Positions 1 to 63,427 are shown, counted from the whole stretch's first letter. The stretch: 63,427 nt of DNA, filler included, from Candidatus Hydrogenedentota bacterium (GCA_040752395.1; 16 parts of 16 records of this genome joined end to end with filler, not necessarily neighbours in it); one strand, 5' to 3'. Program-made: numbers and translations. Notes: generated by a model not told the origin, from the letters alone.

Positions 1-212
1 ACTCTAATAATTCGGGGTACAGGCTACGGGCTACGGACTACAGCCGGCTGGAGCCCCCTATGAAAAGTCTTGAGTCTTGAGTCTTGAGTCTCGAGTCCTG
101 TTTTGACTCACAACTTGCGACTTGTGACTCACGACTCTTTTCATACTTTGTGCCTCTTTTCCTCCCCTTTAAAGTGTCTCACGTTTCAGGGGAGCAGTAT
201 ATACCTTTATCA
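1..212 (-). repeat. Composite modular intergenic element (GGCACA, GAGTC hairpin, CCAGCCGGCTG hairpin, terminus cut by window edge)
   Basis: Reverse complement matches modules at 12410-12626 and 20883-21090; ends approximate. Confidence 0.9.
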
Positions 213-297
213 AAAAACAAGAAAAACCAGAACCGTCCCTGTTTTTCGTTTTTTCGTTTTTTCTTATCCCACCACCTCAATTGGCTGTCAAAATTTC

Positions 298-415
298 ATA
301 TAACGTTCCCAGCATAAAAGAAGCCCAGCCCTCGTTCAAGTCAGTGTTGGGTTTGGGTGACCCCGTGAGATGTCGCAGGCTATCTCACGTGGGAACCTTT
401 TATGCTGTGTTATAC
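298..415 (-). mobile_element. attC-like integron cassette recombination site
   Basis: Minus strand GTATAAC-acAGCATAAAAG...CTTTTATGCT-gggaac-GTTATAT, imperfect palindrome 20 nt downstream of the MTase stop; same arms as 41633-41720. Confidence 0.7.
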
Positions 416-435
416 GTTGTATGATGCAACAATTG

Positions 436-1359
436 CTAAAATAATCTTGTCTGTTTCCGCTCATCTTTCAACCTTTCTTCTGCTGTTTTACAATATTCTT
501 CCGAAATATCTATGCCGATATATTTTCTTCTTAACTTATATGCCACTAATGTTGTGGTCCCTACTCCATTGAATGGGTCCAGAACAACATCATCTTGATA
601 GCTAAATAATTTTAACAATCTCCTAACTAATTCCTCCGGGAACATTGCTGGATGGTTATATTTTTTCATATTAATTTCTGGTGCAATATCCCACTTCGCA
701 TAAACCCACTTCTTAAACTCGTCTCCTGTAATATCTATCTTGTCAGAATTTCCTTCTTTTTTATGTGACTCTTTACAAAATACCTCAATATATTCCCACG
801 TATATTTCATATAAGGCATGCTGGGACTTTTCCAACTACCCCAAGCTGTATATTTACAATTATAGTTGTGTTTTTCCCAGAGGATTTCTGCCTTCCAGAA
901 TAGTCCCAAGTCAAATAATTGCTTTGAAATAATATGGTGTGTAGGGATATAATCTGAAAATAGCGGTTGAATATTAACGCAGAATCTACCAGCTGGCTTC
1001 AGAACTCGAAAACATTCCATCCAGATTCTATTCAATTTATCAAAATAATCGTGCCAATATATAGCATCTTTGTTTTCATCATTTTTATATTCTAATCCAA
1101 AATTATACGGTGGTGAAGTTATAATGATATCAATAGAATTATCAGGAATATCCTTTAATATAATCTCACTATCTCCACAAATAATCCGGTTTACTAAATT
1201 TGATAGGTTTATTTCAGGGATTACTCCTTTTATTCTCTTTAGATGTTTTGTACCTCCCCGAATCTTTTCCTTCTTTTCCCTTTCTGAAACTTTTCTCTCT
1301 CGATTCAAAAGCCTGGAATCTGGATAGATTCTATCTTCTTTTTGATTGCTTTCACTCAT
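436..1359 (-). CDS. Site-specific DNA methyltransferase, beta-class N4/N6 family (probably m4C)
   Basis: TSPPY catalytic motif precedes HPAMFP and DPFNGVGTT SAM-binding motif. Confidence 0.9.
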   Translation of the reverse strand: MSESNQKEDRIYPDSRLLNRERKVSEREKKEKIRGGTKHLKRIKGVIPEINLSNLVNRIICGDSEIILKDIPDNSIDIIITSPPYNFGLEYKNDENKDAIYWHDYFDKLNRIWMECFRVLKPAGRFCVNIQPLFSDYIPTHHIISKQLFDLGLFWKAEILWEKHNYNCKYTAWGSWKSPSMPYMKYTWEYIEVFCKESHKKEGNSDKIDITGDEFKKWVYAKWDIAPEINMKKYNHPAMFPEELVRRLLKLFSYQDDVVLDPFNGVGTTTLVAYKLRRKYIGIDISEEYCKTAEERLKDERKQTRLF

Positions 1360-2015
1360 ATCATTTTACCCCTTTCTATTCTCTCCCTGACATTGTACCA
1401 ATCAGAACTTATATGTGAATTTACAAAACTAAATAAGTCCCATACAACGTCCTCATATATTGGGTTATCTCTGCTTTCTTTCCGTAGGACATAAATTTGG
1501 TCAATAGAAGAATATTTAGGATCAACATCCAAACTTACTTCGTAAGTTTCTGTAACAATTAAAAAGATACAATATGGGTTTCCTTTCTTAATCTTCTCTG
1601 CAGTGGGAACAGAACCTTCGTACATTGTTTTATCTAAATATGTTTTACACTCGATAGAAACTATCGGAACATAAATTGTATTTTCTTGCCAATTTTCATT
1701 GTTTGAAACTCTTGACTTCAGAATGACTTCCTTTGAAATAGAAAAATCTTGATTCTTTACATTAATCACAATGTTTGAACTTTCTTCAAATGCTTCAATA
1801 CTTGGCGGTGCAAAATATAGGTTAGTATATGCTTGTGTTCTTCCCCAATATATATGTTTATTTGCCAATTTTCCAATATCTTTGAATAAATAATACATAA
1901 ATTCTTCGATCACTGAAGAGTGTAATTGTGATTGCGAAGTAAAACCAAACTTATTCCCAGCCTCTTTTTTGAACTTGGGTTGGTCAATGAATGATTTGTA
2001 AAAGTGTCGCACCAT
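1356..2015 (-). CDS. Type II restriction endonuclease, Bpu10I-like family, possibly N-terminally truncated
   Basis: LHSSVIEEF, NQDF and IECKTYLDKTM PD-(D/E)xK motifs; overlaps the MTase start by 4 nt. Confidence 0.7.
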   Translation of the reverse strand: MVRHFYKSFIDQPKFKKEAGNKFGFTSQSQLHSSVIEEFMYYLFKDIGKLANKHIYWGRTQAYTNLYFAPPSIEAFEESSNIVINVKNQDFSISKEVILKSRVSNNENWQENTIYVPIVSIECKTYLDKTMYEGSVPTAEKIKKGNPYCIFLIVTETYEVSLDVDPKYSSIDQIYVLRKESRDNPIYEDVVWDLFSFVNSHISSDWYNVRERIERGKMI

Positions 2016-2095
2016 ATGGCGTATAACTTAAAATAACCGAACTGGTTCGTTTATCCTCCCTGATTGGCATATTTTGCGAAGTAATTCGTTTATGC
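2016..2095 (-). mobile_element. attI-like site
   Basis: GTTATACG core (2027-2020) complementary to the inverse core at 409-416; direct repeats ATAAACGAA at 2046-2054 and 2085-2093. Confidence 0.4.
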
Positions 2096-2149
2096 ACGAC
2101 TCCGGATGAAACCCTTAAATTGTAACTTTTTGCTACTTTTTTACTGACA

Positions 2150-2158
2150 ATTATACCA
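2150..2158 (-). promoter_or_regulatory. Extended -10 promoter element facing the cassette
   Basis: TGGTATAAT on the minus strand. Confidence 0.4.
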
Positions 2159-2191
2159 TCTCGACACGTATCTGTTCTAAAAGAACTCTGC

Positions 2192-2291
2192 NNNNNNNNN
2201 NNNNNNNNNNNNNNNNNNNNNNNNNNNNNNNNNNNTTAATTAATTAANNNNNNNNNNNNNNNNNNNNNNNNNNNNNNNNNNNNNNNNNNNN
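2192..2291. other. Artificial contig linker (first of 15; others start at 4457, 6709, 8913, 11095, 13251, 15367, 32431, 34532, 36555, 38574, 40590, 42564, 44537, 46491)
   Basis: 100-nt N run with central TTAATTAATTAA (stops in all six frames). Confidence 0.99.
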
Positions 2292-2519
2292 AGATGATAT
2301 GAAAAGAGTCGTGAGTCGCAAGTCGTGAGTCAAAACAGGACTCGAGACTCAAGACTCAAGACTCAAGACTTTTCAGCAGGCTTTTGGCTTTTGGCTCCAC
2401 CCGGCTGTAGTCCGTAGCCTGTAGCCTGTACCCCGTCCTGATACCTCTCACTTCTTCCGTTATCTTGCTTCTTGCTTCTATTTGATATTATTAGAGTTAC
2501 AACGTTTTTCAGAGGAGGA
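2292..2519 (+). repeat. Composite modular element upstream of efp
   Basis: GAGTC hairpin, GGCT hairpin, TTGCTTC arm, terminus 2487-2517. Confidence 0.9.
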
Positions 2520-2536
2520 ATGAAACCAGGGTTATT

Positions 2537-3106
2537 ATGAAACTTGTTAGTGAACTTAAGTTGAACCAGATGGTTCTAATTGATGGTAAATTATTTAAAG
2601 CTATCGAGACAATACGACACGGTGGTTATGGAAAAGTAGGAGGTTTTATAACTCTTAAATTACGTGACATTTTAACAGGCTCTGAATCTGAACGTAAATT
2701 TAATTTTGATGATAAGATTGAAGACGCACCTCTTTCCAGAAGAAATATGGAGTTCTTATATAAAGAAGCAGATGACTATATATTTATGGATTCTGAAACT
2801 TTTGAACAAGTATCGATTGATAAGATAATATTGGGAAATGCAGCTTTATTTTTAATAGAAAATCATACTTATCAGATTGAATTATATAAAGAAAAACCTG
2901 TAGGTGTAGTCTTACATGACTCAATTACCTTAAAAATACTTGAAACAGCTCCCCCTACAAGGGGTGCAAGTGATTCTGTCTGGAAAGAGGCTAAACTTGA
3001 GAATGGACTTGATATTCTCGTGCCTTTATTTATAGCTCCTGGTGATTCAGTAAGGGTTGACACTAAAACAGGTAAATATATCTCACGGAGTGAAAAAAGT
3101 CATTAA
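2537..3106 (+). CDS. efp: Elongation factor P family protein with atypical loop
   Basis: FLYKE..YIFMDSETFEQ and KEAKLENG..VPLFI..GD.VRVDT.TG.Y motifs; 189 aa. Confidence 0.85.
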   Translation: MKLVSELKLNQMVLIDGKLFKAIETIRHGGYGKVGGFITLKLRDILTGSESERKFNFDDKIEDAPLSRRNMEFLYKEADDYIFMDSETFEQVSIDKIILGNAALFLIENHTYQIELYKEKPVGVVLHDSITLKILETAPPTRGASDSVWKEAKLENGLDILVPLFIAPGDSVRVDTKTGKYISRSEKSH

Positions 3107-3182
3107 CCACTTTGAAAAAAGTTGGAAATAAGAAGTAAGAAGTGAGAAGTATCAGGAAATACAAGATAGAGAGGTTTAAGTT

Positions 3183-4115
3183 ATGAAAATCAGAACTGTT
3201 TTCGGGATATTATTATCCCTCGCGCTACTATTTATAATATTTATTCAGCTTCTCGTAATACTTGGTATTTTTATAAGTAGACAGGATAGAGGTGTGCCTT
3301 TTATAACTTCTGTTGGTGTGATAGAGATTACGGGAACCATAATGTCATCTGACCAAACTTTAGGTCATCTTAAAAAGGCTGAAGAGAATAATTTTATTAA
3401 AGGGGTTATTTTAAAGATTAATTCGCGTGGTGGAGCTATCGGACCCTGTCAGGAGATATACGATAAACTAATTAATTATAAAAAGCCGGTTGTTATATAT
3501 ATTCAGGGATTAGGTGCAAGTGGGGGATACTATATAGCTTCATCCTGTGAAAACATAGTTGCGGAACGCGGTGCTATAACTGGCTCTATCGGTGTTTTGT
3601 TCCACTCGCTTTATTTTGAAGAAACAATGAAAAAGCTTGGCATCGGCGAAACCGTTGTTAAAAGTGGAAAGTTTAAAGATGCAGGCAGTATAACAAGACA
3701 TCTGACTGAAGAAGAATATAAATATTTTCAAGGCGTAATTGATGAATTATATCTACAGTTTGTTAAGGACATAGCGTTTGGTAGAAAACAAAGGTGGCTT
3801 AAGCTATATCCTGAATTAAAAGATTTAAAGGATGAAGAATATATTAATAGATTCAGAAAGATTTTCAAAGACGAGATCGATGGCAGGGTTTTTACAGGTG
3901 GAGAAGCATTTAATAAAGGGTTTATAGACAAGCTCGGCACATTTGATACTGCTATTGATTTAATGAAAGATATCCTTGATATAAAAGAAGACCCCAATTT
4001 AATATTTTATCGAAATTATGACCATGATAAATTCAAGTTTTTCGGTTTATCTTTATTTAATAATAAAATAACAAATCCTCTGCCCCCGGGATTTTATTAT
4101 TTAATGAGGTGGTAA
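3183..4115 (+). CDS. sppA: Signal peptide peptidase SppA (S49, 36K type)
   Basis: N-terminal TM, INSRGG, GASGGYY, TGSIGV, SGKFKD. Confidence 0.9.
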   Translation: MKIRTVFGILLSLALLFIIFIQLLVILGIFISRQDRGVPFITSVGVIEITGTIMSSDQTLGHLKKAEENNFIKGVILKINSRGGAIGPCQEIYDKLINYKKPVVIYIQGLGASGGYYIASSCENIVAERGAITGSIGVLFHSLYFEETMKKLGIGETVVKSGKFKDAGSITRHLTEEEYKYFQGVIDELYLQFVKDIAFGRKQRWLKLYPELKDLKDEEYINRFRKIFKDEIDGRVFTGGEAFNKGFIDKLGTFDTAIDLMKDILDIKEDPNLIFYRNYDHDKFKFFGLSLFNNKITNPLPPGFYYLMRW

Positions 4116-4120
4116 AATTT

Positions 4121-4456
4121 ATGCTTCAAAAATCAAAAAATTTTGCAATCGCGTTGTCCTGTATAATTAGTGGTCTCGGACAGATGTATCTCGGCTATAC
4201 TGTTAAAGGCTGTTTATTTATAATTCTTAATTTGGTCTCTTTACTTATTTCTTTAATTCTTATTTTTATTCCTTTGATTAATCTACTTGTTGGTAATAAG
4301 TTTAATATCATTATTTTTCAGACAGGTATCTTTCTAAATCTTGCTTTTCTTATTTTTTTGATGTATTCTATATACGATACTTATAGACTTACTAAAACCG
4401 AGATAGAAAAAAAAGAATCTAAAATAGGGATACTTTTTATAATTAATCTACTTCTT
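4121..4456 (+). CDS. Membrane protein, 3'-partial
   Basis: AIALSCIISGLGQMYLG motif and hydrophobic helices; runs into linker. Confidence 0.65.
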
Positions 4457-4556
4457 NNNNNNNNNNNNNNNNNNNNNNNNNNNNNNNNNNNNNNNNNNNN
4501 TTAATTAATTAANNNNNNNNNNNNNNNNNNNNNNNNNNNNNNNNNNNNNNNNNNNN

Positions 4557-4835
4557 AGAAGCAAGAAAACGTCTGAATCTCCTCTGAAAAACTTCGCAAC
4601 CCTAATAATTTGGGCTACAGGCTACGGACTACAGCCGGCTGGAGCCAAAAGCCCAGAGCCTGCTGAAAAGTCTTGAGTCCTGTTTTGACTCACGACTTGC
4701 GACTCACGACTCTTTTTATATCATCTTTAGTTTTTCATCCTTTGTGTAGAACGCAATAACCCAATAACCCAAGAACCCAATAGTGTAGAGCGCAAACCGC
4801 GCTCATGACAACTCCTATGAACACAGATGTTCATG
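4557..4835 (-). repeat. Composite modular element
   Basis: GTAG-REP, 9-mer array, GAGTC and GGCT hairpins, variant terminus 4579-4609. Confidence 0.9.
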
Positions 4836-4856
4836 TTAGTTTCTTAATTATTTTTA

Positions 4857-4873
4857 AGCAAACCCTATACCAA
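4857..4873 (-). promoter_or_regulatory. Putative sigma-54 (-24/-12) promoter
   Basis: TTGGTATAGGGTTTGCT with GG-N10-GC spacing. Confidence 0.45.
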
Positions 4874-5172
4874 TTTTATAGTCCTTTTTTATTAATAATT
4901 TTAATATCTGCAAGGTGTTTTAACTCACTTTAATAAAATTTTATACCCTAACGTCTATTTTCTTATACCTATCTTTACCAATAGGTTCATACCGCTGCCG
5001 CCACTACTAAATCCTTCGAAAAAGTGTAACGCCTCAGTCCTGGGTGGAGTTTCTTTATCTTGCTTCTTGCATCTTGCATCTTAATTCCACCTATAACCGA
5101 GGGAAAACGAAAAAGTCAATGGTGGTAGAAAAATTACTTGTAAAAAATTCGAAAAATAATAAAAATTAAGCT

Positions 5173-5451
5173 ATGAACAAAAAACGATTTATACCCAAAA
5201 CAAACGAACCTATCAATAAAAAAGAAGTAATAAATAAAATTTCTTTATGGGAGGAATGGAAAGACTTTATTTTACAGAACGCATTTATCTGGTGTATCAT
5301 TGGTATACTTTCTTTTTATGAGATTAAATCTGAGTTTGGAGATGATTCTTATAGATGGATTTATATCCCTGTAGCGTTATGCTATCTCATTGTAAGTCTT
5401 GTTGGAAAATTTGTTAATATAGACAAAGAATCTGAAAACCCAAAAATTTAA
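5173..5451 (+). CDS. Small hypothetical membrane protein
   Basis: 92 aa, two hydrophobic segments. Confidence 0.6.
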   Translation: MNKKRFIPKTNEPINKKEVINKISLWEEWKDFILQNAFIWCIIGILSFYEIKSEFGDDSYRWIYIPVALCYLIVSLVGKFVNIDKESENPKI

Positions 5452-5461
5452 TAATAATCTT

Positions 5462-6562
5462 TCAAGTTTCAAAAAGCTTTTTTAGCGGATTAAATTTTAG
5501 ATTCTTAAGCGGCAGATAAACTATTTTATTACCGATCAGGCTAGAATAATAACAGGCAAATATTAATTCTAATGCTTTTGTTGCATCGTATCCTGTAGAT
5601 ATAACCTTTCCCTTATTCTCAATAGCATTTATAATCTCAAGTACCTGTTTTACATCGGTATTCTCATAATGCAATGGTTCAATAAATTTATCCTGCAGAA
5701 CTAAATCCCTGAACCCTTCATACATTCTCGAGGTATCTGATTTATAATATCTATAAATACCGTTGCCTATATGTATTCTTCCATCTTGACCTAAGATATC
5801 CACTTCAAAATGAAAATAATTTCTTACACCCCCATTCTCCATAAACCCTTTAATCCCGTTCTCAAACTCAAAATAACAAACAGCTCTGTCTTCTATTTGT
5901 ATATCATCTTTTTCTCTTGATATAAAAGCCTGAATCCATTTAAACTCTCCGAAAAAATATCTTAATATATCGAACATATGTGTTCCATCATGCATTAGCG
6001 GTCCACCGCCAGCTATCTCGAGTTTTGAATGCCAGCCTGGTTTAGGTCTACCAGTAAGCATCCAAGCCGCAACAGTTCTTACCTCGCCTATACCCCCATC
6101 TTCAATAAACTTCTTTACCCCCTGATAATAGCCATCATATCTTCTATGATGATTTACAGCCAAAATCACTTTATTCTTTTCACATTCTTTAATCATTTCC
6201 CTTGCATCAGAGAGATTTGTTGCGATCGGTTTTTCGCAGAGTATGGCTTTTAGCCCTTTTTTACTCGCCTTTATTGTCATTTCTTTATGTAAATGGGTCC
6301 ATGTGCAGATACTTACTATATCAAGTTCTTCTTTGTCTAATAATTCTCTATAATCCTCATATAAATGTTCTTTTGATACTCCAAAGGTATATCCAAATTC
6401 ATTCAGTCTTTCTCTATTTATATCACAGCCAGTTACAATCTCACATTGACCACTCTTTACATAAGCGCCGGCATGGGTGCATGGATGTTGTCTTAGTCTA
6501 TCTTTTTCAAGTAACGATGCAACCCTACCACAGCCTATAATACCAACCCGATACTTTTGCAT
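5462..6562 (-). CDS. Gfo/Idh/MocA family oxidoreductase
   Basis: GIIGCG, CEKP, GGGPLMHDGTH. Confidence 0.9.
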   Translation of the reverse strand: MQKYRVGIIGCGRVASLLEKDRLRQHPCTHAGAYVKSGQCEIVTGCDINRERLNEFGYTFGVSKEHLYEDYRELLDKEELDIVSICTWTHLHKEMTIKASKKGLKAILCEKPIATNLSDAREMIKECEKNKVILAVNHHRRYDGYYQGVKKFIEDGGIGEVRTVAAWMLTGRPKPGWHSKLEIAGGGPLMHDGTHMFDILRYFFGEFKWIQAFISREKDDIQIEDRAVCYFEFENGIKGFMENGGVRNYFHFEVDILGQDGRIHIGNGIYRYYKSDTSRMYEGFRDLVLQDKFIEPLHYENTDVKQVLEIINAIENKGKVISTGYDATKALELIFACYYSSLIGNKIVYLPLKNLKFNPLKKLFET

Positions 6563-6566
6563 AATA

Positions 6567-6708
6567 CTCCTCTGAAAAACGCTGTAACTATAATAATATC
6601 AAGTAGAAGCAAGAGGCAAGAAGCAAGAAGCAAGATAAACAAACATCTGGTTTTTCATACGTTGTGTAGAGCGCAAAAACCCAAAAACGCAATAACCCAA
6701 TAACCCAA
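6567..6708 (-). repeat. Composite modular element upstream of Gfo/Idh gene
   Basis: 9-mer array, REP half, (GCAAGAA)n, terminus GAGGAG 4 nt before ATG. Confidence 0.9.
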
Positions 6709-6808
6709 NNNNNNNNNNNNNNNNNNNNNNNNNNNNNNNNNNNNNNNNNNNNTTAATTAATTAANNNNNNNNNNNNNNNNNNNNNNNNNNNNNNNNNNNN
6801 NNNNNNNN

Positions 6809-6975
6809 TAGCAAACAGTGTATATTTGGATACAGGGTTTGGATATTTTAACATAGCAGATACTGATCCTATATTTGAGGCTATAGGCAAAGATACCGGG
6901 ATAATAATGAATGTCGGTGAGGTAGATCAGGAGGACACTGGTCGGATACGGTTTGATGTTCGTTGTGGGGAATAA
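6809..6975 (+). CDS. 3' fragment of unknown CDS
   Basis: Open frame ANSVYLDTG...RFDVRCGE* from contig start. Confidence 0.5.
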
Positions 6976-6981
6976 AAGATT

Positions 6982-7035
6982 GAAAGATTGCAAGATTCAA
7001 AGGAAAGGCACAGAGGCACAGAGGCACAGAGGGGG
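6982..7035 (+). repeat. Short STR module (AGATTGA-like 7-mers and GGCACAGA 8-mers)
   Basis: Three GGCACAGA units immediately upstream of metW. Confidence 0.75.
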
Positions 7036-7048
7036 TACAATTATTTTT

Positions 7049-7684
7049 ATGAATGATAATGGTATTGAAGAACTGATAGAAAATAAGATAAGGATTGATT
7101 ATAATGAGATTTGCAATTATATACCAGCTGGTTCTAAAGTTCTTGATCTTGGCTGTGGTGATGGCGAACTCTTAAGAATGTTAAAAGAAAAGAAGAATGT
7201 TAAAGGTCAGGGCATTGAGATTAATCCAATATTTATAACTACCTGCATAAAAAAGAGATTATCAGTTCTGCAGTGTGATATTGAAGATGGACTTAAGGAA
7301 TATCCTGATAATTCGTTTGATTATGTTATAATGAATCAGACCCTTCAAGCTATTGAAAAACCGCTCGATATTATATTTGAGATGTTAAGGGTAGGGAAAC
7401 ACGCTGTTGTTGGTTTTCCCAATTTCGGTTATTTTAAAATCAGATTATATCTTTTTTTAATAGGCAGGATGCCTAAAACAGGTTGTTTCCCTTACGAATG
7501 GTATGAGACACCAAACATTCATCCGTTTACTATTAATGATTTTTGTAGATTAATTATTGATAAAAACATAAATGTTATATATAAAAAATTTATAGGTGGG
7601 TACCGGGTTTTGCGTAACATATTTCCAAACTATTTTGCAAAAAGTGGTTTATTTGTTCTAACCCAGAAATTAAAGACCCAGTAA
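7049..7684 (+). CDS. metW: Methionine biosynthesis protein MetW (SAM-dependent methyltransferase)
   Basis: VLDLGCGDGELL, QTLQA, FPNFGY, PYEWYETPNIH; start moved to ATG 7049. Confidence 0.9.
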   Translation: MNDNGIEELIENKIRIDYNEICNYIPAGSKVLDLGCGDGELLRMLKEKKNVKGQGIEINPIFITTCIKKRLSVLQCDIEDGLKEYPDNSFDYVIMNQTLQAIEKPLDIIFEMLRVGKHAVVGFPNFGYFKIRLYLFLIGRMPKTGCFPYEWYETPNIHPFTINDFCRLIIDKNINVIYKKFIGGYRVLRNIFPNYFAKSGLFVLTQKLKTQ

Positions 7685-7744
7685 TAAATAAAACTGAATC
7701 TTGCTTCCTTGACAAAAGAGATTATTTACAATAAAGAAACAACT

Positions 7745-8838
<1,094 letters not shown>

Positions 8839-8871
8839 ACCTCAATTTTAACTTTTAATTTTTTATATCTT

Positions 8872-8912
8872 ACTTTCAAAGGCACAAAGGCACAGAGGCA
8901 CAAAGGCACAGA
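8872..8912 (+). repeat. GGCACA(G/A)A 8-mer module at contig end
   Basis: Four tandem units. Confidence 0.8.
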
Positions 8913-9012
8913 NNNNNNNNNNNNNNNNNNNNNNNNNNNNNNNNNNNNNNNNNNNNTTAATTAATTAANNNNNNNNNNNNNNNNNNNNNNNNNNNNNNNN
9001 NNNNNNNNNNNN

Positions 9013-9122
9013 TCTGTCTCTTTGTCAACAAAATTTACGCTTCTTACGGCCATAGTTCGCTGCCTCTATATGGCATAGCAGTTTCCAGACGGTAGAATGG
9101 CTTGAGGCACTGCCTCATCTGT
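9013..9122 (+). repeat. Second repeat family, copy 1 (~105-bp unit with TGAGGCACTGCCTCA palindrome)
   Basis: Ungapped alignment with reverse complement of 15467-15578. Confidence 0.75.
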
Positions 9123-9124
9123 TT

Positions 9125-10192
9125 ATGGAAGATACATATTTATTAAACAGTCATAAATTACATTATCATATCGAACGTGTGTATCAATGGCTTATTGGAA
9201 AGAATGTTTATCCTGTATATATGGAAGTCGGCCTCACCAAAGCCTGTAATCACAGATGTATATTCTGCGCATTTGATTACACGGGGTTTGCAGGCGTTTT
9301 TATTAGAACCGATAGGCTCTTAGAAGTAATAAGTGAGCTTTCTAAACTCGGTGTCAAGAGTATAATGTATGCAGGCGAAGGCGAACCTTTGTTACATAAA
9401 GATATCGCAAAAATAGTCCAGCACACAAAAAAATGCGGGATAGACGTATCTATGGAGACCAATGGTGTCCTTTTTAATGACGAAAAAATCGCCGGTATTA
9501 TTCCTTATCTGGAATGGATACGTGTAAGTCTGAATGCGGGAACACCGCAAAATTATGCAAAGATACACGGAACTCGCAAACAAGATTTCTATAAAATTTT
9601 AAGTAATTTAGAAAAAATGAATGAATATAAAAAGAAACATAAACTTAAAACTACTATCGGTGTTCAAATGATTCTGTTACAGGAAAATATGGATGAACCC
9701 GTAAAATTAGCTTCTGTGTTATCAAAAATTGGGATAGATTATTTTTCGGTAAAACCATATATAAAGCATCCTCAAAGCGAAAATAAGTTTAGAATCGATT
9801 ATAATATAGAGAAGATACTCAAAATGAAAAAGCAATTAGAAAAATATGAGACTAAAAATTTTAAAACTATTTTGCGAAGCTCCTGTTTATTAAAATTAAA
9901 GCAACAAAGATTATACAAAATATGTTATGGTCTTCCTTTCTTTGCTGAAATAACAAGCAGTGGTAATGTCTATACCTGCGGACCTTATCTATACAGAGAT
10001 GAGTTCTGTTACGGTAATATACATAGGAACTCATTCAGAGAGATATGGGAGAGTAAAAAAAGAAAGAGAATACTTAACTATGTTTTAGAAAGACTTGATG
10101 TTAGTAAATGTATGCGAAGCTGCAGACTTGATGAGATAAATAAGTATCTCTGGAACTTAAAAAATCCCATACCTCATGTAAATTTTATCTAA
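9125..10192 (+). CDS. Radical SAM protein with SPASM/twitch domain
   Basis: CNHRCIFC, GEGEPLL, C-terminal C..GNV.TC..GNI..IW..C. Confidence 0.9.
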   Translation: MEDTYLLNSHKLHYHIERVYQWLIGKNVYPVYMEVGLTKACNHRCIFCAFDYTGFAGVFIRTDRLLEVISELSKLGVKSIMYAGEGEPLLHKDIAKIVQHTKKCGIDVSMETNGVLFNDEKIAGIIPYLEWIRVSLNAGTPQNYAKIHGTRKQDFYKILSNLEKMNEYKKKHKLKTTIGVQMILLQENMDEPVKLASVLSKIGIDYFSVKPYIKHPQSENKFRIDYNIEKILKMKKQLEKYETKNFKTILRSSCLLKLKQQRLYKICYGLPFFAEITSSGNVYTCGPYLYRDEFCYGNIHRNSFREIWESKKRKRILNYVLERLDVSKCMRSCRLDEINKYLWNLKNPIPHVNFI

Positions 10193-10205
10193 TAAATCTG
10201 TCTAT

Positions 10206-10370
10206 AGAGTCAAAGAGTCGCGAGTCGTGAGTCAAAACAGGACTCGAGACTCAAGACTTTTCAGCAGGCTTTTGGCTTTTGGCCCCAGCCGGCTGTAGTC
10301 CGTAGCCTGTCCTGATACTTCTCACTTCTTACTTCGTGAAATTATTAAAGTTACAGTATTTTTCGAAGGT
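10206..10370 (+). repeat. Composite modular element between radical SAM and E1-alpha genes
   Basis: GAGTC and GGCT hairpins, variant terminus ending CGAAGGT before ATG. Confidence 0.9.
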
Positions 10371-10373
10371 GAT

Positions 10374-11054
10374 ATGCGAGAACTCGAACTGCAATTGTAT
10401 AAAACAATGTGTAAAATACGATTCTTTGAAGAAAAAATCTGTAGCGTATATTCAAAACAGGATATGAGAACACCTGTACATCTATGCATCGGTCAGGAAG
10501 CCATAGCATCCGGGGTCTGTGCTAATCTAAGAGATGATGATATATTATTCAGCACACATAGAGGCCACGGTCATTATATTGCTAAAGGAGGTGATTTATT
10601 AAAACTTGTACTTGAGCTTTATGGCAAGAAAGCGGGTTGCAGTGGTGGTCGTGGTGGGTCTATGCATCTCTGCGATCCGCAAAAAGGTATGCCTGGTTTC
10701 AGTGCCATTGTATCTGGTGTTGTCCCTGTAGCAGTTGGCTATGCATTCGCTATAAAATATAAGAATGAGAAAAGAATCAGCTGTGTATTTTTCGGTGACG
10801 GCGCTGTTGATGAAGGAACTCTTTATGAAAGTTTTAATCTCGCAGCTTTAAAAAGATTGCCAGTCCTTTTTATCTGCGAAAATAATTTCTATGCCACCTC
10901 TTCTCACATTAGAAATAGATACGCTGTTTTTAATCTGCCAGATAAAGCAAAAAGTTTCGGGGTGCCAGGTTACAGAAAAGATGGTAACGATGTCTTAGAA
11001 ATTTATAATTTAAGCAGGGATTTAATTGGGAAGATACGTAATACACTCAATTAA
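10374..11054 (+). pseudogene. TPP-dependent dehydrogenase E1 alpha subunit, C-terminally truncated
   Basis: HLCIGQEA, GRGGSMH, FFGDGA..ENN; stops before the expected TYR..H..D region. Confidence 0.65.
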
Positions 11055-11194
11055 ATATGGAGATGAATTATCACGCATCTTCCCAATTAAATCCNNNNNN
11101 NNNNNNNNNNNNNNNNNNNNNNNNNNNNNNNNNNNNNNTTAATTAATTAANNNNNNNNNNNNNNNNNNNNNNNNNNNNNNNNNNNNNNNNNNNN

Positions 11195-11560
11195 AAAGAT
11201 AATCTCTGTATTTATTCTTATTTAACAATGAATGATATGAAAAAAATACGTGCGACCGCTGGTGATACCGAGGATCTAATAAATTATCTCAGAGAACATA
11301 AAGATGCTTTGATTGTTATACTTTTCAGAGAGATAGGAAAAAACAAAATAAAAATAAATTTTCGAACAAAAGGGAACATAGATATATTACCTCTTGCAAG
11401 AGGATATAACGGAGGCGGGCATAAATTTGCCTGTGGCGCCCTGTGTAGTGGTAATCTAAAAGATGTAATAAAACTTATTATAACTGATACAGAAAATTTT
11501 ATAAAGAAGAATGTAGGGTTGGAGTATTCCCGTGATCAATGGTATGCTTCTTATAGATAA
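11195..11560 (+). CDS. nrnA: DHH-family phosphoesterase NrnA, C-terminal DHHA1 part (5'-partial)
   Basis: KINFR..GGGHKFACG motif; upstream of truB-ribF. Confidence 0.75.
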   Translation, partial: KDNLCIYSYLTMNDMKKIRATAGDTEDLINYLREHKDALIVILFREIGKNKIKINFRTKGNIDILPLARGYNGGGHKFACGALCSGNLKDVIKLIITDTENFIKKNVGLEYSRDQWYASYR

Positions 11561-12407
11561 GGAAAGTGGTCGCACCTCGAATGAAGTCGTGATGTATTTT
11601 AAGAAAAGGTTTAAACAGAGTAAAGTAGGTCATGGTGGGACACTTGATCCGCATGCCACAGGACTGCTTATAATTTTACTTGGTAATGCCACAAGGTTTT
11701 TCGAGTATATAATAGAGCTGGAAAAAGAATATCTATTTACTGTGCAATTTGGAGCTGCTACAACGACTTTCGATGCCTGTGGCGAAAAGATAAAACAGAG
11801 CACAAAAAAAATTAAAGCTTTTGATGTTTTTAATCTTTTGAAAGAGTTTACAGGTGAGATAGAACAGATCCCACCGATGTATTCAGCTAAAAAAATGGAA
11901 GGCAAACCGCTGTATAAACTTGCAAGAAAAGGGATCGAGGTAAAGAGAAGACCAAAAAAGGTAAGAGTCTATACACTTGAGATGATAAGTTTTGATGAGG
12001 ATAAACAGCGTGCTGTATTACGTGGTGTGGTTGGCAGAGGAACATATATCCGTGCTCTTGCCAACGATATGGGTGAAAAGCTCGGCGTATATGGTTTCTG
12101 CGATGAGATACGTAGAACCCGGATAGGCGACCATAAAGTTGAAAATGCTACGAAGTTTTTATTACTTCAGGAAGACAAAACAAAAGCTGAAATAATAAAT
12201 TCAGGAAACATTCTCCCTAATATAGAAAGACGGGAGATATCAAAAGAAGAAAGGCAGATGTTAAAAAACGGTAATATCATAAAAATCAATGTTACTCCAA
12301 ATGTGAATAAATTGGTAAGACTTTTTGAAAACAATGATTTTATAGGATTAGGTAAAATTGAGTTCGGATTTCTAAAATCAATTCGACTGATAGGAGACCA
12401 CACATAG
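11532..12407 (+). CDS. truB: tRNA pseudouridine(55) synthase
   Basis: GHGGTLDP.ATG, QIPPMYSA, GTYIR. Confidence 0.95.
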   Translation: MINGMLLIDKESGRTSNEVVMYFKKRFKQSKVGHGGTLDPHATGLLIILLGNATRFFEYIIELEKEYLFTVQFGAATTTFDACGEKIKQSTKKIKAFDVFNLLKEFTGEIEQIPPMYSAKKMEGKPLYKLARKGIEVKRRPKKVRVYTLEMISFDEDKQRAVLRGVVGRGTYIRALANDMGEKLGVYGFCDEIRRTRIGDHKVENATKFLLLQEDKTKAEIINSGNILPNIERREISKEERQMLKNGNIIKINVTPNVNKLVRLFENNDFIGLGKIEFGFLKSIRLIGDHT

Positions 12408-12409
12408 AT

Positions 12410-12626
12410 CTGATACTTCTTACTTCTTACTTTTTTCGAAGGAGTCAACATGAGCGCGGGTTGCGCTCTACACAATATATGAAAAACTAAAGATGATATG
12501 AAAAGAGTCGTGAGTCGTGAGTCAAAACAGGACTCGAGACTCAAGACTTTTCATAGGGGGCTCCAGCCGGCTGTAGTCCGTAGCCTGTACCCCGAATTAT
12601 TAGAGTTACAGCGTTTTTCAGAGGAG
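12410..12626 (+). repeat. Composite modular element between truB and ribF
   Basis: REP, hub, GAGTC and GGCT hairpins, terminus 12596-12626. Confidence 0.92.
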
Positions 12627-12631
12627 AATAG

Positions 12632-13250
12632 TTGAATATATATTTTGATTTTACCAACCTGAATATAAAATCAGTATTTGTTGGAGTTGGTATATTCGAC
12701 GGCGTGCACCGGGGTCATCAGGAGATAATAAAAATATTAAAAGAAAACGCTAAAAAATATAATAGCGAGACCTGTGTTCTTACATTCTACCCCCATCCCG
12801 TAGAAATACTCGCAAATAAAGAATTTGAATATTTACAGACTCTTGATGAAAGACTCGAAACGTTGAAAGAAGCCGGTATTAAGCATACTATCTGTGTTTT
12901 ATTTGATGAACATTTTGCAAAACTAAATCCTGATGATTTCTTTAATAATTATATCTTTAAACATCTTAAACCCAATGGTATGGTAGTAGGAGAAAATTTC
13001 AGATTTGGTAAAGATAGAAAAGGTGATACTCCTTTACTTGAAAATTTATGTAAACAGCATAAAATTAAATTTTGTGTTGTTGATTCAATTAAATATAATA
13101 ATGAAATTATCTCTTCGACCAATATAAGAGAAAAACTTAAAAACAGTGATTTTAAGTCAGCTTATTCAATGCTTGGCAGAAGATTTTACTGGATAGGTGT
13201 GGTTACAAAAGGTAAAGGGCTTGGTCGCAAAATAGGGTTCCCTACAATTA
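12632..13250 (+). CDS. ribF: Bifunctional riboflavin kinase/FAD synthetase, 3'-partial
   Basis: GIFDGVHRGH, TFYPHP, FRFG, ISST.IR, GRKIGFPT. Confidence 0.95.
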
Positions 13251-13351
13251 NNNNNNNNNNNNNNNNNNNNNNNNNNNNNNNNNNNNNNNNNNNNTTAATT
13301 AATTAANNNNNNNNNNNNNNNNNNNNNNNNNNNNNNNNNNNNNNNNNNNNA

Positions 13352-13523
13352 AATTAATTGCTCAAACTCAACTGGACTTAAATACCCTAATGATGAATGA
13401 AGATGATCCCCGTTATATAACTCTATCCCTTCTGAAATACCCAAAACCGCTTCCTCATATCTCTCCCAATCTGATATTCAGATAGTTTCTTCTTTAACTG
13501 TTCGTATTACTCGTTCTGTATGG
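13352..13523 (-). pseudogene. IS3/IS481-type transposase C-terminal remnant
   Basis: Manual translation HTERVIRTVKEETI*ISDW...LYNGDHLHSSLGYLSPVEFE with an internal stop. Confidence 0.75.
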
Positions 13524-13537
13524 AGCTGATAGAAAAA

Positions 13538-13625
13538 ACTTTGTGCCTCTGTCACTTTGTGCCTTTGTGCCTTTGTGCCTCTTTTCCTCCCCTTTAAAGT
13601 GTCTCATGTTTCAGGGGGCAGTATA
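13538..13625 (-). repeat. Composite element fragment
   Basis: TTTGTGCC array plus TTTCCTCCCCTTTAAAGTGTCTCA.GTTTCAGGGG, near identical to 146-210. Confidence 0.85.
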
Positions 13626-13725
13626 ATTTTCTTCATTTAAGTCTAACGTCTGGTCTCTATGGTCTACTGTCTGAATTGCAATAAATCGCTTGCAGTTTTA
13701 TCTATTTAATGTTATTCATCTCATT

Positions 13726-14631
13726 ATGAAAACTTGTTTTTCCACAAGTCTCAATCCTTTAATGATAGGGCTTCCAGGACCTGAACTTACGAAAGATGAT
13801 GAACAAAGATTATTGCGAATAAAGCCCGCATCAGTAATCCTTTTTACAAGAAATTTTGTTTCTGTTTCGCAAATTAAATCACTCATCCAGAAAGTTAAAG
13901 AACTCTTACCTGGTGTTTTAATCGCAGTTGACCATGAGGGTGGCAGAGTCGTAAGGTTTCCAGAACATTTACCGCCATTACCTGCACCGCGAACCTTTGG
14001 TGAAGAAAGAAATACAAAAAAAATGTTTGAAGCCGCAAAAATCGCTGCATATGCCTTGAAAGACTGGGGGATTGATTTAAATCTCGCACCAGTTGTCGAT
14101 ATCCTAATGCCTTCAAGTCATCCAAGAATGATTGATAGATGCTTTGGCTCTGATCCTGAACTCATCTCAGATATGGCTAATGCTTTTATTGAAGGTATGC
14201 ATCAAGGCGGAATATTATGTTGCGCTAAACATTTCCCTGGTGTAGGACCCGCAGAGCTTGACCCACATGAGACTGATACAATAGTAAAAACTACTAAAAA
14301 AGAACAGGAATACCATCTAAAACCATTCAAATCTGCAATAAAATCCAATGTTGAGTGCATTATGATTTCACATATAAAATATCTTGGTATAGACCCAGAT
14401 TCCCCTGCTACACTATCTAAAACAATTATTACTGACATATTACGTGATGAACTTGGTTTTAGCAGAACAATACTCTCTGATGATCTTGAGATGTCGGCGA
14501 TACAAAAAGCCTATTCTATGGAAGAAGCAGCAGAACGAGCTCTAAAATCAGGTTGCGATATTTTATTATCCTGTAAAGATACCTCTTTACAAGACCGTGC
14601 TTTTAATACATTATGTAACCGCTCATTATAG
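13726..14631 (+). CDS. nagZ: Beta-N-acetylhexosaminidase (GH3)
   Basis: AVDHEGGRV, APVVD, KHFPG..DPH, SDDLEM. Confidence 0.9.
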   Translation: MKTCFSTSLNPLMIGLPGPELTKDDEQRLLRIKPASVILFTRNFVSVSQIKSLIQKVKELLPGVLIAVDHEGGRVVRFPEHLPPLPAPRTFGEERNTKKMFEAAKIAAYALKDWGIDLNLAPVVDILMPSSHPRMIDRCFGSDPELISDMANAFIEGMHQGGILCCAKHFPGVGPAELDPHETDTIVKTTKKEQEYHLKPFKSAIKSNVECIMISHIKYLGIDPDSPATLSKTIITDILRDELGFSRTILSDDLEMSAIQKAYSMEEAAERALKSGCDILLSCKDTSLQDRAFNTLCNRSL

Positions 14632-14974
14632 ATAACGAAAGAAGCAAGAAGCAAGATAACGGAAAAGAAAGATAACGAAAGAGGCACAGAGGCACAAAGT
14701 ATGAAAAAGATAGGAGTTAGGAGTTCGTAATAATAGATACGAGCTCCGAACTCCGAACTTTTTCAGAGGAGTCGTCATGAGCGCGGGTTGCGCTCTACAC
14801 AAGGTATGAAAAACTAAAGATGATATGTTGGCTTCAGGCTACGGGCTTTTGTCTCCAGCCGGCTGTAGTCCGTAGCCTGTGGCCTGTAGCCTGTCCTGAT
14901 ACCTCTCACTTCTTCCGTTATCTTGCTTCTTGCTTCTACTTGATATCATTAGAGTTACAATGTTTTTAGAGGAG
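14632..14974 (+). repeat. Composite modular element, most complete copy
   Basis: GCAAGAA arm, GGCACA, GGAGTT hairpin, REP, hub, GGCT hairpin, TTCTTGC arm, terminus. Confidence 0.92.
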
Positions 14975-14984
14975 AACTTAACTT

Positions 14985-15191
14985 ATGCTTTTGAGATTTG
15001 AAAAACTTGGTTATATAACCTACGTTAATACTGATAACATGACAAAAGCAACTTTTACAAAAAGAGATATTACTTTTACCTTTGTCGACGGCACTCAGAA
15101 AGAGTTCATTATAAAAGAGGATATATCAGAGGAACAAGTAAAAGCATTGCTTGAACAACTCGATTCAGTTATTCCACGAAAACAAGGCTGA
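14985..15191 (+). CDS. Small hypothetical protein
   Basis: 68 aa, GAGGAG SD from the element terminus. Confidence 0.65.
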   Translation: MLLRFEKLGYITYVNTDNMTKATFTKRDITFTFVDGTQKEFIIKEDISEEQVKALLEQLDSVIPRKQG

Positions 15192-15199
15192 AATAGAGT

Positions 15200-15366
15200 T
15201 TAAAATTCATATTCTACTGATACATTAATACTCTCTTTAACAGAATCTATTCGTAGAGCTGATTCTTGTTTATAATCGCGTTTGGTAACATAACCATGAA
15301 CATTGAATCTTAACGTATCAGATAGATTATGTATCCAGTCTGCTGTGTAAGTGTGTGAGCGGTTGT
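15200..15366 (-). CDS. 3' fragment of probable outer-membrane beta-barrel protein
   Basis: Manual translation ends INVSVEYEF*, an amphipathic strand with terminal Phe. Confidence 0.55.
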
Positions 15367-15466
15367 NNNNNNNNNNNNNNNNNNNNNNNNNNNNNNNNNN
15401 NNNNNNNNNNTTAATTAATTAANNNNNNNNNNNNNNNNNNNNNNNNNNNNNNNNNNNNNNNNNNNN

Positions 15467-15578
15467 AGGCAGTGCCTCAACCCATTCTGCCATTCGGTAG
15501 CTGCTATGCCATAGTGCAAAATTGAATTATTTGCACAAAAAGCAGAGACCTTGTTGTCAAAGAGACGGATGAGGCAGT
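15467..15578 (-). repeat. Second repeat family, copy 2
   Basis: Reverse complement aligns with 9013-9122. Confidence 0.75.
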
Positions 15579-15745
15579 AAGAGAGCCGAATTATCATTTG
15601 GCACTTACTTTGTGCCCTTCTGTCGCTTCGCTCCATTGTAAAATTGTAAATTATAAATTTATTTGCTCTCCTACGGGTCTAAAGACCCTTACTACTTTGT
15701 GCCTCTGTACCTCAACTGGGGGAGGCAGGGTTGGGTGAAGCAATT

Positions 15746-16966
15746 ATGAAAAAGAATTATCCTGTATTACTTGTCAGTCAGTTTCTTGGAGCCTTTGGCG
15801 ATAACGCTGTACTTGCAGTCATACTCGGTCAGCTCACTTTCTTACATCTAAAAGGTCTAATCTCTGAAACTGAGATAGGTATAGCAAATGCTATATATAC
15901 ATCGCTCCTTTTTATACCATACATCCTCCTTGCACCATATTCAGGTTTTCTAAATGACAGGTTTGCAAAAACCGACTGGTTATTAGGCGGCAACATTATC
16001 AAACTTGCCGGCAGTATAATGATAGTTTTAAGTTTAATATCAAGTAAATATCTGCAGGGGCTTGGTTATCTTATTATAGGGATCGGTGCTTGTATCTACT
16101 CACCTGCTAAATACGGTATACTACCTGAGATACTACCACGTGAGCAGCTCGTAAAGGCTAATGGTACGATTGAGATGCTCACAATTGTTGCAATTTTAAG
16201 CGGAACACTAATAGGAGCGAGAATCGTTGATAAATTACCTGTTTTTGTTTGCTATCTTATAATTATAGTTATCTATCTCATCTCAAGTATTTTGATTCTA
16301 TTTATGCAAAAAACACCTAAAAATTTAGAGACAAAATTAAAAGAGAGCATTGGTGAGTTTTACAATAATTTGATGTATCTAATAACTCATATCCGTCTCT
16401 CCAGGGTACTTTTAGGTACTGCTATATTCTGGGTTTGCGGTGCCTGTATGAAAATGAATATGCAGCCCTGGGGCCTGCAGGTTCTAAAATTGGAAACTAA
16501 CACAGAGATAGCATATCTCGGGTTATGGCTAAGTTTTGGTATTATGGCAGGGAGCATCTTATCAGGCCAACTTCATAAAATCGGTGATTTAACCTGGACG
16601 AGAAGATATGGCTGGCTGCTTGCTATCTTGTTATTGTCTCTTGGTTTTATAACCAGGCACAATTTAGTAATTATTTTACTTTTATTAGCAGGCTCGAGTG
16701 CAGGCCTGTTTCTGATCCCGTTAAATGCGGTTCTGCAGGCTGAGACATCAAAACAAAAAATGGGCAAAACTATAGCTACTCAAAACTTTATAGAAAACAT
16801 AGCTATGATAATCGGCGGTATATTAATATTTTGTGCAAGAAAAATAGGTTTGTCATCCTCACAAATTTTTATATACTTGTCTATTATAGTGTTTTTTATA
16901 GTCTACTTTTTAAAATTTACGTCCATTTGTAGTAATAACTCAGAAGGTGTGAAAAAGCAGTTATAG
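15746..16966 (+). CDS. lplT: MFS lysophospholipid transporter
   Basis: QFLGAFGDN, YSPAKYGILPE, VKANG; adjacent to aas. Confidence 0.85.
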   Translation: MKKNYPVLLVSQFLGAFGDNAVLAVILGQLTFLHLKGLISETEIGIANAIYTSLLFIPYILLAPYSGFLNDRFAKTDWLLGGNIIKLAGSIMIVLSLISSKYLQGLGYLIIGIGACIYSPAKYGILPEILPREQLVKANGTIEMLTIVAILSGTLIGARIVDKLPVFVCYLIIIVIYLISSILILFMQKTPKNLETKLKESIGEFYNNLMYLITHIRLSRVLLGTAIFWVCGACMKMNMQPWGLQVLKLETNTEIAYLGLWLSFGIMAGSILSGQLHKIGDLTWTRRYGWLLAILLLSLGFITRHNLVIILLLLAGSSAGLFLIPLNAVLQAETSKQKMGKTIATQNFIENIAMIIGGILIFCARKIGLSSSQIFIYLSIIVFFIVYFLKFTSICSNNSEGVKKQL

Positions 16967-17098
16967 TAAGATAACGAAAGAAGTAGACCCCCACACCAAT
17001 TGTCAAAAAACAACAGATGTTCAATGAATAATTGGTGTAGGAACAAAAAGCAAGATTAATGATTTCTACAAAAACGTGTTTTAAAGCAGGATCGGATA

Positions 17099-19243
17099 AT
17101 GTTTAAAGCTATTTGTAAATTTTTGGTAAAATTATTATTTCGGTTCAAAAGTTATAATGAAGCTGTTGTAAATACCAATGGTCCGGTACTTTTGCTACCT
17201 AACCATGTATCCTGGCTCGACTGGATGTTTATAGGTGTCTGTCTTGAGGATGATTGGAAATTTGTTACTTCAAGAGAGGTTTCGCAGCGGGGCTGGCTTT
17301 ATAAAAAGATTATGGACACACCGCGAACCTTTACAATAGACCCTGCTTCCTCGTTTGCCGTGAAAGAGATCGCAAGATATTTACAAAAAGGCGGGAGGCT
17401 GGTTTTATTCCCTGAAGGTCGTATAACAAAAACAGCAAGTTTAATGAAAATATATGAAGGTACCGGGTTTTTAATTTATAAAACAAACCCAAACGTGATC
17501 ATAGCTTATATCCGTGGCGGAAATCGAACCAAATTCGCAAGTCATTCTGGCTGGAAACAATTTTTCCCAAAAGTTACAGTACATTTCAGCAATATATTAA
17601 AACCACCAGAATTGCATAACACCTCAACTGTCCAGGCACGTAAAATCCTGAGCAACTGGTTACACGATAAAATGGTTGAACATCAGTTCAATGTAGAGAT
17701 GAAATTCGGGCCAAAGACAATACCATGCGCAATAAGTGAGATTTCTAAATTAAAAGCCTCTCGGACTATATTAGAAGATGTAAATAGAAAAACTTTAAAA
17801 TATAGGGACTTAATTATCGGCTGCGATTTGCTCTCAGACAGATTATCTAAAATACTGCATAATAGCGAAAAAAATATCGGTGTTTTAATGCCTAATGTTA
17901 ATGCTACGGTTGCACTTTTGTTGAGTCTATGGGATATAGATAAAGTTCCGGCTATATTGAATTACACCTCAGGTCCTGCGATAATGCTTATCTGTTCACA
18001 GCTTGCACAATTAAAAACGATTATCACTTCATCTGAATTTGTTGAACGAGCAAAGATCAATCTTGGTGATTTTAAAAAAGTTGGGATAAAAATCATATTT
18101 CTTGAAGATATAAAAAAAAGTATCTCGATAATTAAAAAAGTACTCAAGGTTTTTAAATATTTTACCTCTGGTATTTCATTAAAAGATAGATCAAGAAGTA
18201 TTGAAACCGATATTGCGGTAATTTTATTTACAAGCGGTTCTGAGAACATACCAAAAGGTGTTGTTCTCACTCACAGGAATATAATCTCAAATCTTAAACA
18301 GATGCTCTCAGTAATAGATATCCAGGACAGTGACCGCGCCTTTAATGCGCTCCCTTTATTTCACAGTTTTGGCTTGACTATCGGTATGCTATTACCTTTA
18401 TTTCGTGGTATCTTTACATTTATCTATCCAACACCGCTTCATTACCGTGCGATCCCAACGGTCATATATGATAGGAACTGCACAATAGTGCTTGCTACTA
18501 ACACATTTCTCAATGGTTATGCGAGAAAGGCTCATTCCTATGATTTCCGAAGTGTGCGTTATCTCTTTGCAGGTGCTGAAAAACTTCAAGAAGAGACAAA
18601 AGACCTCTGGTCGAGAAAATACGGTATCCGAATCTTAGAAGGATACGGTGCCACTGAGTGCAGCCCTTGTGTAAGCGTTAATACGCCGTTAACACCAAAA
18701 CACAATTCAGCAGGCAGACTTTTACCAAGCATAGAATACAAAATAGAGCCAGTTGAAGGAATCACTGATGGCGGCAGACTCTTTGTTCGTGGCCCTAATA
18801 TTATGTATGGCTATCTAAACCCTGATGAAAACAAAAAGTTTAAAGCATTAAACGGCTGGTACGATACAGGCGATATAGCCAGCATAGATTCTGAAGGTTT
18901 TGTGCATATATTAGGCAGACTTAAACGGTTTGCAAAGGTAAGCGGCGAGATGGTGAGTCTAACCGCGGTAGAAGAGATTTTGAGTTCCTCTTTCCCTCAC
19001 TACGGTTTACATTTCAATATAGCAATAATGAGTAAGCAGGACGAGGACAAGGGCGAGGTATTAATTGCTGTAACAAATGAGCCGAGACTAAAGCTTGAGG
19101 AGCTAAGAGCAGCTATAAAAGAGAGAGGTTTAAGTAATCTATATATCCCGCGTGAGATAAAATTAGTTAAAGAGATTCCTAAACTTGGCAGCGGAAAAAC
19201 TAACTACCGCGAACTCGAAAACCTGCTTAAAACTTGTCAGTAA
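17099..19243 (+). CDS. aas: 2-acylglycerophosphoethanolamine acyltransferase / acyl-ACP synthetase
   Basis: NHVSWLD and FPEG acyltransferase motifs; FTSGSE.PKG, EGYGATE, YDTGD AMP-binding motifs. Confidence 0.92.
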   Translation: MFKAICKFLVKLLFRFKSYNEAVVNTNGPVLLLPNHVSWLDWMFIGVCLEDDWKFVTSREVSQRGWLYKKIMDTPRTFTIDPASSFAVKEIARYLQKGGRLVLFPEGRITKTASLMKIYEGTGFLIYKTNPNVIIAYIRGGNRTKFASHSGWKQFFPKVTVHFSNILKPPELHNTSTVQARKILSNWLHDKMVEHQFNVEMKFGPKTIPCAISEISKLKASRTILEDVNRKTLKYRDLIIGCDLLSDRLSKILHNSEKNIGVLMPNVNATVALLLSLWDIDKVPAILNYTSGPAIMLICSQLAQLKTIITSSEFVERAKINLGDFKKVGIKIIFLEDIKKSISIIKKVLKVFKYFTSGISLKDRSRSIETDIAVILFTSGSENIPKGVVLTHRNIISNLKQMLSVIDIQDSDRAFNALPLFHSFGLTIGMLLPLFRGIFTFIYPTPLHYRAIPTVIYDRNCTIVLATNTFLNGYARKAHSYDFRSVRYLFAGAEKLQEETKDLWSRKYGIRILEGYGATECSPCVSVNTPLTPKHNSAGRLLPSIEYKIEPVEGITDGGRLFVRGPNIMYGYLNPDENKKFKALNGWYDTGDIASIDSEGFVHILGRLKRFAKVSGEMVSLTAVEEILSSSFPHYGLHFNIAIMSKQDEDKGEVLIAVTNEPRLKLEELRAAIKERGLSNLYIPREIKLVKEIPKLGSGKTNYRELENLLKTCQ

Positions 19244-20078
19244 AGGATGTTTTTTGAACAAATACATTCAGAGGCTTGGTAATAAATATATCTTTTTTTA
19301 ATTCTTTAAATTTTTTATCCTCGCTTTCTTTAACATAATTTTTCAATTTCCCTATGCCCTCTATTTCAACCTCAATCACATCCCCATCATTTAATCTACC
19401 AACCCCGGCCGGCGTACCTGTAAGAATTACATCCTGTGCCTCCATCTCAATAAAATTGCTGATATAACTTATCAGTTTAGGAACATTGAACAACATATCA
19501 TTTGTATTAGAATCCTGTACAACTTCTCCATTCCTGTATGTTCTTAATCTTCTGTTTTTCCATATTTTGTTATCATCAAGAATATTACCGATGGGACAAA
19601 AAGATTTAAATGATTTAGACCTGTACCATTGAATATCTCTTTTTTGTAAGTCTCTTGCTGTTACATCATTTGCACAAACATAACCTGCAATATAATCGAG
19701 TGACACAAACTCCGGCACTTTATAGCAATTTTTAAGTATCACGACCCCTATTTCACCCTCATACTCAACCTGTTCACTCTCGTTTGGTAGATAAATAATA
19801 TCACCCGAGGTAATAACCGATGCAGGGTCTTTATAAAAAACCAGCGGTTCTTTAGGAACCTCTTGTCCTAATTCTTTAATATGTTCTTTATAATTAAGGC
19901 CTATACCAAGGACCCGCTTAGGTGAAATTACTGGTAATAATTCTATATTACCAAGTCCTACCCTCTCACCTGCTGGTTCTAAGTGAGTAAATAGACTACC
20001 TGTGTATATTTCTATCTCATTTTCATCAAAACTGCCCCAGTATTCCTGATTCTTATACTTAAACCTTAGCCATCTCAT
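19227..20078 (-). CDS. Fumarylacetoacetate hydrolase family protein
   Basis: GLNY..H, YEGE, NDVTARD, LTGTPAGVG. Confidence 0.9.
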   Translation of the reverse strand: MRWLRFKYKNQEYWGSFDENEIEIYTGSLFTHLEPAGERVGLGNIELLPVISPKRVLGIGLNYKEHIKELGQEVPKEPLVFYKDPASVITSGDIIYLPNESEQVEYEGEIGVVILKNCYKVPEFVSLDYIAGYVCANDVTARDLQKRDIQWYRSKSFKSFCPIGNILDDNKIWKNRRLRTYRNGEVVQDSNTNDMLFNVPKLISYISNFIEMEAQDVILTGTPAGVGRLNDGDVIEVEIEGIGKLKNYVKESEDKKFKELKKDIFITKPLNVFVQKTSFTDKF

Positions 20079-20878
20079 TTGGGGATCCCCAGAACATCCA
20101 TCATGGTATAAAATCCTTTAGTTTTATCTTTAAGAAACAAAAGAGCTTTAATAGCACCAATAGCAAAAGTATCTCTGCTTTGGGCTCTATGGATAAGCTC
20201 TATTCGTTCACCTATACCGGCAAAAATAATTGTATGTTCACCGACAATATCTCCGCCTCGAACCGCAAAAATCCCTATCTCGTTATCTTTTCGCTCCCCG
20301 ACTATACCATCTCTGCCATAAACCACTACGTCATTTATATTTTTTCCCAGAGTCGAGGCTATGTTTTCAGCAATTTTTTTAGCAGTACCTGAGGGTGCAT
20401 CGATTTTATGTTTGTGGTGTGCCTCAACTATCTCTATATCAAATCCTTTACCGAGTATTTTTGCGATCTCTGGCGCAATTTTAAATAATAAATTAACCCC
20501 TATGCTCATATTTGGTGATTGAACTACAGCGGTTTTTTCACCTATCTTTTTTAATCTATCAATAAATTTATTATCAAGTCCGGTTGTGCCGATCACAGCT
20601 TTAATATTTGTTCTATCTATTATTTCAATTAATTCTTTAGTTGCATCTTTAGTAGAGAAATCCACAACGCAATCTGATTTTTTAACGACCTTTTCTGCAT
20701 CATCGCTCACTTCTATTCCTATCTCATCAAAACCAACAAGTCTTCCTATATCTTTCCCTATTTCAGAGTTACCTTTAAATTCCAACCCCCCTGTTAGCTC
20801 AAGTTCTTTATTCTGCAAAATAAGTGCAGCAATCCTTCTACCCATTCTACCACAAATACCATTTATACAAACACGCAT
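20075..20878 (-). CDS. dapB: 4-hydroxy-tetrahydrodipicolinate reductase
   Basis: G..GRMG, GTTG, EAHHKHKIDAPSGTA. Confidence 0.95.
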   Translation of the reverse strand: MRVCINGICGRMGRRIAALILQNKELELTGGLEFKGNSEIGKDIGRLVGFDEIGIEVSDDAEKVVKKSDCVVDFSTKDATKELIEIIDRTNIKAVIGTTGLDNKFIDRLKKIGEKTAVVQSPNMSIGVNLLFKIAPEIAKILGKGFDIEIVEAHHKHKIDAPSGTAKKIAENIASTLGKNINDVVVYGRDGIVGERKDNEIGIFAVRGGDIVGEHTIIFAGIGERIELIHRAQSRDTFAIGAIKALLFLKDKTKGFYTMMDVLGIPK

Positions 20879-20882
20879 AAAA

Positions 20883-21090
20883 CCTCCTCTGAAAAACGCT
20901 GTAACTCTAATAATTCGGGGTACAGGCTACAGGCTACGGACTACAGCCGGCTGGAGCCAAAAGCCAAAAGCCTGCTGAAAAGTCTTGAGTCTCGAGTCCT
21001 GTTTTGACTCACGACTTGCAACTTGTGACTCTTTTCATATCATCTTTAGTTTTTCATCCTTACCCCTATCTTTTTCATACTTTGTAGAAC
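20883..21090 (-). repeat. Composite modular element between glnB and dapB
   Basis: Three ATGAAAA hubs, GAGTC and GGCT hairpins, terminus GAGGAGG 4 nt before ATG. Confidence 0.92.
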
Positions 21091-21091
21091 G

Positions 21092-21436
<345 letters not shown>

Positions 21437-21600
21437 TTACAATATTACAAATTTATTAAATTTGCTCAAGATATTTTTACGTGTATACCTTGCTTGCATC
21501 TATTCTATCACGGATAAAGTGGGACTGTCCCGTCAAACCTTCTTTTTTCATCCGTAAATCACCCTCATCTCATTTTTTATAGTATCAATCAAATAGTGCA

Positions 21601-21725
21601 TTGTGACATTAATTTCTGACCGTAGATTTTTTTATGTCATTCCCGCGAAAGCGGGAATCCATACGCTTTTACTGGATTTCACGGTCAAGCCGGGGAATGA
21701 CAATGTGCTGAAATTTATGTCACAA
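21601..21725. mobile_element. MITE-like element with internal REP-like palindrome
   Basis: 16-bp inverted repeats TTGTGACATTAATTTC / GAAATTTATGTCACAA (1 mismatch) around GTCATTCCCGCGAAAGCGGGAATCCA...GGAATGAC. Confidence 0.7.
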
Positions 21726-21941
21726 GCCAATAATAAGAATAATTTATTAAATTAAGTACAGAAATCTAATGGGCTGTAGAATCGTTTGGGGATAGTGAAA
21801 ACAAAATATCTGTGTGAAACCCTAGCAAGAACATTGGTTGTTAAATGATGAGCAAAATTGAGAGAGAGCAGAGAGATAATGTGCCGCGCTTTAATGTTTA
21901 TAAAAAAATATAATGAATAATTAGAAAATAAAATTTTGATA

Positions 21942-22370
21942 TTACCACAGTATGAATTTCCCTGGTCTGAAGTTCGGATCATTTGTCAACAATTCTTTTC
22001 CTATAACTAATCCGCCGATGACCTTTGCACCAATAGCAACTCCTCCTATTGCGATATATCCAACGGCAAGTCCGCCAAGACTCAAAAGCCCAAACGTTAG
22101 TCCGCCTAAACAGAATACGCCGATTGAAATGCCGCCAACTGATATTAATCCGATTGAGATATTTCCTATGGCAATAATACCTTTTGCAATCCGAAATTTT
22201 CCTGTTTGCGAATCTAACCATATTCCATGGACGATATGAACTAATGGATACCCCCATAATGTTTTCTTGCTTTTATATTCAAACCCACACGTACTTTTAG
22301 TACGAAGCACCTGGTCAAGTTTTTCTTCTATATTTTGCAGCCGTTTTTCCATTTCATTATCTTTCATCAT
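21942..22370 (-). CDS. Hypothetical membrane protein with Gly-rich hydrophobic repeats
   Basis: EYKSK.TLWG.PLVHI..AKGIIAIG then (G.ISIGG) repeats; start at ATG 22370. Confidence 0.7.
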   Translation of the reverse strand: MMKDNEMEKRLQNIEEKLDQVLRTKSTCGFEYKSKKTLWGYPLVHIVHGIWLDSQTGKFRIAKGIIAIGNISIGLISVGGISIGVFCLGGLTFGLLSLGGLAVGYIAIGGVAIGAKVIGGLVIGKELLTNDPNFRPGKFILW

Positions 22371-22585
22371 ATAATCGGTAGCGCCGAGTTTCCATTGTCT
22401 CGACTCAACACAAGTTTGTATCACTATTCCTAATTATGTCAATATAATATTTGTATCAATGAAACCTATAAAACCAGAACCATCCCTGTTTAATCTGTTT
22501 AATCGGTTTAATCGGTTAGTTCCACGTATACAGTCTTTCTGAATGTGAAATAATATTTTATAATTCCCAAGAACATACCGCTTAA

Positions 22586-22786
22586 TTATGATATTCCCTG
22601 ATTGGATAGTAATGCATCCTGCAGCCTGATAACCCTTCTTGGTAACGTTCTTCTTATTGCCCTCCATAAAAGCCATGTTTCCTCAAGTTTCTTTAACCTT
22701 TGATAAGGCGTGGTATTTTTCACTACAAATTCAAGATGTTCATAAGGAATGATATATTCGTGTTTAAAGTCAGAACCTTTATTCAT
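22586..22786 (-). CDS. Small hypothetical protein coupled to nucleotidyltransferase
   Basis: Overlaps upstream stop; TPYQRLKKLEE. Confidence 0.55.
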   Translation of the reverse strand: MNKGSDFKHEYIIPYEHLEFVVKNTTPYQRLKKLEETWLLWRAIRRTLPRRVIRLQDALLSNQGIS

Positions 22787-23273
22787 TATTTATCCTTTCA
22801 ATTTCTTTTAAATTCCTGATATCTATTAAATCCTGGGGTCGCGAAGCCATTAGTTTCAATTTAATAAGATGTTTGATGCTGATTACAGGGACACGCATAT
22901 TGGCAATCTTTACTCTCTTCAACTCTTTTTCAATTTTAGAAAATTTTATCGGCTCAGTTATAAACATATCTACCAGTTTTAAATGGTCCTTAAGATGAAA
23001 AAAAGAAAAAACCACCATCCCCTTTTTATCAATCCACTCCCTACGTTTCTGTTTGTCAATAAATTCTTCTTTTTTTACAGGTACTTTTGGACGATACCCC
23101 AGTTCATACATAATATCAAAAAATTTATTCAGGTTTTGATCGTTCAGCTTTACTATCAGATCAAGGTCGACGGTAAATCTCGTATACCCGTGCAAAACAA
23201 CAGCAACTCCTCCTGCCACAGCATATTTTATCTTATTTTTATTCAGTGACTTAAAGATGTCTTCGTATATCAT
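22779..23273 (-). CDS. Pol-beta-superfamily nucleotidyltransferase
   Basis: GGVAVVLHGYTRFTVDLD and LIKLK..SRPQDLIDI. Confidence 0.8.
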   Translation of the reverse strand: MIYEDIFKSLNKNKIKYAVAGGVAVVLHGYTRFTVDLDLIVKLNDQNLNKFFDIMYELGYRPKVPVKKEEFIDKQKRREWIDKKGMVVFSFFHLKDHLKLVDMFITEPIKFSKIEKELKRVKIANMRVPVISIKHLIKLKLMASRPQDLIDIRNLKEIERINNE

Positions 23274-23357
23274 ATAAAATTATAGACAATATGGCATGAT
23301 CGGCACTCTATAAAAATATATTATAGAGTATCAAAAATATCTAATGATGTCACGCCT

Positions 23358-23410
23358 ATGAGTATAATACGGTATGTTGGTATGGATGTCCACAAAAATT
23401 TTATTTTACA
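23358..23410 (+). pseudogene. IS110-family transposase N-terminal remnant
   Basis: Manual translation MSIIRYVGMDVHKNF; similarity lost afterwards. Confidence 0.55.
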
Positions 23411-23556
23411 GAGGGATACCTGCCAACATTGTGACCCCTATTCGATATTGAGCCAATGGTCTTTTTAGTAAAAGAGTTTGAAAAACCTGAACCGTCCCTG
23501 TTTTTCGCCGGTTTTTGCTTGATTAGATATGTGGTAATAATTAAAATATAAAGTAT

Positions 23557-26502
23557 ATGAACAATATAGGTACTGCGATCAGTAATGAGATATTTAAATT
23601 AATCAAAGATACTAATATCTCATCACCTCAATTAGCTGAGAAGAATTTAATCTCTATAGTTAATAAAGAAGAGTATGTACCATATTTTTTAGAAATTATT
23701 GACGTTTTAATTAGCGGTCTTAAATCAGCGGGTGATCCTGATAGAGTTCTTTGTAGTCTTGAAAGATTTTTTTGCAATGCAAACGACCACATATATCTTT
23801 TTAGAAAATTTATAGAAGAACCCCATCTGTTAAAAAAGCTTGTGGTCCTGATTGATAACAGCATTTTCTTATCTGAATATCTTATAAAATATCCTATGCT
23901 GTTCTTTGAATATACTAAAAAAAATATCTTTACTGATAAAATCAGTGTTGATTACTTAAATGCAGATTTTGAAAAGATTGAGAAATCAGGTATCTTTCTA
24001 AAAGATTTAATCTGTTTTCACCATAATACACTTTTTCATATAATCTATCGTCATCTTATCCTTGGCATTTCTTTACAGGAGTATACAGAAGAGTTATCAG
24101 AGCTTGCCGGGTTTGTTATTAACAGGGTTTATAATCAATCGTTACAGGATTTAATTAATACTTACGGTACGCCGTCAAATAATTCTCAACTTATTATTAT
24201 AGGTGTTGGAAAATTAGGTGGGATGGAATTAAACTATAGTTCTGATATTGATTTAATCTTTTTTTATACAGAGGATGGGTATACAGAAACAGAGACTCAG
24301 CTCAAACAATTAACGAATAATGAATTTTTTTCTCGTCTCACAGATACAATTATCAAAACACTTGGAGCAAAGACAGAGGACGGGTGGTTATATCGGGTTG
24401 ATATCCGGCTTCGGCCAGATGGCGAGACTGGTCCTTTATGTTTAGGTCTTGATGCGGCTTTAACTTATTATTCTACGCGTTCAGCTTTCTTTGAGAAACA
24501 GGCTATGACAAAAGCAAGAGTTATTGCAGGTGATTTTAATAAGGGAAACGAATTTTTGGTTGGTATAAAAAAACTGTTTTTTCCGCGTCACGGCGAGGAT
24601 ACTATACTTAACGATATTTATACAATGAAATCAAAGATAAATGCTGAACTCGGGAATATTACTGAACTTACTTTTAATGTCAAACTTGGTTATGGCGGTA
24701 TAAGGGAGATAGAATTTATTGTTCAGGCTTTGTTAATTTTAAATCTTGGTTCTTTCCCTCATATTCTCAACATCAATACTCTACAATCATTAACAAATTT
24801 AAGAGATGCCAGGATAATATCTAATGTTGAATTCGAGTTACTATTTAATTCTTATATTTTTTTACGCGAACTTGAACACAGTCTCCAGCTGCTTTCATTC
24901 AGACAGACTCATACTCTACCAGTTGATGAGAGGACCCTTGAGCAAATCGCAAAACGGCTTGGATATAAAAATTTTAAGGATTTACTCAATAGATTTATGA
25001 AAACAACAGAGATGGTCCACCAGCTATATACAGATAAAATAAAAATACCGGCTTCGTTACAGTCGGATTTAAAACTACTTCTTGAAAATATCGACATAAT
25101 AAAGAAAAAAAATATTCTCGAAAGATACAAATTATTTGACTATAAAAAGGCATTGCAAGACTTATATTATATTCAGTATGGCCATAAAAAAAGCCCTATC
25201 TATGAAGTCTCCACTGAAAAATTTATAGGTTTTTTGCCATCATTATTATCTTCAGTTTCAACAAAATTTAACCCTTCCTTTACACTCTCAGCTATCGAAC
25301 AAATATTTAATAATTTTACAGCAAAAGGTATGTTGTTTGATCTGCTTTCAAAGAACGAATTTCTTATGTATTTGTTCTCCGAGATAGCATCAAAAAGTGA
25401 AATGCTGTCAAGCTATCTGGTAAAATATCCGGCGCTTTTTGATATACTTGTTGATTTTGATGAATTATTTAAATCTGTAAATGATGAGAGTTTTGATGAT
25501 ACAGTTCACACCCATTTACTTAATTATAAAATAGAAAAACATTTTAAAACAGGTGTTCAGTATATTCTCGGTATTAACAATGTTTCTTCAACTCTATTGA
25601 ACTATACTAAAATTGCTGATAATATATTGAGTGTTTTAACCAGATATTTTTATAGCAAAGAAGAGAGTGGATATTTCCTTGCATCTTTAGGAAAACTTGG
25701 TTCCTGTGAACTTGGCATCGCCTCTGATCTCGATTTATTATTTATACATAACGATGAAATCTCTGAACCACTAACTAAAGCTACAAAACTTCTCAATTTT
25801 TTAAGTGAATCGACCCCTTCTGGAAAACTCTATAGAGTTGATGCCCGGCTCAGACCCGAAGGCGAAAAATCACCTATCTCAATACACATAAACCACTGTC
25901 TTCAATATTATCTCGATCGAGCCCGAGACTGGGAAAAACTTGCTATGACAAGACTGAGATATATAAGTGGTGATAAAAAATTGTTTGGGCTCTTTCAAAG
26001 TAAAGTATCTGAATTCGTATACGGCTCTACTCCGCCACCACCTTCAAACATTCTTGAAATGAAAAAAAATATCGAAATATCGCATAAAGATAAAAATGAT
26101 TTCAAACATAATGAAGGTGGATTGATGGAAATAGAGATGCTTTTACAACTTATTAATATTCATCTTGGTAAAATAGATACTAATGTAAGATATGCCCCAC
26201 CTCTTATTACACTTGAAAATTCTGTCACGCACGAGATAATCTCTCTCCAAGAATCCTTCACAATCAGAGAAGCATATATTTTATATAGAAGTATAGAAAC
26301 AGGTCTAAATCTTATAGGACTCCAAAAAACAAATATATTCCCCACAAATAAAGAAATCTTAACTAAATTATATTATACATTGCAGGATAATATGAAATTT
26401 GCAATAAATCAGAACGAATTTCTAAATTATATGGCTACTATCAGAGCAAAAATAAGAAAAATATTTAACAGCATTATTTATAGACTGAGCCCGCAGTCAT
26501 AG
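23557..26502 (+). CDS. glnE: Bifunctional glutamine synthetase adenylyltransferase/deadenylylase
   Basis: Two GKLG..EL...SD.DL and YRVD.RLRP.G repeats; KLGYGGIREIEF. Confidence 0.92.
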   Translation: MNNIGTAISNEIFKLIKDTNISSPQLAEKNLISIVNKEEYVPYFLEIIDVLISGLKSAGDPDRVLCSLERFFCNANDHIYLFRKFIEEPHLLKKLVVLIDNSIFLSEYLIKYPMLFFEYTKKNIFTDKISVDYLNADFEKIEKSGIFLKDLICFHHNTLFHIIYRHLILGISLQEYTEELSELAGFVINRVYNQSLQDLINTYGTPSNNSQLIIIGVGKLGGMELNYSSDIDLIFFYTEDGYTETETQLKQLTNNEFFSRLTDTIIKTLGAKTEDGWLYRVDIRLRPDGETGPLCLGLDAALTYYSTRSAFFEKQAMTKARVIAGDFNKGNEFLVGIKKLFFPRHGEDTILNDIYTMKSKINAELGNITELTFNVKLGYGGIREIEFIVQALLILNLGSFPHILNINTLQSLTNLRDARIISNVEFELLFNSYIFLRELEHSLQLLSFRQTHTLPVDERTLEQIAKRLGYKNFKDLLNRFMKTTEMVHQLYTDKIKIPASLQSDLKLLLENIDIIKKKNILERYKLFDYKKALQDLYYIQYGHKKSPIYEVSTEKFIGFLPSLLSSVSTKFNPSFTLSAIEQIFNNFTAKGMLFDLLSKNEFLMYLFSEIASKSEMLSSYLVKYPALFDILVDFDELFKSVNDESFDDTVHTHLLNYKIEKHFKTGVQYILGINNVSSTLLNYTKIADNILSVLTRYFYSKEESGYFLASLGKLGSCELGIASDLDLLFIHNDEISEPLTKATKLLNFLSESTPSGKLYRVDARLRPEGEKSPISIHINHCLQYYLDRARDWEKLAMTRLRYISGDKKLFGLFQSKVSEFVYGSTPPPPSNILEMKKNIEISHKDKNDFKHNEGGLMEIEMLLQLINIHLGKIDTNVRYAPPLITLENSVTHEIISLQESFTIREAYILYRSIETGLNLIGLQKTNIFPTNKEILTKLYYTLQDNMKFAINQNEFLNYMATIRAKIRKIFNSIIYRLSPQS

Positions 26503-26579
26503 ATGATATAATAGAAGCAAGATATTCCGGTTTTAAAATTCTTTACAAAATCTGTTATTTTTTGTTTTAATTATCTCGT

Positions 26580-26747
26580 TTTCATAAGCATCTTTTGCGC
26601 TCTACACTATTGGGTTCTTGGGTTCTTGCGTTATTGGGTTATTGCGTTTTTGCGCTCTACACAATATATGAAAAAGATAGGAGTTAGGAGTTAGAAGTTT
26701 GTAATAATAGCTCCGAACTCCGAACTTCGAAGTTCTTTCAAAGGGGG
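26580..26747 (+). repeat. Composite modular element between glnE and asd
   Basis: REP halves, 9-mer array, hub, GGAGTT hairpin, TTTCAAAGGGGG. Confidence 0.9.
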
Positions 26748-26759
26748 TTGATAACTGCT

Positions 26760-27842
26760 ATGGATAAATTAAGAGTTGGTGTTATTGGTGCCACAGGTAT
26801 GGTTGGCCAGAGGTTTGTTACCCTGCTTGAAAACCATCCCTGGTTTGATACTGTATTAGTTGCTGCAAGTGCTTCATCAGCGGGTAAAACCTATGAAGAT
26901 GCGGTAGCTGGCCGCTGGACCATAAATAAACCAATCCCATCCCTTATTGCTAAACTTATTGTTTATAACGCACAGGAGATAGCTGATATCGCTCAAAAGG
27001 TCGATTTTGTATTCTGTGCCGTAGATATGTCTAAAGACGAAATTTTAAAATTAGAAGAAAATTATGCTAAAGCAGAGGTACCAGTGGTATCTAATAACTC
27101 GGCACATCGTGGAACTATGGATGTCCCTATGATGATACCTGAGATTAATAGTTCTCATACTGCAATTATAAATAAACAAAAAGAACGTCTTGGAACAAAA
27201 AGAGGGTTTATTGCGGTAAAACCGAACTGTTCTTTACAGAGTTATACGCCAGCGATACATCCATTGATTGACTTTGAACCAACGGATATTATCGTCGCTA
27301 CTTATCAAGCGATTTCAGGTGCAGGTAAAACTTTTGAGACCTGGGCTGAAATGATAGATAATGTTATCCCTTTTATAAAAGGTGAGGAAGAGAAAAGTGA
27401 ACAGGAGCCTATGAAGATCTGGGGTAGAATTGAGGGAGACCGAATCATAAACGCTACTTCACCAAAAATATCAGCTCAATGCATCCGTGTCCCTGTTACT
27501 GATGGCCATCTTGCCGCAGTTTCCGTAAAATTTAAGAAGAAACCAAAAAAAGAAGATATAATTTCAAGATGGAAGTCTTTTGAAGGCGAACCCCAAAAAT
27601 TAAATCTCCCTTTAGCTCCAAAACCGTTCTTAACATATTTCGAGGAAGATATCAGACCACAAACAAAACTTGATAGAGATATCAGCAACGGCATGGGTAT
27701 AGCTATCGGACGATTAAGAGAAGATAAAATCTTCGATTATAGGTTTGTATGTCTATCTCATAATACTATTCGGGGGGCAGCAGGTGGTGCTATACTTATT
27801 GCTGAACTTTTATTCAAACAGGGATACCTTGGTAGAAGATAG
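26760..27842 (+). CDS. asd: Aspartate-semialdehyde dehydrogenase
   Basis: [36 protein letters not shown]. Confidence 0.95.
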
Positions 27843-27930
27843 AAGACAGAATACAGAAGACAGAAAATAAGAAATGAGAAATAAGAAGTAAAAAGTGAAA
27901 AGTATCAGAAAAATGGATGGAAAGCAAGAT
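27834..27930 (+). repeat. Heptamer STR tract (AGAAGAC / AGAAATA / AGAAGTA)
   Basis: Degenerate 7-nt periodic array after asd. Confidence 0.75.
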
Positions 27931-27950
27931 TAAAGGTTGCTGGATTTTAA

Positions 27951-29669
27951 ATGGTACAAAATACTGAAAATATAGCAGAAACAATCCGTAAAAATGTAAT
28001 ACTGAGTTATAAAGAGATACAGGAGATTCTGGATAATTTGAATTCAAAGACTGATGATAATTGTCCCTATGGGATTGTAGATTATAAAGCAAGTGATAAA
28101 AAAAACATTTTATCAGTATTTATTATGGGTACAGCAGGGACCAAAGATTTCAAAAGTATAACAACAAGACTGAAAAAAGATGAGAAATATTCTGATTTTG
28201 ATATCTGGGTTATTTTAAAAGATAATCTATATACCAGTTCTTCTTTAAATCTTTTAAAAAATAAAACAGATAATTTAATAAAGAAATTAAATTCACCTTA
28301 TCCTATAACATTCTGGTTTATATCTGAGAGTAGTTATCGCGACTGGAGTTTTTTTGAATTCGGTAGTGAAGAGAGCTACCTTGGTCTTGCATCGAACCAT
28401 TTAAAAGATTACTTCCTCTCAACAAAAACACTTATTGCTGGAAAAGAGATCTTTTCACACACTGTTTCAGAGATCCCGCCACAGGAAGGATATGAATTGT
28501 CTATTATCTCGCTTATGCAGGCATATAAAGGTAACCCGGCTAAAGCTGCTCTTAGAGCTGCGCTCGGACTTCTTATAGCAAGTCAGTCTATAAATCCGAT
28601 CTCCGAAATTATGGAGAAGGAAGCTGAAAAAAATTTTAGTCCTGAAATGTCAAGATATGAATTGATTAAAATCAGCGAAAAGCTACCAACGGTTTATGAT
28701 ATAATTTTTTCAAAGATTCTTGAAAAAGAAGGAAGCCTCTTTACAGCTCCAGAGGTAACTCTTTTACATAACTGTTATAAACTTAAAAGCGGATTAGACA
28801 GTACAGAGGTGCAAAAACTTTTTTCTTCTAAAAATCCGAGTGATATAACGCTGCAAAAAAAATTCATTGAGAATACGTTAAATTTCATTACTCAGATGCA
28901 GATGAAACTTAAAGATAGATACCTTTATTTTTTAAAAGGGTTTGATAAAAATATAGTAATCAAAAAATTAACAGATTTAAAAATTTATACGCGAATGCTC
29001 CTCTCATGGGAATCAAGACATATAATTAATGATTTAATAAAAAATATACGCCTTCATTCTATATTCATCGAACAGGATAAAGACGATAATTTTATCATCC
29101 AGTATCTTTATCAAGAAGGAATATATATAAATTCAAAATATCAAGATTTATTCGATGCTTTAAGCGAAATAGCAAGGGTTAAAGATGTTCTTAAATATAT
29201 CCGATTTAAGGGTTCTGTGCTTCAAGCTGGCTATGATAGAAAATCCGCTCTCAGCTTACTTGAAATATTATCTAATTTTATATATACACCATCCTGCCAT
29301 CCCACAATCTCATCGATGTATGACTATATACATTTAGATATTCCAGAACATATACTTATTATAAAGACTGATGCTGGTTTTACTATGTTTTATAAATATC
29401 CTTACGGAAGAACAGGCAGATTAATGACTAATCTTTCAAAATATTTTTCTGATATCCAATCAATGTGTAATATCTTTTATGTTAAGATATTTAAACAGGG
29501 TTTAATTCAATCTGTAACTTTACCGCAGGTCACTATCCAGGCTACTGATTATACAGGATATAAAAAATTAGCTAAAGAAATAGAAAGTGAATTTATTGAA
29601 TATTTAAATATTTTAATGAGAGCTGATGAAATCGAAATAAAAATTAATTACTCGCTGAAAAATAATTAA
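27951..29669 (+). CDS. Hypothetical protein with class I adenylate cyclase-like nucleotidyltransferase N-terminus
   Basis: FIMGTAGT...SDFDIWV and DYF....LIAGK. Confidence 0.5.
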   Translation: MVQNTENIAETIRKNVILSYKEIQEILDNLNSKTDDNCPYGIVDYKASDKKNILSVFIMGTAGTKDFKSITTRLKKDEKYSDFDIWVILKDNLYTSSSLNLLKNKTDNLIKKLNSPYPITFWFISESSYRDWSFFEFGSEESYLGLASNHLKDYFLSTKTLIAGKEIFSHTVSEIPPQEGYELSIISLMQAYKGNPAKAALRAALGLLIASQSINPISEIMEKEAEKNFSPEMSRYELIKISEKLPTVYDIIFSKILEKEGSLFTAPEVTLLHNCYKLKSGLDSTEVQKLFSSKNPSDITLQKKFIENTLNFITQMQMKLKDRYLYFLKGFDKNIVIKKLTDLKIYTRMLLSWESRHIINDLIKNIRLHSIFIEQDKDDNFIIQYLYQEGIYINSKYQDLFDALSEIARVKDVLKYIRFKGSVLQAGYDRKSALSLLEILSNFIYTPSCHPTISSMYDYIHLDIPEHILIIKTDAGFTMFYKYPYGRTGRLMTNLSKYFSDIQSMCNIFYVKIFKQGLIQSVTLPQVTIQATDYTGYKKLAKEIESEFIEYLNILMRADEIEIKINYSLKNN

Positions 29670-29776
29670 TAATGACCATCCTTTATTATAATTAAAGCTG
29701 ATTAAACTCATCAATACTGATAGCAGCTTGTTTTAAAAGCTTTTTTAATAAACCTATACCAGGTTCTTTAAAATGA

Positions 29777-29821
29777 TTATCCCGATACCATCCTTCAATA
29801 TTAAGGATAATATCGGGATAA
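29777..29821. terminator. Hairpin between convergent genes
   Basis: TTATCCCGATA..ATCCTT loop AAGGAT..TATCGGGATAA. Confidence 0.6.
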
Positions 29822-29828
29822 CGTTTAA

Positions 29829-32186
29829 TCAATTTGTAGTTGCAGAACAAGTAGCTTGTGAGCTCTCATTAGGCTGATTTGTAGGTGGTGCGATATTATC
29901 ATCAAGCGCCGTTACAGCAAAATAATATGTCGTTTTCGCAGCAAGCCCTGTTACGGTATATGAACTTGAACTTGTCTGACCAAGAAACATCCATGGACCA
30001 CCAGTACCAGCAGATAAACTTCTGTAAACCTTATAACTCGAGGCTTCAGACGACGGGCTCCACGAGATGGTTACAGAGTTTGTTGTTGCATCTGATTGCT
30101 TTAATCCGCTTGGGGCAGACGGAGCAACCTGGTCCGAAGGAATATCAGAGGCTTCATTCGAATTTAATGACTCATTACCATTAAAGTCATAACTTCTTAG
30201 AATAAAATAGTATGGTGTCCCATTAATTAGATTCTTTATCTCATAAAGCGATTGGGTTGAAGAAAGATTTGCAATTAACGAATAAGGGCCACCAGAAGCC
30301 ATACTCTGATACAACCTTAACCCCGCTATATCCTGATTTGTAGTATTGAATCTCCACGTGAGTGTGATTGTACCACCAACTTTAGCATCAACAGCTGAAA
30401 CATCAGACGGCGCATCAGGTGCAGTGTTAACAACAGTGAGCGTAGTTGCACTCGAAACACTCGAACTATTACCAACAGCATCTGTTAATGTTAGACTCGA
30501 GACAGAATATATACCACCTGGTAAATCAGTCGGGATTGATAAAATTCCAGTATAACTGTTAACACCAGCTAAACTAAGCGTTGCTTGTAAAGTTCTACCT
30601 GTTGGACCTGTAAGCGCTATCTCCGTAGAATTTATTAAACCCGAAGCATCAGAAGCAACCACTGTTACAGTAACAGCAGAAACCTCGCCAACAGTAACTG
30701 ATGAAGGCGAAAAAGTTATAGATTGTAATGTTGGTCCGTCATTATCTACTGCACCACTTGGTGTCCTTACCTCCCGAGTTATATTACCTGCCCCATCTTT
30801 TGCCTCAAATGTAACATCACCACTTGTAGCCCAGTCAATCGTTGAACTGAACGAACCATTTGCATTAACCTCAAGCGGATAACCATTCGCAGTTACTATC
30901 GCACCTGCCTCCACAATACCTGATACTAATATCTTACCTGTAGCATTATCTACAAGGATCTGGGATATGGTAAGAGTTGGAGCTATAGAATCAAGTTCAA
31001 CCTGTATAGTCTTCTCTGAAATATTACCTGCTTTATCTGTAACAATAATCTGGATATTATTCATCCCTTCAACTAAAGAATGCTGATGATTAACAACGCC
31101 TGATGCGGTCTGTAATGATAAATCACCTATCTTTACAATAGAATTAGCCTCTGTATTCAGGGAGAGACTCAAAATAGACTGGTTTGTTATTGAAGGTATA
31201 ATGCTTATAATTTGAATATCAGGTTTAATTGTGTCTATTACAACTGGTATTTCTTGAGATTGAGTCTTATCTTCATTTGTAATGATAATCTTATTATCAC
31301 CTTCAGCAAGAGTTACAATTTCAGAGTATGACCCATCAGCGCCGCAGATTATAGAAATGTCGTTTATTATTATCTTTTGATTTGCTCCATAGATACCAGC
31401 AACTTTTACCTGGCTCGTAGCAAATATCGTCCCGCTCGCAGGCTCGGAAACCATAATTACATAATTTTCCTGTATAGTTTCATCAGTAGGTGTTGTCTCG
31501 ACTTCCGGGGTAACAGCTGTACCTGTATCAGTCGGGATTTGTGCTTCTTCTTTTGCTTTTTCTTCCTCTCCAACATTAGCATCAGGGTCCTCTGCTTTTT
31601 CTGGTGGTGTAACATCGCCTGTTGGCATTGAGAGGGATTGCTGAAATTGACCTACATTCACTTCCTGATTACTGAACACATTTCTTAAATTCACCTGACC
31701 ATCACGAACATAAAGCATTGTTGTACCATCTTTTTCTATATTCATTGTAAAATCAGTGCCTCTTACACCTGCAACAGAAGTTGGTGTAGCCACCTCAAAC
31801 ATTGATCCCTCGGTTGGTAGTGGCTGTACCTTTGCCCTCACATTACCAATCCACATTTTTAATTGTTTCTGTCTGTCACCCCCTTTTGTGTCTTTTAATA
31901 TTTTTATATCCATCATCGAGTTCTCTCTAACAAAAACCTCAGACCCGTCAGCAAATTCTAATCTTAATTTTGAGGCAAATTTTGTTCTTACTTTATCGCC
32001 TTCTTGTAATTCAATCCCATTTGTTAAAGACTCCCATTTTTCACTATCTTTTACTTTGTAATCAGCATCACCAACTAAATCAGTTACTTTAGCAGTATAT
32101 TTTTCTGCATAAATCGTTATAGGGTATATCAGAAAAACCCCTAATATTAAAACCATCAAAACCTTAAAAAAATCTCTGTATCTCAT
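29829..32186 (-). CDS. Secreted FecR-domain protein with Ig-like and fibronectin type III domains
   Basis: Signal peptide, L.EGD.V.T, TPTSVAGVRGTDF, DT..P Ig repeats, two FN3; start moved to ATG 32186. Confidence 0.85.
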   Translation of the reverse strand: MRYRDFFKVLMVLILGVFLIYPITIYAEKYTAKVTDLVGDADYKVKDSEKWESLTNGIELQEGDKVRTKFASKLRLEFADGSEVFVRENSMMDIKILKDTKGGDRQKQLKMWIGNVRAKVQPLPTEGSMFEVATPTSVAGVRGTDFTMNIEKDGTTMLYVRDGQVNLRNVFSNQEVNVGQFQQSLSMPTGDVTPPEKAEDPDANVGEEEKAKEEAQIPTDTGTAVTPEVETTPTDETIQENYVIMVSEPASGTIFATSQVKVAGIYGANQKIIINDISIICGADGSYSEIVTLAEGDNKIIITNEDKTQSQEIPVVIDTIKPDIQIISIIPSITNQSILSLSLNTEANSIVKIGDLSLQTASGVVNHQHSLVEGMNNIQIIVTDKAGNISEKTIQVELDSIAPTLTISQILVDNATGKILVSGIVEAGAIVTANGYPLEVNANGSFSSTIDWATSGDVTFEAKDGAGNITREVRTPSGAVDNDGPTLQSITFSPSSVTVGEVSAVTVTVVASDASGLINSTEIALTGPTGRTLQATLSLAGVNSYTGILSIPTDLPGGIYSVSSLTLTDAVGNSSSVSSATTLTVVNTAPDAPSDVSAVDAKVGGTITLTWRFNTTNQDIAGLRLYQSMASGGPYSLIANLSSTQSLYEIKNLINGTPYYFILRSYDFNGNESLNSNEASDIPSDQVAPSAPSGLKQSDATTNSVTISWSPSSEASSYKVYRSLSAGTGGPWMFLGQTSSSSYTVTGLAAKTTYYFAVTALDDNIAPPTNQPNESSQATCSATTN

Positions 32187-32196
32187 CGAGTAGATA

Positions 32197-32430
32197 CCTC
32201 CTCTGAAAAACATTGTAACTCTAATGATATCAAGTAGAAGCAAGAAGCAAGAAAACGTCTGAATCTCCTCTGAAAAACTTCGCAACCCTAATAATTTGGG
32301 CTACAGGCTACGGACTACAGCCGGCTGGAGCCCGAAGCCCGGAGCCTGAAGCCAACATATCATCTTTAGTTTTTCATGCTTTGTGTAGAGCACAAAAACC
32401 CAAGAACCCAATAGTGTAGAGCGCAAACCG
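32197..32430 (-). repeat. Composite modular element with two termini
   Basis: Terminus 32197-32228 plus variant 32264-32294 identical to 4579-4609. Confidence 0.9.
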
Positions 32431-32530
32431 NNNNNNNNNNNNNNNNNNNNNNNNNNNNNNNNNNNNNNNNNNNNTTAATTAATTAANNNNNNNNNNNNNN
32501 NNNNNNNNNNNNNNNNNNNNNNNNNNNNNN

Positions 32531-32710
32531 AGTCTTGAGTCTTGAGTCTCGAGTCCTGTTTTGACTCACGACTTGCGACTTGTGACTCACGACTCTTTTT
32601 ATATCATCTTTAGTTTTTCATACCTTGTGCCTCTGTGCCTCTGTGCCTCTTTCGTTATCTTTCTTTTCCGTTATCTTGCTTCTTGCTTCTTGCCTCTTGC
32701 TTCTAATATA
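32531..32710 (-). repeat. Composite modular element downstream of S8 protease
   Basis: Reverse complement of the GCAAGAA, GGCACA, hub and GAGTC modules. Confidence 0.9.
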
Positions 32711-34384
32711 TCACCAATTAATCACAGTAATCCGTCCTTGTGTCTTTCGGCCATCAAACACTACGCCGATTACATAAACACCCGGAACCACCCTGTCACC
32801 TTCTTCATTTAATCCATTCCATCTTGCCTCAACACTGCCATCAGAATCAAAATCACCAACCTCAGTTGAGTCATCAAGCCTTCTTACAAGTCTGCCTGAT
32901 GTTGTGAAAACATTAGCAATTATTGTTTTTGCGGCTTCAGTTGGTTCGATAACGCAATAACCTCCTTGTTGAACCCTGAAGGGGCTCGGATATGTAACAA
33001 CCTGATAATCTTTTCTTGTAGCAAACTGCGTCATCTTAATTGCCCCAACAAGATTCAATATGCCAGCGCCATAATATTCATCCCAGTATGCTGCACCTCT
33101 ATCAATTGCGGTCTCTTTCAAGATTCGCTCCACTTCGCTTCTTGTAAGCGATGGTTTTTCAGAGAGAAGTAACACAGCTGCCGCAGCTACCTGAGGTGCA
33201 GAAAAAGACGTACCATCCATCGTAGGATCATTTATTGCGTAACCGTTTATTTTTGTTGTAGTAATATCCTCCCCAAATGCTACTAAATCAATTGGCCAAC
33301 CATAATTAGAAAACGTTGAACGATAACCAGTCTTCCCAACTGACCCTACGCCAATAATATCAGCACTGTATTCAATCGGATAACAATCAACATTATCTAG
33401 ATCAGCATTATCATCCCCTGATGCACAAACAAGTATTAATCCAGAGTTTAATGCATATTGAATAGCTTCATTTTCAGCATCGGAATAAATATAGCCACCA
33501 TAACTGCAATTTATTACTTTTGCTCCCTGTTTTACCGCAAAATAAATTCCTGATAGCGACCCTAAAGTAGTTGGATTTGGCCCCATTTTTATAGGTAATA
33601 TTTTGCAATTATAAGCAATGCCCACGACACTCTGGATATGATTAGTATCATTTATTGATGCTCCAATAATTCCCGAAACCATAGTACCATGTTCTGTATT
33701 TTCGAGATCTTCTGGCCCAGTATCACTGTTTATCCATTTATCATCTGTATATATGTTTGGTGTTCCATTATCATTCAGTGTACCCTGATAAAAATCAAAA
33801 CCATCATATTCGTCAGTATAACCATCCCCATCGTTATCGACACCATCAATCGGATCAGCTATGTCTTTGTAAAAATTTTTTACAAGATCTTGGTGAGTTA
33901 GTTGAACACCTGAATCAAGAACAGCTATGATAACATCACTTCTACCACCGGGGTTATCCATCCGTCCCCATGCCTCAGGCGCATCTATATCGTTATCTGA
34001 TGCTTGATCTAAATAATATTGATCCACAAGGTTTGTATCAGTTGGATATATGGGATTAAAAAAATATTCTCCTACATAATCCGGATTAACCCAGTAGATT
34101 GCGGTATCGTTTTGGATAATTAATATAGCTGTATCGATCCCTGTATCACAAGCAAGCTGAACAATAGAAAACGGTAGCATATCATTATTCCCACCTTTAA
34201 ATATCCCACCGATCTTATTCAAAATTCTATCTCTTTCTTGGATATTATTCGGGTCAACAAACTTTATAAGCAGTCTATTTTTAACAACAGCCTGACCATT
34301 ATAAATCTCAGTATCAAACCCCATAACAGGTATTGCAAAAATAAGATACATACCAAAATAAACGAGCCCAAAAAATCTTTTCAT
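32711..34384 (-). CDS. Secreted S8 subtilisin-family serine peptidase with C-terminal FlgD-Ig-like domain
   Basis: VLDSG, EHGT, GTSFSAP triad; YPSPF..WNG.N..G..V.PGVY tail. Confidence 0.92.
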   Translation of the reverse strand: MKRFFGLVYFGMYLIFAIPVMGFDTEIYNGQAVVKNRLLIKFVDPNNIQERDRILNKIGGIFKGGNNDMLPFSIVQLACDTGIDTAILIIQNDTAIYWVNPDYVGEYFFNPIYPTDTNLVDQYYLDQASDNDIDAPEAWGRMDNPGGRSDVIIAVLDSGVQLTHQDLVKNFYKDIADPIDGVDNDGDGYTDEYDGFDFYQGTLNDNGTPNIYTDDKWINSDTGPEDLENTEHGTMVSGIIGASINDTNHIQSVVGIAYNCKILPIKMGPNPTTLGSLSGIYFAVKQGAKVINCSYGGYIYSDAENEAIQYALNSGLILVCASGDDNADLDNVDCYPIEYSADIIGVGSVGKTGYRSTFSNYGWPIDLVAFGEDITTTKINGYAINDPTMDGTSFSAPQVAAAAVLLLSEKPSLTRSEVERILKETAIDRGAAYWDEYYGAGILNLVGAIKMTQFATRKDYQVVTYPSPFRVQQGGYCVIEPTEAAKTIIANVFTTSGRLVRRLDDSTEVGDFDSDGSVEARWNGLNEEGDRVVPGVYVIGVVFDGRKTQGRITVINW

Positions 34385-34631
34385 TGTTTAGGTGTTAACT
34401 CCTTAACTTTTGTCTTCTATTGTAGTGCTCCCCGTTTCTCGAGACATTTTTTAGTAAATTTTCGGCACATTTTGACCTGACCAATCTAAAAACAATTCGT
34501 CCTGACATTATTCCGCCTGACATCCTGTCAGNNNNNNNNNNNNNNNNNNNNNNNNNNNNNNNNNNNNNNNNNNNNTTAATTAATTAANNNNNNNNNNNNN
34601 NNNNNNNNNNNNNNNNNNNNNNNNNNNNNNN

Positions 34632-34871
34632 GTAGAGGAGCCAAAAACACAGGTTACGCCAAAAGAACCGACACCTGCACCTTCTATACCTGCAACTACA
34701 GAGATACCTGACTGGACACCGGAGATGAATCTTCCACCAATGGCACCGCCGGCAGTACAAAATCAGGCAGTTTCAATAACTACAATAATCATAACAACAG
34801 CAGTAGTTCTGCTACTTGCGGTGGTAAGTTTCTATGTGGGTTGGACCGTAGGTCGTAAGTCCAGCACTTAA
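34632..34871 (+). CDS. 3' fragment: Pro-rich linker and C-terminal TM anchor
   Basis: Manual translation VEEPKTQV...VVSFYVGWTVGRKSST*. Confidence 0.6.
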   Translation, partial: VEEPKTQVTPKEPTPAPSIPATTEIPDWTPEMNLPPMAPPAVQNQAVSITTIIITTAVVLLLAVVSFYVGWTVGRKSST

Positions 34872-34879
34872 TAATTAAA

Positions 34880-35176
34880 GAAGGAGTACTCATGAGCGCG
34901 GTTTGCGCTCTACACTATTGGGTTCTTGGGTTATTGCGTTTTTGCGCTCTACACAAAGCATGAAAAACTAAAGATGATATGAAAAGAGTCGTGAGTCAAA
35001 ACAGGACTCGAGACTCAAGACTCAAGACTTTTCATAGGGAGCTCCAGCCGGCTGTAGTCCGTAGCCTCTAGCCTGTCCTGATACCTCTCACTTCTTCCGT
35101 TATCTTGCTTCTTGCCTCTTGCTTCTACTTGATATCATTTTGATATCATTAGAGTTACAAAATTTTTCAGAGGAGG
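34880..35176 (+). repeat. Composite modular element upstream of DUF4198 gene
   Basis: REP, 9-mers, hub, GAGTC, GGCT, TTCTTGC arm, terminus. Confidence 0.92.
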
Positions 35177-35184
35177 TAAAATCA

Positions 35185-36030
35185 ATGTGCAAAATTAAAA
35201 TTATAGGTGTAGCGTTGATTACTCTGATAATAATATCAGGGACGAGTAGTATGGTGTTACCACATTTTCAGTTGGTTTACACACCGGAATCAAATGTTGA
35301 GGGAACATCTGTTCCTTTCAAGCTAATATTCACACATCCGTTTGAAGCAGGGCATACTATGGATATAGGTAAAGACGAAGCTGGTAACATAAAAGGAATG
35401 AAAGAACTTTTCTTGATTCATAAAGGGGAAAGGACTGACCTGGTGGATAAACTGAAAGAGATTACATTTACCAGCCTTACTAATTCTGGTCGTGCCTATG
35501 ATCTTACACTTGATAACAAATGTGGTTACAAAGGTGGTGGAGATTTCGTTCTAATCGCTGTTCCTTATCCATATTACGAAGCCGCAGAAGATATCTACAT
35601 TCAGCAAGTCACAAAGGTAATGATTAACCGTAGTGGAATAGCTACTGATTGGAGTGAACGTTGTGCAGAAGGTTACCCGGAAATAATGCCATTAGTTATG
35701 CCTTATGATGTTTGGGTAGGTGGTATCTTCAGAGGAGTAGTCATTGATGGTAAAGGAAACCCTGTTGCGAATGCAGAGATAGAAGTCGAGTATATCAACT
35801 ACGAGATTGATATGAAGGCTAACAAGTTCACCGGTAAACCTAAAATATCTACAGAAGGTCATGGTACTGCTGTGATATTAGCTAATAAAGATGGCGAGTT
35901 TTCTTTTGTTCCAACAAAAGCAGGATACTGGGGATTTGCTGCTCTTGGTGCCGGTGGCAAAAAGGAATACGAGGGTAAAGAATTGTCAGAAGATGCGGTG
36001 CTCTGGATCGAAGCTGTGAAGACAGAATAA
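35185..36030 (+). CDS. DUF4198 periplasmic protein (Ni/Co uptake associated)
   Basis: Signal peptide then HFQ, FTHPFE, P.PYYE..ED.YI.Q, GYWGFAAL; start moved to ATG 35185. Confidence 0.8.
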   Translation: MCKIKIIGVALITLIIISGTSSMVLPHFQLVYTPESNVEGTSVPFKLIFTHPFEAGHTMDIGKDEAGNIKGMKELFLIHKGERTDLVDKLKEITFTSLTNSGRAYDLTLDNKCGYKGGGDFVLIAVPYPYYEAAEDIYIQQVTKVMINRSGIATDWSERCAEGYPEIMPLVMPYDVWVGGIFRGVVIDGKGNPVANAEIEVEYINYEIDMKANKFTGKPKISTEGHGTAVILANKDGEFSFVPTKAGYWGFAALGAGGKKEYEGKELSEDAVLWIEAVKTE

Positions 36031-36318
36031 TATCTACATCGAGATTGACTTCGCAAACTTCTGTTACCCAGAGGACGTTATCAACCCGTCCTGGATATGT
36101 CTCTTGCTTCGCGCTATTGAGATAGGTAATGCCTGTACCTTTAAATTTAACGCTCAAACAATTAGTTATAGCAAACGTGGTTTTTGCTATGTATTTTCCC
36201 TGCACAGCCACTTTTGCTGTTTTAATATAAAAGAGTTCGGGATAAAAGATATGCTCAAAGCAACTTTAATTATGGTCTGTCCCACTTTAGTAATTTGTAA
36301 ATTAAGAAGGAGATTTTT

Positions 36319-36554
36319 ATGAAAAAGAAGTTGTTATTAACATTTTTGGTCGTATCTTTTCTTTTAGTCAGTGGAAGTTTGTTTGCTGATATAGAAATAT
36401 CAGGACATATCGTAACAGTCTGGTCTGATGCCCAGCATGATGAGGTAATTAACGATCCAGGTGCTACAACTGCGGTACAGCTTAATATGGCAAGTGGTCC
36501 AATTTACGATGCCGCTAATCCATTATCCGACCCTACAGCAGGTAGAGGCACTGC
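36319..36554 (+). CDS. Secreted protein, 3'-partial
   Basis: AAGGAG SD and signal peptide. Confidence 0.7.
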
Positions 36555-36654
36555 NNNNNNNNNNNNNNNNNNNNNNNNNNNNNNNNNNNNNNNNNNNNTT
36601 AATTAATTAANNNNNNNNNNNNNNNNNNNNNNNNNNNNNNNNNNNNNNNNNNNN

Positions 36655-38167
36655 ATATCTCTATATTTTTTTTCATCTTGAAAAATTTGGTAATGATAGT
36701 TTGAATAAATATCTCCGTGAAATTGGTGGAGAAGATATTGATTTATGGTTTAAAAATGCTATTAGAGTGAATGCTGGAGAGATTGTGGGATATAGTGGAG
36801 AGAGCGGATCAGGACTGCCTCATCTTCATTTTGAATTAAGAACAGATTTCGATACAACTGTTAACCCGCTACAATTAATCAAGATACAGGATAAACAGAG
36901 TAATTTTATAGTTGAATCTCTGATAGTTTATCCAGTTGGTATTGGCTCACTTGCTTTCGGGAAGGCAGACCCTGTTGAGGTGCTGGTGTCACCAGATAGA
37001 CCACTGAGATATGCGGAGATTTTGTTTAAAGGTGAGATAGGCATGGGTGTGAAATGCAAGTTTCAAACCTCAAGAGGCGATAGTCTGAGCCCCTATGAAT
37101 GGGGAATAAAATTAGATGATACGAAGATTTTCAAGCAAAGATTTGATTATATAAGTTATTATGATAATACAAAATCTGCAAGAATTTATGATGCCACTAA
37201 ATCTACTTTCGGACCCACATTTTACTCGTTATATCTTTTTAATCGTGAGGCGAGGCCGGTAACCTTTAATTCCAACAACGAATGGAACGGCATAATTGAT
37301 GAAAGCTTTACTGAAAGTAGAATTTTTATTACAGATTATCTGGATAATACTTATGAGATCCACGTAAAATTTATCAATAATGAAAATATTGATTTTGATT
37401 TTAATAAGGATTACACTATCGAGGGATGGGATGATATTTTCCTTATAAAGAGTAAATATAAAGGCGAAAAAACGTATAAATGGATCGATGTTAAGGAATT
37501 AGAGAGCGGAGTACATAAGTTAGAAATAAATAATAAAAGATTAGACGAGGTCTATCTTGTAGTAATAGATGAAAAACAAAATGAGTTTTTTATTGATACT
37601 AATTTTTCTATAAAAGTACCGGGTGATTCAGTATTTAAAAAAACAGGAATTATAATTAACAGGGATAGAGCAAAGAAAGAGTTAGCTGGTATGATAGTTA
37701 AAGATTATGGTTATCAGACAAAACAGGTATATGATTTTAAAAAAGAGATAAAACTAAAAATCAAATATAAAGAGAAAAGAGGAGAGCATCTTTGTGTATT
37801 TTCATATGATTGGAAAAAGAAGAAGGCAGGATTTTATAAGGCGATTGAAAAAAATGCACAAGAAGTAGATGTGAGATATTTGAAATCGTTTGTAATAGCT
37901 GATGATATAAAGAAACCTTATATTGGAAAAGGATATTATAAAACAAAAGAGATATATTGTATCGAATCTTATGACAGAGAGAGCGGCATCGACGAAGATT
38001 CTATAATTGTTACAGCAGGGAAAATGAAGATACCGTCTGAATATGATTATGACCGTAACCTGATTTTATGTAATCTCAAAAACATAACTGATATTGACAG
38101 ACTCAATGTTTCATTAAAAGACAGAGCAGGTAACATTTTAAGAAAGAATGTAATGATAAAAAATTAA
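36655..38167 (+). CDS. M23-family metallopeptidase, 5'-partial
   Basis: GEIVGYSGESG..PHLHFELR..NPL. Confidence 0.8.
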
Positions 38168-38216
38168 TGTAGGTATTGACACAAATGAAGATTTAATCTT
38201 AAATATTTACAGATGC

Positions 38217-38295
38217 GGGGGTGTAGCGAAGACTGGTTTATCGCGTCGGCCTGTCAAGCCGAAGATCGCGGGTTCAAGTCCCGTCACTCCCGCCA
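38217..38295 (+). tRNA. tRNA-Asp(GTC)
   Basis: Acceptor GGGGGTG/CACTCCC, anticodon arm TCGGC-CTGTCAA-GCCGA, GGTTCAAGTCC, encoded CCA; TTGACA upstream. Confidence 0.95.
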
Positions 38296-38384
38296 TTAAT
38301 TTATATGAAACAATCTTTTTTGTAAAATAGAGTTGCATTTTTTTTAAAAGTGAATATACTTATTATTAAAGACTTATTTTTATT

Positions 38385-38544
38385 TTATCATAGGAGTTGT
38401 CATGAGCGCGGGTTGCGCTCTACACAACGTATGAAAAACTAAAGATGATATGTTGGCTTTGGGCTTTTGGCTCCAGCCGGCTGTAGTCCGTAGCCTGTAG
38501 CCTGTACCCCGAATTATTAGAGTTACAGCGTTTTTCAGAGGAGG
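38385..38544 (+). repeat. Composite modular element upstream of ATG 38549 (gene cut by linker)
   Basis: REP, hub, GGCT hairpin, terminus GAGGAGG-TTTT-ATG. Confidence 0.9.
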
Positions 38545-38852
38545 TTTTATGAACAAAGAAGACAACTCTATGANNNNNNNNNNNNNNNNNNNNNNNNNNN
38601 NNNNNNNNNNNNNNNNNTTAATTAATTAANNNNNNNNNNNNNNNNNNNNNNNNNNNNNNNNNNNNNNNNNNNNTTTCAAATATCGAAATAGTTACTTATG
38701 AAAAATTGAGAACAGAAAAAGAATCTAAAATGCCCTTATTAGTTGCAGAGAAAAAATCACATCATACTTCGTGGAAACATAAAAAAACCCATCTAGTAGA
38801 GAAAAGTTCAATATTTTAAAAAAAGATGGTAAAAAAGAGATGGAGGTTTACT

Positions 38853-40259
38853 ATGTTTCTAAATGGTAAACGAATAAATAAAAAAGATAATGTCAAGGTA
38901 TTAAATCCGTATAATAATCAAGTTATTGATGAGGTTGGTCTGGCTGATGAGAATGATTTACAGGTTGTGATAGACACTGCTAAAAAAGGGTTTAACATAT
39001 TAAAAGAAATGCCTGTAGGGAAAAGAGCCGAGATACTTGAACGAGCCTCCTTAATTATGCTTCAAAAAAAAGAAGAGTTCAGTAAAGTAATAGCACAGGA
39101 GGTAGGTAAAACAATTAACGAGGCAAGACTTGAGACTGAAAGAGCTGCGTTTACTCTGAAATTGTCTGCGATAGCTGGATTAAAATTAGGAGGTGAGACC
39201 GTCAGGTTTGATCTTTCGTCTGCTTCTAAAAAAATGGGGTTTTATTCAAGGGTGCCTCTTGGTATCGTGCTTGCTATCTCGCCCTTTAACTTCCCGCTCA
39301 ATCTTTCCTGCCATAAAATCGGGCCCGCTATCGCTGCTTCTAATGCCGTTGTCCATAAACCCGCTACCAAAACACCGCTTTGTGCCATGATGCTTGCTGA
39401 AACATTAATCGAAGCCGGGCTACCACCATTATGTATCTCTGTAATTGTAGGATATGGTAATACCATTGGCCTTAAACTCGTTAAATCTCCAGATATAAGA
39501 AAAATAAGTTTTACAGGGAGTTTAGAAGTTGGTGAAACTATTATGGCAAATTGCGGGATGAAAAAAGTTACGATGGAACTTGGTTCTAATTCAGCTGTTG
39601 TGGTTTTCAAAGATGCCATGTTAGATTATGCAGCTAAACGGATCCGAAAAGGTGGCTATACTCTCGCCGGTCAGGTCTGTATCTCTGTGCAGCGGGTCTA
39701 CGTTGAGGAAAGTATCGCGCGGGAATTCTTACAGCTACTTACAAACGAGGTTGGCCAGATAAAATATGGCGACCCTCTGTTAAATGAAACTGAAATGGGT
39801 CCGATGATCGATGAACCAGCTTTAAATAAAGCCTCTTTATTCTGTAAAAATGCCATAGAACATTCTGGAAAAATTGTTATCGGTGGGAAAAGAGATAATA
39901 ATATCTTTCTACCCACAATTATCGCTGATGTCAGTGAAGAATCTCTGGTCATTAAAGAAGAGGCATTTGCTCCGATTGTTGCTGTGAATAAATTTAAAAC
40001 AACTGATGAAGCTATACAAAAAGTAAATAGTTCAAAATACGGTCTTCAGGTAGGAGCATTTACTCGTGATATTTCAACAGCGCTAAAATGTGCTGAAAAA
40101 ATCGAAGCAGGTGGCGTCTTAATAAATGAGATACCCACTTTCAGGGTCGATAATATGCCGTATGGCGGCACAAAGGGTAGCGGGCTTGGCAGAGAAGGAC
40201 CAGAATTCACTATAAAAGAGATGACTGAAGAAAAACTCATCATCTTTGACCAGATTTAA
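38853..40259 (+). CDS. Aldehyde dehydrogenase family protein
   Basis: PFNFP, FTGS, MELG, GQVC, EEAFAP, MPYGG.K.SG.GREG. Confidence 0.93.
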   Translation: MFLNGKRINKKDNVKVLNPYNNQVIDEVGLADENDLQVVIDTAKKGFNILKEMPVGKRAEILERASLIMLQKKEEFSKVIAQEVGKTINEARLETERAAFTLKLSAIAGLKLGGETVRFDLSSASKKMGFYSRVPLGIVLAISPFNFPLNLSCHKIGPAIAASNAVVHKPATKTPLCAMMLAETLIEAGLPPLCISVIVGYGNTIGLKLVKSPDIRKISFTGSLEVGETIMANCGMKKVTMELGSNSAVVVFKDAMLDYAAKRIRKGGYTLAGQVCISVQRVYVEESIAREFLQLLTNEVGQIKYGDPLLNETEMGPMIDEPALNKASLFCKNAIEHSGKIVIGGKRDNNIFLPTIIADVSEESLVIKEEAFAPIVAVNKFKTTDEAIQKVNSSKYGLQVGAFTRDISTALKCAEKIEAGGVLINEIPTFRVDNMPYGGTKGSGLGREGPEFTIKEMTEEKLIIFDQI

Positions 40260-40280
40260 CCTCTCTCTTCTTAGTTATTA

Positions 40281-40511
40281 CTTTTTCATAGGAGTCGTCA
40301 TGAGCGCGGTTTGCGGTCTACACTATTGGGTTCTTGGGTTCTTGGGTTCTTGCGTTATTGGGTTATTGCGTTTTTGCGCTCTACACAATATATGAAAAAC
40401 TAAAGATGATATGTTGGCTTCAGGCTCCGGGCTTCGGGCTCCAGCCGGCTGTAGTCCGTAGGCCGTAGCCTGTACCCCGAATTATTAGAGTTACAGCGTT
40501 TTTCGAAGGAG
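40281..40511 (+). repeat. Composite modular element
   Basis: REP, long 9-mer array, hub, GGCT hairpin, terminus ending CGAAGGAG. Confidence 0.9.
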
Positions 40512-40872
40512 TCGTTAGATATTACTACTTTATGAATACGGCGAATCCCATAAGAAAGATAGCTGAAAGAACGCTTATATGTTTTATCANNNNNNNNNNN
40601 NNNNNNNNNNNNNNNNNNNNNNNNNNNNNNNNNTTAATTAATTAANNNNNNNNNNNNNNNNNNNNNNNNNNNNNNNNNNNNNNNNNNNNGCTTTTTTTGC
40701 TGTTATTTTTACCCCTACTTTATTTTAATATTTGATTAAATAACAGATAACATTCTTGATAATATTACAATTAACAAAAAAGATAGGTCAAAAAATGGTG
40801 ATTTTAGGGGTTAAAAATTTTGAACTTAGGCTAAAGTTGTCGGTTACAAACAAAATGAACTGCATAATATTC

Positions 40873-41600
40873 TCAACTATAATTAACAGGTTTTCTCTTA
40901 AATATATCCCGAAGGTATCTAAAACTAATCCACTCCATAAATACCATCTTAATAGCACCAATAAGTGTAAGTTTATATACGGAACATGCTTCACACGATT
41001 TCATCAATCCATTTTGTTCCTGATAGGATAATACTTCTTTAACATTTTTTTTCGATTCATAAATATAGTCATAATCTTCCATATTTCTAAACTGATGTTC
41101 GTTTTTAAATTTCTCGACTTGCTCGAGATGTATTTGTAATAATTCTTCAACATTATTAGTAGTTACCCTTCTCATTATCATGTGATCAGGGTAAATGAAA
41201 GATGAAGATAATCTAGAATTGTATGTTATAATAATAAGACCATCAATGAATGCGCTAAAAAATTCGATATATCCCTCCCAAAGTTTTCTGTCCATAAGAT
41301 AATACACTACCGCATTAGTATGTATTTCAGGATTTGCCATAAATTTTGTAAATACATTTTGCGAAGAGCTAAATTCATGTTTAAAATAAGATCTATGGTG
41401 AAATTTTAAAGAAGTTAATTTAGCATTTTGATCTGAAAAATAGATTTTGCATTGCTCTGGTATTTGATTTTCATCACATTCCTTAAAATAATATGATTAG
41501 TATATTGTTTTACAGTGAAATATGCAATTAGTATGCCTAAAAATAAAGGCACCAAGAGCCACAGCAGGGTTACTATTAGTATTATGAGAACATATATTAT
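40873..41600 (-). pseudogene. Frameshifted membrane-anchored hypothetical protein (putative cassette gene)
   Basis: AAGGAGG SD, TM frame IIYVLIILIVTLLWLL.., frame change near 41495 into the frame of ORF 40873..41340; no ATG after the SD. Confidence 0.5.
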
Positions 41601-41632
41601 AAGTGATTTACCTCCTTAAAACCGACAATTTC

Positions 41633-41720
41633 AGATAACGGTTTCAGCATAAAAGAAGTTTTTGCGAAGCAAAATTTGTGTGAGTGCCGTAAGGCACGAA
41701 CCTTTTATGCTATGTTAGGT
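41633..41720 (-). mobile_element. attC-like site
   Basis: Minus strand ACCTAAC-atAGCATAAAAG...CTTTTATGCT-gaaacc-GTTATCT, 24 nt after the protease stop. Confidence 0.72.
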
Positions 41721-41744
41721 GAAGTTGGGGATTATCACCATCCA

Positions 41745-42122
41745 TCATGAAATTTCAAGGTAGCCTTCCTTATAGTCGATGACCGTTCTAAAGTGTTTCA
41801 GGAAACTCAGACCAAGCAAACCCCGAATTCCTGCAAGTTCTGGAATGTCATGGCAGATAACCTCTACTTCCTGTGCTTTGACATCACTAACAGTCATGCT
41901 CTCCACCCGAAGCTTCGGAACCTCTATCACACAATTTGCAGTAACAATTTCTTGACGCTCAGGGACACCAGCAGGATCATAGCCAATGACCTTGAGCGCA
42001 GACCAAGAAATCGCGGTAAAAGCAGCTCCTGAGTCAAAAATTAAATCTACCCTAATTGAGCCTTTCGGGCCAGTAATTTTGACATTCCTCACTACAATCG
42101 GAATACCGATAGGCAATCTCAT
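41745..42122 (-). CDS. Retropepsin-like (clan AA) aspartyl protease
   Basis: LIFDSGA and GLLGLSFL. Confidence 0.85.
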   Translation of the reverse strand: MRLPIGIPIVVRNVKITGPKGSIRVDLIFDSGAAFTAISWSALKVIGYDPAGVPERQEIVTANCVIEVPKLRVESMTVSDVKAQEVEVICHDIPELAGIRGLLGLSFLKHFRTVIDYKEGYLEIS

Positions 42123-42135
42123 GACGATTTCCCGC

Positions 42136-42345
42136 TCAAAACATTACTGCATAGCCTTCAGGAACTGGGGGGCCGGCAAAGGTAATATAGACATCATTAA
42201 GCCCACGCTCAACTAATTCCTTATCAAAAATTCGTCGATCCTTGTTGTGAAGGATTACCTCCCCTTCTGGATTATCGCTTTCGTCAAAGGCACGAAAGGC
42301 AATCCATTCACCTTGATATCTGTTTTTCCCTTCCTCGAGTTTCAT
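42136..42345 (-). CDS. Small protein (DUF5678-like) paired with aspartyl protease
   Basis: Y.GEWIA..GEVI.H motif, AAGGAGG SD. Confidence 0.6.
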   Translation of the reverse strand: MKLEEGKNRYQGEWIAFRAFDESDNPEGEVILHNKDRRIFDKELVERGLNDVYITFAGPPVPEGYAVMF

Positions 42346-42663
42346 TATGACTACCTCCTTTCTTCTTCATAGAATTCATAGTAATTTTGATTTTGGGATA
42401 ACCTGCCATTCATAAGCATAATCTATGAAAAATATGGGGAATTAGCAATAAAAAAAAGATAAGAGAGATAAAAGAATTCAGGTATACCTGAATTCTAAAA
42501 AATAGGGATAAATAGGAATAAGATTATCGAAAATGTTGTTCAAGATTATTGGAGAGAGCACAANNNNNNNNNNNNNNNNNNNNNNNNNNNNNNNNNNNNN
42601 NNNNNNNTTAATTAATTAANNNNNNNNNNNNNNNNNNNNNNNNNNNNNNNNNNNNNNNNNNNN

Positions 42664-42736
42664 GGTTTCGTATCAGGATGCGATAAGAAAGGCACAACGT
42701 CCTGATGAATTCGAGAAACTTGTGAAAGGCGATTAG
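42664..42736 (+). CDS. 3' fragment, probably PilT twitching ATPase
   Basis: VSYQDAIRKAQRPDEF..* directly upstream of pilC. Confidence 0.45.
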
Positions 42737-42765
42737 GTACAAAGGTATAAACTAAATGAAAAGAT

Positions 42766-42943
42766 AGTGAAGACTCAAGACTTTTCAGCAGGCTTCGGGC
42801 TCCAGCGGACTGTAGTCCGTAGCCCGTAGCCTGAAGCCAACATATCATCCTTAGTTTTTCATACTTTGTGCCTTTGTGCCTCTGTGCCTCTTGTTTCTTG
42901 CTTCTACTTGATATCATTAGAGTTACAATGTTTTTCAGAGGGG
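42766..42943 (+). repeat. Composite modular element upstream of pilC with inverted internal modules
   Basis: GGCT hairpin followed by reverse-complement hub and TTTGTGCC modules, then terminus. Confidence 0.9.
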
Positions 42944-42950
42944 TTATATA

Positions 42951-44168
42951 ATGCCGTCATATAAGTACAGAGCCCTTGATGCTACAGGCACAGAGAAAAA
43001 AGGTGTAATTGATGGAGCAAATGAAAAACTGGTAAACTCACGTTTAAGGGAGATGGGGCTTCGACCATTTGAAATCGCAGAGATCAAACAAACAACAAAA
43101 GAAGGAATTAGTATCCCATTTTTAGGAAGGAAAAGAGTAAAATCCGATGATTTAATGCAATTTACAAGACAGCTCGCAACTTTAATTGATGCAGGGCTAC
43201 CTTTATTAAGAGGGTTAACAATTCTTGAAGAACAATCTGAAAACCCAGCAATGAAAGAGGTTGTGGCACAGATAAAAACAGATGTCCAGGGCGGCGCATC
43301 TTTCTCTGATGCGCTTACAAAACATCCCAATGTTTTTAGTAAATTATATGTAAGTATGATTAAAGCAGGTGAGGTAGGTGGTGTACTTGAAGTCGTGCTT
43401 GATAGACTCGCAGAGTTCGCTGAAAAGGAACAGAAATTAAGAGCTAAGGTAAAATCCGCAATGATTTACCCTATAGTTTTGATAGTTGTTGCTTCGGCTG
43501 TTGTCTCATTACTGATGATATTTGTTGTACCTCAGTTTGAATCTATGTTTGCAGAGATGGGCGTACAACTCCCATTAATAACACGAATAATGATAACTAT
43601 CAGTAGGTTTATGAAAAACTGGTGGTATATTTTAATGATTGGTATCGCTGTAGGAGTTTATGGGATTCAGATATGGGCCAGGAGTACTGCTGGCAAAGAG
43701 ATTCTCGACACGTATAAACTTAAATTACCTTTATTTGGTGAATTAATAAGAAAATTTATAACAGCAAGGTTTACAAGAACCCTTGGTACATTATTACAGA
43801 GTGGGGTACCTATCTTACAGGCATTATCAATAACTAAAGATGTAGCTAATAATGTTGTAATGGAGCGAGCGATAGAAAACGTATCAGTAGCTATTACTGA
43901 GGGTTCTGGTATGGCTGAACCGCTACATCGTTCAGGCGTGTTTGCTCCTATGGTTACTAATATGATCGCTGTGGGTGAGGAGACAGGAGCACTTGATCAG
44001 ATGTTGAATAAGATCGCGGATAACTATGAGATGATTGTAGATGAGGCTGTCTCAGGCCTGACATCAATGTTAGAGCCGTTACTTATAGTATTTATGGGAG
44101 CAGCTGTTGGTTCTGTTGTGGCGTCGTTATTTTTACCGCTATTTTCTATCGCAGAAGCCATACATTGA
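42951..44168 (+). CDS. pilC: Type IV pilus assembly protein PilC / T2SS F family
   Basis: FTRQLATLIDAGLPL, AGEVGG, SAMIYP, VGEETG, LEP. Confidence 0.93.
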   Translation: MPSYKYRALDATGTEKKGVIDGANEKLVNSRLREMGLRPFEIAEIKQTTKEGISIPFLGRKRVKSDDLMQFTRQLATLIDAGLPLLRGLTILEEQSENPAMKEVVAQIKTDVQGGASFSDALTKHPNVFSKLYVSMIKAGEVGGVLEVVLDRLAEFAEKEQKLRAKVKSAMIYPIVLIVVASAVVSLLMIFVVPQFESMFAEMGVQLPLITRIMITISRFMKNWWYILMIGIAVGVYGIQIWARSTAGKEILDTYKLKLPLFGELIRKFITARFTRTLGTLLQSGVPILQALSITKDVANNVVMERAIENVSVAITEGSGMAEPLHRSGVFAPMVTNMIAVGEETGALDQMLNKIADNYEMIVDEAVSGLTSMLEPLLIVFMGAAVGSVVASLFLPLFSIAEAIH

Positions 44169-44169
44169 G

Positions 44170-44536
44170 TTAGAAGACAGGAGGGGAAGGCACAAAGTTA
44201 AATTAAAAATTAAAAATTAGAAGTAGTGATGGTCACAAGACCCGAAGTATAGGCGGGTTTACCCATCCATAGACAGGCACAGAGGCACAGAGGTAAGAAG
44301 TAAGATATTTGAAATTGAAGATTGGAAATTGGAGATTGCAAAATGAAATCAGTTTATGAAGTTAAAGAGTCGAGAGTCGAGAGTCATCATGAGCGCTTTT
44401 GCGCTCTACACTATTGCGTTCTTGGGTTCTTGGGTTCTTGCGTTTTTGCGCTCTACACAAAGCATGAAAAACTAAAGATGATATAAAAAGAGTCTTGAGT
44501 CTTGAGTCTCGAGTCCTGTTTTGACTCACGACTTGC
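44170..44536 (+). repeat. STR-rich composite element downstream of pilC
   Basis: Several 7- and 8-mer tracts, REP, 9-mers, hub, inverted GAGTC module. Confidence 0.85.
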
Positions 44537-44636
44537 NNNNNNNNNNNNNNNNNNNNNNNNNNNNNNNNNNNNNNNNNNNNTTAATTAATTAANNNNNNNN
44601 NNNNNNNNNNNNNNNNNNNNNNNNNNNNNNNNNNNN

Positions 44637-45259
44637 TGGCTAAAGAAAACCTAATTGTGGACGACGGTTCAGATGACGGCACAACTGAAATATTAAAAAA
44701 TATAAACGATAAAGATCTTAAAATAATTTTTCATCCTAAAAATTATGGTAAGGGCACGGCTATTAAAACTGGTTTAAAAAATATAACCGGGGATTTAATC
44801 ATTGTGCAGGATGGTGACCTTGAATATGAACCTTCTGAATATATTAAATTATTACATCCTATCCTTAATAACGAGGCTGAGATTGTTTATGGTTCAAGGA
44901 TACTTGGGAGTAAAAATAGGTCGTATAATAGATATTACTGGGGTGGTAGATTTCTCTCATCACTTACCAATATGTTATATGGTTCACATTTAACAGATGA
45001 GCCGACGTGTTATAAATTATTCAAAAAGAAAGTTATAGATTCTATAAATCTTGAGTGCAAAGGCTTTGAATTCTGTCCTGAGATAACGTCAAAAGCTTTA
45101 CGAATAGGATATAAAATTATTGAGGTCCCTATTTCATATAACCCGCGTTCAATGGCTGAAGGCAAAAAGATACGCTGGTACGATGGTTTATATGCAATAT
45201 ATATTTTGATTAAAAACAGATTTACCCCCATCTCAAAAATATATAAAGCCAGGATTTAA
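44637..45259 (+). CDS. Glycosyltransferase family 2 (DPM1-like), 5'-partial
   Basis: VDDGS.DGT, GKG.A, QDGDLEY, YGSR, EGKKI.W.DG. Confidence 0.88.
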
Positions 45260-45424
45260 AAGAAATCTATTGATACCTCTAACTTCTTCACCAGCTATAA
45301 CCGAGAACGTGTAAAAAAATATATTAGTGGTTACGAAATCTGATGAAGAGGTCTCTTTTATTCATAGGAATTTTAATTTGGTATAATTTATCGTTCATAA
45401 GCGAAAGATAGAGAAAATGGGTAT

Positions 45425-46381
45425 TTACAACTTGCGATTTGCGATCCGATGAATGTCGCTAAAATATTTACAGGTCTTTTCCAGACCCTCGTAGATGTCA
45501 GTTGCGGGAAAATAATTTAATATTTTTTTTGCTAACGTAATATCAGAAAGCGAATCTCTTACATCACCTGGTTTTTTTGGAAGATATTCAGGTTCTATTG
45601 AACTTTTAAGTATTTTTTTTATGATATTAACAAGTTCGTTTACACTTATCGCTTTCTCACATCCTATATTTATAATTTTGCCAGGTGCTGAAATGGCTGA
45701 CATTGCAAGTATATTAGCACTAACAACGTTCTCAACAAAAGTAAAATCTCTTGTCTGGCAACCGTCACCATAAACTGTTGGTTTTACATTATTTAAAACC
45801 ATATTTATAAACTTTGGTATTGCTGCTGCATACTGGCTCTCCGGGTTCTGTTTTGGTCCGAAGATGTTAAAATACCTTAAACACACTGTTTCTAATCCAT
45901 AGAGGTCATAAAATACTCTGCAATAATGTTCAGCAGTTAGTTTTGTTATAGCATAAGGCGATAACGGATTAGGTATCATATTTTCGCGTTTGGGTAACTC
46001 CTGGGTATCACCATAGATAGAAGAAGACGACGCGAATATAAATCTTCTTACCTTTGCCTCGCGAGCAGCAATTAAAAGTTTGAGGGTACCATCTATATTA
46101 GCTTTATTGGTTGTTATGGGATCTTCAACGGAGCGCGGGACAGATGGTATCGCTGCCTGATGGAAAACAGTATCTACTCCTTTTATGATTTCAAATATTT
46201 TATCATCATTAATATCGCATTCATAGAATTTGATTTCAGTCATTACATTTTTAAGATTTTCTATTCTACCTGTTGATAAATTGTCGCAAACAATAGTTTC
46301 ATATTTATCATTAACCAGTTTTTCAACGAGGTTGGAGCCGATAAAGCCAGCGCCACCTGTTACCATTACTTTTTTAGACAT
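45425..46381 (-). CDS. NAD-dependent nucleotide-sugar epimerase/dehydratase
   Basis: TGGAGFIGS, SVPRS, SPYAITK, RYFNIFGP; start moved to ATG 46381. Confidence 0.92.
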   Translation of the reverse strand: MSKKVMVTGGAGFIGSNLVEKLVNDKYETIVCDNLSTGRIENLKNVMTEIKFYECDINDDKIFEIIKGVDTVFHQAAIPSVPRSVEDPITTNKANIDGTLKLLIAAREAKVRRFIFASSSSIYGDTQELPKRENMIPNPLSPYAITKLTAEHYCRVFYDLYGLETVCLRYFNIFGPKQNPESQYAAAIPKFINMVLNNVKPTVYGDGCQTRDFTFVENVVSANILAMSAISAPGKIINIGCEKAISVNELVNIIKKILKSSIEPEYLPKKPGDVRDSLSDITLAKKILNYFPATDIYEGLEKTCKYFSDIHRIANRKL

Positions 46382-46388
46382 AGTTGAT

Positions 46389-46490
46389 CCTCCTCTGAAA
46401 AACGCTGTAACTCTAATAATTCGGGCCACGGGCTACGGACTACAGCCGGCTGGAGCAAAAAGCCAAAAGCCAAAAGCCTGCTGAAAAGTC
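46389..46490 (-). repeat. Composite modular element upstream of epimerase
   Basis: GGCT hairpin and terminus. Confidence 0.9.
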
Positions 46491-46590
46491 NNNNNNNNNN
46501 NNNNNNNNNNNNNNNNNNNNNNNNNNNNNNNNNNTTAATTAATTAANNNNNNNNNNNNNNNNNNNNNNNNNNNNNNNNNNNNNNNNNNNN

Positions 46591-47670
46591 TCTCTGGGAA
46601 GATTCAAGTCTAAATTTTCTTGCATCTTTTATATCAAGGATACCCTCACTACAAGCCGGTGTCGGGGCAGAGGAACCACCAAAAACCATTGGGCAGACAA
46701 AAGCAAAAACCCTATCAATTAGATTATCATAAAAAAACCTTCCAAGTGTTTTACCACCGCCTTCTATAAGAACAGAATATATATCTCTTTTATAAAGTTC
46801 GTTTAATATAACATCACCCTTTATCGGGTAATCATCTACCCCTATTATTTCTATACCTTTATCTTTTAATCTTTGGGCTTTATCTTTTCGTTTGTTTTTC
46901 ATACAAAAGAGAATGGTCAATTCCGGAGTTTTATTTATAATATAGCTGTCTTCAGGTATTTGTAAGACCGGATCAATAACAATTTTGTATGGTTGCAAAA
47001 AGACTAAATCATCTTGAGTAATCTGTTCTTCTGTCTCTTCTGGTCTATAAGTTAACCGCGGGTTATCAACTATAATTGTTCCTACTCCGACAATCACAGC
47101 ATCAGATTCTCTTCTAAGTTTTTGTACTATTTTTCTACTTTTTTCGCATGATATCCATTTAGATTCTTTAGCCTCTGTTGCTATTTTACCATCCATAGTC
47201 ATCGCATATTTCCCTGTAACAAGCGGTCTATTTTTAGTTTTAGCCATAAAGAAATAAGAGTTTAATATTACACTATCTCGATTGCATATACCGAGCTCAA
47301 CGTCAATATTGTTATTTTTTAATAATTCGACACCTTTACCTCGATTTCTGGTATCAGGGTCTATGGCTGAAATAATTAGTTTAGATATTTTATGTTTAAC
47401 AATTTCAGGGAGGCAGGGTGGGGTTTTACCGAAATGGGCACAGGGTTCTAAAGTCACATACATTGTTGAGCCTTCTAATCTTTTATTTTTCTTCAACGCA
47501 TCTTCTATGGCATTGATTTCAGCATGCGGAGTACCGGCAATCTTATGATAACCGTTCCCGATAATCTCTCCATTTTTTTCTATTACAGCGCCAACAAGTG
47601 GGTTTGGTGAATTAAAGCCTATGGCGCTGCGGCTAAGTTCTAATGCTTTTTGCATCAATTCTTCTTTCAT
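46591..47670 (-). CDS. ribD: Riboflavin biosynthesis deaminase/reductase, 3'-partial
   Basis: PNP.VG, HAE, TLEPC.H.GKTPPC, DGKIA, IEGG. Confidence 0.95.
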
Positions 47671-48719
47671 ATCACACCTGATGTTAGATTAATTATCTTT
47701 TCTCCATCATAATGTACTGTATCTTCGATTCTTACACCAAATTTATCTTTGAAATACAATCCTGGTTCGATTGTAAATACATTCTCTTTTTTTATTAAGG
47801 TATCACTTCTAAAACTGGGCGCTTCATGAACCTCAAGTCCAATCGAATGGCCGAGTAGATGTAAAAAATTATCTTTATACTCGCCGAACATCTCCCTGGC
47901 ATTCTCATATACTTTTTTGAATGTTAGTTTATCATCAATGTATGCTGTAATATTGTTTTTTACTGTTAAGACTTTATTATAAATCTCTTTATAGAAGCTA
48001 TCAATTTTATCACCATACCAGAAACTACGAGTAATATCGCAGCTGTAATGATTATACTTTACCCCAAAATCAACAAGCACAGCCATATTATCTTTTAAAA
48101 TCGTATTAGAAGAGGTATAATGCGGGATTGAGGTATTCTTTGAAAAAGCGACAATAGGTTCAAACGCTGGCTCTGCCTCTTTACGTATCGTTTCTATTTT
48201 AATAAAAGCTGATATCTCGTTCTCTTTTACATTGGTTCTTATCTTTTTTCTAATTATCTTATATACCTCTTTTGCTACTGAAACCGCCTTTTTAATCTGC
48301 GATATTTCATATCTGTCTTTAATGCTTCTTAGTTCTGTAATTTTATCGTTGATGGATAATATTTTTATATAACGCATCTTTCTTTTAAAACTCTCAATAA
48401 AACTATAAGAAAGGAAATCTGTCTCGAGATAAATCCGTTTAATATGTAATCTTTTCAATGCTATATAGATATCATCAGGATTTTTTATTAAGATCACTTT
48501 AATACTTTTATCAATCTCTTTTAAAGCTTTTTCATAATACCTGGCATCGACTAATAATAATTTTGTATTTCTATTAGCAATCAACAGATAGCCAGAAGAA
48601 GAAAAAAATCCAGTAAAGTAATAGCGATTGAGCGGGTTTACTATCAGACACGGTAAATTATTAACAATCTTTAAGAGTCTTTTATTATATAATTGATGGT
48701 CAATTGGGTGGGTTCTCAT
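47667..48719 (-). CDS. Xaa-Pro aminopeptidase (M24B)
   Basis: DFG..Y.CDITRS, H..GHSIGLEVHE, TIEPG.Y, GVRIED. Confidence 0.9.
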   Translation of the reverse strand: MRTHPIDHQLYNKRLLKIVNNLPCLIVNPLNRYYFTGFFSSSGYLLIANRNTKLLLVDARYYEKALKEIDKSIKVILIKNPDDIYIALKRLHIKRIYLETDFLSYSFIESFKRKMRYIKILSINDKITELRSIKDRYEISQIKKAVSVAKEVYKIIRKKIRTNVKENEISAFIKIETIRKEAEPAFEPIVAFSKNTSIPHYTSSNTILKDNMAVLVDFGVKYNHYSCDITRSFWYGDKIDSFYKEIYNKVLTVKNNITAYIDDKLTFKKVYENAREMFGEYKDNFLHLLGHSIGLEVHEAPSFRSDTLIKKENVFTIEPGLYFKDKFGVRIEDTVHYDGEKIINLTSGVI

Positions 48720-49275
48720 TAGAACTTTTGGGATTTTGAGTTACGTTCGAGCGGATCTTTAATTCTTTAATCTGGTCTCTGAGTTTAGCTGCGAGTTCGA
48801 ACTCTTCGTTTTCAATAGCTTTATTAAGCCGTTCATTCAGGCTATCCAATCTTCTGGTATTCTCAGATTTAGCTTCTTCCTGTTCAATGCCTGCAGCCTG
48901 CAGAACCTCAGGTGCTACAAAAATAGGTGCATCAAATTTCAAAGCCAGAGCTATTGAATCGCTTGGTCGTGCATCAAGTTCTATCTCGTTACCGTTCATT
49001 TCAATAAATAATCGAGCAAAAAAAGTATTATCTTTTAACTCGTTTATATAAACTTTTGATACTTTGTAACCTAATTCTGTAAGAACACTTTTAAATAAAT
49101 CATGAGTAAGTGGTCTTGGTGCTCTGCTTTTCTCAAGTTCCATAGCAATAGCCTGGGCTTCAAACGCACCAACAAAAATAGGTAACGCCACTCTATTCTC
49201 TTCATCCATAAGCAAAACTACAAAACCGTTTCCCCCAGGACTCATACCAACACCGTAGACTCTTACCAGTTTCAT
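48700..49275 (-). CDS. Bifunctional nuclease family (DUF151) with C-terminal UVR domain
   Basis: LPI.VG.FEA, RPLTHDL, DARPSDSIALA, AIENEEFELAAKLRD. Confidence 0.9.
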   Translation of the reverse strand: MKLVRVYGVGMSPGGNGFVVLLMDEENRVALPIFVGAFEAQAIAMELEKSRAPRPLTHDLFKSVLTELGYKVSKVYINELKDNTFFARLFIEMNGNEIELDARPSDSIALALKFDAPIFVAPEVLQAAGIEQEEAKSENTRRLDSLNERLNKAIENEEFELAAKLRDQIKELKIRSNVTQNPKSSNENPPN

Positions 49276-49347
49276 TACTATCTTACCTCTTTTACAATTT
49301 ATAATTTTTGCTCAATATATAGCAAGTAAAATTTTTGCCTCTTGCTT

Positions 49348-50115
49348 CTAACTATATCTTATCAGATTACCATAAAAAATCATAATATATGTTGCTAAAG
49401 AGATAAATGGTCCAAATGGAATAAAATCTTTTCGTGTAAATTTGCGAAGCAATATACCGGTTATCCCATAAAATGAACCTATTAATGCAGCTATAAATAA
49501 TATATATATAGAAAATTCGGGTCCAAGAAACGCGCCTATCATAGCCATCATCTTTACATCGCCAAACCCAAGCGCCTCTTTCTTAAATAAAAAATATCCA
49601 AGTATCGCAATAAAATATAATAACCCACCCCCAGCAAATAAACCTGATATCGAAAATAATACAGATTTTAAAATATCCTGCGGAAACGGATAATGCGGGC
49701 AAACTGAAAACAATACCCCTGCTATCATTACAGGTAAAGTCACTATATCGAGTATCAGAAAGAAATCTAAATCAATAAATATTATTAGAAGAAGAATAAG
49801 ATTTAAAAGGCCAAAAATAAAAAATTCATAACTTAAGGAAAACCTCTGAAAAGTAGCAAAAAGAAGTAACCCACTTAAAATCTCTACAAAAAGATACCTT
49901 ATACTGATTTTTGTCCCACAACCCCTGCACCGTCCTCCAAGAATAAGATAAGATAAGATAGGAATTAATTCAATAATTGATAATTTTTTATTGCAGCAAG
50001 GACAGTATGAGCCAGGTGATATAATAGAGAGATTTCTTGGTAATCTGTAGATACAAACATTTATAAAACTACCAAAAATTGTCCCTATAATAAAAATTGC
50101 TATATTATTAAACAT
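49348..50115 (-). CDS. pilD: Prepilin peptidase
   Basis: GSFINVCIYRLP, CxxC pairs, GFGDVK, PFGPF. Confidence 0.92.
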   Translation of the reverse strand: MFNNIAIFIIGTIFGSFINVCIYRLPRNLSIISPGSYCPCCNKKLSIIELIPILSYLILGGRCRGCGTKISIRYLFVEILSGLLLFATFQRFSLSYEFFIFGLLNLILLLIIFIDLDFFLILDIVTLPVMIAGVLFSVCPHYPFPQDILKSVLFSISGLFAGGGLLYFIAILGYFLFKKEALGFGDVKMMAMIGAFLGPEFSIYILFIAALIGSFYGITGILLRKFTRKDFIPFGPFISLATYIMIFYGNLIRYS

Positions 50116-50172
50116 AATGTCTTCGCGAGGGTAGCTTAAAACAATATTAAATAAATGTGAAGAGATTTTTTA

Positions 50173-50520
50173 TTACTTAAAAGATTTTATGGCTTTATCT
50201 ATATTATCGAATAAAGAAAAAACTTTAGAAGCACCCATTATATCAAAAATATTTTTTATCTTCTCATTTAAATTAACAAGTTTTATATCACCGCCACCAG
50301 CTCTAACCCTCCGCAATCTGCCAATAATAACCCCAAGCGCAGTAGAATTTATCTGCGTAACATCGTTCAAATCAAGTATCAGTCTAAAATCACCTTTATC
50401 AACAAGCTCGGTTATAGTATCTTTCAATTTACTAACAACAAAAGCATCTATCCCGCCTATTAATTTAATTATAACACAATTGTTAAGAGTTTTTTCTGTT
50501 TTTATAATGAGATCGCTCAT
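50173..50520 (-). CDS. STAS-domain anti-sigma factor antagonist
   Basis: G.ID, LDL..V..INSTALG. Confidence 0.88.
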   Translation of the reverse strand: MSDLIIKTEKTLNNCVIIKLIGGIDAFVVSKLKDTITELVDKGDFRLILDLNDVTQINSTALGVIIGRLRRVRAGGGDIKLVNLNEKIKNIFDIMGASKVFSLFDNIDKAIKSFK

Positions 50521-50543
50521 CGATGTCCTATACCCCTTTATCG

Positions 50544-50745
50544 CCCCCCCTGAAAAACATTCTAACTCTAATAATTGGGGCTACAGGCTGCGGACTACAG
50601 CCGGCTGGAGCCTGAAGCCAACGTCCTTTAAAAAATTCAGAATGTGGAATGCTGAAATCTGTGGTCATCAGCCAGAATTTAGAACGCAATAACCCAAGAA
50701 CCCAATAGTGTAGAGCGCAAACTGCGCTCATGACTACTCCTGTCT
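50544..50745 (-). repeat. Composite modular element between two STAS genes
   Basis: REP, 9-mers, GGCT half hairpin, terminus. Confidence 0.88.
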
Positions 50746-50752
50746 CCTGATA

Positions 50753-51109
50753 TCAATCTATCTTCATTTCAAATAAACTTAAACCCTCCTCAATATTATT
50801 AACTATATCAAATATTTTATCAGCACCCATAACCTCTATTATTTTTCTTACCTCGGTTTTAGGTTTTAAAATTTTAATATCACCTCCTTTCTCCCGTGCT
50901 CGTCTCACACGAGAAATAATTATTCCAATACCAGTAGAATTAATCTCTTTGACTTTAGTGAAATCGAGTATTATTTTGGGTTTCCCCATATCAATGGATT
51001 TATTCATTATGTCTCTTATTTTATTTACAGTTGGATAATCAAGAACTTCCGGTAACTCAATTATTACTACGTCCCTTGTTTCCTTTGATTTTACGGCAGT
51101 GGTAGCCAT
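50753..51109 (-). CDS. STAS-domain anti-sigma factor antagonist
   Basis: LDF..V..INSTGIG. Confidence 0.88.
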   Translation of the reverse strand: MATTAVKSKETRDVVIIELPEVLDYPTVNKIRDIMNKSIDMGKPKIILDFTKVKEINSTGIGIIISRVRRAREKGGDIKILKPKTEVRKIIEVMGADKIFDIVNNIEEGLSLFEMKID

Positions 51110-51253
51110 AATACCCCCTCTTTTCGGTATCTCTACTTATATATTTTATTCACTATTTAAATTATGTCAATATTAAAATGTGATTTTTCTCACATTTGTT
51201 ATGTGGTGGCTTATTGAGGGCTTAAGCAGATGGCAAGTCAGCAATACCGGCCT

Positions 51254-51355
51254 TTATGAAGCTTTTATCTTTCTTACCTCTTCGTAAATCTTTATTAATT
51301 CCTGATATGATCTCGCATTATGTATCCTTCTTATTAATTCGCTCTTGTTTTTCAT
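51254..51355 (-). CDS. Putative 33-aa small protein
   Basis: GGGAGG SD; MKNKSELIRRIHNARSYQELIKIYEEVRKIKAS*. Confidence 0.45.
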   Translation of the reverse strand: MKNKSELIRRIHNARSYQELIKIYEEVRKIKAS

Positions 51356-51489
51356 AAAGAAGCACCTCCCGTAAATCTCGACCATTCTAAATATATTATC
51401 GGTATTAAAATGGCAAAATATTAGCTTAATTTATCGTTTTTCTATGTCGATATTTGAGGTATCGCAGGATAACGGCCTGTGATTTTGCT

Positions 51490-52575
51490 ATGTTATCATT
51501 TGATAGTGTAAAAAGATTTAAACCTAATCATTCTGAGAATAATCTTGAATTAAAAAAGACACTCGAAGAACTTTTCTTAATAAATAATAAACTAAAAAAT
51601 GAAGTCGATATCCTATCTACCCTGAGAGAAGTCATCTTATCAATCCATTCTTCGCTCGAATTAGAGTCGATGCTAAAATCAATACTTGAGATTATAAAAG
51701 GTTTTTTAGATATAAAAAAGATACTTATATACCTGTTTGATCCTATGACATCGGCTCTAAAACCTGCTATAGGTATCAATGAAAACAAATTTTTACAACC
51801 GACTCAATTGAATACTATATCTCCTGCTGAAGGGATTATAGGTAACTCTTTTGCTCTACGTAAATCCATCTTTGCAAAAAATGAAACTGATGGCAATTAT
51901 CTTATATGTCCGCTCTTCACAAAAGATGAAACCGTAGGCCTTATGATACTAAGACTCAATGATGAGATAAAGACAGTTGAGGAGCATAATAAAAATTTTA
52001 TAGACCTGTTATCACGACATATAGCAGTTGGGGTGCATAATTCTATACTATATTCTCTTGCTATAACAGATGGGCTAACGGGTCTTTTCGTTCATCGATA
52101 TTTCCAATTAAAATTAGAAGAGGAATATAGAAGGGCTATACGCTATAATATACCTTTCTCTCTTGTTCTCCTTGATATAGACCATTTCAAGAGATTCAAT
52201 GATACCTATGGTCATCAGACAGGTGATATGGTTTTACGCCAGATAGCGAAGATTGTATGTTCGAGTATCAGAACCTCTGATATAGCCTGTCGCTATGGTG
52301 GTGAAGAGATTGCTGTAATATTTCCATCAACCACTCTTGATGGTGCGATGCAGGCTTCACTTACTATTAAAAAAAATATAGAAAATTTTGAATTCAGTAG
52401 TTTGAATAAAGAGAGATTTAAAGTCACGATAAGCGGTGGTGTTTCTACTTTTTCGCCAAATTTTACAAGCAAAGAACAGATTATAGAATTTACCGATAAG
52501 GCTCTTTATAAGGCAAAACAAAATGGTAGAAACCAGATTGTAGCATATAAACAGCAAATTCCTAATGCTTCTTAA
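51490..52575 (+). CDS. GAF-GGDEF diguanylate cyclase
   Basis: TDGLTGL, DIDHFK..ND.YGH, RTSD I-site, RYGGEE. Confidence 0.92.
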   Translation: MLSFDSVKRFKPNHSENNLELKKTLEELFLINNKLKNEVDILSTLREVILSIHSSLELESMLKSILEIIKGFLDIKKILIYLFDPMTSALKPAIGINENKFLQPTQLNTISPAEGIIGNSFALRKSIFAKNETDGNYLICPLFTKDETVGLMILRLNDEIKTVEEHNKNFIDLLSRHIAVGVHNSILYSLAITDGLTGLFVHRYFQLKLEEEYRRAIRYNIPFSLVLLDIDHFKRFNDTYGHQTGDMVLRQIAKIVCSSIRTSDIACRYGGEEIAVIFPSTTLDGAMQASLTIKKNIENFEFSSLNKERFKVTISGGVSTFSPNFTSKEQIIEFTDKALYKAKQNGRNQIVAYKQQIPNAS

Positions 52576-52635
52576 GAGCCCGGGGTTAGAAATCTCTTGC
52601 TATTTCCATTTTTTGTTTATAATAAATTCTCATTT

Positions 52636-52717
52636 GGGCGTGTGGCGAAACTGGAATACGCGCTGGACTTAGGATCCAGTCGGGCAACCGGTGTGGGTTC
52701 AACTCCCTCCACGCCCA
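52636..52717 (+). tRNA. tRNA-Leu(TAG)
   Basis: Acceptor GGGCGTG/CACGCCC, arm CTGGA-CTTAGGA-TCCAG, long variable arm; CCA not encoded. Confidence 0.93.
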
Positions 52718-52750
52718 TTAAATGCTTCTACATAGGGAGTTGAACGGACG

Positions 52751-53908
52751 TTAATACGCTTCTTTTAATAATCCTAAAATTCTGTCTTTGTCGCAGATTA
52801 AAGGGTTCTGACTCATACTCGAGCCCAGAGACTTAAACGCTATCTCTTCAAGCATATTCTCATTAATATTTAAATCCCGTAACCGATAAGGGAACCCTAA
52901 TCTCTTTAATAAATTCATTAAATAAAAAGCTAAACTATCTTCTTGTTTTTTCGTTTCTATTCCTATTAATTCTTCAATTCTTTTGTACTTTTTGCTGCAA
53001 ACTTCTTTATTCATAGATACTACATACGGCATCATTACAGCACAGATTAAACCGTGTTCGATATCCATTAATGCGCCAATGCCTGATGCAACCCCATGCG
53101 CTGCACCAAGCCCTGCATTTGCAAGCGCTATACCCGATACTAAAGAACAAAATAACATCTTTGCTCTTATCTCAATATCGCCTGGTTTATCTTTAACCTC
53201 GGGAATAGCTCTTGCAATTATTGGTATAGCATACTCACACAAGGATTCAACAAATGGATTTGTATTTTTTGAAGTGTAAGGTTCGATTAGTTGAACAAAG
53301 GCATCCATGCCGGAGATCAATGTTGTTCTTTCACTTAGGGTTATTAATAATTGCGGGTCACAAATTACAGCATCAGGTATCAAATATTTATGTCTTATAC
53401 TCTTTTTAAACCTATAATCGTTTGATTTTATAACAGCATTTTTAGTCACTTCACTCCCTGTCCCTGCGGTTGTTGGTACTGCGATGGTATAAAGCGAGGG
53501 TTTATCTATCTGTTTATTTATTCCAACACCCTCTAAATAATCCACAATTTTACCGCCATTAATTACAAGACATGAGACGGCTTTACCTGTATCAATACTA
53601 CCGCCACCGCCAACTGCCACTACTGAATCAACTTTTTCTTCTTTTGCTATAGTTACTCCTTTATCTATATCCTCAAGTTCTGGTTCTAATCCTTTGCGTT
53701 GAGAGTATATTATATATTCTATCTTATTTTCTTTTAGTTTTTCTAAAATACTTTTAAACCAGTCTGTGTTAACAACAAAATTCTTACCGGTTACAATTAA
53801 TGCCTTTTTCTTTTGATTCTTCTTTAGCAATACCGGTATCAGCTCAATTTTTCCGTTGCCAAAATAAATCTCTTTAGCGGTCTCTATATTAAAATTGCTA
53901 TTAAACAT
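52751..53908 (-). CDS. Iron-containing alcohol dehydrogenase
   Basis: GGGGSID.GK, PTTAGTGSE, GLGAAH, HG..CA. Confidence 0.9.
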   Translation of the reverse strand: MFNSNFNIETAKEIYFGNGKIELIPVLLKKNQKKKALIVTGKNFVVNTDWFKSILEKLKENKIEYIIYSQRKGLEPELEDIDKGVTIAKEEKVDSVVAVGGGGSIDTGKAVSCLVINGGKIVDYLEGVGINKQIDKPSLYTIAVPTTAGTGSEVTKNAVIKSNDYRFKKSIRHKYLIPDAVICDPQLLITLSERTTLISGMDAFVQLIEPYTSKNTNPFVESLCEYAIPIIARAIPEVKDKPGDIEIRAKMLFCSLVSGIALANAGLGAAHGVASGIGALMDIEHGLICAVMMPYVVSMNKEVCSKKYKRIEELIGIETKKQEDSLAFYLMNLLKRLGFPYRLRDLNINENMLEEIAFKSLGSSMSQNPLICDKDRILGLLKEAY

Positions 53909-53909
53909 C

Positions 53910-55346
53910 TTATCCTTTGATTACTGCGAGCGGTTTCATCCTGGCTACTATTTTTGATATTCCTGATTTATCCACAACGTCAACGACTTTATCTACGTCT
54001 TTATAAGCCTCAGGTGCTTCTTCAACAATGCTTCTTCTATCAGCAGAGATTACTGTGATCCCTTTTTCTTTGAGTTCGGCGAGCAAAGTATCAGCATCAA
54101 AATTTCTAATCGCTGCTTTTCTTGAAGCTACGCGTCCAGCTCCATGACAGGTGGTGCCGAATGTCTCTTTCATTGCTTTTTCAGTGCCAACAAGAACATA
54201 CGATGTGCGTCCCATATCACCCGGTATTATCACAGGCTGGCCAATCTTTTTATAAACCTCGGGTAAATCTTTATGGTGGGGTCCAAAAGCTCTTGTAGCG
54301 CCCTTTCTATGAATACAGAGTAGCTTCTTTACTCCATTGACCTCGTGTATCTCCATTTTTGCGATATTATGAGCTACATCATAAACAAGGTTCATTCCCA
54401 GAGATTCAAAACTTTTATTAAAATGCTTCTCAAAACATTTTCTTACAAGATACATAAGTATCTGTCTATTGGCCCAGGCGTAATTAGCAGCACATTTCAT
54501 AGCATTGAAATAATCTTTGCCTTCTTCTGAATTATAGAGTGCGCAGGCAAGCTGTTTATCAGGCAGATTATATTTTTCAGCACCTTTGCGTAAACTTTTC
54601 ACATAATCATCGCATATCTGGTACCCGAACCCGCGTGAACCAGAATGTATCATCACCGCTATCTGGCCTTCAAATAGCCCCATAACATCTGCTATCTCTT
54701 TTGCAAAGACTTTATCAACAACCTGAAGCTCAAGAAAATGGTTGCCACTACCAAGTGTTCCAAGTTGTGAAGCACCACGGTCATAAGCGGTCTTTGAAAC
54801 TTTATCCGGCAATGCTCCTTCCATCGCACCATATTCCTCTGTCCGCTCTAAATCTTCTTTTGTTCCATACCCCTTTCTTACAGCCCATTTAGCGCCCTCT
54901 ATCATCACCCTTTTCTCTTCTTCACCACGAACTTTTATGTCGCCTCCTTTACCTACACCTGAAGGCACATCTGAAAAAAGCATATGAGCTATCCTCTTTA
55001 TTTTATCTTCCTGGATATCTTTTCTTTCTAAATTAGTTCTAACTAATCTGACACCACAGTTTATATCATAACCAACGCCTGCAGGCGATATGACACCATC
55101 TTTTTCTGGATCAGTTGCGGCAACTCCACCGATACAGAACCCATAACCCCAGTGTATATCAGGCATCGCAAGTGAATACGAAACTATCCCGGGAAGAAAT
55201 GCTACATTAGCAACCTGTTCTATCGCCTTATCTTCTTTAGCTTTTTCAAATAACTCTTCTGAAGCATATATCCTGGCATCAACTCGCATGCCGTATTTAT
55301 ATTCCTTTGGTATCTCATAGATATAGTCAGTAATTCTTTTAAACAT
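53910..55346 (-). CDS. rtcB: RNA-splicing ligase RtcB (long, archaeal-like type)
   Basis: MPDIH.GYGF, DINCG, GSGNHF, HSGSRG, HN, HRKGAT, HGAGR; alternative GTG start at 55355. Confidence 0.95.
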   Translation of the reverse strand: MFKRITDYIYEIPKEYKYGMRVDARIYASEELFEKAKEDKAIEQVANVAFLPGIVSYSLAMPDIHWGYGFCIGGVAATDPEKDGVISPAGVGYDINCGVRLVRTNLERKDIQEDKIKRIAHMLFSDVPSGVGKGGDIKVRGEEEKRVMIEGAKWAVRKGYGTKEDLERTEEYGAMEGALPDKVSKTAYDRGASQLGTLGSGNHFLELQVVDKVFAKEIADVMGLFEGQIAVMIHSGSRGFGYQICDDYVKSLRKGAEKYNLPDKQLACALYNSEEGKDYFNAMKCAANYAWANRQILMYLVRKCFEKHFNKSFESLGMNLVYDVAHNIAKMEIHEVNGVKKLLCIHRKGATRAFGPHHKDLPEVYKKIGQPVIIPGDMGRTSYVLVGTEKAMKETFGTTCHGAGRVASRKAAIRNFDADTLLAELKEKGITVISADRRSIVEEAPEAYKDVDKVVDVVDKSGISKIVARMKPLAVIKG

Positions 55347-55390
55347 AAAACTCACCTTCTTCTTGCTTCTTTCGTTATCTTGCTTCTATA

Positions 55391-55807
55391 TTATACGTCT
55401 AAAACGAATTCAACTAAATATCTGTCACCTGCTTTTGTCAATTTAAATTCCTGATAAGTTATAGCTTTAACCTCTGAAAAAAAAATTATCTTTCTTTTAC
55501 TCATATCAAGAAGTAGATAATCGCCTTCAATCCTTTCACCAAATAAAGAACCTTTATCTTCCCATGCTATCGGTAATAAATTATCTATATAGACAAAGCG
55601 TAAACCCTGTCGTATAAAATCATGAAATAATTCATCTACCGCATCAAAACAAACATTCTTTTTTACATCTATCAAACGGCCTTCTTCAATCTCAGTCATT
55701 GATTCTATCACTGATTTCAGACTCCCCTGTAAAAGCTCTTCAAAGGTATCTGCTTCAACCCTGTATTTCAAATCAGCTGTATGTTCAAGCATCTCTATTT
55801 TAAACAT
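55391..55807 (-). CDS. Archease
   Basis: EHTAD, EVKAITY, terminal LDV; start moved to ATG 55807. Confidence 0.9.
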   Translation of the reverse strand: MFKIEMLEHTADLKYRVEADTFEELLQGSLKSVIESMTEIEEGRLIDVKKNVCFDAVDELFHDFIRQGLRFVYIDNLLPIAWEDKGSLFGERIEGDYLLLDMSKRKIIFFSEVKAITYQEFKLTKAGDRYLVEFVLDV

Positions 55808-57467
55808 TAAGTATCTCCTGAAGATAGGTATCCCATCTCTCAGCCTCAATAATATATGAATTTACAACCTCTTTATCTACATTTACTCCTTTTTCGATTT
55901 TAGATTTTAACTCAAAAAGTTTATCCTGTATAGAGAATGAAAGAAAATCAATTATATCGTTCTGTTTTTGGGCGGCAATAAAATCAATCTTGGCAAGTTC
56001 TTTCCATTCGATTAATTTTTTATATAATTTTATAACATAGTCCCGCGTATCAATTCTCCTTTTTACCTCCTCGTATTTCACAATTTCTATATCTTTTACT
56101 TTTGAGAGCAGATTTTGTGCTTGTTCTAAACCCATTTTTTCTGGTTTCTCAAGGATACCATCTGACAGGTCTATAACCCTTGTATCTTTATCAGTGTTTT
56201 CTATTTCATAATCAAGATAATTTTTATAGTTCAAAAGATTACTCATAGTATAAAATTCTCTATTTTTATAATTATAGGTAATAAGGTTTTCTAAAAAATT
56301 TATTTTTATCTGTGAAGAAAACCTGTTAATCTCAGAAAAGCTCCTGGTCTCATAAGCTGTTCCTTTTGCATACCATTTATATGGGTCAAAACTATAATCC
56401 TGACCCAGGAGAAAAACATTTTTAGATTTGATTCTTTTTGCAAAATCATAAGCAGAAATACTTATACTTCCACCACTTTTTAACGTTTCATCCTCTAATG
56501 CCTCTGTTATATTAAAGAACGGGTGCGGATACCAGAAAAAGAAAATCCTGTTCCACTTTAATTTCAATACATCAGTATATACACAGGGTGCTACGATTAT
56601 ATCACACTTGAGCTCATAGCCTTTAAAATGTTCTTTAGTTAAATTCTGTGCATCACCGGAAAAAACAAAATCAGGTATTATACCTGAACTGCATAATACT
56701 GGCAACGACGTATCTATCGCTAATAAAAGAAACTTATTTCGGTTTGTTTTTAAAAAGTTTATACCTTTCTCAAGCGAAGGCCCCGCACCTGTTATAATTG
56801 TATTATACCTGTGTTTTGCTAAATTATTAATAAGTTCGTTTAATGAATATACGTTTTTTGAGATAACCATATTCATAATAATTTGTTCAGACCAGATTCT
56901 GCCAAACTGTAAAATAGTCTCAATATTTTTACTCCTGAAAGAGATAACATCTTTAATGTTTTTTAACACATACTGATAATATTCCGGGTTTAACTCAATC
57001 AGTGGCTCTGAATAAATTATACCAGGCCTGTCACCAACACTTATATAATCACCGATTGTATCTAATAATAAACTCTTCTCTATGCCTAAAATTATTGTTA
57101 ATCTTTGTTTTTTAAACTGCGTAAAATCCCAGTTACTAAATACAACACCAAATAACTCATAATCACTCTCGATAATAATAACTTCTTTTATCGCCAACAA
57201 TTTGATTATAAGATACGGATTCCCTATGGATAAAACAAAAACTTTATCTATGGTTTTATCTTTTGATAGATTATTTGAGATTATGCGCTCGGCTTCTTTA
57301 TCAGGGTTATATCTACTCATTAAATATCTTTTATTAAATAGTATAACCTTGTTACCATTTTTCTCTGATATCTGATATTTATCTGATACTTTAATATGAT
57401 GAAGTTTAATGGCCGTTCTAATTCTTTCTTTAAAATGTTCCAGATTTCGTTTATAAGTCTCGCTCAT
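55800..57467 (-). CDS. MAF_flag10/DUF115 motility-associated factor glycosyltransferase-like protein
   Basis: SRYNP.KEA, GAGPSL, G..PDF, GGS..., LLGQD.SF. Confidence 0.8.
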   Translation of the reverse strand: MSETYKRNLEHFKERIRTAIKLHHIKVSDKYQISEKNGNKVILFNKRYLMSRYNPDKEAERIISNNLSKDKTIDKVFVLSIGNPYLIIKLLAIKEVIIIESDYELFGVVFSNWDFTQFKKQRLTIILGIEKSLLLDTIGDYISVGDRPGIIYSEPLIELNPEYYQYVLKNIKDVISFRSKNIETILQFGRIWSEQIIMNMVISKNVYSLNELINNLAKHRYNTIITGAGPSLEKGINFLKTNRNKFLLLAIDTSLPVLCSSGIIPDFVFSGDAQNLTKEHFKGYELKCDIIVAPCVYTDVLKLKWNRIFFFWYPHPFFNITEALEDETLKSGGSISISAYDFAKRIKSKNVFLLGQDYSFDPYKWYAKGTAYETRSFSEINRFSSQIKINFLENLITYNYKNREFYTMSNLLNYKNYLDYEIENTDKDTRVIDLSDGILEKPEKMGLEQAQNLLSKVKDIEIVKYEEVKRRIDTRDYVIKLYKKLIEWKELAKIDFIAAQKQNDIIDFLSFSIQDKLFELKSKIEKGVNVDKEVVNSYIIEAERWDTYLQEILNV

Positions 57468-57471
57468 TAAT

Positions 57472-57550
57472 CTCCTCTGAAAAACGTTGTAACTCTAATA
57501 ATTCGGGGTACAGGCTACGGACTACGGACTACAGCCGGCCGTAGCCTGAA
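57472..57550 (-). repeat. Minimal composite element overlapping the 3' end of the upstream gene
   Basis: GGCT hairpin and terminus GAGGAG 4 nt before ATG. Confidence 0.9.
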
Positions 57551-58151
57551 ACCCACATACCATCTTTTGTAATCTTTTATAATCAATTTCAGTATCAAAA
57601 TCAAGTAATATAAAATTGTCATTGACTTCTAATTCAATTATCTTTTTTTTTAACATACTGAACATCACTCGTAACCCTTTATTTTTAAAATCATCGGTGT
57701 GGATAATATCTTCTAAATATTTTTGCGGTATAAGAATAGGATGTCCTTTTCTACCTTGATATACAGGTACAATTATTTTATCTTTTAGCGAGTGTTCTTT
57801 TAGACTTTTAATTGTTTCGGTTTTAACTAAAGGTACATCAACCGGATGAATAAATATTCTATCAATACCCGTCTCCTTTATGAGATTGAACCCGGTTTCT
57901 ATACTTGAATGCATCCCCCTTTGTGGATTTTTATTTATTACAAATTTATATCTCTTTCTTTTTATATAATTAATAACTCTCTTATCATCCCTTATAACAA
58001 TTACGGTATCTATTCCAAGACTTTTATAAGTTTCATCAACTTTATCAACAAATTTCTGATTCTTATTTAAGGTGAGGATCGGTTTTGGAAACCCGTTCAT
58101 TCGTGAAGAGAAACCAGCTGCAAGTATTATCGCTATCTCATTTATTGGCAT
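57522..58151 (-). CDS. MobA/MocA-like NTP transferase
   Basis: ILAAGFSSRM..PK, GM.SS, PVDVP, G.KGHP, DFDT..DY. Confidence 0.88.
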   Translation of the reverse strand: MPINEIAIILAAGFSSRMNGFPKPILTLNKNQKFVDKVDETYKSLGIDTVIVIRDDKRVINYIKRKRYKFVINKNPQRGMHSSIETGFNLIKETGIDRIFIHPVDVPLVKTETIKSLKEHSLKDKIIVPVYQGRKGHPILIPQKYLEDIIHTDDFKNKGLRVMFSMLKKKIIELEVNDNFILLDFDTEIDYKRLQKMVCGFQATAGCSP

Positions 58152-60261
58152 CTTTAACTATTTTAAGCACGTCTTCAAAAATATATTCCATTGATTCTAT
58201 CATTTTAGATTTTTCAAATTTATACGTGAACACTATTTCTTTACCTTTATATTCAGCAATTACACCAAGTAAACACCATAATTCTTTTATATTTGCTATT
58301 AATCTCATTATTATATCAGCTTTATCTATTGTATCAACATAATCAAATTTTTCATAATATATATTTTTTATTGTCTTTTTATAAGTATTTCTACAAACAT
58401 CATTAAACATCTCCCAGCCTGGTGCTCGGGTGATAAATTCAATGTTATGTAAATAAACAAAAATGGGCCTGAAAGGGTCGAACTTCCTTTCCTTTTCTTC
58501 AATAAACTCTGATCTATTTTCGCTAATTAATCCGATGGATTCTTCTAAGATACCAGCTAATTCCTCAGCTTTTTCAATAAGTATATCTAAATCAATCTCA
58601 CCACTCAAAACATTCTGTCTCTCGGTCTTTATAATTTCAGGTACTTCTTCTCCCATCTCCTGTCTTCTACCCCCTGTCTCTTCAACTCTTAAACTCCTCA
58701 ACTCCCCAACTCCTAACTCCCGGGTTCTGGGTTCTTGTTTCTCCATAATAGTATAAGCTACCAGCGAATGCTCTAACCCATAAACATCATACCCTTTCAT
58801 CTTATTTAACGGGTCTTTTTTCCATCGTTTATCTACTATAAAATGATATAAATATTTACCAGGCTGCATTGCAACCTTTTTTGTAAAAACACCTTCTTTG
58901 CTTTTATCCATTTTTAATTGCCATGGGTCCCAGAAAACAAAGTCACCGGTTAAATAAACTTCAGAAGCATCCTTATCATAGTAATAAAATACAACACCAT
59001 CATCTTCAAATCTTAAACTCTCGTATACAAATACCTCAGAGCCTATTTTTTCTTTTTCTTTGTGGGTACCTATTACTTTATCAGATTTATCCTCTTTAAT
59101 AAACAAATCAGGCATATCAATTTTTTCAGGTCTTTTCTCTTTTTCTTCAACAATCACTTCGATCTCGGGTCTTTTTTTTTCTGATGCAGCCTCCTCTTTC
59201 ATTACAATTTCCTGTTCTTTTGTCTGTTTTTCCTGCTCTTTGACTTTATTTGATTCAACCAGGATAATTTCTTCTTCTTTCTTTACATCTTTTTCTTTTT
59301 TAACTTCTTTTTTTTCTACAGTAATGACTGGTTCTTCTTTGTTTTTAGCTATTACTTTGACTTCAGGTTTTTCTAAGTGTTTTTCTTGTTCTAATTCTTT
59401 TTTTGGCTCTACTTTAATGACTTTTTCTTCTTGTTGTTTTACAGCAACCTGTATTGGCACTGTTTCCTGTGTCTTTATTTCTTGCTTTTTGCTTTTTGCT
59501 TCTTGCTTCTCCTCCTGATAATCACCAATCAGTTTATCTATCTCTTTTTCAAACTTTTCTTTTAACCCACCACTCCTATCTTCATCGATTATCTTAATCA
59601 CACTTACATAACCATGTTCAATATCTTTTTCAGTCTGCATAGTTGCCGGGTCAGGTATTTTAACGCCATCCACATTAAATTGATATTTATATACACCTGG
59701 TTTTAACTCGAGTTTAGTCTCCCATAATCCATTATCTTTTGACATCAATGGTATCCCCGGGAAAGCCCAGTTATTAAAATCACCTGATACATAAACCTTC
59801 TCAGCACTGCCTGCAAAGATTGAAAAATTTATTTGAGATTTGCCTTTTTCATCTTTTTTAACTATGATACTTCTTGTTACATCTTCAGGTAGTTTTAAAA
59901 CAAGTCTGGAACAATATCCTCTATCGGTGTCATTTATCACTTCATCACTCGATGGGTCAGGAAGCATTACGCCATCAACATTAAATTTATAAAGATACGT
60001 ACCTTCAGGAAGCCTGAGAGATGCTCTCCACTCCCCATCTCCCATCTTTGTCATATCAGTTCCCGGTTCAAGCCAGGAATTAAAATCTCCGATAATATAA
60101 ACCTTTTCAGCGCCACCTGCTGGAATCCCAAATTCTACCTCTATCTCGCCCCGTTCAAAAACCCTCTTCAGTTTAGTATAACCAGAAATACTATTAGCTA
60201 CTGATAATATATAAATAATCACTATTAAAAATTTATAGTATTTAGTCTTTATGCATCTCAT
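58138..60261 (-). CDS. Secreted protein with three AMPK-type glycogen-binding (CBM48) domains
   Basis: Three V...GDF..W...G.W/F...L/M.PG.Y.Y.F.VD...DP repeats; Glu/Lys-rich linker. Confidence 0.8.
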   Translation of the reverse strand: MRCIKTKYYKFLIVIIYILSVANSISGYTKLKRVFERGEIEVEFGIPAGGAEKVYIIGDFNSWLEPGTDMTKMGDGEWRASLRLPEGTYLYKFNVDGVMLPDPSSDEVINDTDRGYCSRLVLKLPEDVTRSIIVKKDEKGKSQINFSIFAGSAEKVYVSGDFNNWAFPGIPLMSKDNGLWETKLELKPGVYKYQFNVDGVKIPDPATMQTEKDIEHGYVSVIKIIDEDRSGGLKEKFEKEIDKLIGDYQEEKQEAKSKKQEIKTQETVPIQVAVKQQEEKVIKVEPKKELEQEKHLEKPEVKVIAKNKEEPVITVEKKEVKKEKDVKKEEEIILVESNKVKEQEKQTKEQEIVMKEEAASEKKRPEIEVIVEEKEKRPEKIDMPDLFIKEDKSDKVIGTHKEKEKIGSEVFVYESLRFEDDGVVFYYYDKDASEVYLTGDFVFWDPWQLKMDKSKEGVFTKKVAMQPGKYLYHFIVDKRWKKDPLNKMKGYDVYGLEHSLVAYTIMEKQEPRTRELGVGELRSLRVEETGGRRQEMGEEVPEIIKTERQNVLSGEIDLDILIEKAEELAGILEESIGLISENRSEFIEEKERKFDPFRPIFVYLHNIEFITRAPGWEMFNDVCRNTYKKTIKNIYYEKFDYVDTIDKADIIMRLIANIKELWCLLGVIAEYKGKEIVFTYKFEKSKMIESMEYIFEDVLKIVKDANK

Positions 60262-62066
60262 TTAAGATCAGATAAAATTGTAGATTCTAAACCCACAAGA
60301 AGTAAATCCAGTTTATCTTCCCTGCCTTGCAATTCATAGACACTGTATTTTTCTCTACCTCCACGTCTATCTATAATAGCAACGCTTGTCCTTATCTCTC
60401 CTTTAACGTATAAAATTGAGCCTGCTATAATAACATCTCCTTTAACTAAATCAATGTACTCTAAAATTGAGTAACCTGACTGAAGATTCAATGGTTCCTC
60501 TAATAAAACACAATCTTCTTTTTCAGATATCCTGTTTTTTAAATAATCTACTACTCGCTGTGATATCCAGGAATTATAGGTATTAAAACCATAGGCTTGA
60601 AATGGTAGGACTGTTACACCTGTAATCTTCTGCAATTTAGGTATAAACTTTCCTGCATATCTTTTTTCTTCCTGGATTGTTTCTCCTGTCTCGCTCTTGG
60701 GTCTTTCTTTTATTATGATTTCTTTAGGAGGGACATAAACTTTTTCTTCCTCTTTTTTTGTTTCTTGTTCTTTGATTATTTTCTCAGGTTGAGCCACTTC
60801 TTTTTCTTTGGATTTTGTTTTTAATTCTTTTAATTTTTCCTGGATATTTTTTAATCTATTGTAAAGCACAAGTATTTTTTCAGCATATCCAGATTTGTCT
60901 TCTTCTTTTGTCTCTTGTTTCATAAGCAGAGCTGTCTCTTTCATTTCAAGTGGACTGATATTAATATTGGTAGCACCTGCTTCAACATTTATCAGACTGT
61001 TTTTATTCCCATATTTATCAAGAAGATACATAGAATTATCAGGGTCTTTAACCCATTTGCCGTCAACAATATAATTATATCCATAACTACCTGTTCGCAG
61101 TTCAATAGTTGCGACCCATATCCCACTCTTTGTTCTGCTCATTTTCGTAACATCCGGTCTCCAGTTATTAAAATCACCGACAAGTAATACACTTCTTGCA
61201 TCAGGTGCATATAAAGTGAATTGAACTTTACCATCAGGGAAAACCCGTGGTGATAGATTCATATCACCTATGCTCTCTATACTGCCGGTATTAAATAAAT
61301 CATATCTGGTTTTATATGTTTTTCTCTCATTCCTGTGTTGTTTTTTAACTGGTGTAATTTTGATTTCAGGTTCGCTTTTAGATACGATTTCTGGTTTTGT
61401 TCTTTTTATTTCTATTTCATCCTCTTTAACTACTATTACTGAAGCGTAGGCATTTTTGTAGGTTTCAACGAGGCTATTATTAGGGTCAAGAACATACTCT
61501 TCATCAACGCAATATTTATAATAATATTTACCTGGTTTTAATTCGAGTTTTGTCTCCCAGTAATTAGCATCAAGTTTATCAAGTGGGTTAGCATTTTTAT
61601 CCCAGTTATTAAAAGTTCCTACTACTGATACCTCTTTAGCATTTTTGACCCTTAACCTGAAAATAACATAACCATCGTAGGCTTTAGGTTTTAAACTCTC
61701 ATCTTCTATTAATTCATATTTCTTAGGGATAACAATCTCTTCTTTTTGAGGTTTTGTTTCTTCTATTTCTGGTTCTTCTCTTTCAATGTATATTTCTTCA
61801 GGTCCTTCTTTTTTTATAGTAAAATCTTTTTTTGTAACATCCATTCCGAGTTCACGCATCTCGTTTATTAATTCATCATAAAGCGAATTAGCCTTTTGAT
61901 TTGTAGGGTCTTTTGAGAGTATTTCTTCGAGTTGAGATTTTGCTTCTTTAAAATTACCAAGTATATAATTTTTAGCTGCTTCGTCGGTCAAATCCGCGCA
62001 AAGTAATCTTTTAGCAAGAAGCAAATATAACGCCACTAATCCTATACTTTTTATAAATTTATCCAC
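60258..62066 (-). CDS. Secreted protein with TPR-like segment and two CBM48 domains
   Basis: VVGTFNNW..LKPGKYYYKY.VD..DP.N and LVGDFNNW..YGYNYIVDG.W..DP.N. Confidence 0.8.
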   Translation of the reverse strand: MDKFIKSIGLVALYLLLAKRLLCADLTDEAAKNYILGNFKEAKSQLEEILSKDPTNQKANSLYDELINEMRELGMDVTKKDFTIKKEGPEEIYIEREEPEIEETKPQKEEIVIPKKYELIEDESLKPKAYDGYVIFRLRVKNAKEVSVVGTFNNWDKNANPLDKLDANYWETKLELKPGKYYYKYCVDEEYVLDPNNSLVETYKNAYASVIVVKEDEIEIKRTKPEIVSKSEPEIKITPVKKQHRNERKTYKTRYDLFNTGSIESIGDMNLSPRVFPDGKVQFTLYAPDARSVLLVGDFNNWRPDVTKMSRTKSGIWVATIELRTGSYGYNYIVDGKWVKDPDNSMYLLDKYGNKNSLINVEAGATNINISPLEMKETALLMKQETKEEDKSGYAEKILVLYNRLKNIQEKLKELKTKSKEKEVAQPEKIIKEQETKKEEEKVYVPPKEIIIKERPKSETGETIQEEKRYAGKFIPKLQKITGVTVLPFQAYGFNTYNSWISQRVVDYLKNRISEKEDCVLLEEPLNLQSGYSILEYIDLVKGDVIIAGSILYVKGEIRTSVAIIDRRGGREKYSVYELQGREDKLDLLLVGLESTILSDLK

Positions 62067-62320
62067 GGTCTATAAATCCATAATTTTTTTTATATTTAAT
62101 TCAATAATCCTGTTTAAGTCAAGCTTTAATTTAACAGGTTTCTGAAAAACCTTATTTTTTTAAAACAGGTCTTTTGACCTTCACTACATTATATTGAAAT
62201 TACGAAAAATAAAAAATGTAGTAAGCATCTTTAGATGCGTCTTTAAGAAAAGGTGTTTATATGAGCATAAATTTAATTGATTTGATCATAAGTCAAAATT
62301 CCCTCTAATCATAATTTCGC

Positions 62321-63313
62321 CTAACCTTGTCTTAAATAAGCAGCTGCTTCCTCAGGTGGTGTGGGATTAATAAAAAAACCAGTGCCAAGTTCAAAGCCTG
62401 CTTCAATAGTAAGTTTGGGTATTATCTCAAAATGAAAATGATATGATTCAGAAAACTGGGTGCGCAAAGGTGAGGTGTGCAAAACAAGATTATAAGGCGA
62501 GTTTTCAAGAACTCTATAAATTCTTGCAAGGGTTTCTCTCAAAACCTCAGCTAATCCGCTTATCTCTTTTTTACCTATTATATCAAATGAATGAAAATGC
62601 TTTCTTGGTAGCACCCAGCTTTCAAATGGAAATCTTGAGGCAAACGGACAAAAAGATACTGCTTCCTCATTCATAGCAATTATTCTTTTAACGCCCCTTT
62701 CTTCCTCATCAATCATATCACAATAAACACATCTCTCTTTATAATCATAATGATATTTTGCTCCATATATCTCTTCTTTTATACGTTTCGGGATAACAGG
62801 TGTCCCTATAAGTTGAGAATGTGAATGTTCAAGTAAACCGCCAGCTGCTCTACCGTGATTTTTAAAAATCTGAACATATTTTAATCTTTCATCTTTGCTT
62901 AAAGCCCTCAATCTATTATGAAAAGCCCATAAAACTTCTTCTATTGATTGGGAGTTCATAAGAGAGAGTATCTGATTGTGGTCAGATGTTTCTACAATAA
63001 TCTCATGACACCCAAACCCGGCTATCTTATCATACATCCCCTCGCCCTTTCGTATAGCATCAATATCAGTCAGTAAAATAGGAAATTTATTCGGTACAAC
63101 TCTAACCCACCAGCCTGGCTCATTTGGTTTGGTACCTGGCTTACGAAAACCAAGTACCTCAGGAGGCGTATTCACTTCATTCCCCTCGCACAATGGACAG
63201 AAACCTCCTTTTCTTGTTTTATCTTCGCTACCGAAGTCAGATGGTCGTTTGCCACGTTCAGTGGCTATAATAACCCATCTGCTTGTAACAGGGTCTTTTC
63301 TCCATTCAGGCAT
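62321..63313 (-). CDS. galT: Galactose-1-phosphate uridylyltransferase
   Basis: RKDP...WVI.A.ER..RP, CPLC.GNE, EHSHSQ; start moved to ATG 63313. Confidence 0.92.
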   Translation of the reverse strand: MPEWRKDPVTSRWVIIATERGKRPSDFGSEDKTRKGGFCPLCEGNEVNTPPEVLGFRKPGTKPNEPGWWVRVVPNKFPILLTDIDAIRKGEGMYDKIAGFGCHEIIVETSDHNQILSLMNSQSIEEVLWAFHNRLRALSKDERLKYVQIFKNHGRAAGGLLEHSHSQLIGTPVIPKRIKEEIYGAKYHYDYKERCVYCDMIDEEERGVKRIIAMNEEAVSFCPFASRFPFESWVLPRKHFHSFDIIGKKEISGLAEVLRETLARIYRVLENSPYNLVLHTSPLRTQFSESYHFHFEIIPKLTIEAGFELGTGFFINPTPPEEAAAYLRQG

Positions 63314-63321
63314 AGTTACAT

Positions 63322-63427
63322 CTCCTCTGGAAAACGCTGTAACTCTAATAATATCAAGTAGAAGCAAGAAGCAAGATAAACAAACATCTGGTTTTTCATC
63401 CTTTGTGTAGAGCGCAAAAACGCAATA
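63322..63427 (-). repeat. Composite modular element upstream of galT
   Basis: Near identical to 6567-6680. Confidence 0.9.

Follow-up and report, generated by a model that had tools for sequence, protein, structure and literature searches.

Oriented Composite Intergenic Repeats of a Candidatus Hydrogenedentota Bacterium, an Unusual Variant of the Mosaic Repeats of Other Bacteria

The intergenic spacers of a Candidatus Hydrogenedentota bacterium harbor repeats of a mosaic type that is already known from other bacteria, in an unusual variant. Within the analyzed stretch of 63,427 nt (in the following the window), these elements are strictly oriented toward the downstream gene and occupy the entire stop-to-start spacer between co-directional genes. 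We consider it somewhat more probable than not that they represent a lineage-specific, REP/BIME/BOX-like composite non-coding repeat family, which was diversified by ordinary processes. As a mosaic repeat the family is unusually legible, with about ten sharply bounded modules, one order, and near-identical cores, whereby the 7- and 8-nt units in the hairpin arms would record slippage events. Its polarity is strict, and the element supplies the putative ribosome-binding site of the housekeeping genes efp, dapB, and ribF.

The Repeats Are Composed of About Ten Recurrent Modules

As a pseudomolecule, the window unites 16 contigs (seven of ~2.0-2.2 kb, seven of ~1.85-2.0 kb, and two of ~17 kb), which are separated by 100-nt linkers of the form N44-TTAATTAATTAA-N44, so that elements adjacent in the window are not adjacent in the genome. 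The first-pass annotation had proposed about ten recurrent modules, distributed over some 24 elements. All of these modules were recovered, each with about zero expected matches in dinucleotide shuffles. The window contains 19 matches to (GCAAGAA)2 at ≤1 mismatch, nine exact matches to the GAGTC-loop-GACTC core, 14 matches to the E core (CCAGCCGGCTG..GTAGCC) at ≤2 mismatches, 15 matches to the terminus (module G) at ≤3 mismatches, and 11 matches to module C (ATGAAAAACTAAAGATGATAT) at ≤2 mismatches. Copy-to-copy identity of the cores is near 100%, with exact matches in 10 of 11 cases for C and in 10 of 14 for the E core. Tandem arrays identified by TRF are likewise enriched, with 50 non-overlapping period-7 arrays vs 2.0 per shuffle (25-fold) and 20 period-8 arrays vs 2.3 per shuffle (9-fold). 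The proposed number of elements agrees with 20 main loci, which carry at least two canonical modules each, plus about eight single-array loci (Table 1).

The optional modules at the upstream side are F' (a GCAAGAA array), H' (a GGCACAGA array), and I (a hairpin). A is a GTAG-tagged REP-like hairpin, B an octamer array that closes with a second GCGCTCTACAC, D and E are hairpins, F consists of pyrimidine heptamers, and G is a 31-nt terminus. The 11-nt GCGCTCTACAC flanks B on both sides as direct repeats. The hairpins are composed of 7-nt or 8-nt tandem units, whereby 4-5-nt cores pair across the arms and the 2-3-nt spacers mismatch systematically. In E, the right arm consists of tandemly repeated heptamers that contain GTAG, and D and I each have the basal stem ATGAAAAG...CTTTTCAT. 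The motif of module A, GAGCGC-N4-5-GCGCTC, is present at seven sites and in two further mutated or truncated copies, all of them intergenic. On the antisense strand, module A reads as GTAG followed by a hairpin with a 6-bp stem; here, the antisense of ..GCGCTCTACAC is GTGTAG-AGCGC.., and the GTAG abuts or overlaps the first stem base.

Table 1. Repeat loci of the window with position, strand, module content, and genetic context.
Locus	Position	Strand	Modules and context	Remarks
e01	1..162	-	(window start) truncated G - E - D - hub - H'	
J module beside e01	160-205			
e02	2292..2517	+	(contig start) partial C - D - E - F - G, before efp	GGAG 19 nt upstream of ATG at 2537; 6-codon uORF overlaps efp start
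e27	3125..3151	+	inverted F-core heptamers (GAAGTAA/GAAGTGA); efp/S49 peptidase gene spacer	
e03	4557..4815	-	A - B - C - D - E - variant terminus Gv - F heptamers (contig end)	
e04	5057..5082	+	lone (TTGCTTC/TTGCATC) heptamer array	
e05	6567..6708	-	(contig end) B - hub - CCAGATGTTTGTTTATC - F x4 - G, before GFO/IDH/MocA oxidoreductase	GGAG-to-ATG 4 nt
e06	6975..7032	+	octamer arrays (AAAGATTG)n, (AGGCACAG)n, immediately 5' of metW	
e07	8877..8912	+	H' array (CAAAGGCA)n downstream of tgt	truncated by contig end
e08	10207..10369	+	D - E - F core - variant G (TTTTTCGAAGGTG), before E1 dehydrogenase gene	begins 15 nt past stop of radical-SAM gene
e09	12408..12626	+	F core variant - TTTTTCGAAGGAG - A - C - D - E - G	occupies truB-ribF spacer; GGAG-to-TTG start 5 nt
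e10	13539..13625	+	H octamer array + J module (CCTCCCCTTTAAAGTGTCTCAYGTTTCAGGGG..GCAGTATAAT), 5' of GH3 gene	
e11	14632..14974	+	F' - H' - I - TTTTTCAGAGGAG - A - C - E - F - G	fullest copy
e13	20884..21091	-	degenerate B end - I remnant - C - D - E - G	occupies P-II to dapB spacer; GGAG-to-ATG 5 nt
e14	26503..26745	+	F' remnant - unique sequence - B - I - degenerate terminus; glnE-asd spacer	
e28	27834..27910	+	purine-rich heptamer arrays (AGAAGAC, AAATAAG, inverted F-core-like), between asd and next gene	
e15	32198..32430	-	(contig end) partial A - B - C - E - Gv - F - G	tandem pair of termini before FecR/fn3 protein; GGAG-to-ATG 11 nt
e16	32531..32710	-	F' - H' - C - D (contig end)	begins 2-3 nt past subtilase stop codon
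e17	34880..35175	+	A - B - C - D - E - F - G, before DUF4198 gene	complete canonical copy; GGAG-to-ATG 9 nt
e18	38384..38543	+	A - C - E - G, 3' of tRNA-Asp	GGAG-to-ATG 5 nt; contig ends 8 codons on
e19	40282..40511	+	TTTTTCATAGGAG - A - B - C - E - G variant, after aldehyde dehydrogenase gene	longest B, 63 nt
e20	42756..42943	+	D remnant - E - inverted C - H - F - G, before pilC/T2SS-F gene	GGGG 7 nt upstream of ATG
e21	44275..44536	+	H' - inverted F core - other heptamers - A-like - B - C - inverted D (contig end)	
e22	46390..46490	-	(contig end) D end - E - G, before NAD-dependent epimerase	GGAG-to-ATG 8 nt
e23	50545..50740	-	A - partial B - ~60 nt unique sequence - short E - degenerate G	flanked by two STAS-domain genes
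e24	55356..55390	-	F' heptamers only	equals the 35-nt archease/rtcB spacer
e25	57472..57568	-	degenerate C - short E - G, before MptE-like gene	GGAG-to-ATG 4 nt; overlaps 3' end of upstream MobA-like gene
e26	63322..63427	-	(window end) B - hub - CCAGATGTTTGTTTATC - F - G, before GalT-like gene	GGAG-to-ATG 8 nt

The suggestion of a modular family with common junction sequences proved to be genuine, and the multiple exits from the ATGAAAA/TTTTCA hubs hold as well, based on module paths and adjacencies that were coded by hand from the annotated copies. The hubs are A-tracts (ATGAAAAA) and T-tracts (TTTTTCA) bordering the hairpins. ATGAAAA(A) is succeeded by C (10 cases), D (five plus one degenerate), I (two plus one degenerate), or CCAGATG.. 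(two), and TTTT(T)CA by E (nine), the AGGAG-led A module (three), B (one), or H (one).

The repeats explain the heavy fragmentation of the assembly. In such a highly fragmented record, in which 10 of the 32 ends of contigs or window fall within modules and in which elements of 200-350 nt are built of modules identical between loci, the module combinations of otherwise real repeats might be chimeric paths of a short-read assembler through the repeat graph. We regard such an artefact as very improbable. Each junction is shorter than a read length and recurs in several independent contigs, so that the DNA must really contain these adjacencies. Furthermore, contigs that cross an element join expected gene pairs, namely truB-ribF (e09) and archease-rtcB (e24), both of which are widely conserved pairings, and the differences in unit number are smaller than any plausible read length.

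The Modules Follow One Order With Optional Blocks

An alignment with MAFFT of 10 copies, which are the most complete among the 20 main loci, yielded the common architecture (F'-H'-I)-A-B-C-D-E-(F)-G, whereby blocks are present or absent. The aligned copies consist of shared blocks that are divided by block indels only, with 49 invariant columns. One module order is followed by 74 of the 82 adjacent pairs, and colinearity is broken in eight, one of them being the I module directly after B in e14. Inverted modules are D in e21 and C in e20. The idea that each copy is a path through a small graph thus holds for the shared hubs with several exits but not for free paths. The optional blocks assort almost independently, as the presence or absence of B, D, and F gives six of the eight possible combinations in eight scorable copies. 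Concerning the claimed differences in module content between copies, the presence or absence of blocks is real, whereas a part of the differences is accounted for by truncation, since nine of the 20 main loci are cut.

The number of units varies within modules, too. B has lengths of 31, 39, 39, 47, 55, and 63 nt, and these 8-nt steps disrupt any reading frame. In the left arm of D, the units follow one order with in-register 7-nt deletions, and the unit counts of the two arms are uncorrelated (module D, e.g. 5:4.7, 4:1.7, 2:3.7). The junctions from C to E2, from D to E0, and from E to G are the same in several copies and are not simple direct-repeat deletions. Such recurrent junctions need either subfamily spread together with exchange or a site-specific process.

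The first-pass annotation assumed an active, enzyme-driven assembly. In this case, a strand-transfer enzyme (HUH/RAYT-type or other) or template-jumping synthesis would cut and join the modules at the ATGAAAA/TTTTCA junctions, which would go along with the sharp junctions that are identical between copies, with the nearly independent assortment of B, D, and F, with the GTAG tag of antisense module A, and with the GTAG-containing heptamers of the E right arm. However, free cut-and-join would not keep a nearly fixed order, and the REP hallmark is found in module A only. Fold-back or templated synthesis is at odds with hairpin arms that are not copies of each other, pair only in their short cores, and vary independently in unit number. 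A Pfam scan revealed no transposase, RAYT, or reverse transcriptase among the 49 window ORFs scanned, in accordance with the earlier statement that the window encodes no candidate enzyme. Overall, enzyme-driven assembly seems quite unlikely to us, and ordinary processes suffice. Equally doubtful is that a dedicated enzyme (e.g. a RAYT-like enzyme of the HUH type with the GTAG-tagged A/E units as substrates) cuts and rejoins the modules at the junctions of the A- and T-tracts, or that these are inserted one by one at Shine-Dalgarno sequences (SDs). If this were true, the repeats would constitute a system that writes combinatorial SD-bearing leaders before hundreds of unrelated genes, and thus a mobile, programmable translation-initiation region and not a passive repeat.

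The Elements Face Gene Starts and Carry the SD of the Downstream Gene

In all 15 copies with following sequence, G ends in AGAGGAG just upstream of a start codon. These 15 G termini comprise 14 of the 15 terminus matches and the variant at 10343-10369; the left-out match, 4579, meets a contig end. All of them face an ORF, whereby the terminus at 32265 does so only via a second terminus. The distance from GGAG to the start is 4-11 nt in 11 of 14 scored copies and 19-24 nt in the other three, and the variant G before the E1 gene is located at 4 nt. The genes downstream of G are unrelated housekeeping genes (efp, ribF, dapB, pilC, and others). Wherever the upstream flank is known (13 loci), the element is situated between co-directional genes, and no A-G modules are present in the two divergent and three convergent spacers of the window. 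A uORF that ends -12 to +3 nt from the start occurs in five of the 15 copies. Since AGAGGAG in G serves as the SD of the gene that follows, the mRNA would have to include at least the G end, and judging from the SD placement the element would be an intercistronic spacer or a 5' leader. In simple scans of the elements, neither sigma-70-type promoters nor intrinsic terminators exceeded the level of shuffles.

With respect to structure, the fullest copy e11 forms a nested palindrome whose outer inverted repeats match perfectly over 24 nt, and its predicted RNA fold has -141 kcal/mol at a z of -10.8 (antisense z -11.4). The canonical copy e17 barely exceeds shuffles (z -1.5 and -1.7). A strand bias of hairpin folding that would indicate an RNA function was not observed, as the sense strand folds better in five of nine D copies and in eight of 12 E copies.

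The strict orientation to start codons and the near-invariance of G and C could also mean that the element is a conserved cis-regulatory leader for a global post-transcriptional regulator, which is kept by selection and is not mobile DNA; G and the hairpins upstream of it would then provide the binding sites or structures. For the TAACTGA heptamers of Beggiatoaceae, which are also oriented to start codons (PMC4679880), such a role has been proposed. Furthermore, the SD is more often paired in predictions for copies with F (mean 0.76, eight copies) than for those without F (mean 0.52, seven copies); however, SD pairing does not differ from that in shuffled-upstream controls. The downstream genes are functionally unrelated, and the free variation in module content and unit numbers is hard to fit to a single regulatory structure. 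Moreover, near-100% identity that extends over >200 nt between unrelated loci is what recent copying or conversion typically leaves behind, and not convergent selection. A selected leader of this kind is hence an unlikely explanation.

A similar degree of doubt applies to a nested insertion of several independent miniature elements (e.g. A..G, D, F), each targeting and duplicating AGGAG or the hub. AGGAG is located 5 nt before ATGAGCGC at seven of eight intact A left ends, and the element itself ends in AGGAG, so that the motif at both ends might be a 5-bp target duplication. A complete TTTTTC-AGGAG terminus is located directly 5' of A in e09, e11, and e19, which look as if A..G had entered a previously present element at its SD. 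Also the two tandem termini of e15 and the basal stem common to D and I would make sense in this context. On the other hand, the duplication of an invariant target, as the AGGAG at both A..G ends in seven of eight copies might be, is indistinguishable from repeat consensus, and the left AGGAG is preceded by a hub-like TTTTCAT in three of the five copies that start with A. Moreover, the adjoining E arm also differs between copies with and without D, and thus D is not a clean insertion.

Ordinary Processes Could Account for the Diversity

In the favored reading of a lineage-specific composite family, several processes would have diversified the copies. Replication slippage, in register, would change the lengths of the 7- and 8-nt arrays, and short direct repeats would allow for deletion or duplication between them, for instance in the case of B, which is bracketed by two GCGCTCTACAC. 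Quasi-palindromic modules may flip, and gene conversion or recombination between copies could take place via the invariant cores (C, E core, hubs); by such exchange the optional blocks can assort. The pattern requires no more than ordinary slippage, direct-repeat deletion, and copy-to-copy exchange. The first spread of the family presumably occurred via a trans-acting transposase located elsewhere in the genome.

The element density in the two 17-kb contigs is ~1 per 4 kb. If this density holds genome-wide, a large share of the operon-internal spacers and translation-initiation regions would be repeat-derived, and the bacterium would be a good system in which to study the tuning of mRNA stability and translation, the rate of diversification, and the spreading enzyme, if there is any.

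Comparison With Known Repeats

REP/BIME, BOX, and STRR mosaic intergenic repeats have been known for decades, whereby the cyanobacterial STRR are heptamer tandem repeats. The repeats described here had no match in Rfam, in plasmid or phage collections, in two metagenome scans, or in a full-text search for six motif strings. As in the REP/BIME of Enterobacteria, they are abundant extragenic palindromes in mosaic clusters within intergenic spacers, which are probably transcribed in the present case as they are there. GTAG-tagged short palindromes are the hallmark of RAYT-associated REPs and represent the substrates linked to RAYTs (PMC3733652), and module A is likewise a short palindrome with GTAG at one end. 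Unlike REPs, however, only one of the about ten modules, A, is REP-like, and the elements carry the SD of the downstream gene, which distinguishes them from REP/BIME. In contrast to BIMEs, different hairpins occur in fixed order and orientation instead of one alternating palindromic unit, and in contrast to REPINs, the A and B-end copies of GCGCTCTACAC are direct repeats and not inverted pairs.

The BOX elements of Streptococcus pneumoniae and S. suis are organized as boxA-(boxB)n-boxC with boxD/E/F variants, and slippage or unequal exchange has been invoked for the differences between their copies (PMC3049150). The likeness concerns the architecture and comprises end modules, variable tandem internal modules, the wide size range, and the stem-loop fold; a BOX-type assignment is by analogy only, with G as the fixed end and with B (31-63 nt) and the arm arrays as the variable part. 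In contrast to BOX, many more module types are present, and the hairpin arms themselves are 7- or 8-nt arrays. BOX elements are over-represented between convergent genes (PMC3049150, Table 1), whereas the present elements were found only between co-directional genes, face the downstream start, and include the SD.

The TAACTGA repeats of Beggiatoaceae and Cyanobacteria are also intergenic, abundant 7-nt arrays that face the start codons of unrelated, including essential, genes (PMC4679880). Most of these sets are without a canonical SD, which is present here. Tandem TAACTGA gave zero matches to two units at ≤1 mismatch in the window; the period-7 enrichment involves other units. A further difference is that the arrays form both hairpin arms inside a larger composite element.

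With MITEs such as Nezha, Correia, and ERIC, the family has in common the small size, the high copy number, the strong structure, and the location in spacers that, here, we infer to be transcribed, and e11 has perfect 24-nt terminal inverted repeats. Different from MITEs, one or both outer inverted repeats are missing in most copies; in e17 and e20, for example, the right arm F is present and the left arm F' is absent. No target duplication flanks e11. The MIRUs of mycobacteria are intercistronic, are oriented as the flanking genes inside operons, and are described as containing small ORFs whose stop and start overlap the flanking genes. The present elements are intercistronic and oriented as the flanking genes as well, but a uORF ending near the start is found in the above-mentioned minority of copies only. 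Finally, the reused or 'mobile' promoters of Nijveen et al. (2012) are reported to be highly similar upstream regions before non-homologous genes of one genome. The highly similar regions upstream of non-homologous genes are common to both cases; no promoter is evident in the present elements, in which the shared part is instead a structured repeat together with the SD.

Recurrent Modules Within the Assembled Contigs

The modules that had been listed from the sequence by eye turned out to be real and recurrent, as all of them were found in the window, where dinucleotide shuffles gave an expectation of about zero. The heptamer dimer (GCAAGAA)2 occurred 19 times at ≤1 mismatch, the core of the D hairpin showed nine exact matches, the E core 14 matches at ≤2 mismatches (10 of them exact), module C 11 matches (10 exact), and the terminus G 15 matches at ≤3 mismatches. 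By using Tandem Repeats Finder, 50 non-overlapping period-7 arrays were detected compared to 2.0 in block shuffles, and 20 period-8 arrays compared to 2.3. Overall, 20 main loci that carry two or more canonical modules were distinguished from about eight single-array loci, and 12-mers that are present at least three times cover approximately 5.4 kb of 62.1 kb.

The window comprises 16 contigs (seven of 2,016–2,191 nt, one of 16,964 nt, seven of 1,854–2,001 nt, and one of 16,837 nt), which are separated by 15 identical linkers of 100 nt each (N44-TTAATTAATTAA-N44; 2192-2291, 4457-4556, and 13 further sites); one further gap of 10 N is located at 7790-7799. The contig sizes descend near-monotonically apart from the two contigs of ~17 kb in between, in the manner of a list sorted by name. 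Thus, the contigs were concatenated from a list, and neighbors in the window are not neighbors in the genome. ORFs called across linkers (e.g., 42612-42917, 46543-47670, and 4109-4504) are partly artefacts. Ten of the 32 contig or window ends lie inside modules and 9 of the 20 main loci are cut off, so that part of the apparent variety is truncation. The repeat enrichment of the 2-kb contigs results from the assembly having broken at repeats; in the two 17-kb contigs the element density is about 1 per 4 kb. Given the breaks of the assembly at these repeats, misassembly of the module mosaics themselves would be conceivable, but it is unlikely. Every junction is shorter than a read and recurs in independent contigs, and element-crossing contigs join truB to ribF and archease to rtcB, pairs that belong together. 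Both pairings are widely conserved.

The window has a G + C content of 35% and encodes ordinary housekeeping functions (efp, tgt, truB, ribF, dapB, asd, glnE, P-II, rtcB together with archease, pilC, pilD, and others). In a search of 5.8 billion proteins, the top non-self match of DapB reached only 55% identity, which implies an organism without a close relative in the collections. Named DapB matches (48–54% identity) belong mostly to Thermodesulfovibrio and other Nitrospirota.

A Single Module Order With Optional Blocks

Each copy was read in the direction of the gene after it (“sense”). Read in this way, 74 of the 82 adjacencies follow a single module order (module strings coded by hand), which is given in the table. 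Ten of the 20 main loci, picked as the most complete, were aligned with MAFFT and matched as shared blocks with block-sized gaps and 49 invariant columns. The exceptions to the order are B followed by I in the element loci e13 and e14, an inverted C after E in e20, an inverted D in e21, an F core ahead of A in e09, and two tandem termini in e15. Blocks B, D, and F, which are optional, showed six of the eight possible combinations among the eight copies scorable for all three. Thus, the description of the elements as combinatorial is fair, whereas the suggested paths through a small module graph reduce to presence or absence along one line. The junction sequences between modules behave as had been proposed: C, D, I, or CCAGATG.. 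come after the A-tract hub ATGAAAA(A), and the T-tract hub TTTT(T)CA leads into E (GCAGGCT.. or TAGGGGGCTCC), AGGAG plus A, or H.

Modules of the element in sense order and further features of the window
Feature	Position (strand)	Sequence or content	Place or setting
Module F' (optional)		(GAAGCAA)n GATAACGG..	First
Module H' (optional)		(GCACAGAG)n	After F'
Hub		ATGAAAAA	After H', again after B
Module I hairpin (optional)		(TAGGAGT)n..(CTCCGAA)n, then TTTTTCAGAGGAG	After first hub
Module A		TCGTCATGAGCGCGGnTTGCGCTCTACAC	After I
Module B (optional)		(TATTGGGT/TCTTGGGT/TATTGCGT)n, ending with second GCGCTCTACAC	After A
Module C		CTAAAGATGATATG	After second ATGAAAAA hub
Module D hairpin (optional)		(GAGTCGT)n GAGTC-AAAACAG-GACTC (GA/AA-GACTC)n, then TTTTCA	After C
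Module E hairpin		(GGCTnnn)n CCAGCCGGCTG (TAGTCCG, TAGCCTG)n	After D
Module F (optional)		CCTGATACCTCTCACTTCTTCCGTTATC (TTGCTTC)n TACTTGATATC	After E
Module G		ATTATTAGAGTTACAnnnTTTTTCAGAGGAG	Last
Element e11	14632-14974 (+)	Nested palindrome, perfect 24-nt outer inverted repeats	Fullest copy
Stop/start chain	12500-12635 (+)	Overlapping ATGA x3, then TTGA	e09; A mini-ORF to 45-codon uORF to ribF start
Module J	160-205 (+); 13580-13625 (+)	CCTCCCCTTTAAAGTGTCTCAYGTTTCAGGGGRGCAGTATA(T/A)A	After H octamers
Small repeat	213-263 (+); 23488-23515 (+)	GAACCGTCCCTGTTTTTCG	Two copies
Inverted repeat	310-407 (+)	18 nt, 83% complementary	Encloses 62 nt with GTGAGAT..ATCTCAC hairpin
Restriction-modification pair	436-2015 (-)	N6/N4 DNA methylase (PF01555) and Bpu10I-like endonuclease (PF09549)	
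F'-like array	59479-59510 (-)	(GCAAGAA)4.6	Within ORF 58138-60261, CBM48/AMPK1_CBM protein
rtcB RNA ligase gene	53910-55849 (-)	35-nt spacer of F' heptamers	Directly downstream of archease
Two paralogous STAS-domain (anti-sigma-factor-antagonist-like) genes	50173-51109 (-)	Tandem	e23 between them

The hairpin arms are tandem arrays of 7-nt units, in which pairing is limited to cores of 4–5 nt (GAGTC/GACTC, GGCT/AGCC, and GGAGT/ACTCC) and the spacers of 2–3 nt are systematically mismatched. The left:right unit numbers of D (5:4.7, 4:4.7, 4:1.7, 4:2.7, 3:2.7, and 2:3.7) reveal that the two arms vary independently, and the left arm reads as in-register 7-nt losses from GAGTCGT GAGTCAC AAGTCGC AAGTCGT GAGTC. 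Module B measures 31, 39, 39, 47, 55, or 63 nt. The predicted fold of e11 has -141 kcal/mol (z -10.8; opposite strand z -11.4), and that of e17, a canonical copy without F', is barely above shuffles (z -1.5 and -1.7).

Orientation Towards the Downstream Gene

Module G, which closes with AGAGGAG, is always the gene-proximal end of the element. All 15 G termini that have sequence after them face an ORF; this set consists of 14 of the 15 matches plus a variant ahead of the E1 dehydrogenase gene, and the remaining match, at 4579, meets a contig end. The match at 32265 (e15) reaches its ORF only via a further, downstream terminus. GGAG precedes the start codon by 4–11 nt in 11 of the 14 scored copies and by 19–24 nt in the other three; for the variant, the distance amounts to 4 nt. 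Similarity between copies ends directly after GGAG, and the upstream sequences of element-free genes are unrelated. In all cases seen, the gene downstream receives its ribosome-binding site from the terminal module. This polarity is absent from the description in the first-pass annotation. All 13 loci with a known upstream flank are located between co-directional genes, often starting 2–15 nt past the upstream stop codon, and none of the window's divergent (two) or convergent (three) spacers contains an A–G module.

Since the Shine-Dalgarno (SD) sequences of essential genes (efp, dapB, ribF) lie within the repeat, at least its G end must be part of the mRNA and in use. Sigma-70 promoters and intrinsic terminators are not more frequent in the elements than in shuffles. 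Given the exclusively co-directional placement and the lack of a conspicuous promoter-like site, the simplest reading of the sequence is that the element would constitute an intercistronic spacer or 5' leader transcribed from upstream. The polarity would also fit a conserved regulatory leader. However, predicted pairing of the SD is the same as in shuffled controls, hairpin stability has no RNA-strand bias, and the module content varies freely ahead of unrelated genes. SD sequestration was rejected on the same pairing result. A leader peptide or translational coupling was likewise rejected, as B changes in steps of 8 nt and a uORF ends at the start codon in only 5 of 15 copies; coding by an A–B mini-ORF was discarded on these grounds as well. 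The stop/start chain of e09 is not reproduced in other copies and was treated as a coincidence. Readings as integron attC site, CRISPR, or sigma-54 promoter were judged by eye to misfit the gene context and the motif spacing.

Origin of the Differences Between Copies

Undirected processes would account for the differences seen between copies. In-register slippage within the arrays would yield the 7- and 8-nt steps and the independently varying arms; blocks might be lost or gained between direct repeats, B being bracketed by two 11-nt GCGCTCTACAC copies; quasi-palindromes such as D and C could flip; and exchange between copies through the invariant cores would let the optional blocks assort. 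The junctions C to E2, D to E0, and E to G are not direct-repeat deletions, yet they are identical in many copies.

The first-pass annotation had instead suggested an active enzyme-driven process such as HUH/RAYT strand transfer or template-jumping synthesis, considered here as a cutting and joining of modules. The junctions are indeed sharp and common to the copies; in antisense, module A is a short palindrome tagged with GTAG, and a series of GTAG-containing heptamers makes up the right arm of E. REPs linked to RAYT transposases are GTAG-tagged palindromes, as described in PMC3733652. However, the REP-like appearance is limited to one module, the module order is nearly fixed, and, as already stated by that annotation, the window encodes no candidate enzyme (no transposase, RAYT, or reverse transcriptase among the 49 ORFs scanned). 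Moreover, the mismatches in the spacers and the inequality of the arms speak against one arm having been synthesized from the other, as in fold-back or template jumping. Enzyme-driven assembly is unproven and not required, although it retains a low probability.

It could also be that very small elements targeting AGGAG or the hubs have inserted into each other. AGGAG lies 5 nt ahead of ATGAGCGC at 7 of 8 intact A left ends and the unit also ends in AGGAG; furthermore, e09, e11, and e19 each have a complete terminus ahead of A, and e15 carries two termini. A duplicated invariant target is, however, indistinguishable from the repeat consensus. The arrangement TTTTTC-AGGAG-N5-ATG also occurs inside elements, ahead of A (four cases). 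Most likely, the family consists of composite extragenic repeats similar in kind to REP, BIME, and BOX, which fill stop-to-start spacers in a gene-oriented manner. The original observation is real and well described, with corrections for the concatenated contigs, the colinearity, and the polarity.

Further Features of the Window

Module J, which is missing from the initial module list, forms a CCCCT..AGGGG hairpin, ends in a TATAAT-like hexamer, and could be a promoter module. Flanking the first GAACCGTCCCTGTTTTTCG copy are two arrays, one of an A-rich 9-mer and the other (TTTTTCGT)n, which could pair; the second copy lies in a divergent spacer upstream of glnE. The 18-nt inverted repeat sits in a 220-nt gene-free stretch downstream of J, gave no Rfam match at E ≤ 1, and is possibly a small RNA or the terminator of the methylase gene. 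The F'-like array reads in frame as ..EEKQEAKSKKQEIK.. within the coding region, and coding tandem repeats of 16 and 18 nt occur nearby (58678-58721, 59270-59411). The archease–rtcB spacer has a purine-rich end at the position expected for an SD sequence. The true start of rtcB may be the ATG three codons past the annotated GTG; the Atlas protein begins at residue 4. A GAF-GGDEF gene diverges from the STAS-domain pair.

Comparison With Known Repeat Systems

The combination of modules had not been recognized initially, and it matched no family in Rfam, metagenome, viral, plasmid, phage, or literature searches. At gathering score, Rfam yielded two tRNAs only; relaxing the threshold to E ≤ 1 added a single microRNA-hairpin match by chance in 1-440 and nothing in 12380-15000. 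The E core and the G terminus had no match in the metagenome scans, and module C none in viral contigs. With the distant setting of blastn, e17 matched no plasmid and e11 no phage. The 17-nt D core was found in contigs of other genomes at at least 14 loci from unrelated organisms, with one match each. Among the matches listed, the E core and G terminus are absent from all of these loci, and one of them has ordinary sequence on either side; these are chance matches. In the full-text literature searched, four of the six motif strings did not occur and the other two gave only primer or sequence coincidences in five unrelated papers, and nothing relevant was found on repeats of Nitrospirae/Thermodesulfovibrio. 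A complete genome showing a dedicated enzyme or SD-targeted insertion would raise interest in the family considerably.

Comparable repeats include MIRUs, ERIC, Correia elements, the STRR of cyanobacteria, and the small dispersed repeats known from Nostoc. The family belongs to none of the BIME, REPIN, TAACTGA, and MIRU groups. Its copies lack the alternating orientation of BIMEs and the inverted doublets of REPINs, and in place of the overlapping small ORFs of MIRUs, a uORF ends near the start in 5 of 15 window copies. As regards MITE traits, the outer inverted repeats are perfect in e11, whereas e17 and e20 lack the left arm, and AGGAG at both A..G ends would be a candidate target duplication that is not separable from the repeat consensus. 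REP/BIME and GTAG REPs (PMC3733652) as well as “promoter reuse” (PMC3575422) are among the closest described systems. The TAACTGA heptamer repeats of Beggiatoaceae are oriented to the start codons of unrelated genes, mostly without a ribosome-binding site, and not arranged as hairpins (PMC4679880); no TAACTGA tandem was detected in the window. BOX elements are described in PMC3049150 as boxA-(boxB)n-boxC of 67–637 bp, for which S. suis has additional module types, and as over-represented between convergent genes (Table 1 therein), with the variation in boxB number attributed to slippage, unequal crossover, or excision. By analogy, the present family would work like a BOX/BIME-type mosaic repeat. 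It is distinctive in its combination of about ten sharply bounded modules in fixed order, hairpin arms made of 7- or 8-nt arrays, and a terminal module that supplies the ribosome-binding site.

Follow-up and report, generated by a model that had tools for sequence, protein, structure and literature searches.

The locus raises a simple question: why does one 31-nt sequence, hereafter M7, recur just before the start codons of genes that are unrelated, and does it provide their Shine–Dalgarno (SD) sequences? The window, i.e. the whole stretch of 63,427 nt that was analysed, is not contiguous, as 15 artificial linkers (N44-TTAATTAATTAA-N44) connect the 16 draft contigs of which it consists. It samples 63 kb of a fragmentary metagenome-assembled genome (MAG) of an uncultivated bacterium and is enriched for repeat-bounded contigs. 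Indeed, many contig ends fall within the repeats, and since these bound the contigs of approximately 2 kb, the repeat density of the window overstates the genome average.

Copies of M7 and the arrays that carry them

With up to three mismatches, the full 31-mer was matched 10 times in the window, versus 0 times in 100 shuffles, and its 22-nt core 12 times. A relaxed search (27-mer, up to seven edits) returned 18 matches, 17 of which are full copies of M7, the eighteenth (40271–40294) being the head of an array and not M7. These 17 copies, together with a partial one at window position 1, account for all 18 positions listed in the initial annotation. The partial copy (1–55, minus strand) comprises, as reverse complement, block M5 and the first 11 nt of M7, and is cut by the window start.

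M7 is the common 3′ block of intergenic arrays of approximately 85–350 nt, which are polar, modular and mosaic, extend from just past the upstream stop codon to the ribosome-binding site (RBS) of the downstream gene, and always share the orientation of the latter. The six blocks that can precede it, M1 to M6, are optional and fixed in order, and most are hairpins with arms of 7- or 8-nt periodicity. M1, the head, is made of AGGAG-N5-ATG (in seven of eight heads) and a small hairpin: in the example at 40283–40323 (plus strand), TTTTTCATAGGAG is followed after 5 nt by ATGAGCGCGG and a small GAGCGC/GCGCTC hairpin. M2 consists of 8-nt repeats, M3 is an AT-rich block, M4 and M5 form imperfect hairpins with arms of tandem 7-nt repeats, and M6 is composed of TTGCTTC repeats. 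The fullest array, from M1 to M7, lies upstream of DUF4198 (34885–35175, plus strand). A search of the whole window with Rfam 15 at gathering score retrieved two tRNAs only, and left the arrays unmatched.

The block preceding M7 is M5 in 10 of the 18 copies and M6b in seven, which defines two types of array, and the sequence subtypes of M7 track this neighbouring block. M7 was found in no case apart from the other modules, M5 or M6b always accompanying it. The initial annotation had described M7 as the 31-bp terminus of one element; it is indeed the outermost conserved block, but the notion of a single element is an oversimplification, as M7 is common to both array types.

The ATG of M1 opens reading frames of 10–31 codons, or of 67 codons where M3 is absent. 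Because the octamer tracts keep the frame in only three of the six that were readable (read by eye, approximately the level of chance) and M3 has stops in all three frames, a conserved M1 peptide is unlikely, and this candidate was rejected.

Position of M7 relative to start codons

As had been claimed, 15 copies point in the sense direction towards a start codon no more than 25 nt away, with spacers (GAGGAG to the first start codon) of 2–24 nt; these measure mostly 4–10 nt (10 of 15), and 2–11 nt in 12 of the 15. The shortest, 2 nt, separates a diverged copy ending in GAAGGTG (10341–10371, plus strand) from the ATG of the E1-alpha gene (E1_dh, 10374). Spacers of 4 nt precede the ATGs of a Gfo/Idh gene (6562; M6b-type copy at 6567–6597, minus strand) and of an MptE-like/MAF gene (57467; copy at 57472–57502, minus strand, in the shortest array, M5 plus M7). 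Consensus copies stand 5 nt before the TTG of ribF (12632; M5-type copy at 12596–12626, plus strand), the ATG of dapB (20878; copy at 20884–20914, minus strand) and an ATG at 38549 (copy at 38513–38543, plus strand; contig end at 38573). The spacer is 7 nt for pilC/T2SSF (ATG at 42951; copy at 42913–42943, plus strand, ending in GAGGGG), 8 nt for both an epimerase gene (ATG at 46381; consensus copy at 46390–46420, minus strand) and galT (ATG at 63313; copy at 63322–63352, minus strand), 9 nt for DUF4198 (ATG at 35185; copy at 35145–35175, plus strand), 10 nt for an unverified 68-codon ORF (14985–15191; copy at 14945–14974, plus strand, with a 1-nt deletion) and 11 nt for FecR-fn3 (ATG at 32186; M6b-type copy at 32198–32228, minus strand). 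Three genes had been singled out as more distant, and they are: efp (ATG at 2537, 19 nt from the M6b-type copy at 2487–2517, plus strand), the ORF at 40532 (20 nt from the copy at 40481–40511, plus strand, ending in GAAGGAG; contig end at 40589) and STAS (ATG at 50520, 24 nt from a diverged copy at 50545–50575, minus strand, ending in GGGGGG, with an AGGA of its own in the spacer).

Two full copies remain. After the variant at 32265–32295 (minus strand) come M6b and then the copy at 32198, with no gene between, so that two tails stand in series. The variant at 4579–4609 (minus strand, GTTGCGAAG form) lies 22 nt from a contig end, its downstream gene being outside the contig; its apparent facing of the 3′ end of a plus-strand gene is therefore an artefact of concatenation.

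Twelve of the 15 downstream genes were verified by Pfam, with matches beginning at profile positions 1–7. Of the three unverified ORFs, that at 14985–15191 has no Pfam match, and those at 38549 and 40532 reach contig ends after 8 and 19 codons, respectively. A random site and orientation within the 12,842 non-coding bases would yield such a position with a probability of 0.036. Placement of 15 of the 16 testable copies in sense just before starts thus has P = 4e-21, and that of 12 of 13 copies when only verified genes are kept P = 7e-17, both values being based on a hand-curated gene list.

Could short-read assembly have misjoined a high-copy repeat to these gene starts? The genome is fragmentary, approximately one-third of contig ends (counted by eye) are inside arrays, and the block composition within arrays could be partly chimeric. 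However, M7-bearing arrays are interior to contigs of 16,964 and 16,837 nt, and hence not merely features of contig ends; the junctions between M7 and genes all differ, with unique sequence spanning each within a few bases; and the same type of junction occurs in an independent MAG contig (L002, see below). An assembly artefact is thus scarcely credible.

Origin of the Shine–Dalgarno sequence

M7 ends in AGAGGAG, and conservation falls from 80–100% inside it to 30–60% at the base after GAGGAG, beyond which come each gene's own spacer and start codon. The GAGGAG is conserved as strongly as the remainder of M7; spacers vary from copy to copy in sequence as they do in length, and the ATG lies outside the repeat. 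Meanwhile, window genes without the motif display varied SDs (AAGGGG, GAGAGG, AAGGAG, AGGTG, AAGGA), indicating that the uniform SD belongs to the repeat and not to each gene. Given this heterogeneity and the sharp boundary after GAGGAG, the earlier suggestion that the repeat brings its own SD is most likely right. Judging from sequence, M7 occupies the SD position of these unrelated genes and would most likely serve as their SD. The spacers of efp and STAS contain a weak SD of their own, so that M7 may not be the working SD there. Folding gave no support to a role of M7 in holding the SD free of structure: the last 7 nt of M7 have a mean unpaired probability of 0.34, versus 0.42 for the upstream blocks, and whole arrays fold no better than shuffles (z = −1.2 and −1.65).

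Identical 31-mers overlapping the SD of many genes might also be the site at which one trans-acting post-transcriptional regulator, a protein or a small RNA, covers the SD, making these genes a translational regulon. A U-rich stretch lies immediately upstream of the SD and would be a candidate binding site for ribosomal protein S1 or CsrA-like proteins, and a comparable proposal exists for the TAACTGA heptamers found next to start codons in Beggiatoaceae (MacGregor 2015, PMC4679880). However, an M7 that is never alone and whose subtypes follow the neighbouring M5 or M6b displays the pattern of a copied repeat rather than that of a convergently maintained operator. Moreover, near-identity over 31 nt goes far beyond the needs of a binding site, the gene set is functionally incoherent, and no candidate regulator was found. 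Such a regulon is very unlikely, in agreement with the initial argument against a regulon site: near-identical over 31 nt, attached to M5 or M6b and placed before unrelated genes, M7 does not have the characters of a transcription-factor site.

A further possibility is that the array, or its M6b–M7 or M5–M7 end, forms an expression cassette of the REP2 type, carrying both promoter and RBS and starting a new transcript for the gene behind it, in place of read-through along an operon. Neisseria REP2 and Borrelia IR, described with promoter, RBS and ATG directly upstream of ORFs (PMC3184786), provide a precedent; the downstream genes are unrelated, some of them following a tRNA or a non-operon neighbour; and the Gfo/Idh copy displays a 9/12 sigma-70-like match (TTGCCT-18-TATTAT) across M6b–M7. 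Yet consensus scans, from which the promoters of this lineage may differ, retrieved a recurrent sense promoter-like site in no block. Promoter-like totals were 59 versus 56.6 in shuffles for one region and 91 versus 66.4 (s.d. 8.0) for the other, and none of the listed sites fell within M7 copies, although the sigma-70 consensus may not fit the lineage. The M5 and M6b contexts upstream of M7 also lack a common −35-like element. We therefore regard such a cassette as quite unlikely.

Gene context and probable arrival of the arrays

The arrays do lie inside co-directional gene runs, as initially annotated. Between truB and ribF, the gap is 224 nt of array (12410–12626, plus strand), and another array (20884–21091, minus strand) occupies the entire gap between P-II and dapB within the 16,964-nt contig. 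The flanked genes include housekeeping ones (efp, dapB, ribF, truB and galT). Of 30 loci in relatives, 19 have truB and ribF side by side on the same strand, with a gap of 1 nt in genome G002. In the array at 57472, M5 encodes the final 11 codons and the stop codon of the upstream NTP_transf_3 gene, which would be expected had the array come in later. Finally, one unit (14640–14937, plus strand) is bounded by a perfect 25-nt inverted repeat (14640–14664/14913–14937), M7 standing outside the pair, just beyond its right arm.

These observations bear on the view of the arrays as ancient structural spacers (e.g. for mRNA processing or stabilization) that were inherited vertically and homogenized by gene conversion, with the SD included. 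Their fixed block order and polarity would fit, as would the lack of transposase and of recognizable variable target duplications in the window, and the distant relatives G020 and G023 possess 7-nt hairpin arrays of a related kind, (GAGTCnn)n...(GACTCAA)n. By contrast, the compact truB–ribF junction of relatives compared with the 224-nt array here, the C-terminus encoded by M5, the two serial M7 tails at FecR and the perfect 25-nt pair around one unit all look like insertion or rearrangement, and old spacers appear rather improbable.

No transposase was detected among the 49 window ORFs scanned by Pfam, and no integrase in the window. The M1 head and the M7 tail are not inverted copies of each other, i.e. 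the terminal inverted repeats of a MITE are absent, and with a seed of 8 the full array at 34860–35190 gave 0 inverted pairs. Seven of the eight arrays with M1 carry AGGAG in the head as well as in the tail; being identical in all arrays, this sequence may represent a target duplication, a specific target or a portion of the element. Integron attC sites were also considered. Their core sites, R″(RYYYAAC)...R′(GTTRRRY), bound an imperfect palindrome; the GTTACAG and GTTGCGA of M7 mismatch GTTRRRY, the array heads have no inverse core, the genes concerned are housekeeping genes and not of cassette type, and the window has no integrase, so that this candidate was rejected.

Occurrence in other genomes and collections

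Among the matches listed for public genome contigs, one is true (L002) and one is due to chance (L001). L002, a contig of 2,198 nt from an independent assembly, carries M3–M5–M7 at 92% identity with an ATG 9 nt later; this ATG opens an ORF of 24 codons only, and the large gene that follows possesses a GGAGG of its own. As G002 is very distant from the organism of the window, L002, with only 2.2 kb and an array of 92% identity, could have been mis-binned, and it was set aside as evidence of spread between lineages. The 41 genomes around G002 contained no further M7 copy at up to two mismatches. In metagenome contigs, neither the 27-mer nor the M5 core had any match, viral contigs gave 0 matches, and plasmids and phages had no match to the full-array query. 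The short tail TTTTCANAGGAG was little commoner in the 41 genomes than its reversed control, and none of ten suspicious sites inspected (near contig ends or otherwise odd) was array-like, which indicates that it is not a lineage-wide leader.

The nearest genomes (49–55% identity for DapB and 31–39% for RibF; approximately 53% for DapB in Thermodesulfovibrio, the nearest named relatives) are too remote for a comparison of empty sites and provide context at the level of operons only. The dapB ortholog of G002 carries a GAGGAG of its own, 4 nt upstream of the ATG. In the literature searched, we found no description of these arrays, nor of such repeats in Nitrospirota or Thermodesulfovibrio.

Comparison with known repeats

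Repeats that place an RBS before unrelated genes have been described previously. According to the account given of them by Delihas (2011, PMC3184786), Neisseria REP2 (CREN) and the IR-A/IR-B of Borrelia plasmids are units of approximately 120–150 bp with promoter, RBS and ATG inside. Like the arrays, they are dispersed and intergenic, with internal stem-loops and no terminal inverted repeats, and stand directly upstream of the ORFs of unrelated genes with the RBS within the repeat (PMC3184786). This likeness is one of description, and the host lineages are unrelated. Unlike REP2 and IR, the arrays take spacer and start codon from each gene, with no promoter seen (the consensus may not fit the lineage), and they are variable mosaics of optional blocks with 7/8-nt periodic arms where REP2 and IR are single units.

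MIRUs are intergenic in polycistronic operons, contain ORFs and have ends that overlap adjacent genes (Delihas 2011, PMC3184786, citing Supply 1997). The arrays recall them by sitting in operon junctions, by the upstream gene that ends in M5 and by the short ORF opened by M1. The SD-bearing terminal block 4–11 nt before the next start is, however, a feature of the arrays that this account does not describe for MIRUs (PMC3184786). MIRUs further differ as 40–100-bp GC-rich units, often in tandem, and the short ORFs of the arrays are not conserved in frame.

The BIMEs of Escherichia coli, the NIMEs of Neisseria and the BOX elements of pneumococcus are assembled from palindromic units and linker motifs whose numbers vary, are intergenic or intra-operonic, and affect neighbouring transcripts. 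For BOX, transcription and the creation of ORFs are documented, and the BOX-derived ORFs are noted as being without good SDs (PMC3049150). All are modular intergenic mosaics like the arrays; however, they are mostly located 3′ of genes or are orientation-neutral relative to starts, whereas the arrays are strictly polar and SD-terminated.

Cyanobacterial STRR, which are tandem intergenic heptamer repeats, are grouped with the TAACTGA type. TAACTGA heptamers (Beggiatoaceae, cyanobacteria, Bacteroidetes) occur in tandem, mostly a few nucleotides upstream of the starts of unrelated genes; a role in translation is proposed for them, and they are described as having little SD character and as mostly replacing a recognizable SD (PMC4679880). 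In the arrays, by contrast, heptamer tracts are hairpin arms located further upstream, and a unique 31-mer that bears a canonical SD stands next to the start codon.

Proposed mechanism and implications

We thus favour, with a probability of roughly 0.6, the reading of M7 as the 3′-terminal block of mosaic repeat arrays that occupies the SD position, is likely to be the SD and has probably spread by insertion or recombination. With M7 in this position, the arrays could sit in operon junctions without uncoupling downstream translation. Their spread may, tentatively, have involved SD-like AGGAG sites, at or next to which the arrays would have inserted or recombined, and slippage in the 7/8-nt tracts together with recombination between blocks would generate the array variants.

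A bolder version, which we consider unlikely, makes the arrays a site-specific mobile element integrating exactly at AGGAG and regenerating an SD at its 3′ end. The head would then keep the original AGGAG of the gene, driving a short decoy ORF from the ATG of M1, and the M7 tail would give the gene a fresh, uniform SD, so that essential operons could be colonized without polar effects; the slippage-prone 7/8-nt hairpin tracts could moreover tune expression gene by gene.

Short-read assemblies break at the arrays, which accounts for the pattern of contigs in this MAG. The arrays also mislead start-codon calling: four longest-ORF calls start with TTG or GTG inside an array. If M7 is the working SD, a sizeable share of the genes, among them efp, dapB, ribF and galT, would have one repeat-borne leader for translation initiation. 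The arrays would then offer a clear example, from nature, of a repeat that spreads through operon junctions and silences no genes, and would extend the ‘portable expression signal’ type of REP2 and Borrelia IR to a deep-branching uncultivated lineage, with a very different architecture that is mosaic and heptamer-periodic.

Distribution of the M7 motif

The 31-nt M7 motif, which ends in GAGGAG, was detected in 10 copies within the window at up to three mismatches (none in 100 shuffles), in 12 copies when its 22-nt core was used, and in 17 full copies under a relaxed search. Together with a partial copy at window base 1, these 17 copies account for all 18 positions at which the initial annotation had reported the motif.

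In 15 copies, a same-strand start codon of an open frame is located 2–24 nt 3′ of M7, which bears out the previous count of 15 sense copies within about 25 nt of a start. The spacer between GAGGAG and the start is 2 nt for E1-alpha, 4 nt for Gfo/Idh and the MptE-like (MAF) gene, 5 nt for ribF, dapB and the ORF at 38549, 7 nt for pilC, 8 nt for the epimerase and galT, 9 nt for DUF4198, 10 nt for a 68-codon ORF and 11 nt for FecR-fn3, and it reaches 19, 20 and 24 nt for efp, the ORF at 40532 and STAS, respectively, the three genes already described as lying farther from the motif. The copy at 32265 is followed by a second M7 tail instead of a gene, and the copy at 4579 stands 22 nt from a contig end. 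Pfam confirms 12 of the 15 downstream genes with domain matches beginning at profile positions 1–7, so that the start codons of these 12 genes are the true ones; among the other three ORFs, one has no Pfam match and two reach contig ends. Longest-ORF calls at 29829–32285, 35119–36030, 45425–46429 and 62321–63367 begin at TTG or GTG within arrays; taken as annotation, they would put the N-terminus 16–33 codons off for FecR, DUF4198, the epimerase and galT.

With random placement and strand over 12,842 non-coding bases, the chance of such a position is 0.036 per site, which gives 15 of 16 copies a P of 4e-21 and 12 of 13 a P of 7e-17, the gene list being hand-curated. The claim that no copy faces the 3′ end of a gene also holds, once the artificial linkers in the window are accounted for. 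There are 31 N runs: one is a 10-N gap at 7790–7799, and the other 30 form 15 pairs of 44 N, with TTAATTAATTAA, which carries stops in six frames, between both runs of every pair printed. These N44-TTAATTAATTAA-N44 linkers lie at 2192–2291, 4457–4556, 6709–6808 and 12 further sites up to 46491–46590. The window thus consists of 16 concatenated draft contigs of a metagenome-type assembly, and neighbouring genes have no real adjacency across a linker. The pieces measure 2,191, 2,165, 2,152, 2,104, 2,082, 2,056 and 2,016 nt before the first long contig, then 16,964, 2,001, 1,923, 1,919, 1,916, 1,874, 1,873, 1,854 and at least 16,837 nt; small contigs run in falling size order, with two contigs of about 17 kb interposed. 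The 16,964 nt between two linkers agrees to the base with the length listed in a protein search for the single contig that bears the window's DapB. Repeat density in the window is inflated, because the approximately 2-kb contigs are the repeat-bounded ones.

Architecture of the arrays

M7 never occurs alone: it is always the final block of arrays whose blocks keep a constant order and the orientation of the downstream gene. M1, which has a GAGCGC/GCGCTC hairpin, consists of AGGAG followed after 5 nt by ATGAGCGCGG; M2 of TATTGGGT-type repeats, each 8 nt long; M3 of ATGAAAAACTAAAGATGATATG; M4 of (GAGTCGT)n AAAACAG (GACTCAA)n; M5 of (GGCTTTT)n GGCTCCAGCCGGCTGTAGTCC (GTAGCCT)n; and M6 of TCCTGATACCTCTCACTTCTTCCGTTATC (TTGCTTC)n TACTTGAT, before the 31-nt M7. 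Blocks M1–M6 are all optional, M7 alone is not. Arrays range from M5+M7 (approx. 85 nt, 5′ of the MptE-like gene) to the full M1–M7 (approx. 290 nt, 5′ of DUF4198). The asd array is without M7 and has CTTTCAAAGGGGG as its tail, 12 nt 5′ of its ATG. Of 18 copies, 10 have M5 directly 5′ of M7 and seven have M6b there, and M7 sequence subtypes track this neighbour, indicating that M5–M7 and M6b–M7 are copied as units.

An array begins near the upstream stop codon and occupies the entire gap to the next start, as between P-II and dapB on the 16,964-nt contig. An array head about 100 nt 3′ of a tRNA-Asp (GTC) gene at 38217–38295 (+) shows that arrays are not confined to gaps between protein genes. 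M4 and M5 are predicted to fold into imperfect hairpins in which 4-bp helices recur at 7-nt intervals; whole-array folding revealed no extra stability relative to shuffles (z = −1.2 and −1.65). The arrays matched no Rfam family, and no transposase or integrase was found among the 49 window ORFs scanned. A restriction–modification pair with overlapping ends occupies 436–2015 (−), comprising an N6_N4 DNA methylase (436–1359), after whose stop an array is present, and a Bpu10I-like restriction endonuclease (1356–2015). The 511-nt intergenic gap at 21431–21941 is repeat-free apart from an unrelated GC-rich inverted repeat, GTCATTCCC...GGGAATGAC, at about 21630–21700 (−).

M1 heads are located at 12450, 14777, 34892, 38402, 40300 and 44389 (+), and at 4806 and 50731 (−). 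M1 opens a short ORF, MSA[VG]CALH..., of 10–31 codons, which terminates in seven of eight copies within M3, a block with stop codons in all three frames. Its frame is not conserved across the 8-nt repeat tract (in part judged by eye), and a conserved peptide is therefore unlikely. AGGAG stands 5 nt 5′ of the M1 ATG in seven of the eight heads, so that M1-bearing arrays have AGGAG on both flanks. Such an arrangement would fit integration at the core of a Shine–Dalgarno (SD) site, and AGGAG as a part of both array ends would agree equally well with this two-sided flanking.

Origin of the Shine–Dalgarno sites

In an alignment of the 17 window copies of M7 and one from another assembly, positions are 80–100% conserved, save three at an RCG site, and conservation falls to 30–60% at the first base 3′ of GAGGAG. 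The outer boundary of the repeat is the SD itself. From the geometry, we strongly infer that M7 provides the SD of the downstream genes. Indeed, these genes have CAGAGGAG in common, whereas window genes without M7 display varied SDs (AAGGGG, GAGAGG, AAGGAG, AGGTG, AAGGA), which argues that the SD is brought by the repeat. The initial annotation had proposed that the element either targets SD sequences or brings its own; an SD supplied by M7 corresponds to the second option, and targeting of SD sites is a possibility. Two of the three genes with long spacers, efp and STAS, retain a weak SD of their own within the spacer, which fits insertion 5′ of an existing ribosome-binding site (RBS). Accessibility of the SD in M7 was unsupported by folding prediction. 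Scanning the blocks with the sigma-70 consensus, which may not be that of this lineage, turned up no promoter-like site that recurs.

Several features are signs that the arrays came later than the genes they adjoin. In 19 of 30 loci from relatives, truB and ribF share a strand, with truB immediately 5′; the gap between them is 1 nt in G002 (the genome of a distant relative) versus 224 nt of array in the window. The last 11 codons (CGFQATAGCSP) and the stop of an NTP_transf_3 (MobA-like) gene, at 57522–57556 (−), are M5 sequence, and two M7 tails stand in series before FecR. Finally, a perfect 25-nt inverted repeat pair at 14640–14664 and 14913–14937 (AGAAGCAAGAAGCAAGATAACGGAA and its complement, arms 248 nt apart) bounds a 298-nt unit within one array, with M7 just outside. 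The left-arm type is also found alone, after gene stops (32650–32710) and before a gene start (55347–55390); together, the lone arms and the inverted pair suggest a MITE-like layer nested within the mosaic.

Occurrence in other genomes

Among the matches listed, one other public sequence contained the array family, namely the leading 138 nt of L002, a contig of 2,198 nt assigned to the metagenome-assembled genome G002. It displays M3–M5–M7 at 92% identity, and an ATG 9 nt 3′ of M7 opens a 24-codon ORF. As G002 is distant from the window organism (49% identity for DapB, 36% for RibF), L002 may be mis-binned, and nothing on horizontal spread is drawn from it. Upstream of the G002 dapB ortholog (L013, 1400–1485) are 7-nt repeats of its own (ACGAACA type) and, at 4 nt from the ATG, GTTTCATGAGGAG, a single case of resemblance to the M7 tail GTTTTTCAGAGGAG.

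M7 was absent, at up to two mismatches, from 40 further genomes around G002. Two of them contained long (GAGTCnn)n...(GACTCAA)n arrays, so heptamer hairpin arrays are more widespread than the M7 family. In the distant relatives G023 (L026 and L031) and G020 (L027, L032 and L034), long hairpin arrays of (AGTCAGG/AGTCGGG)n ... (GACTCAA)n were observed, with up to about 17 copies; three G020 loci also show, by eye, a short (GACTCAA)3 at the same place in apparently paralogous ORFs. No match to the array family turned up in the metagenome and viral contigs scanned, nor in plasmids or phages.

Relation to known repeat systems

The BIME and NIME repeats share mosaic construction with the M7 arrays. 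So does BOX, whose derived ORFs are noted in one account to lack good SDs (PMC3049150). In probable mode of action, the closest match is the Neisseria REP2 and Borrelia IR-A/IR-B repeats, described in the relevant passages of Delihas 2011 (PMC3184786) as dispersed repeats without terminal inverted repeats, with internal stem-loops, located directly 5′ of ORFs and holding promoter, RBS and ATG. By that description, M7 arrays likewise include the RBS, but the ATG is not inside them and no promoter is detectable with a consensus that may not be this lineage's. MIRU, as presented in the same source (PMC3184786), resembles them in its intra-operon position and overlap with flanking genes. The TAACTGA heptamer repeats of Beggiatoaceae similarly adjoin start codons of unrelated genes, but as reported have little SD character, unlike M7 (PMC4679880). 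Feature tests led us to reject integron attC sites and classical MITEs as identities for the arrays, and an operator for M7.

The observation of a shared terminus before the starts of unrelated genes thus stands, and its interpretation is supported in part: we infer an SD supplied by the repeat, and mobility and SD targeting are possibilities. The window has a G+C content of 35% with N left out of the count, and its DapB is at most 55% identical to those of relatives, the named matches at about 53% in a protein search being Thermodesulfovibrio species. The host is an uncultivated deep-branching bacterium, and its M7 arrays are a new, architecturally unusual family of dispersed intergenic repeats carrying translation signals, a kind of repeat already known.
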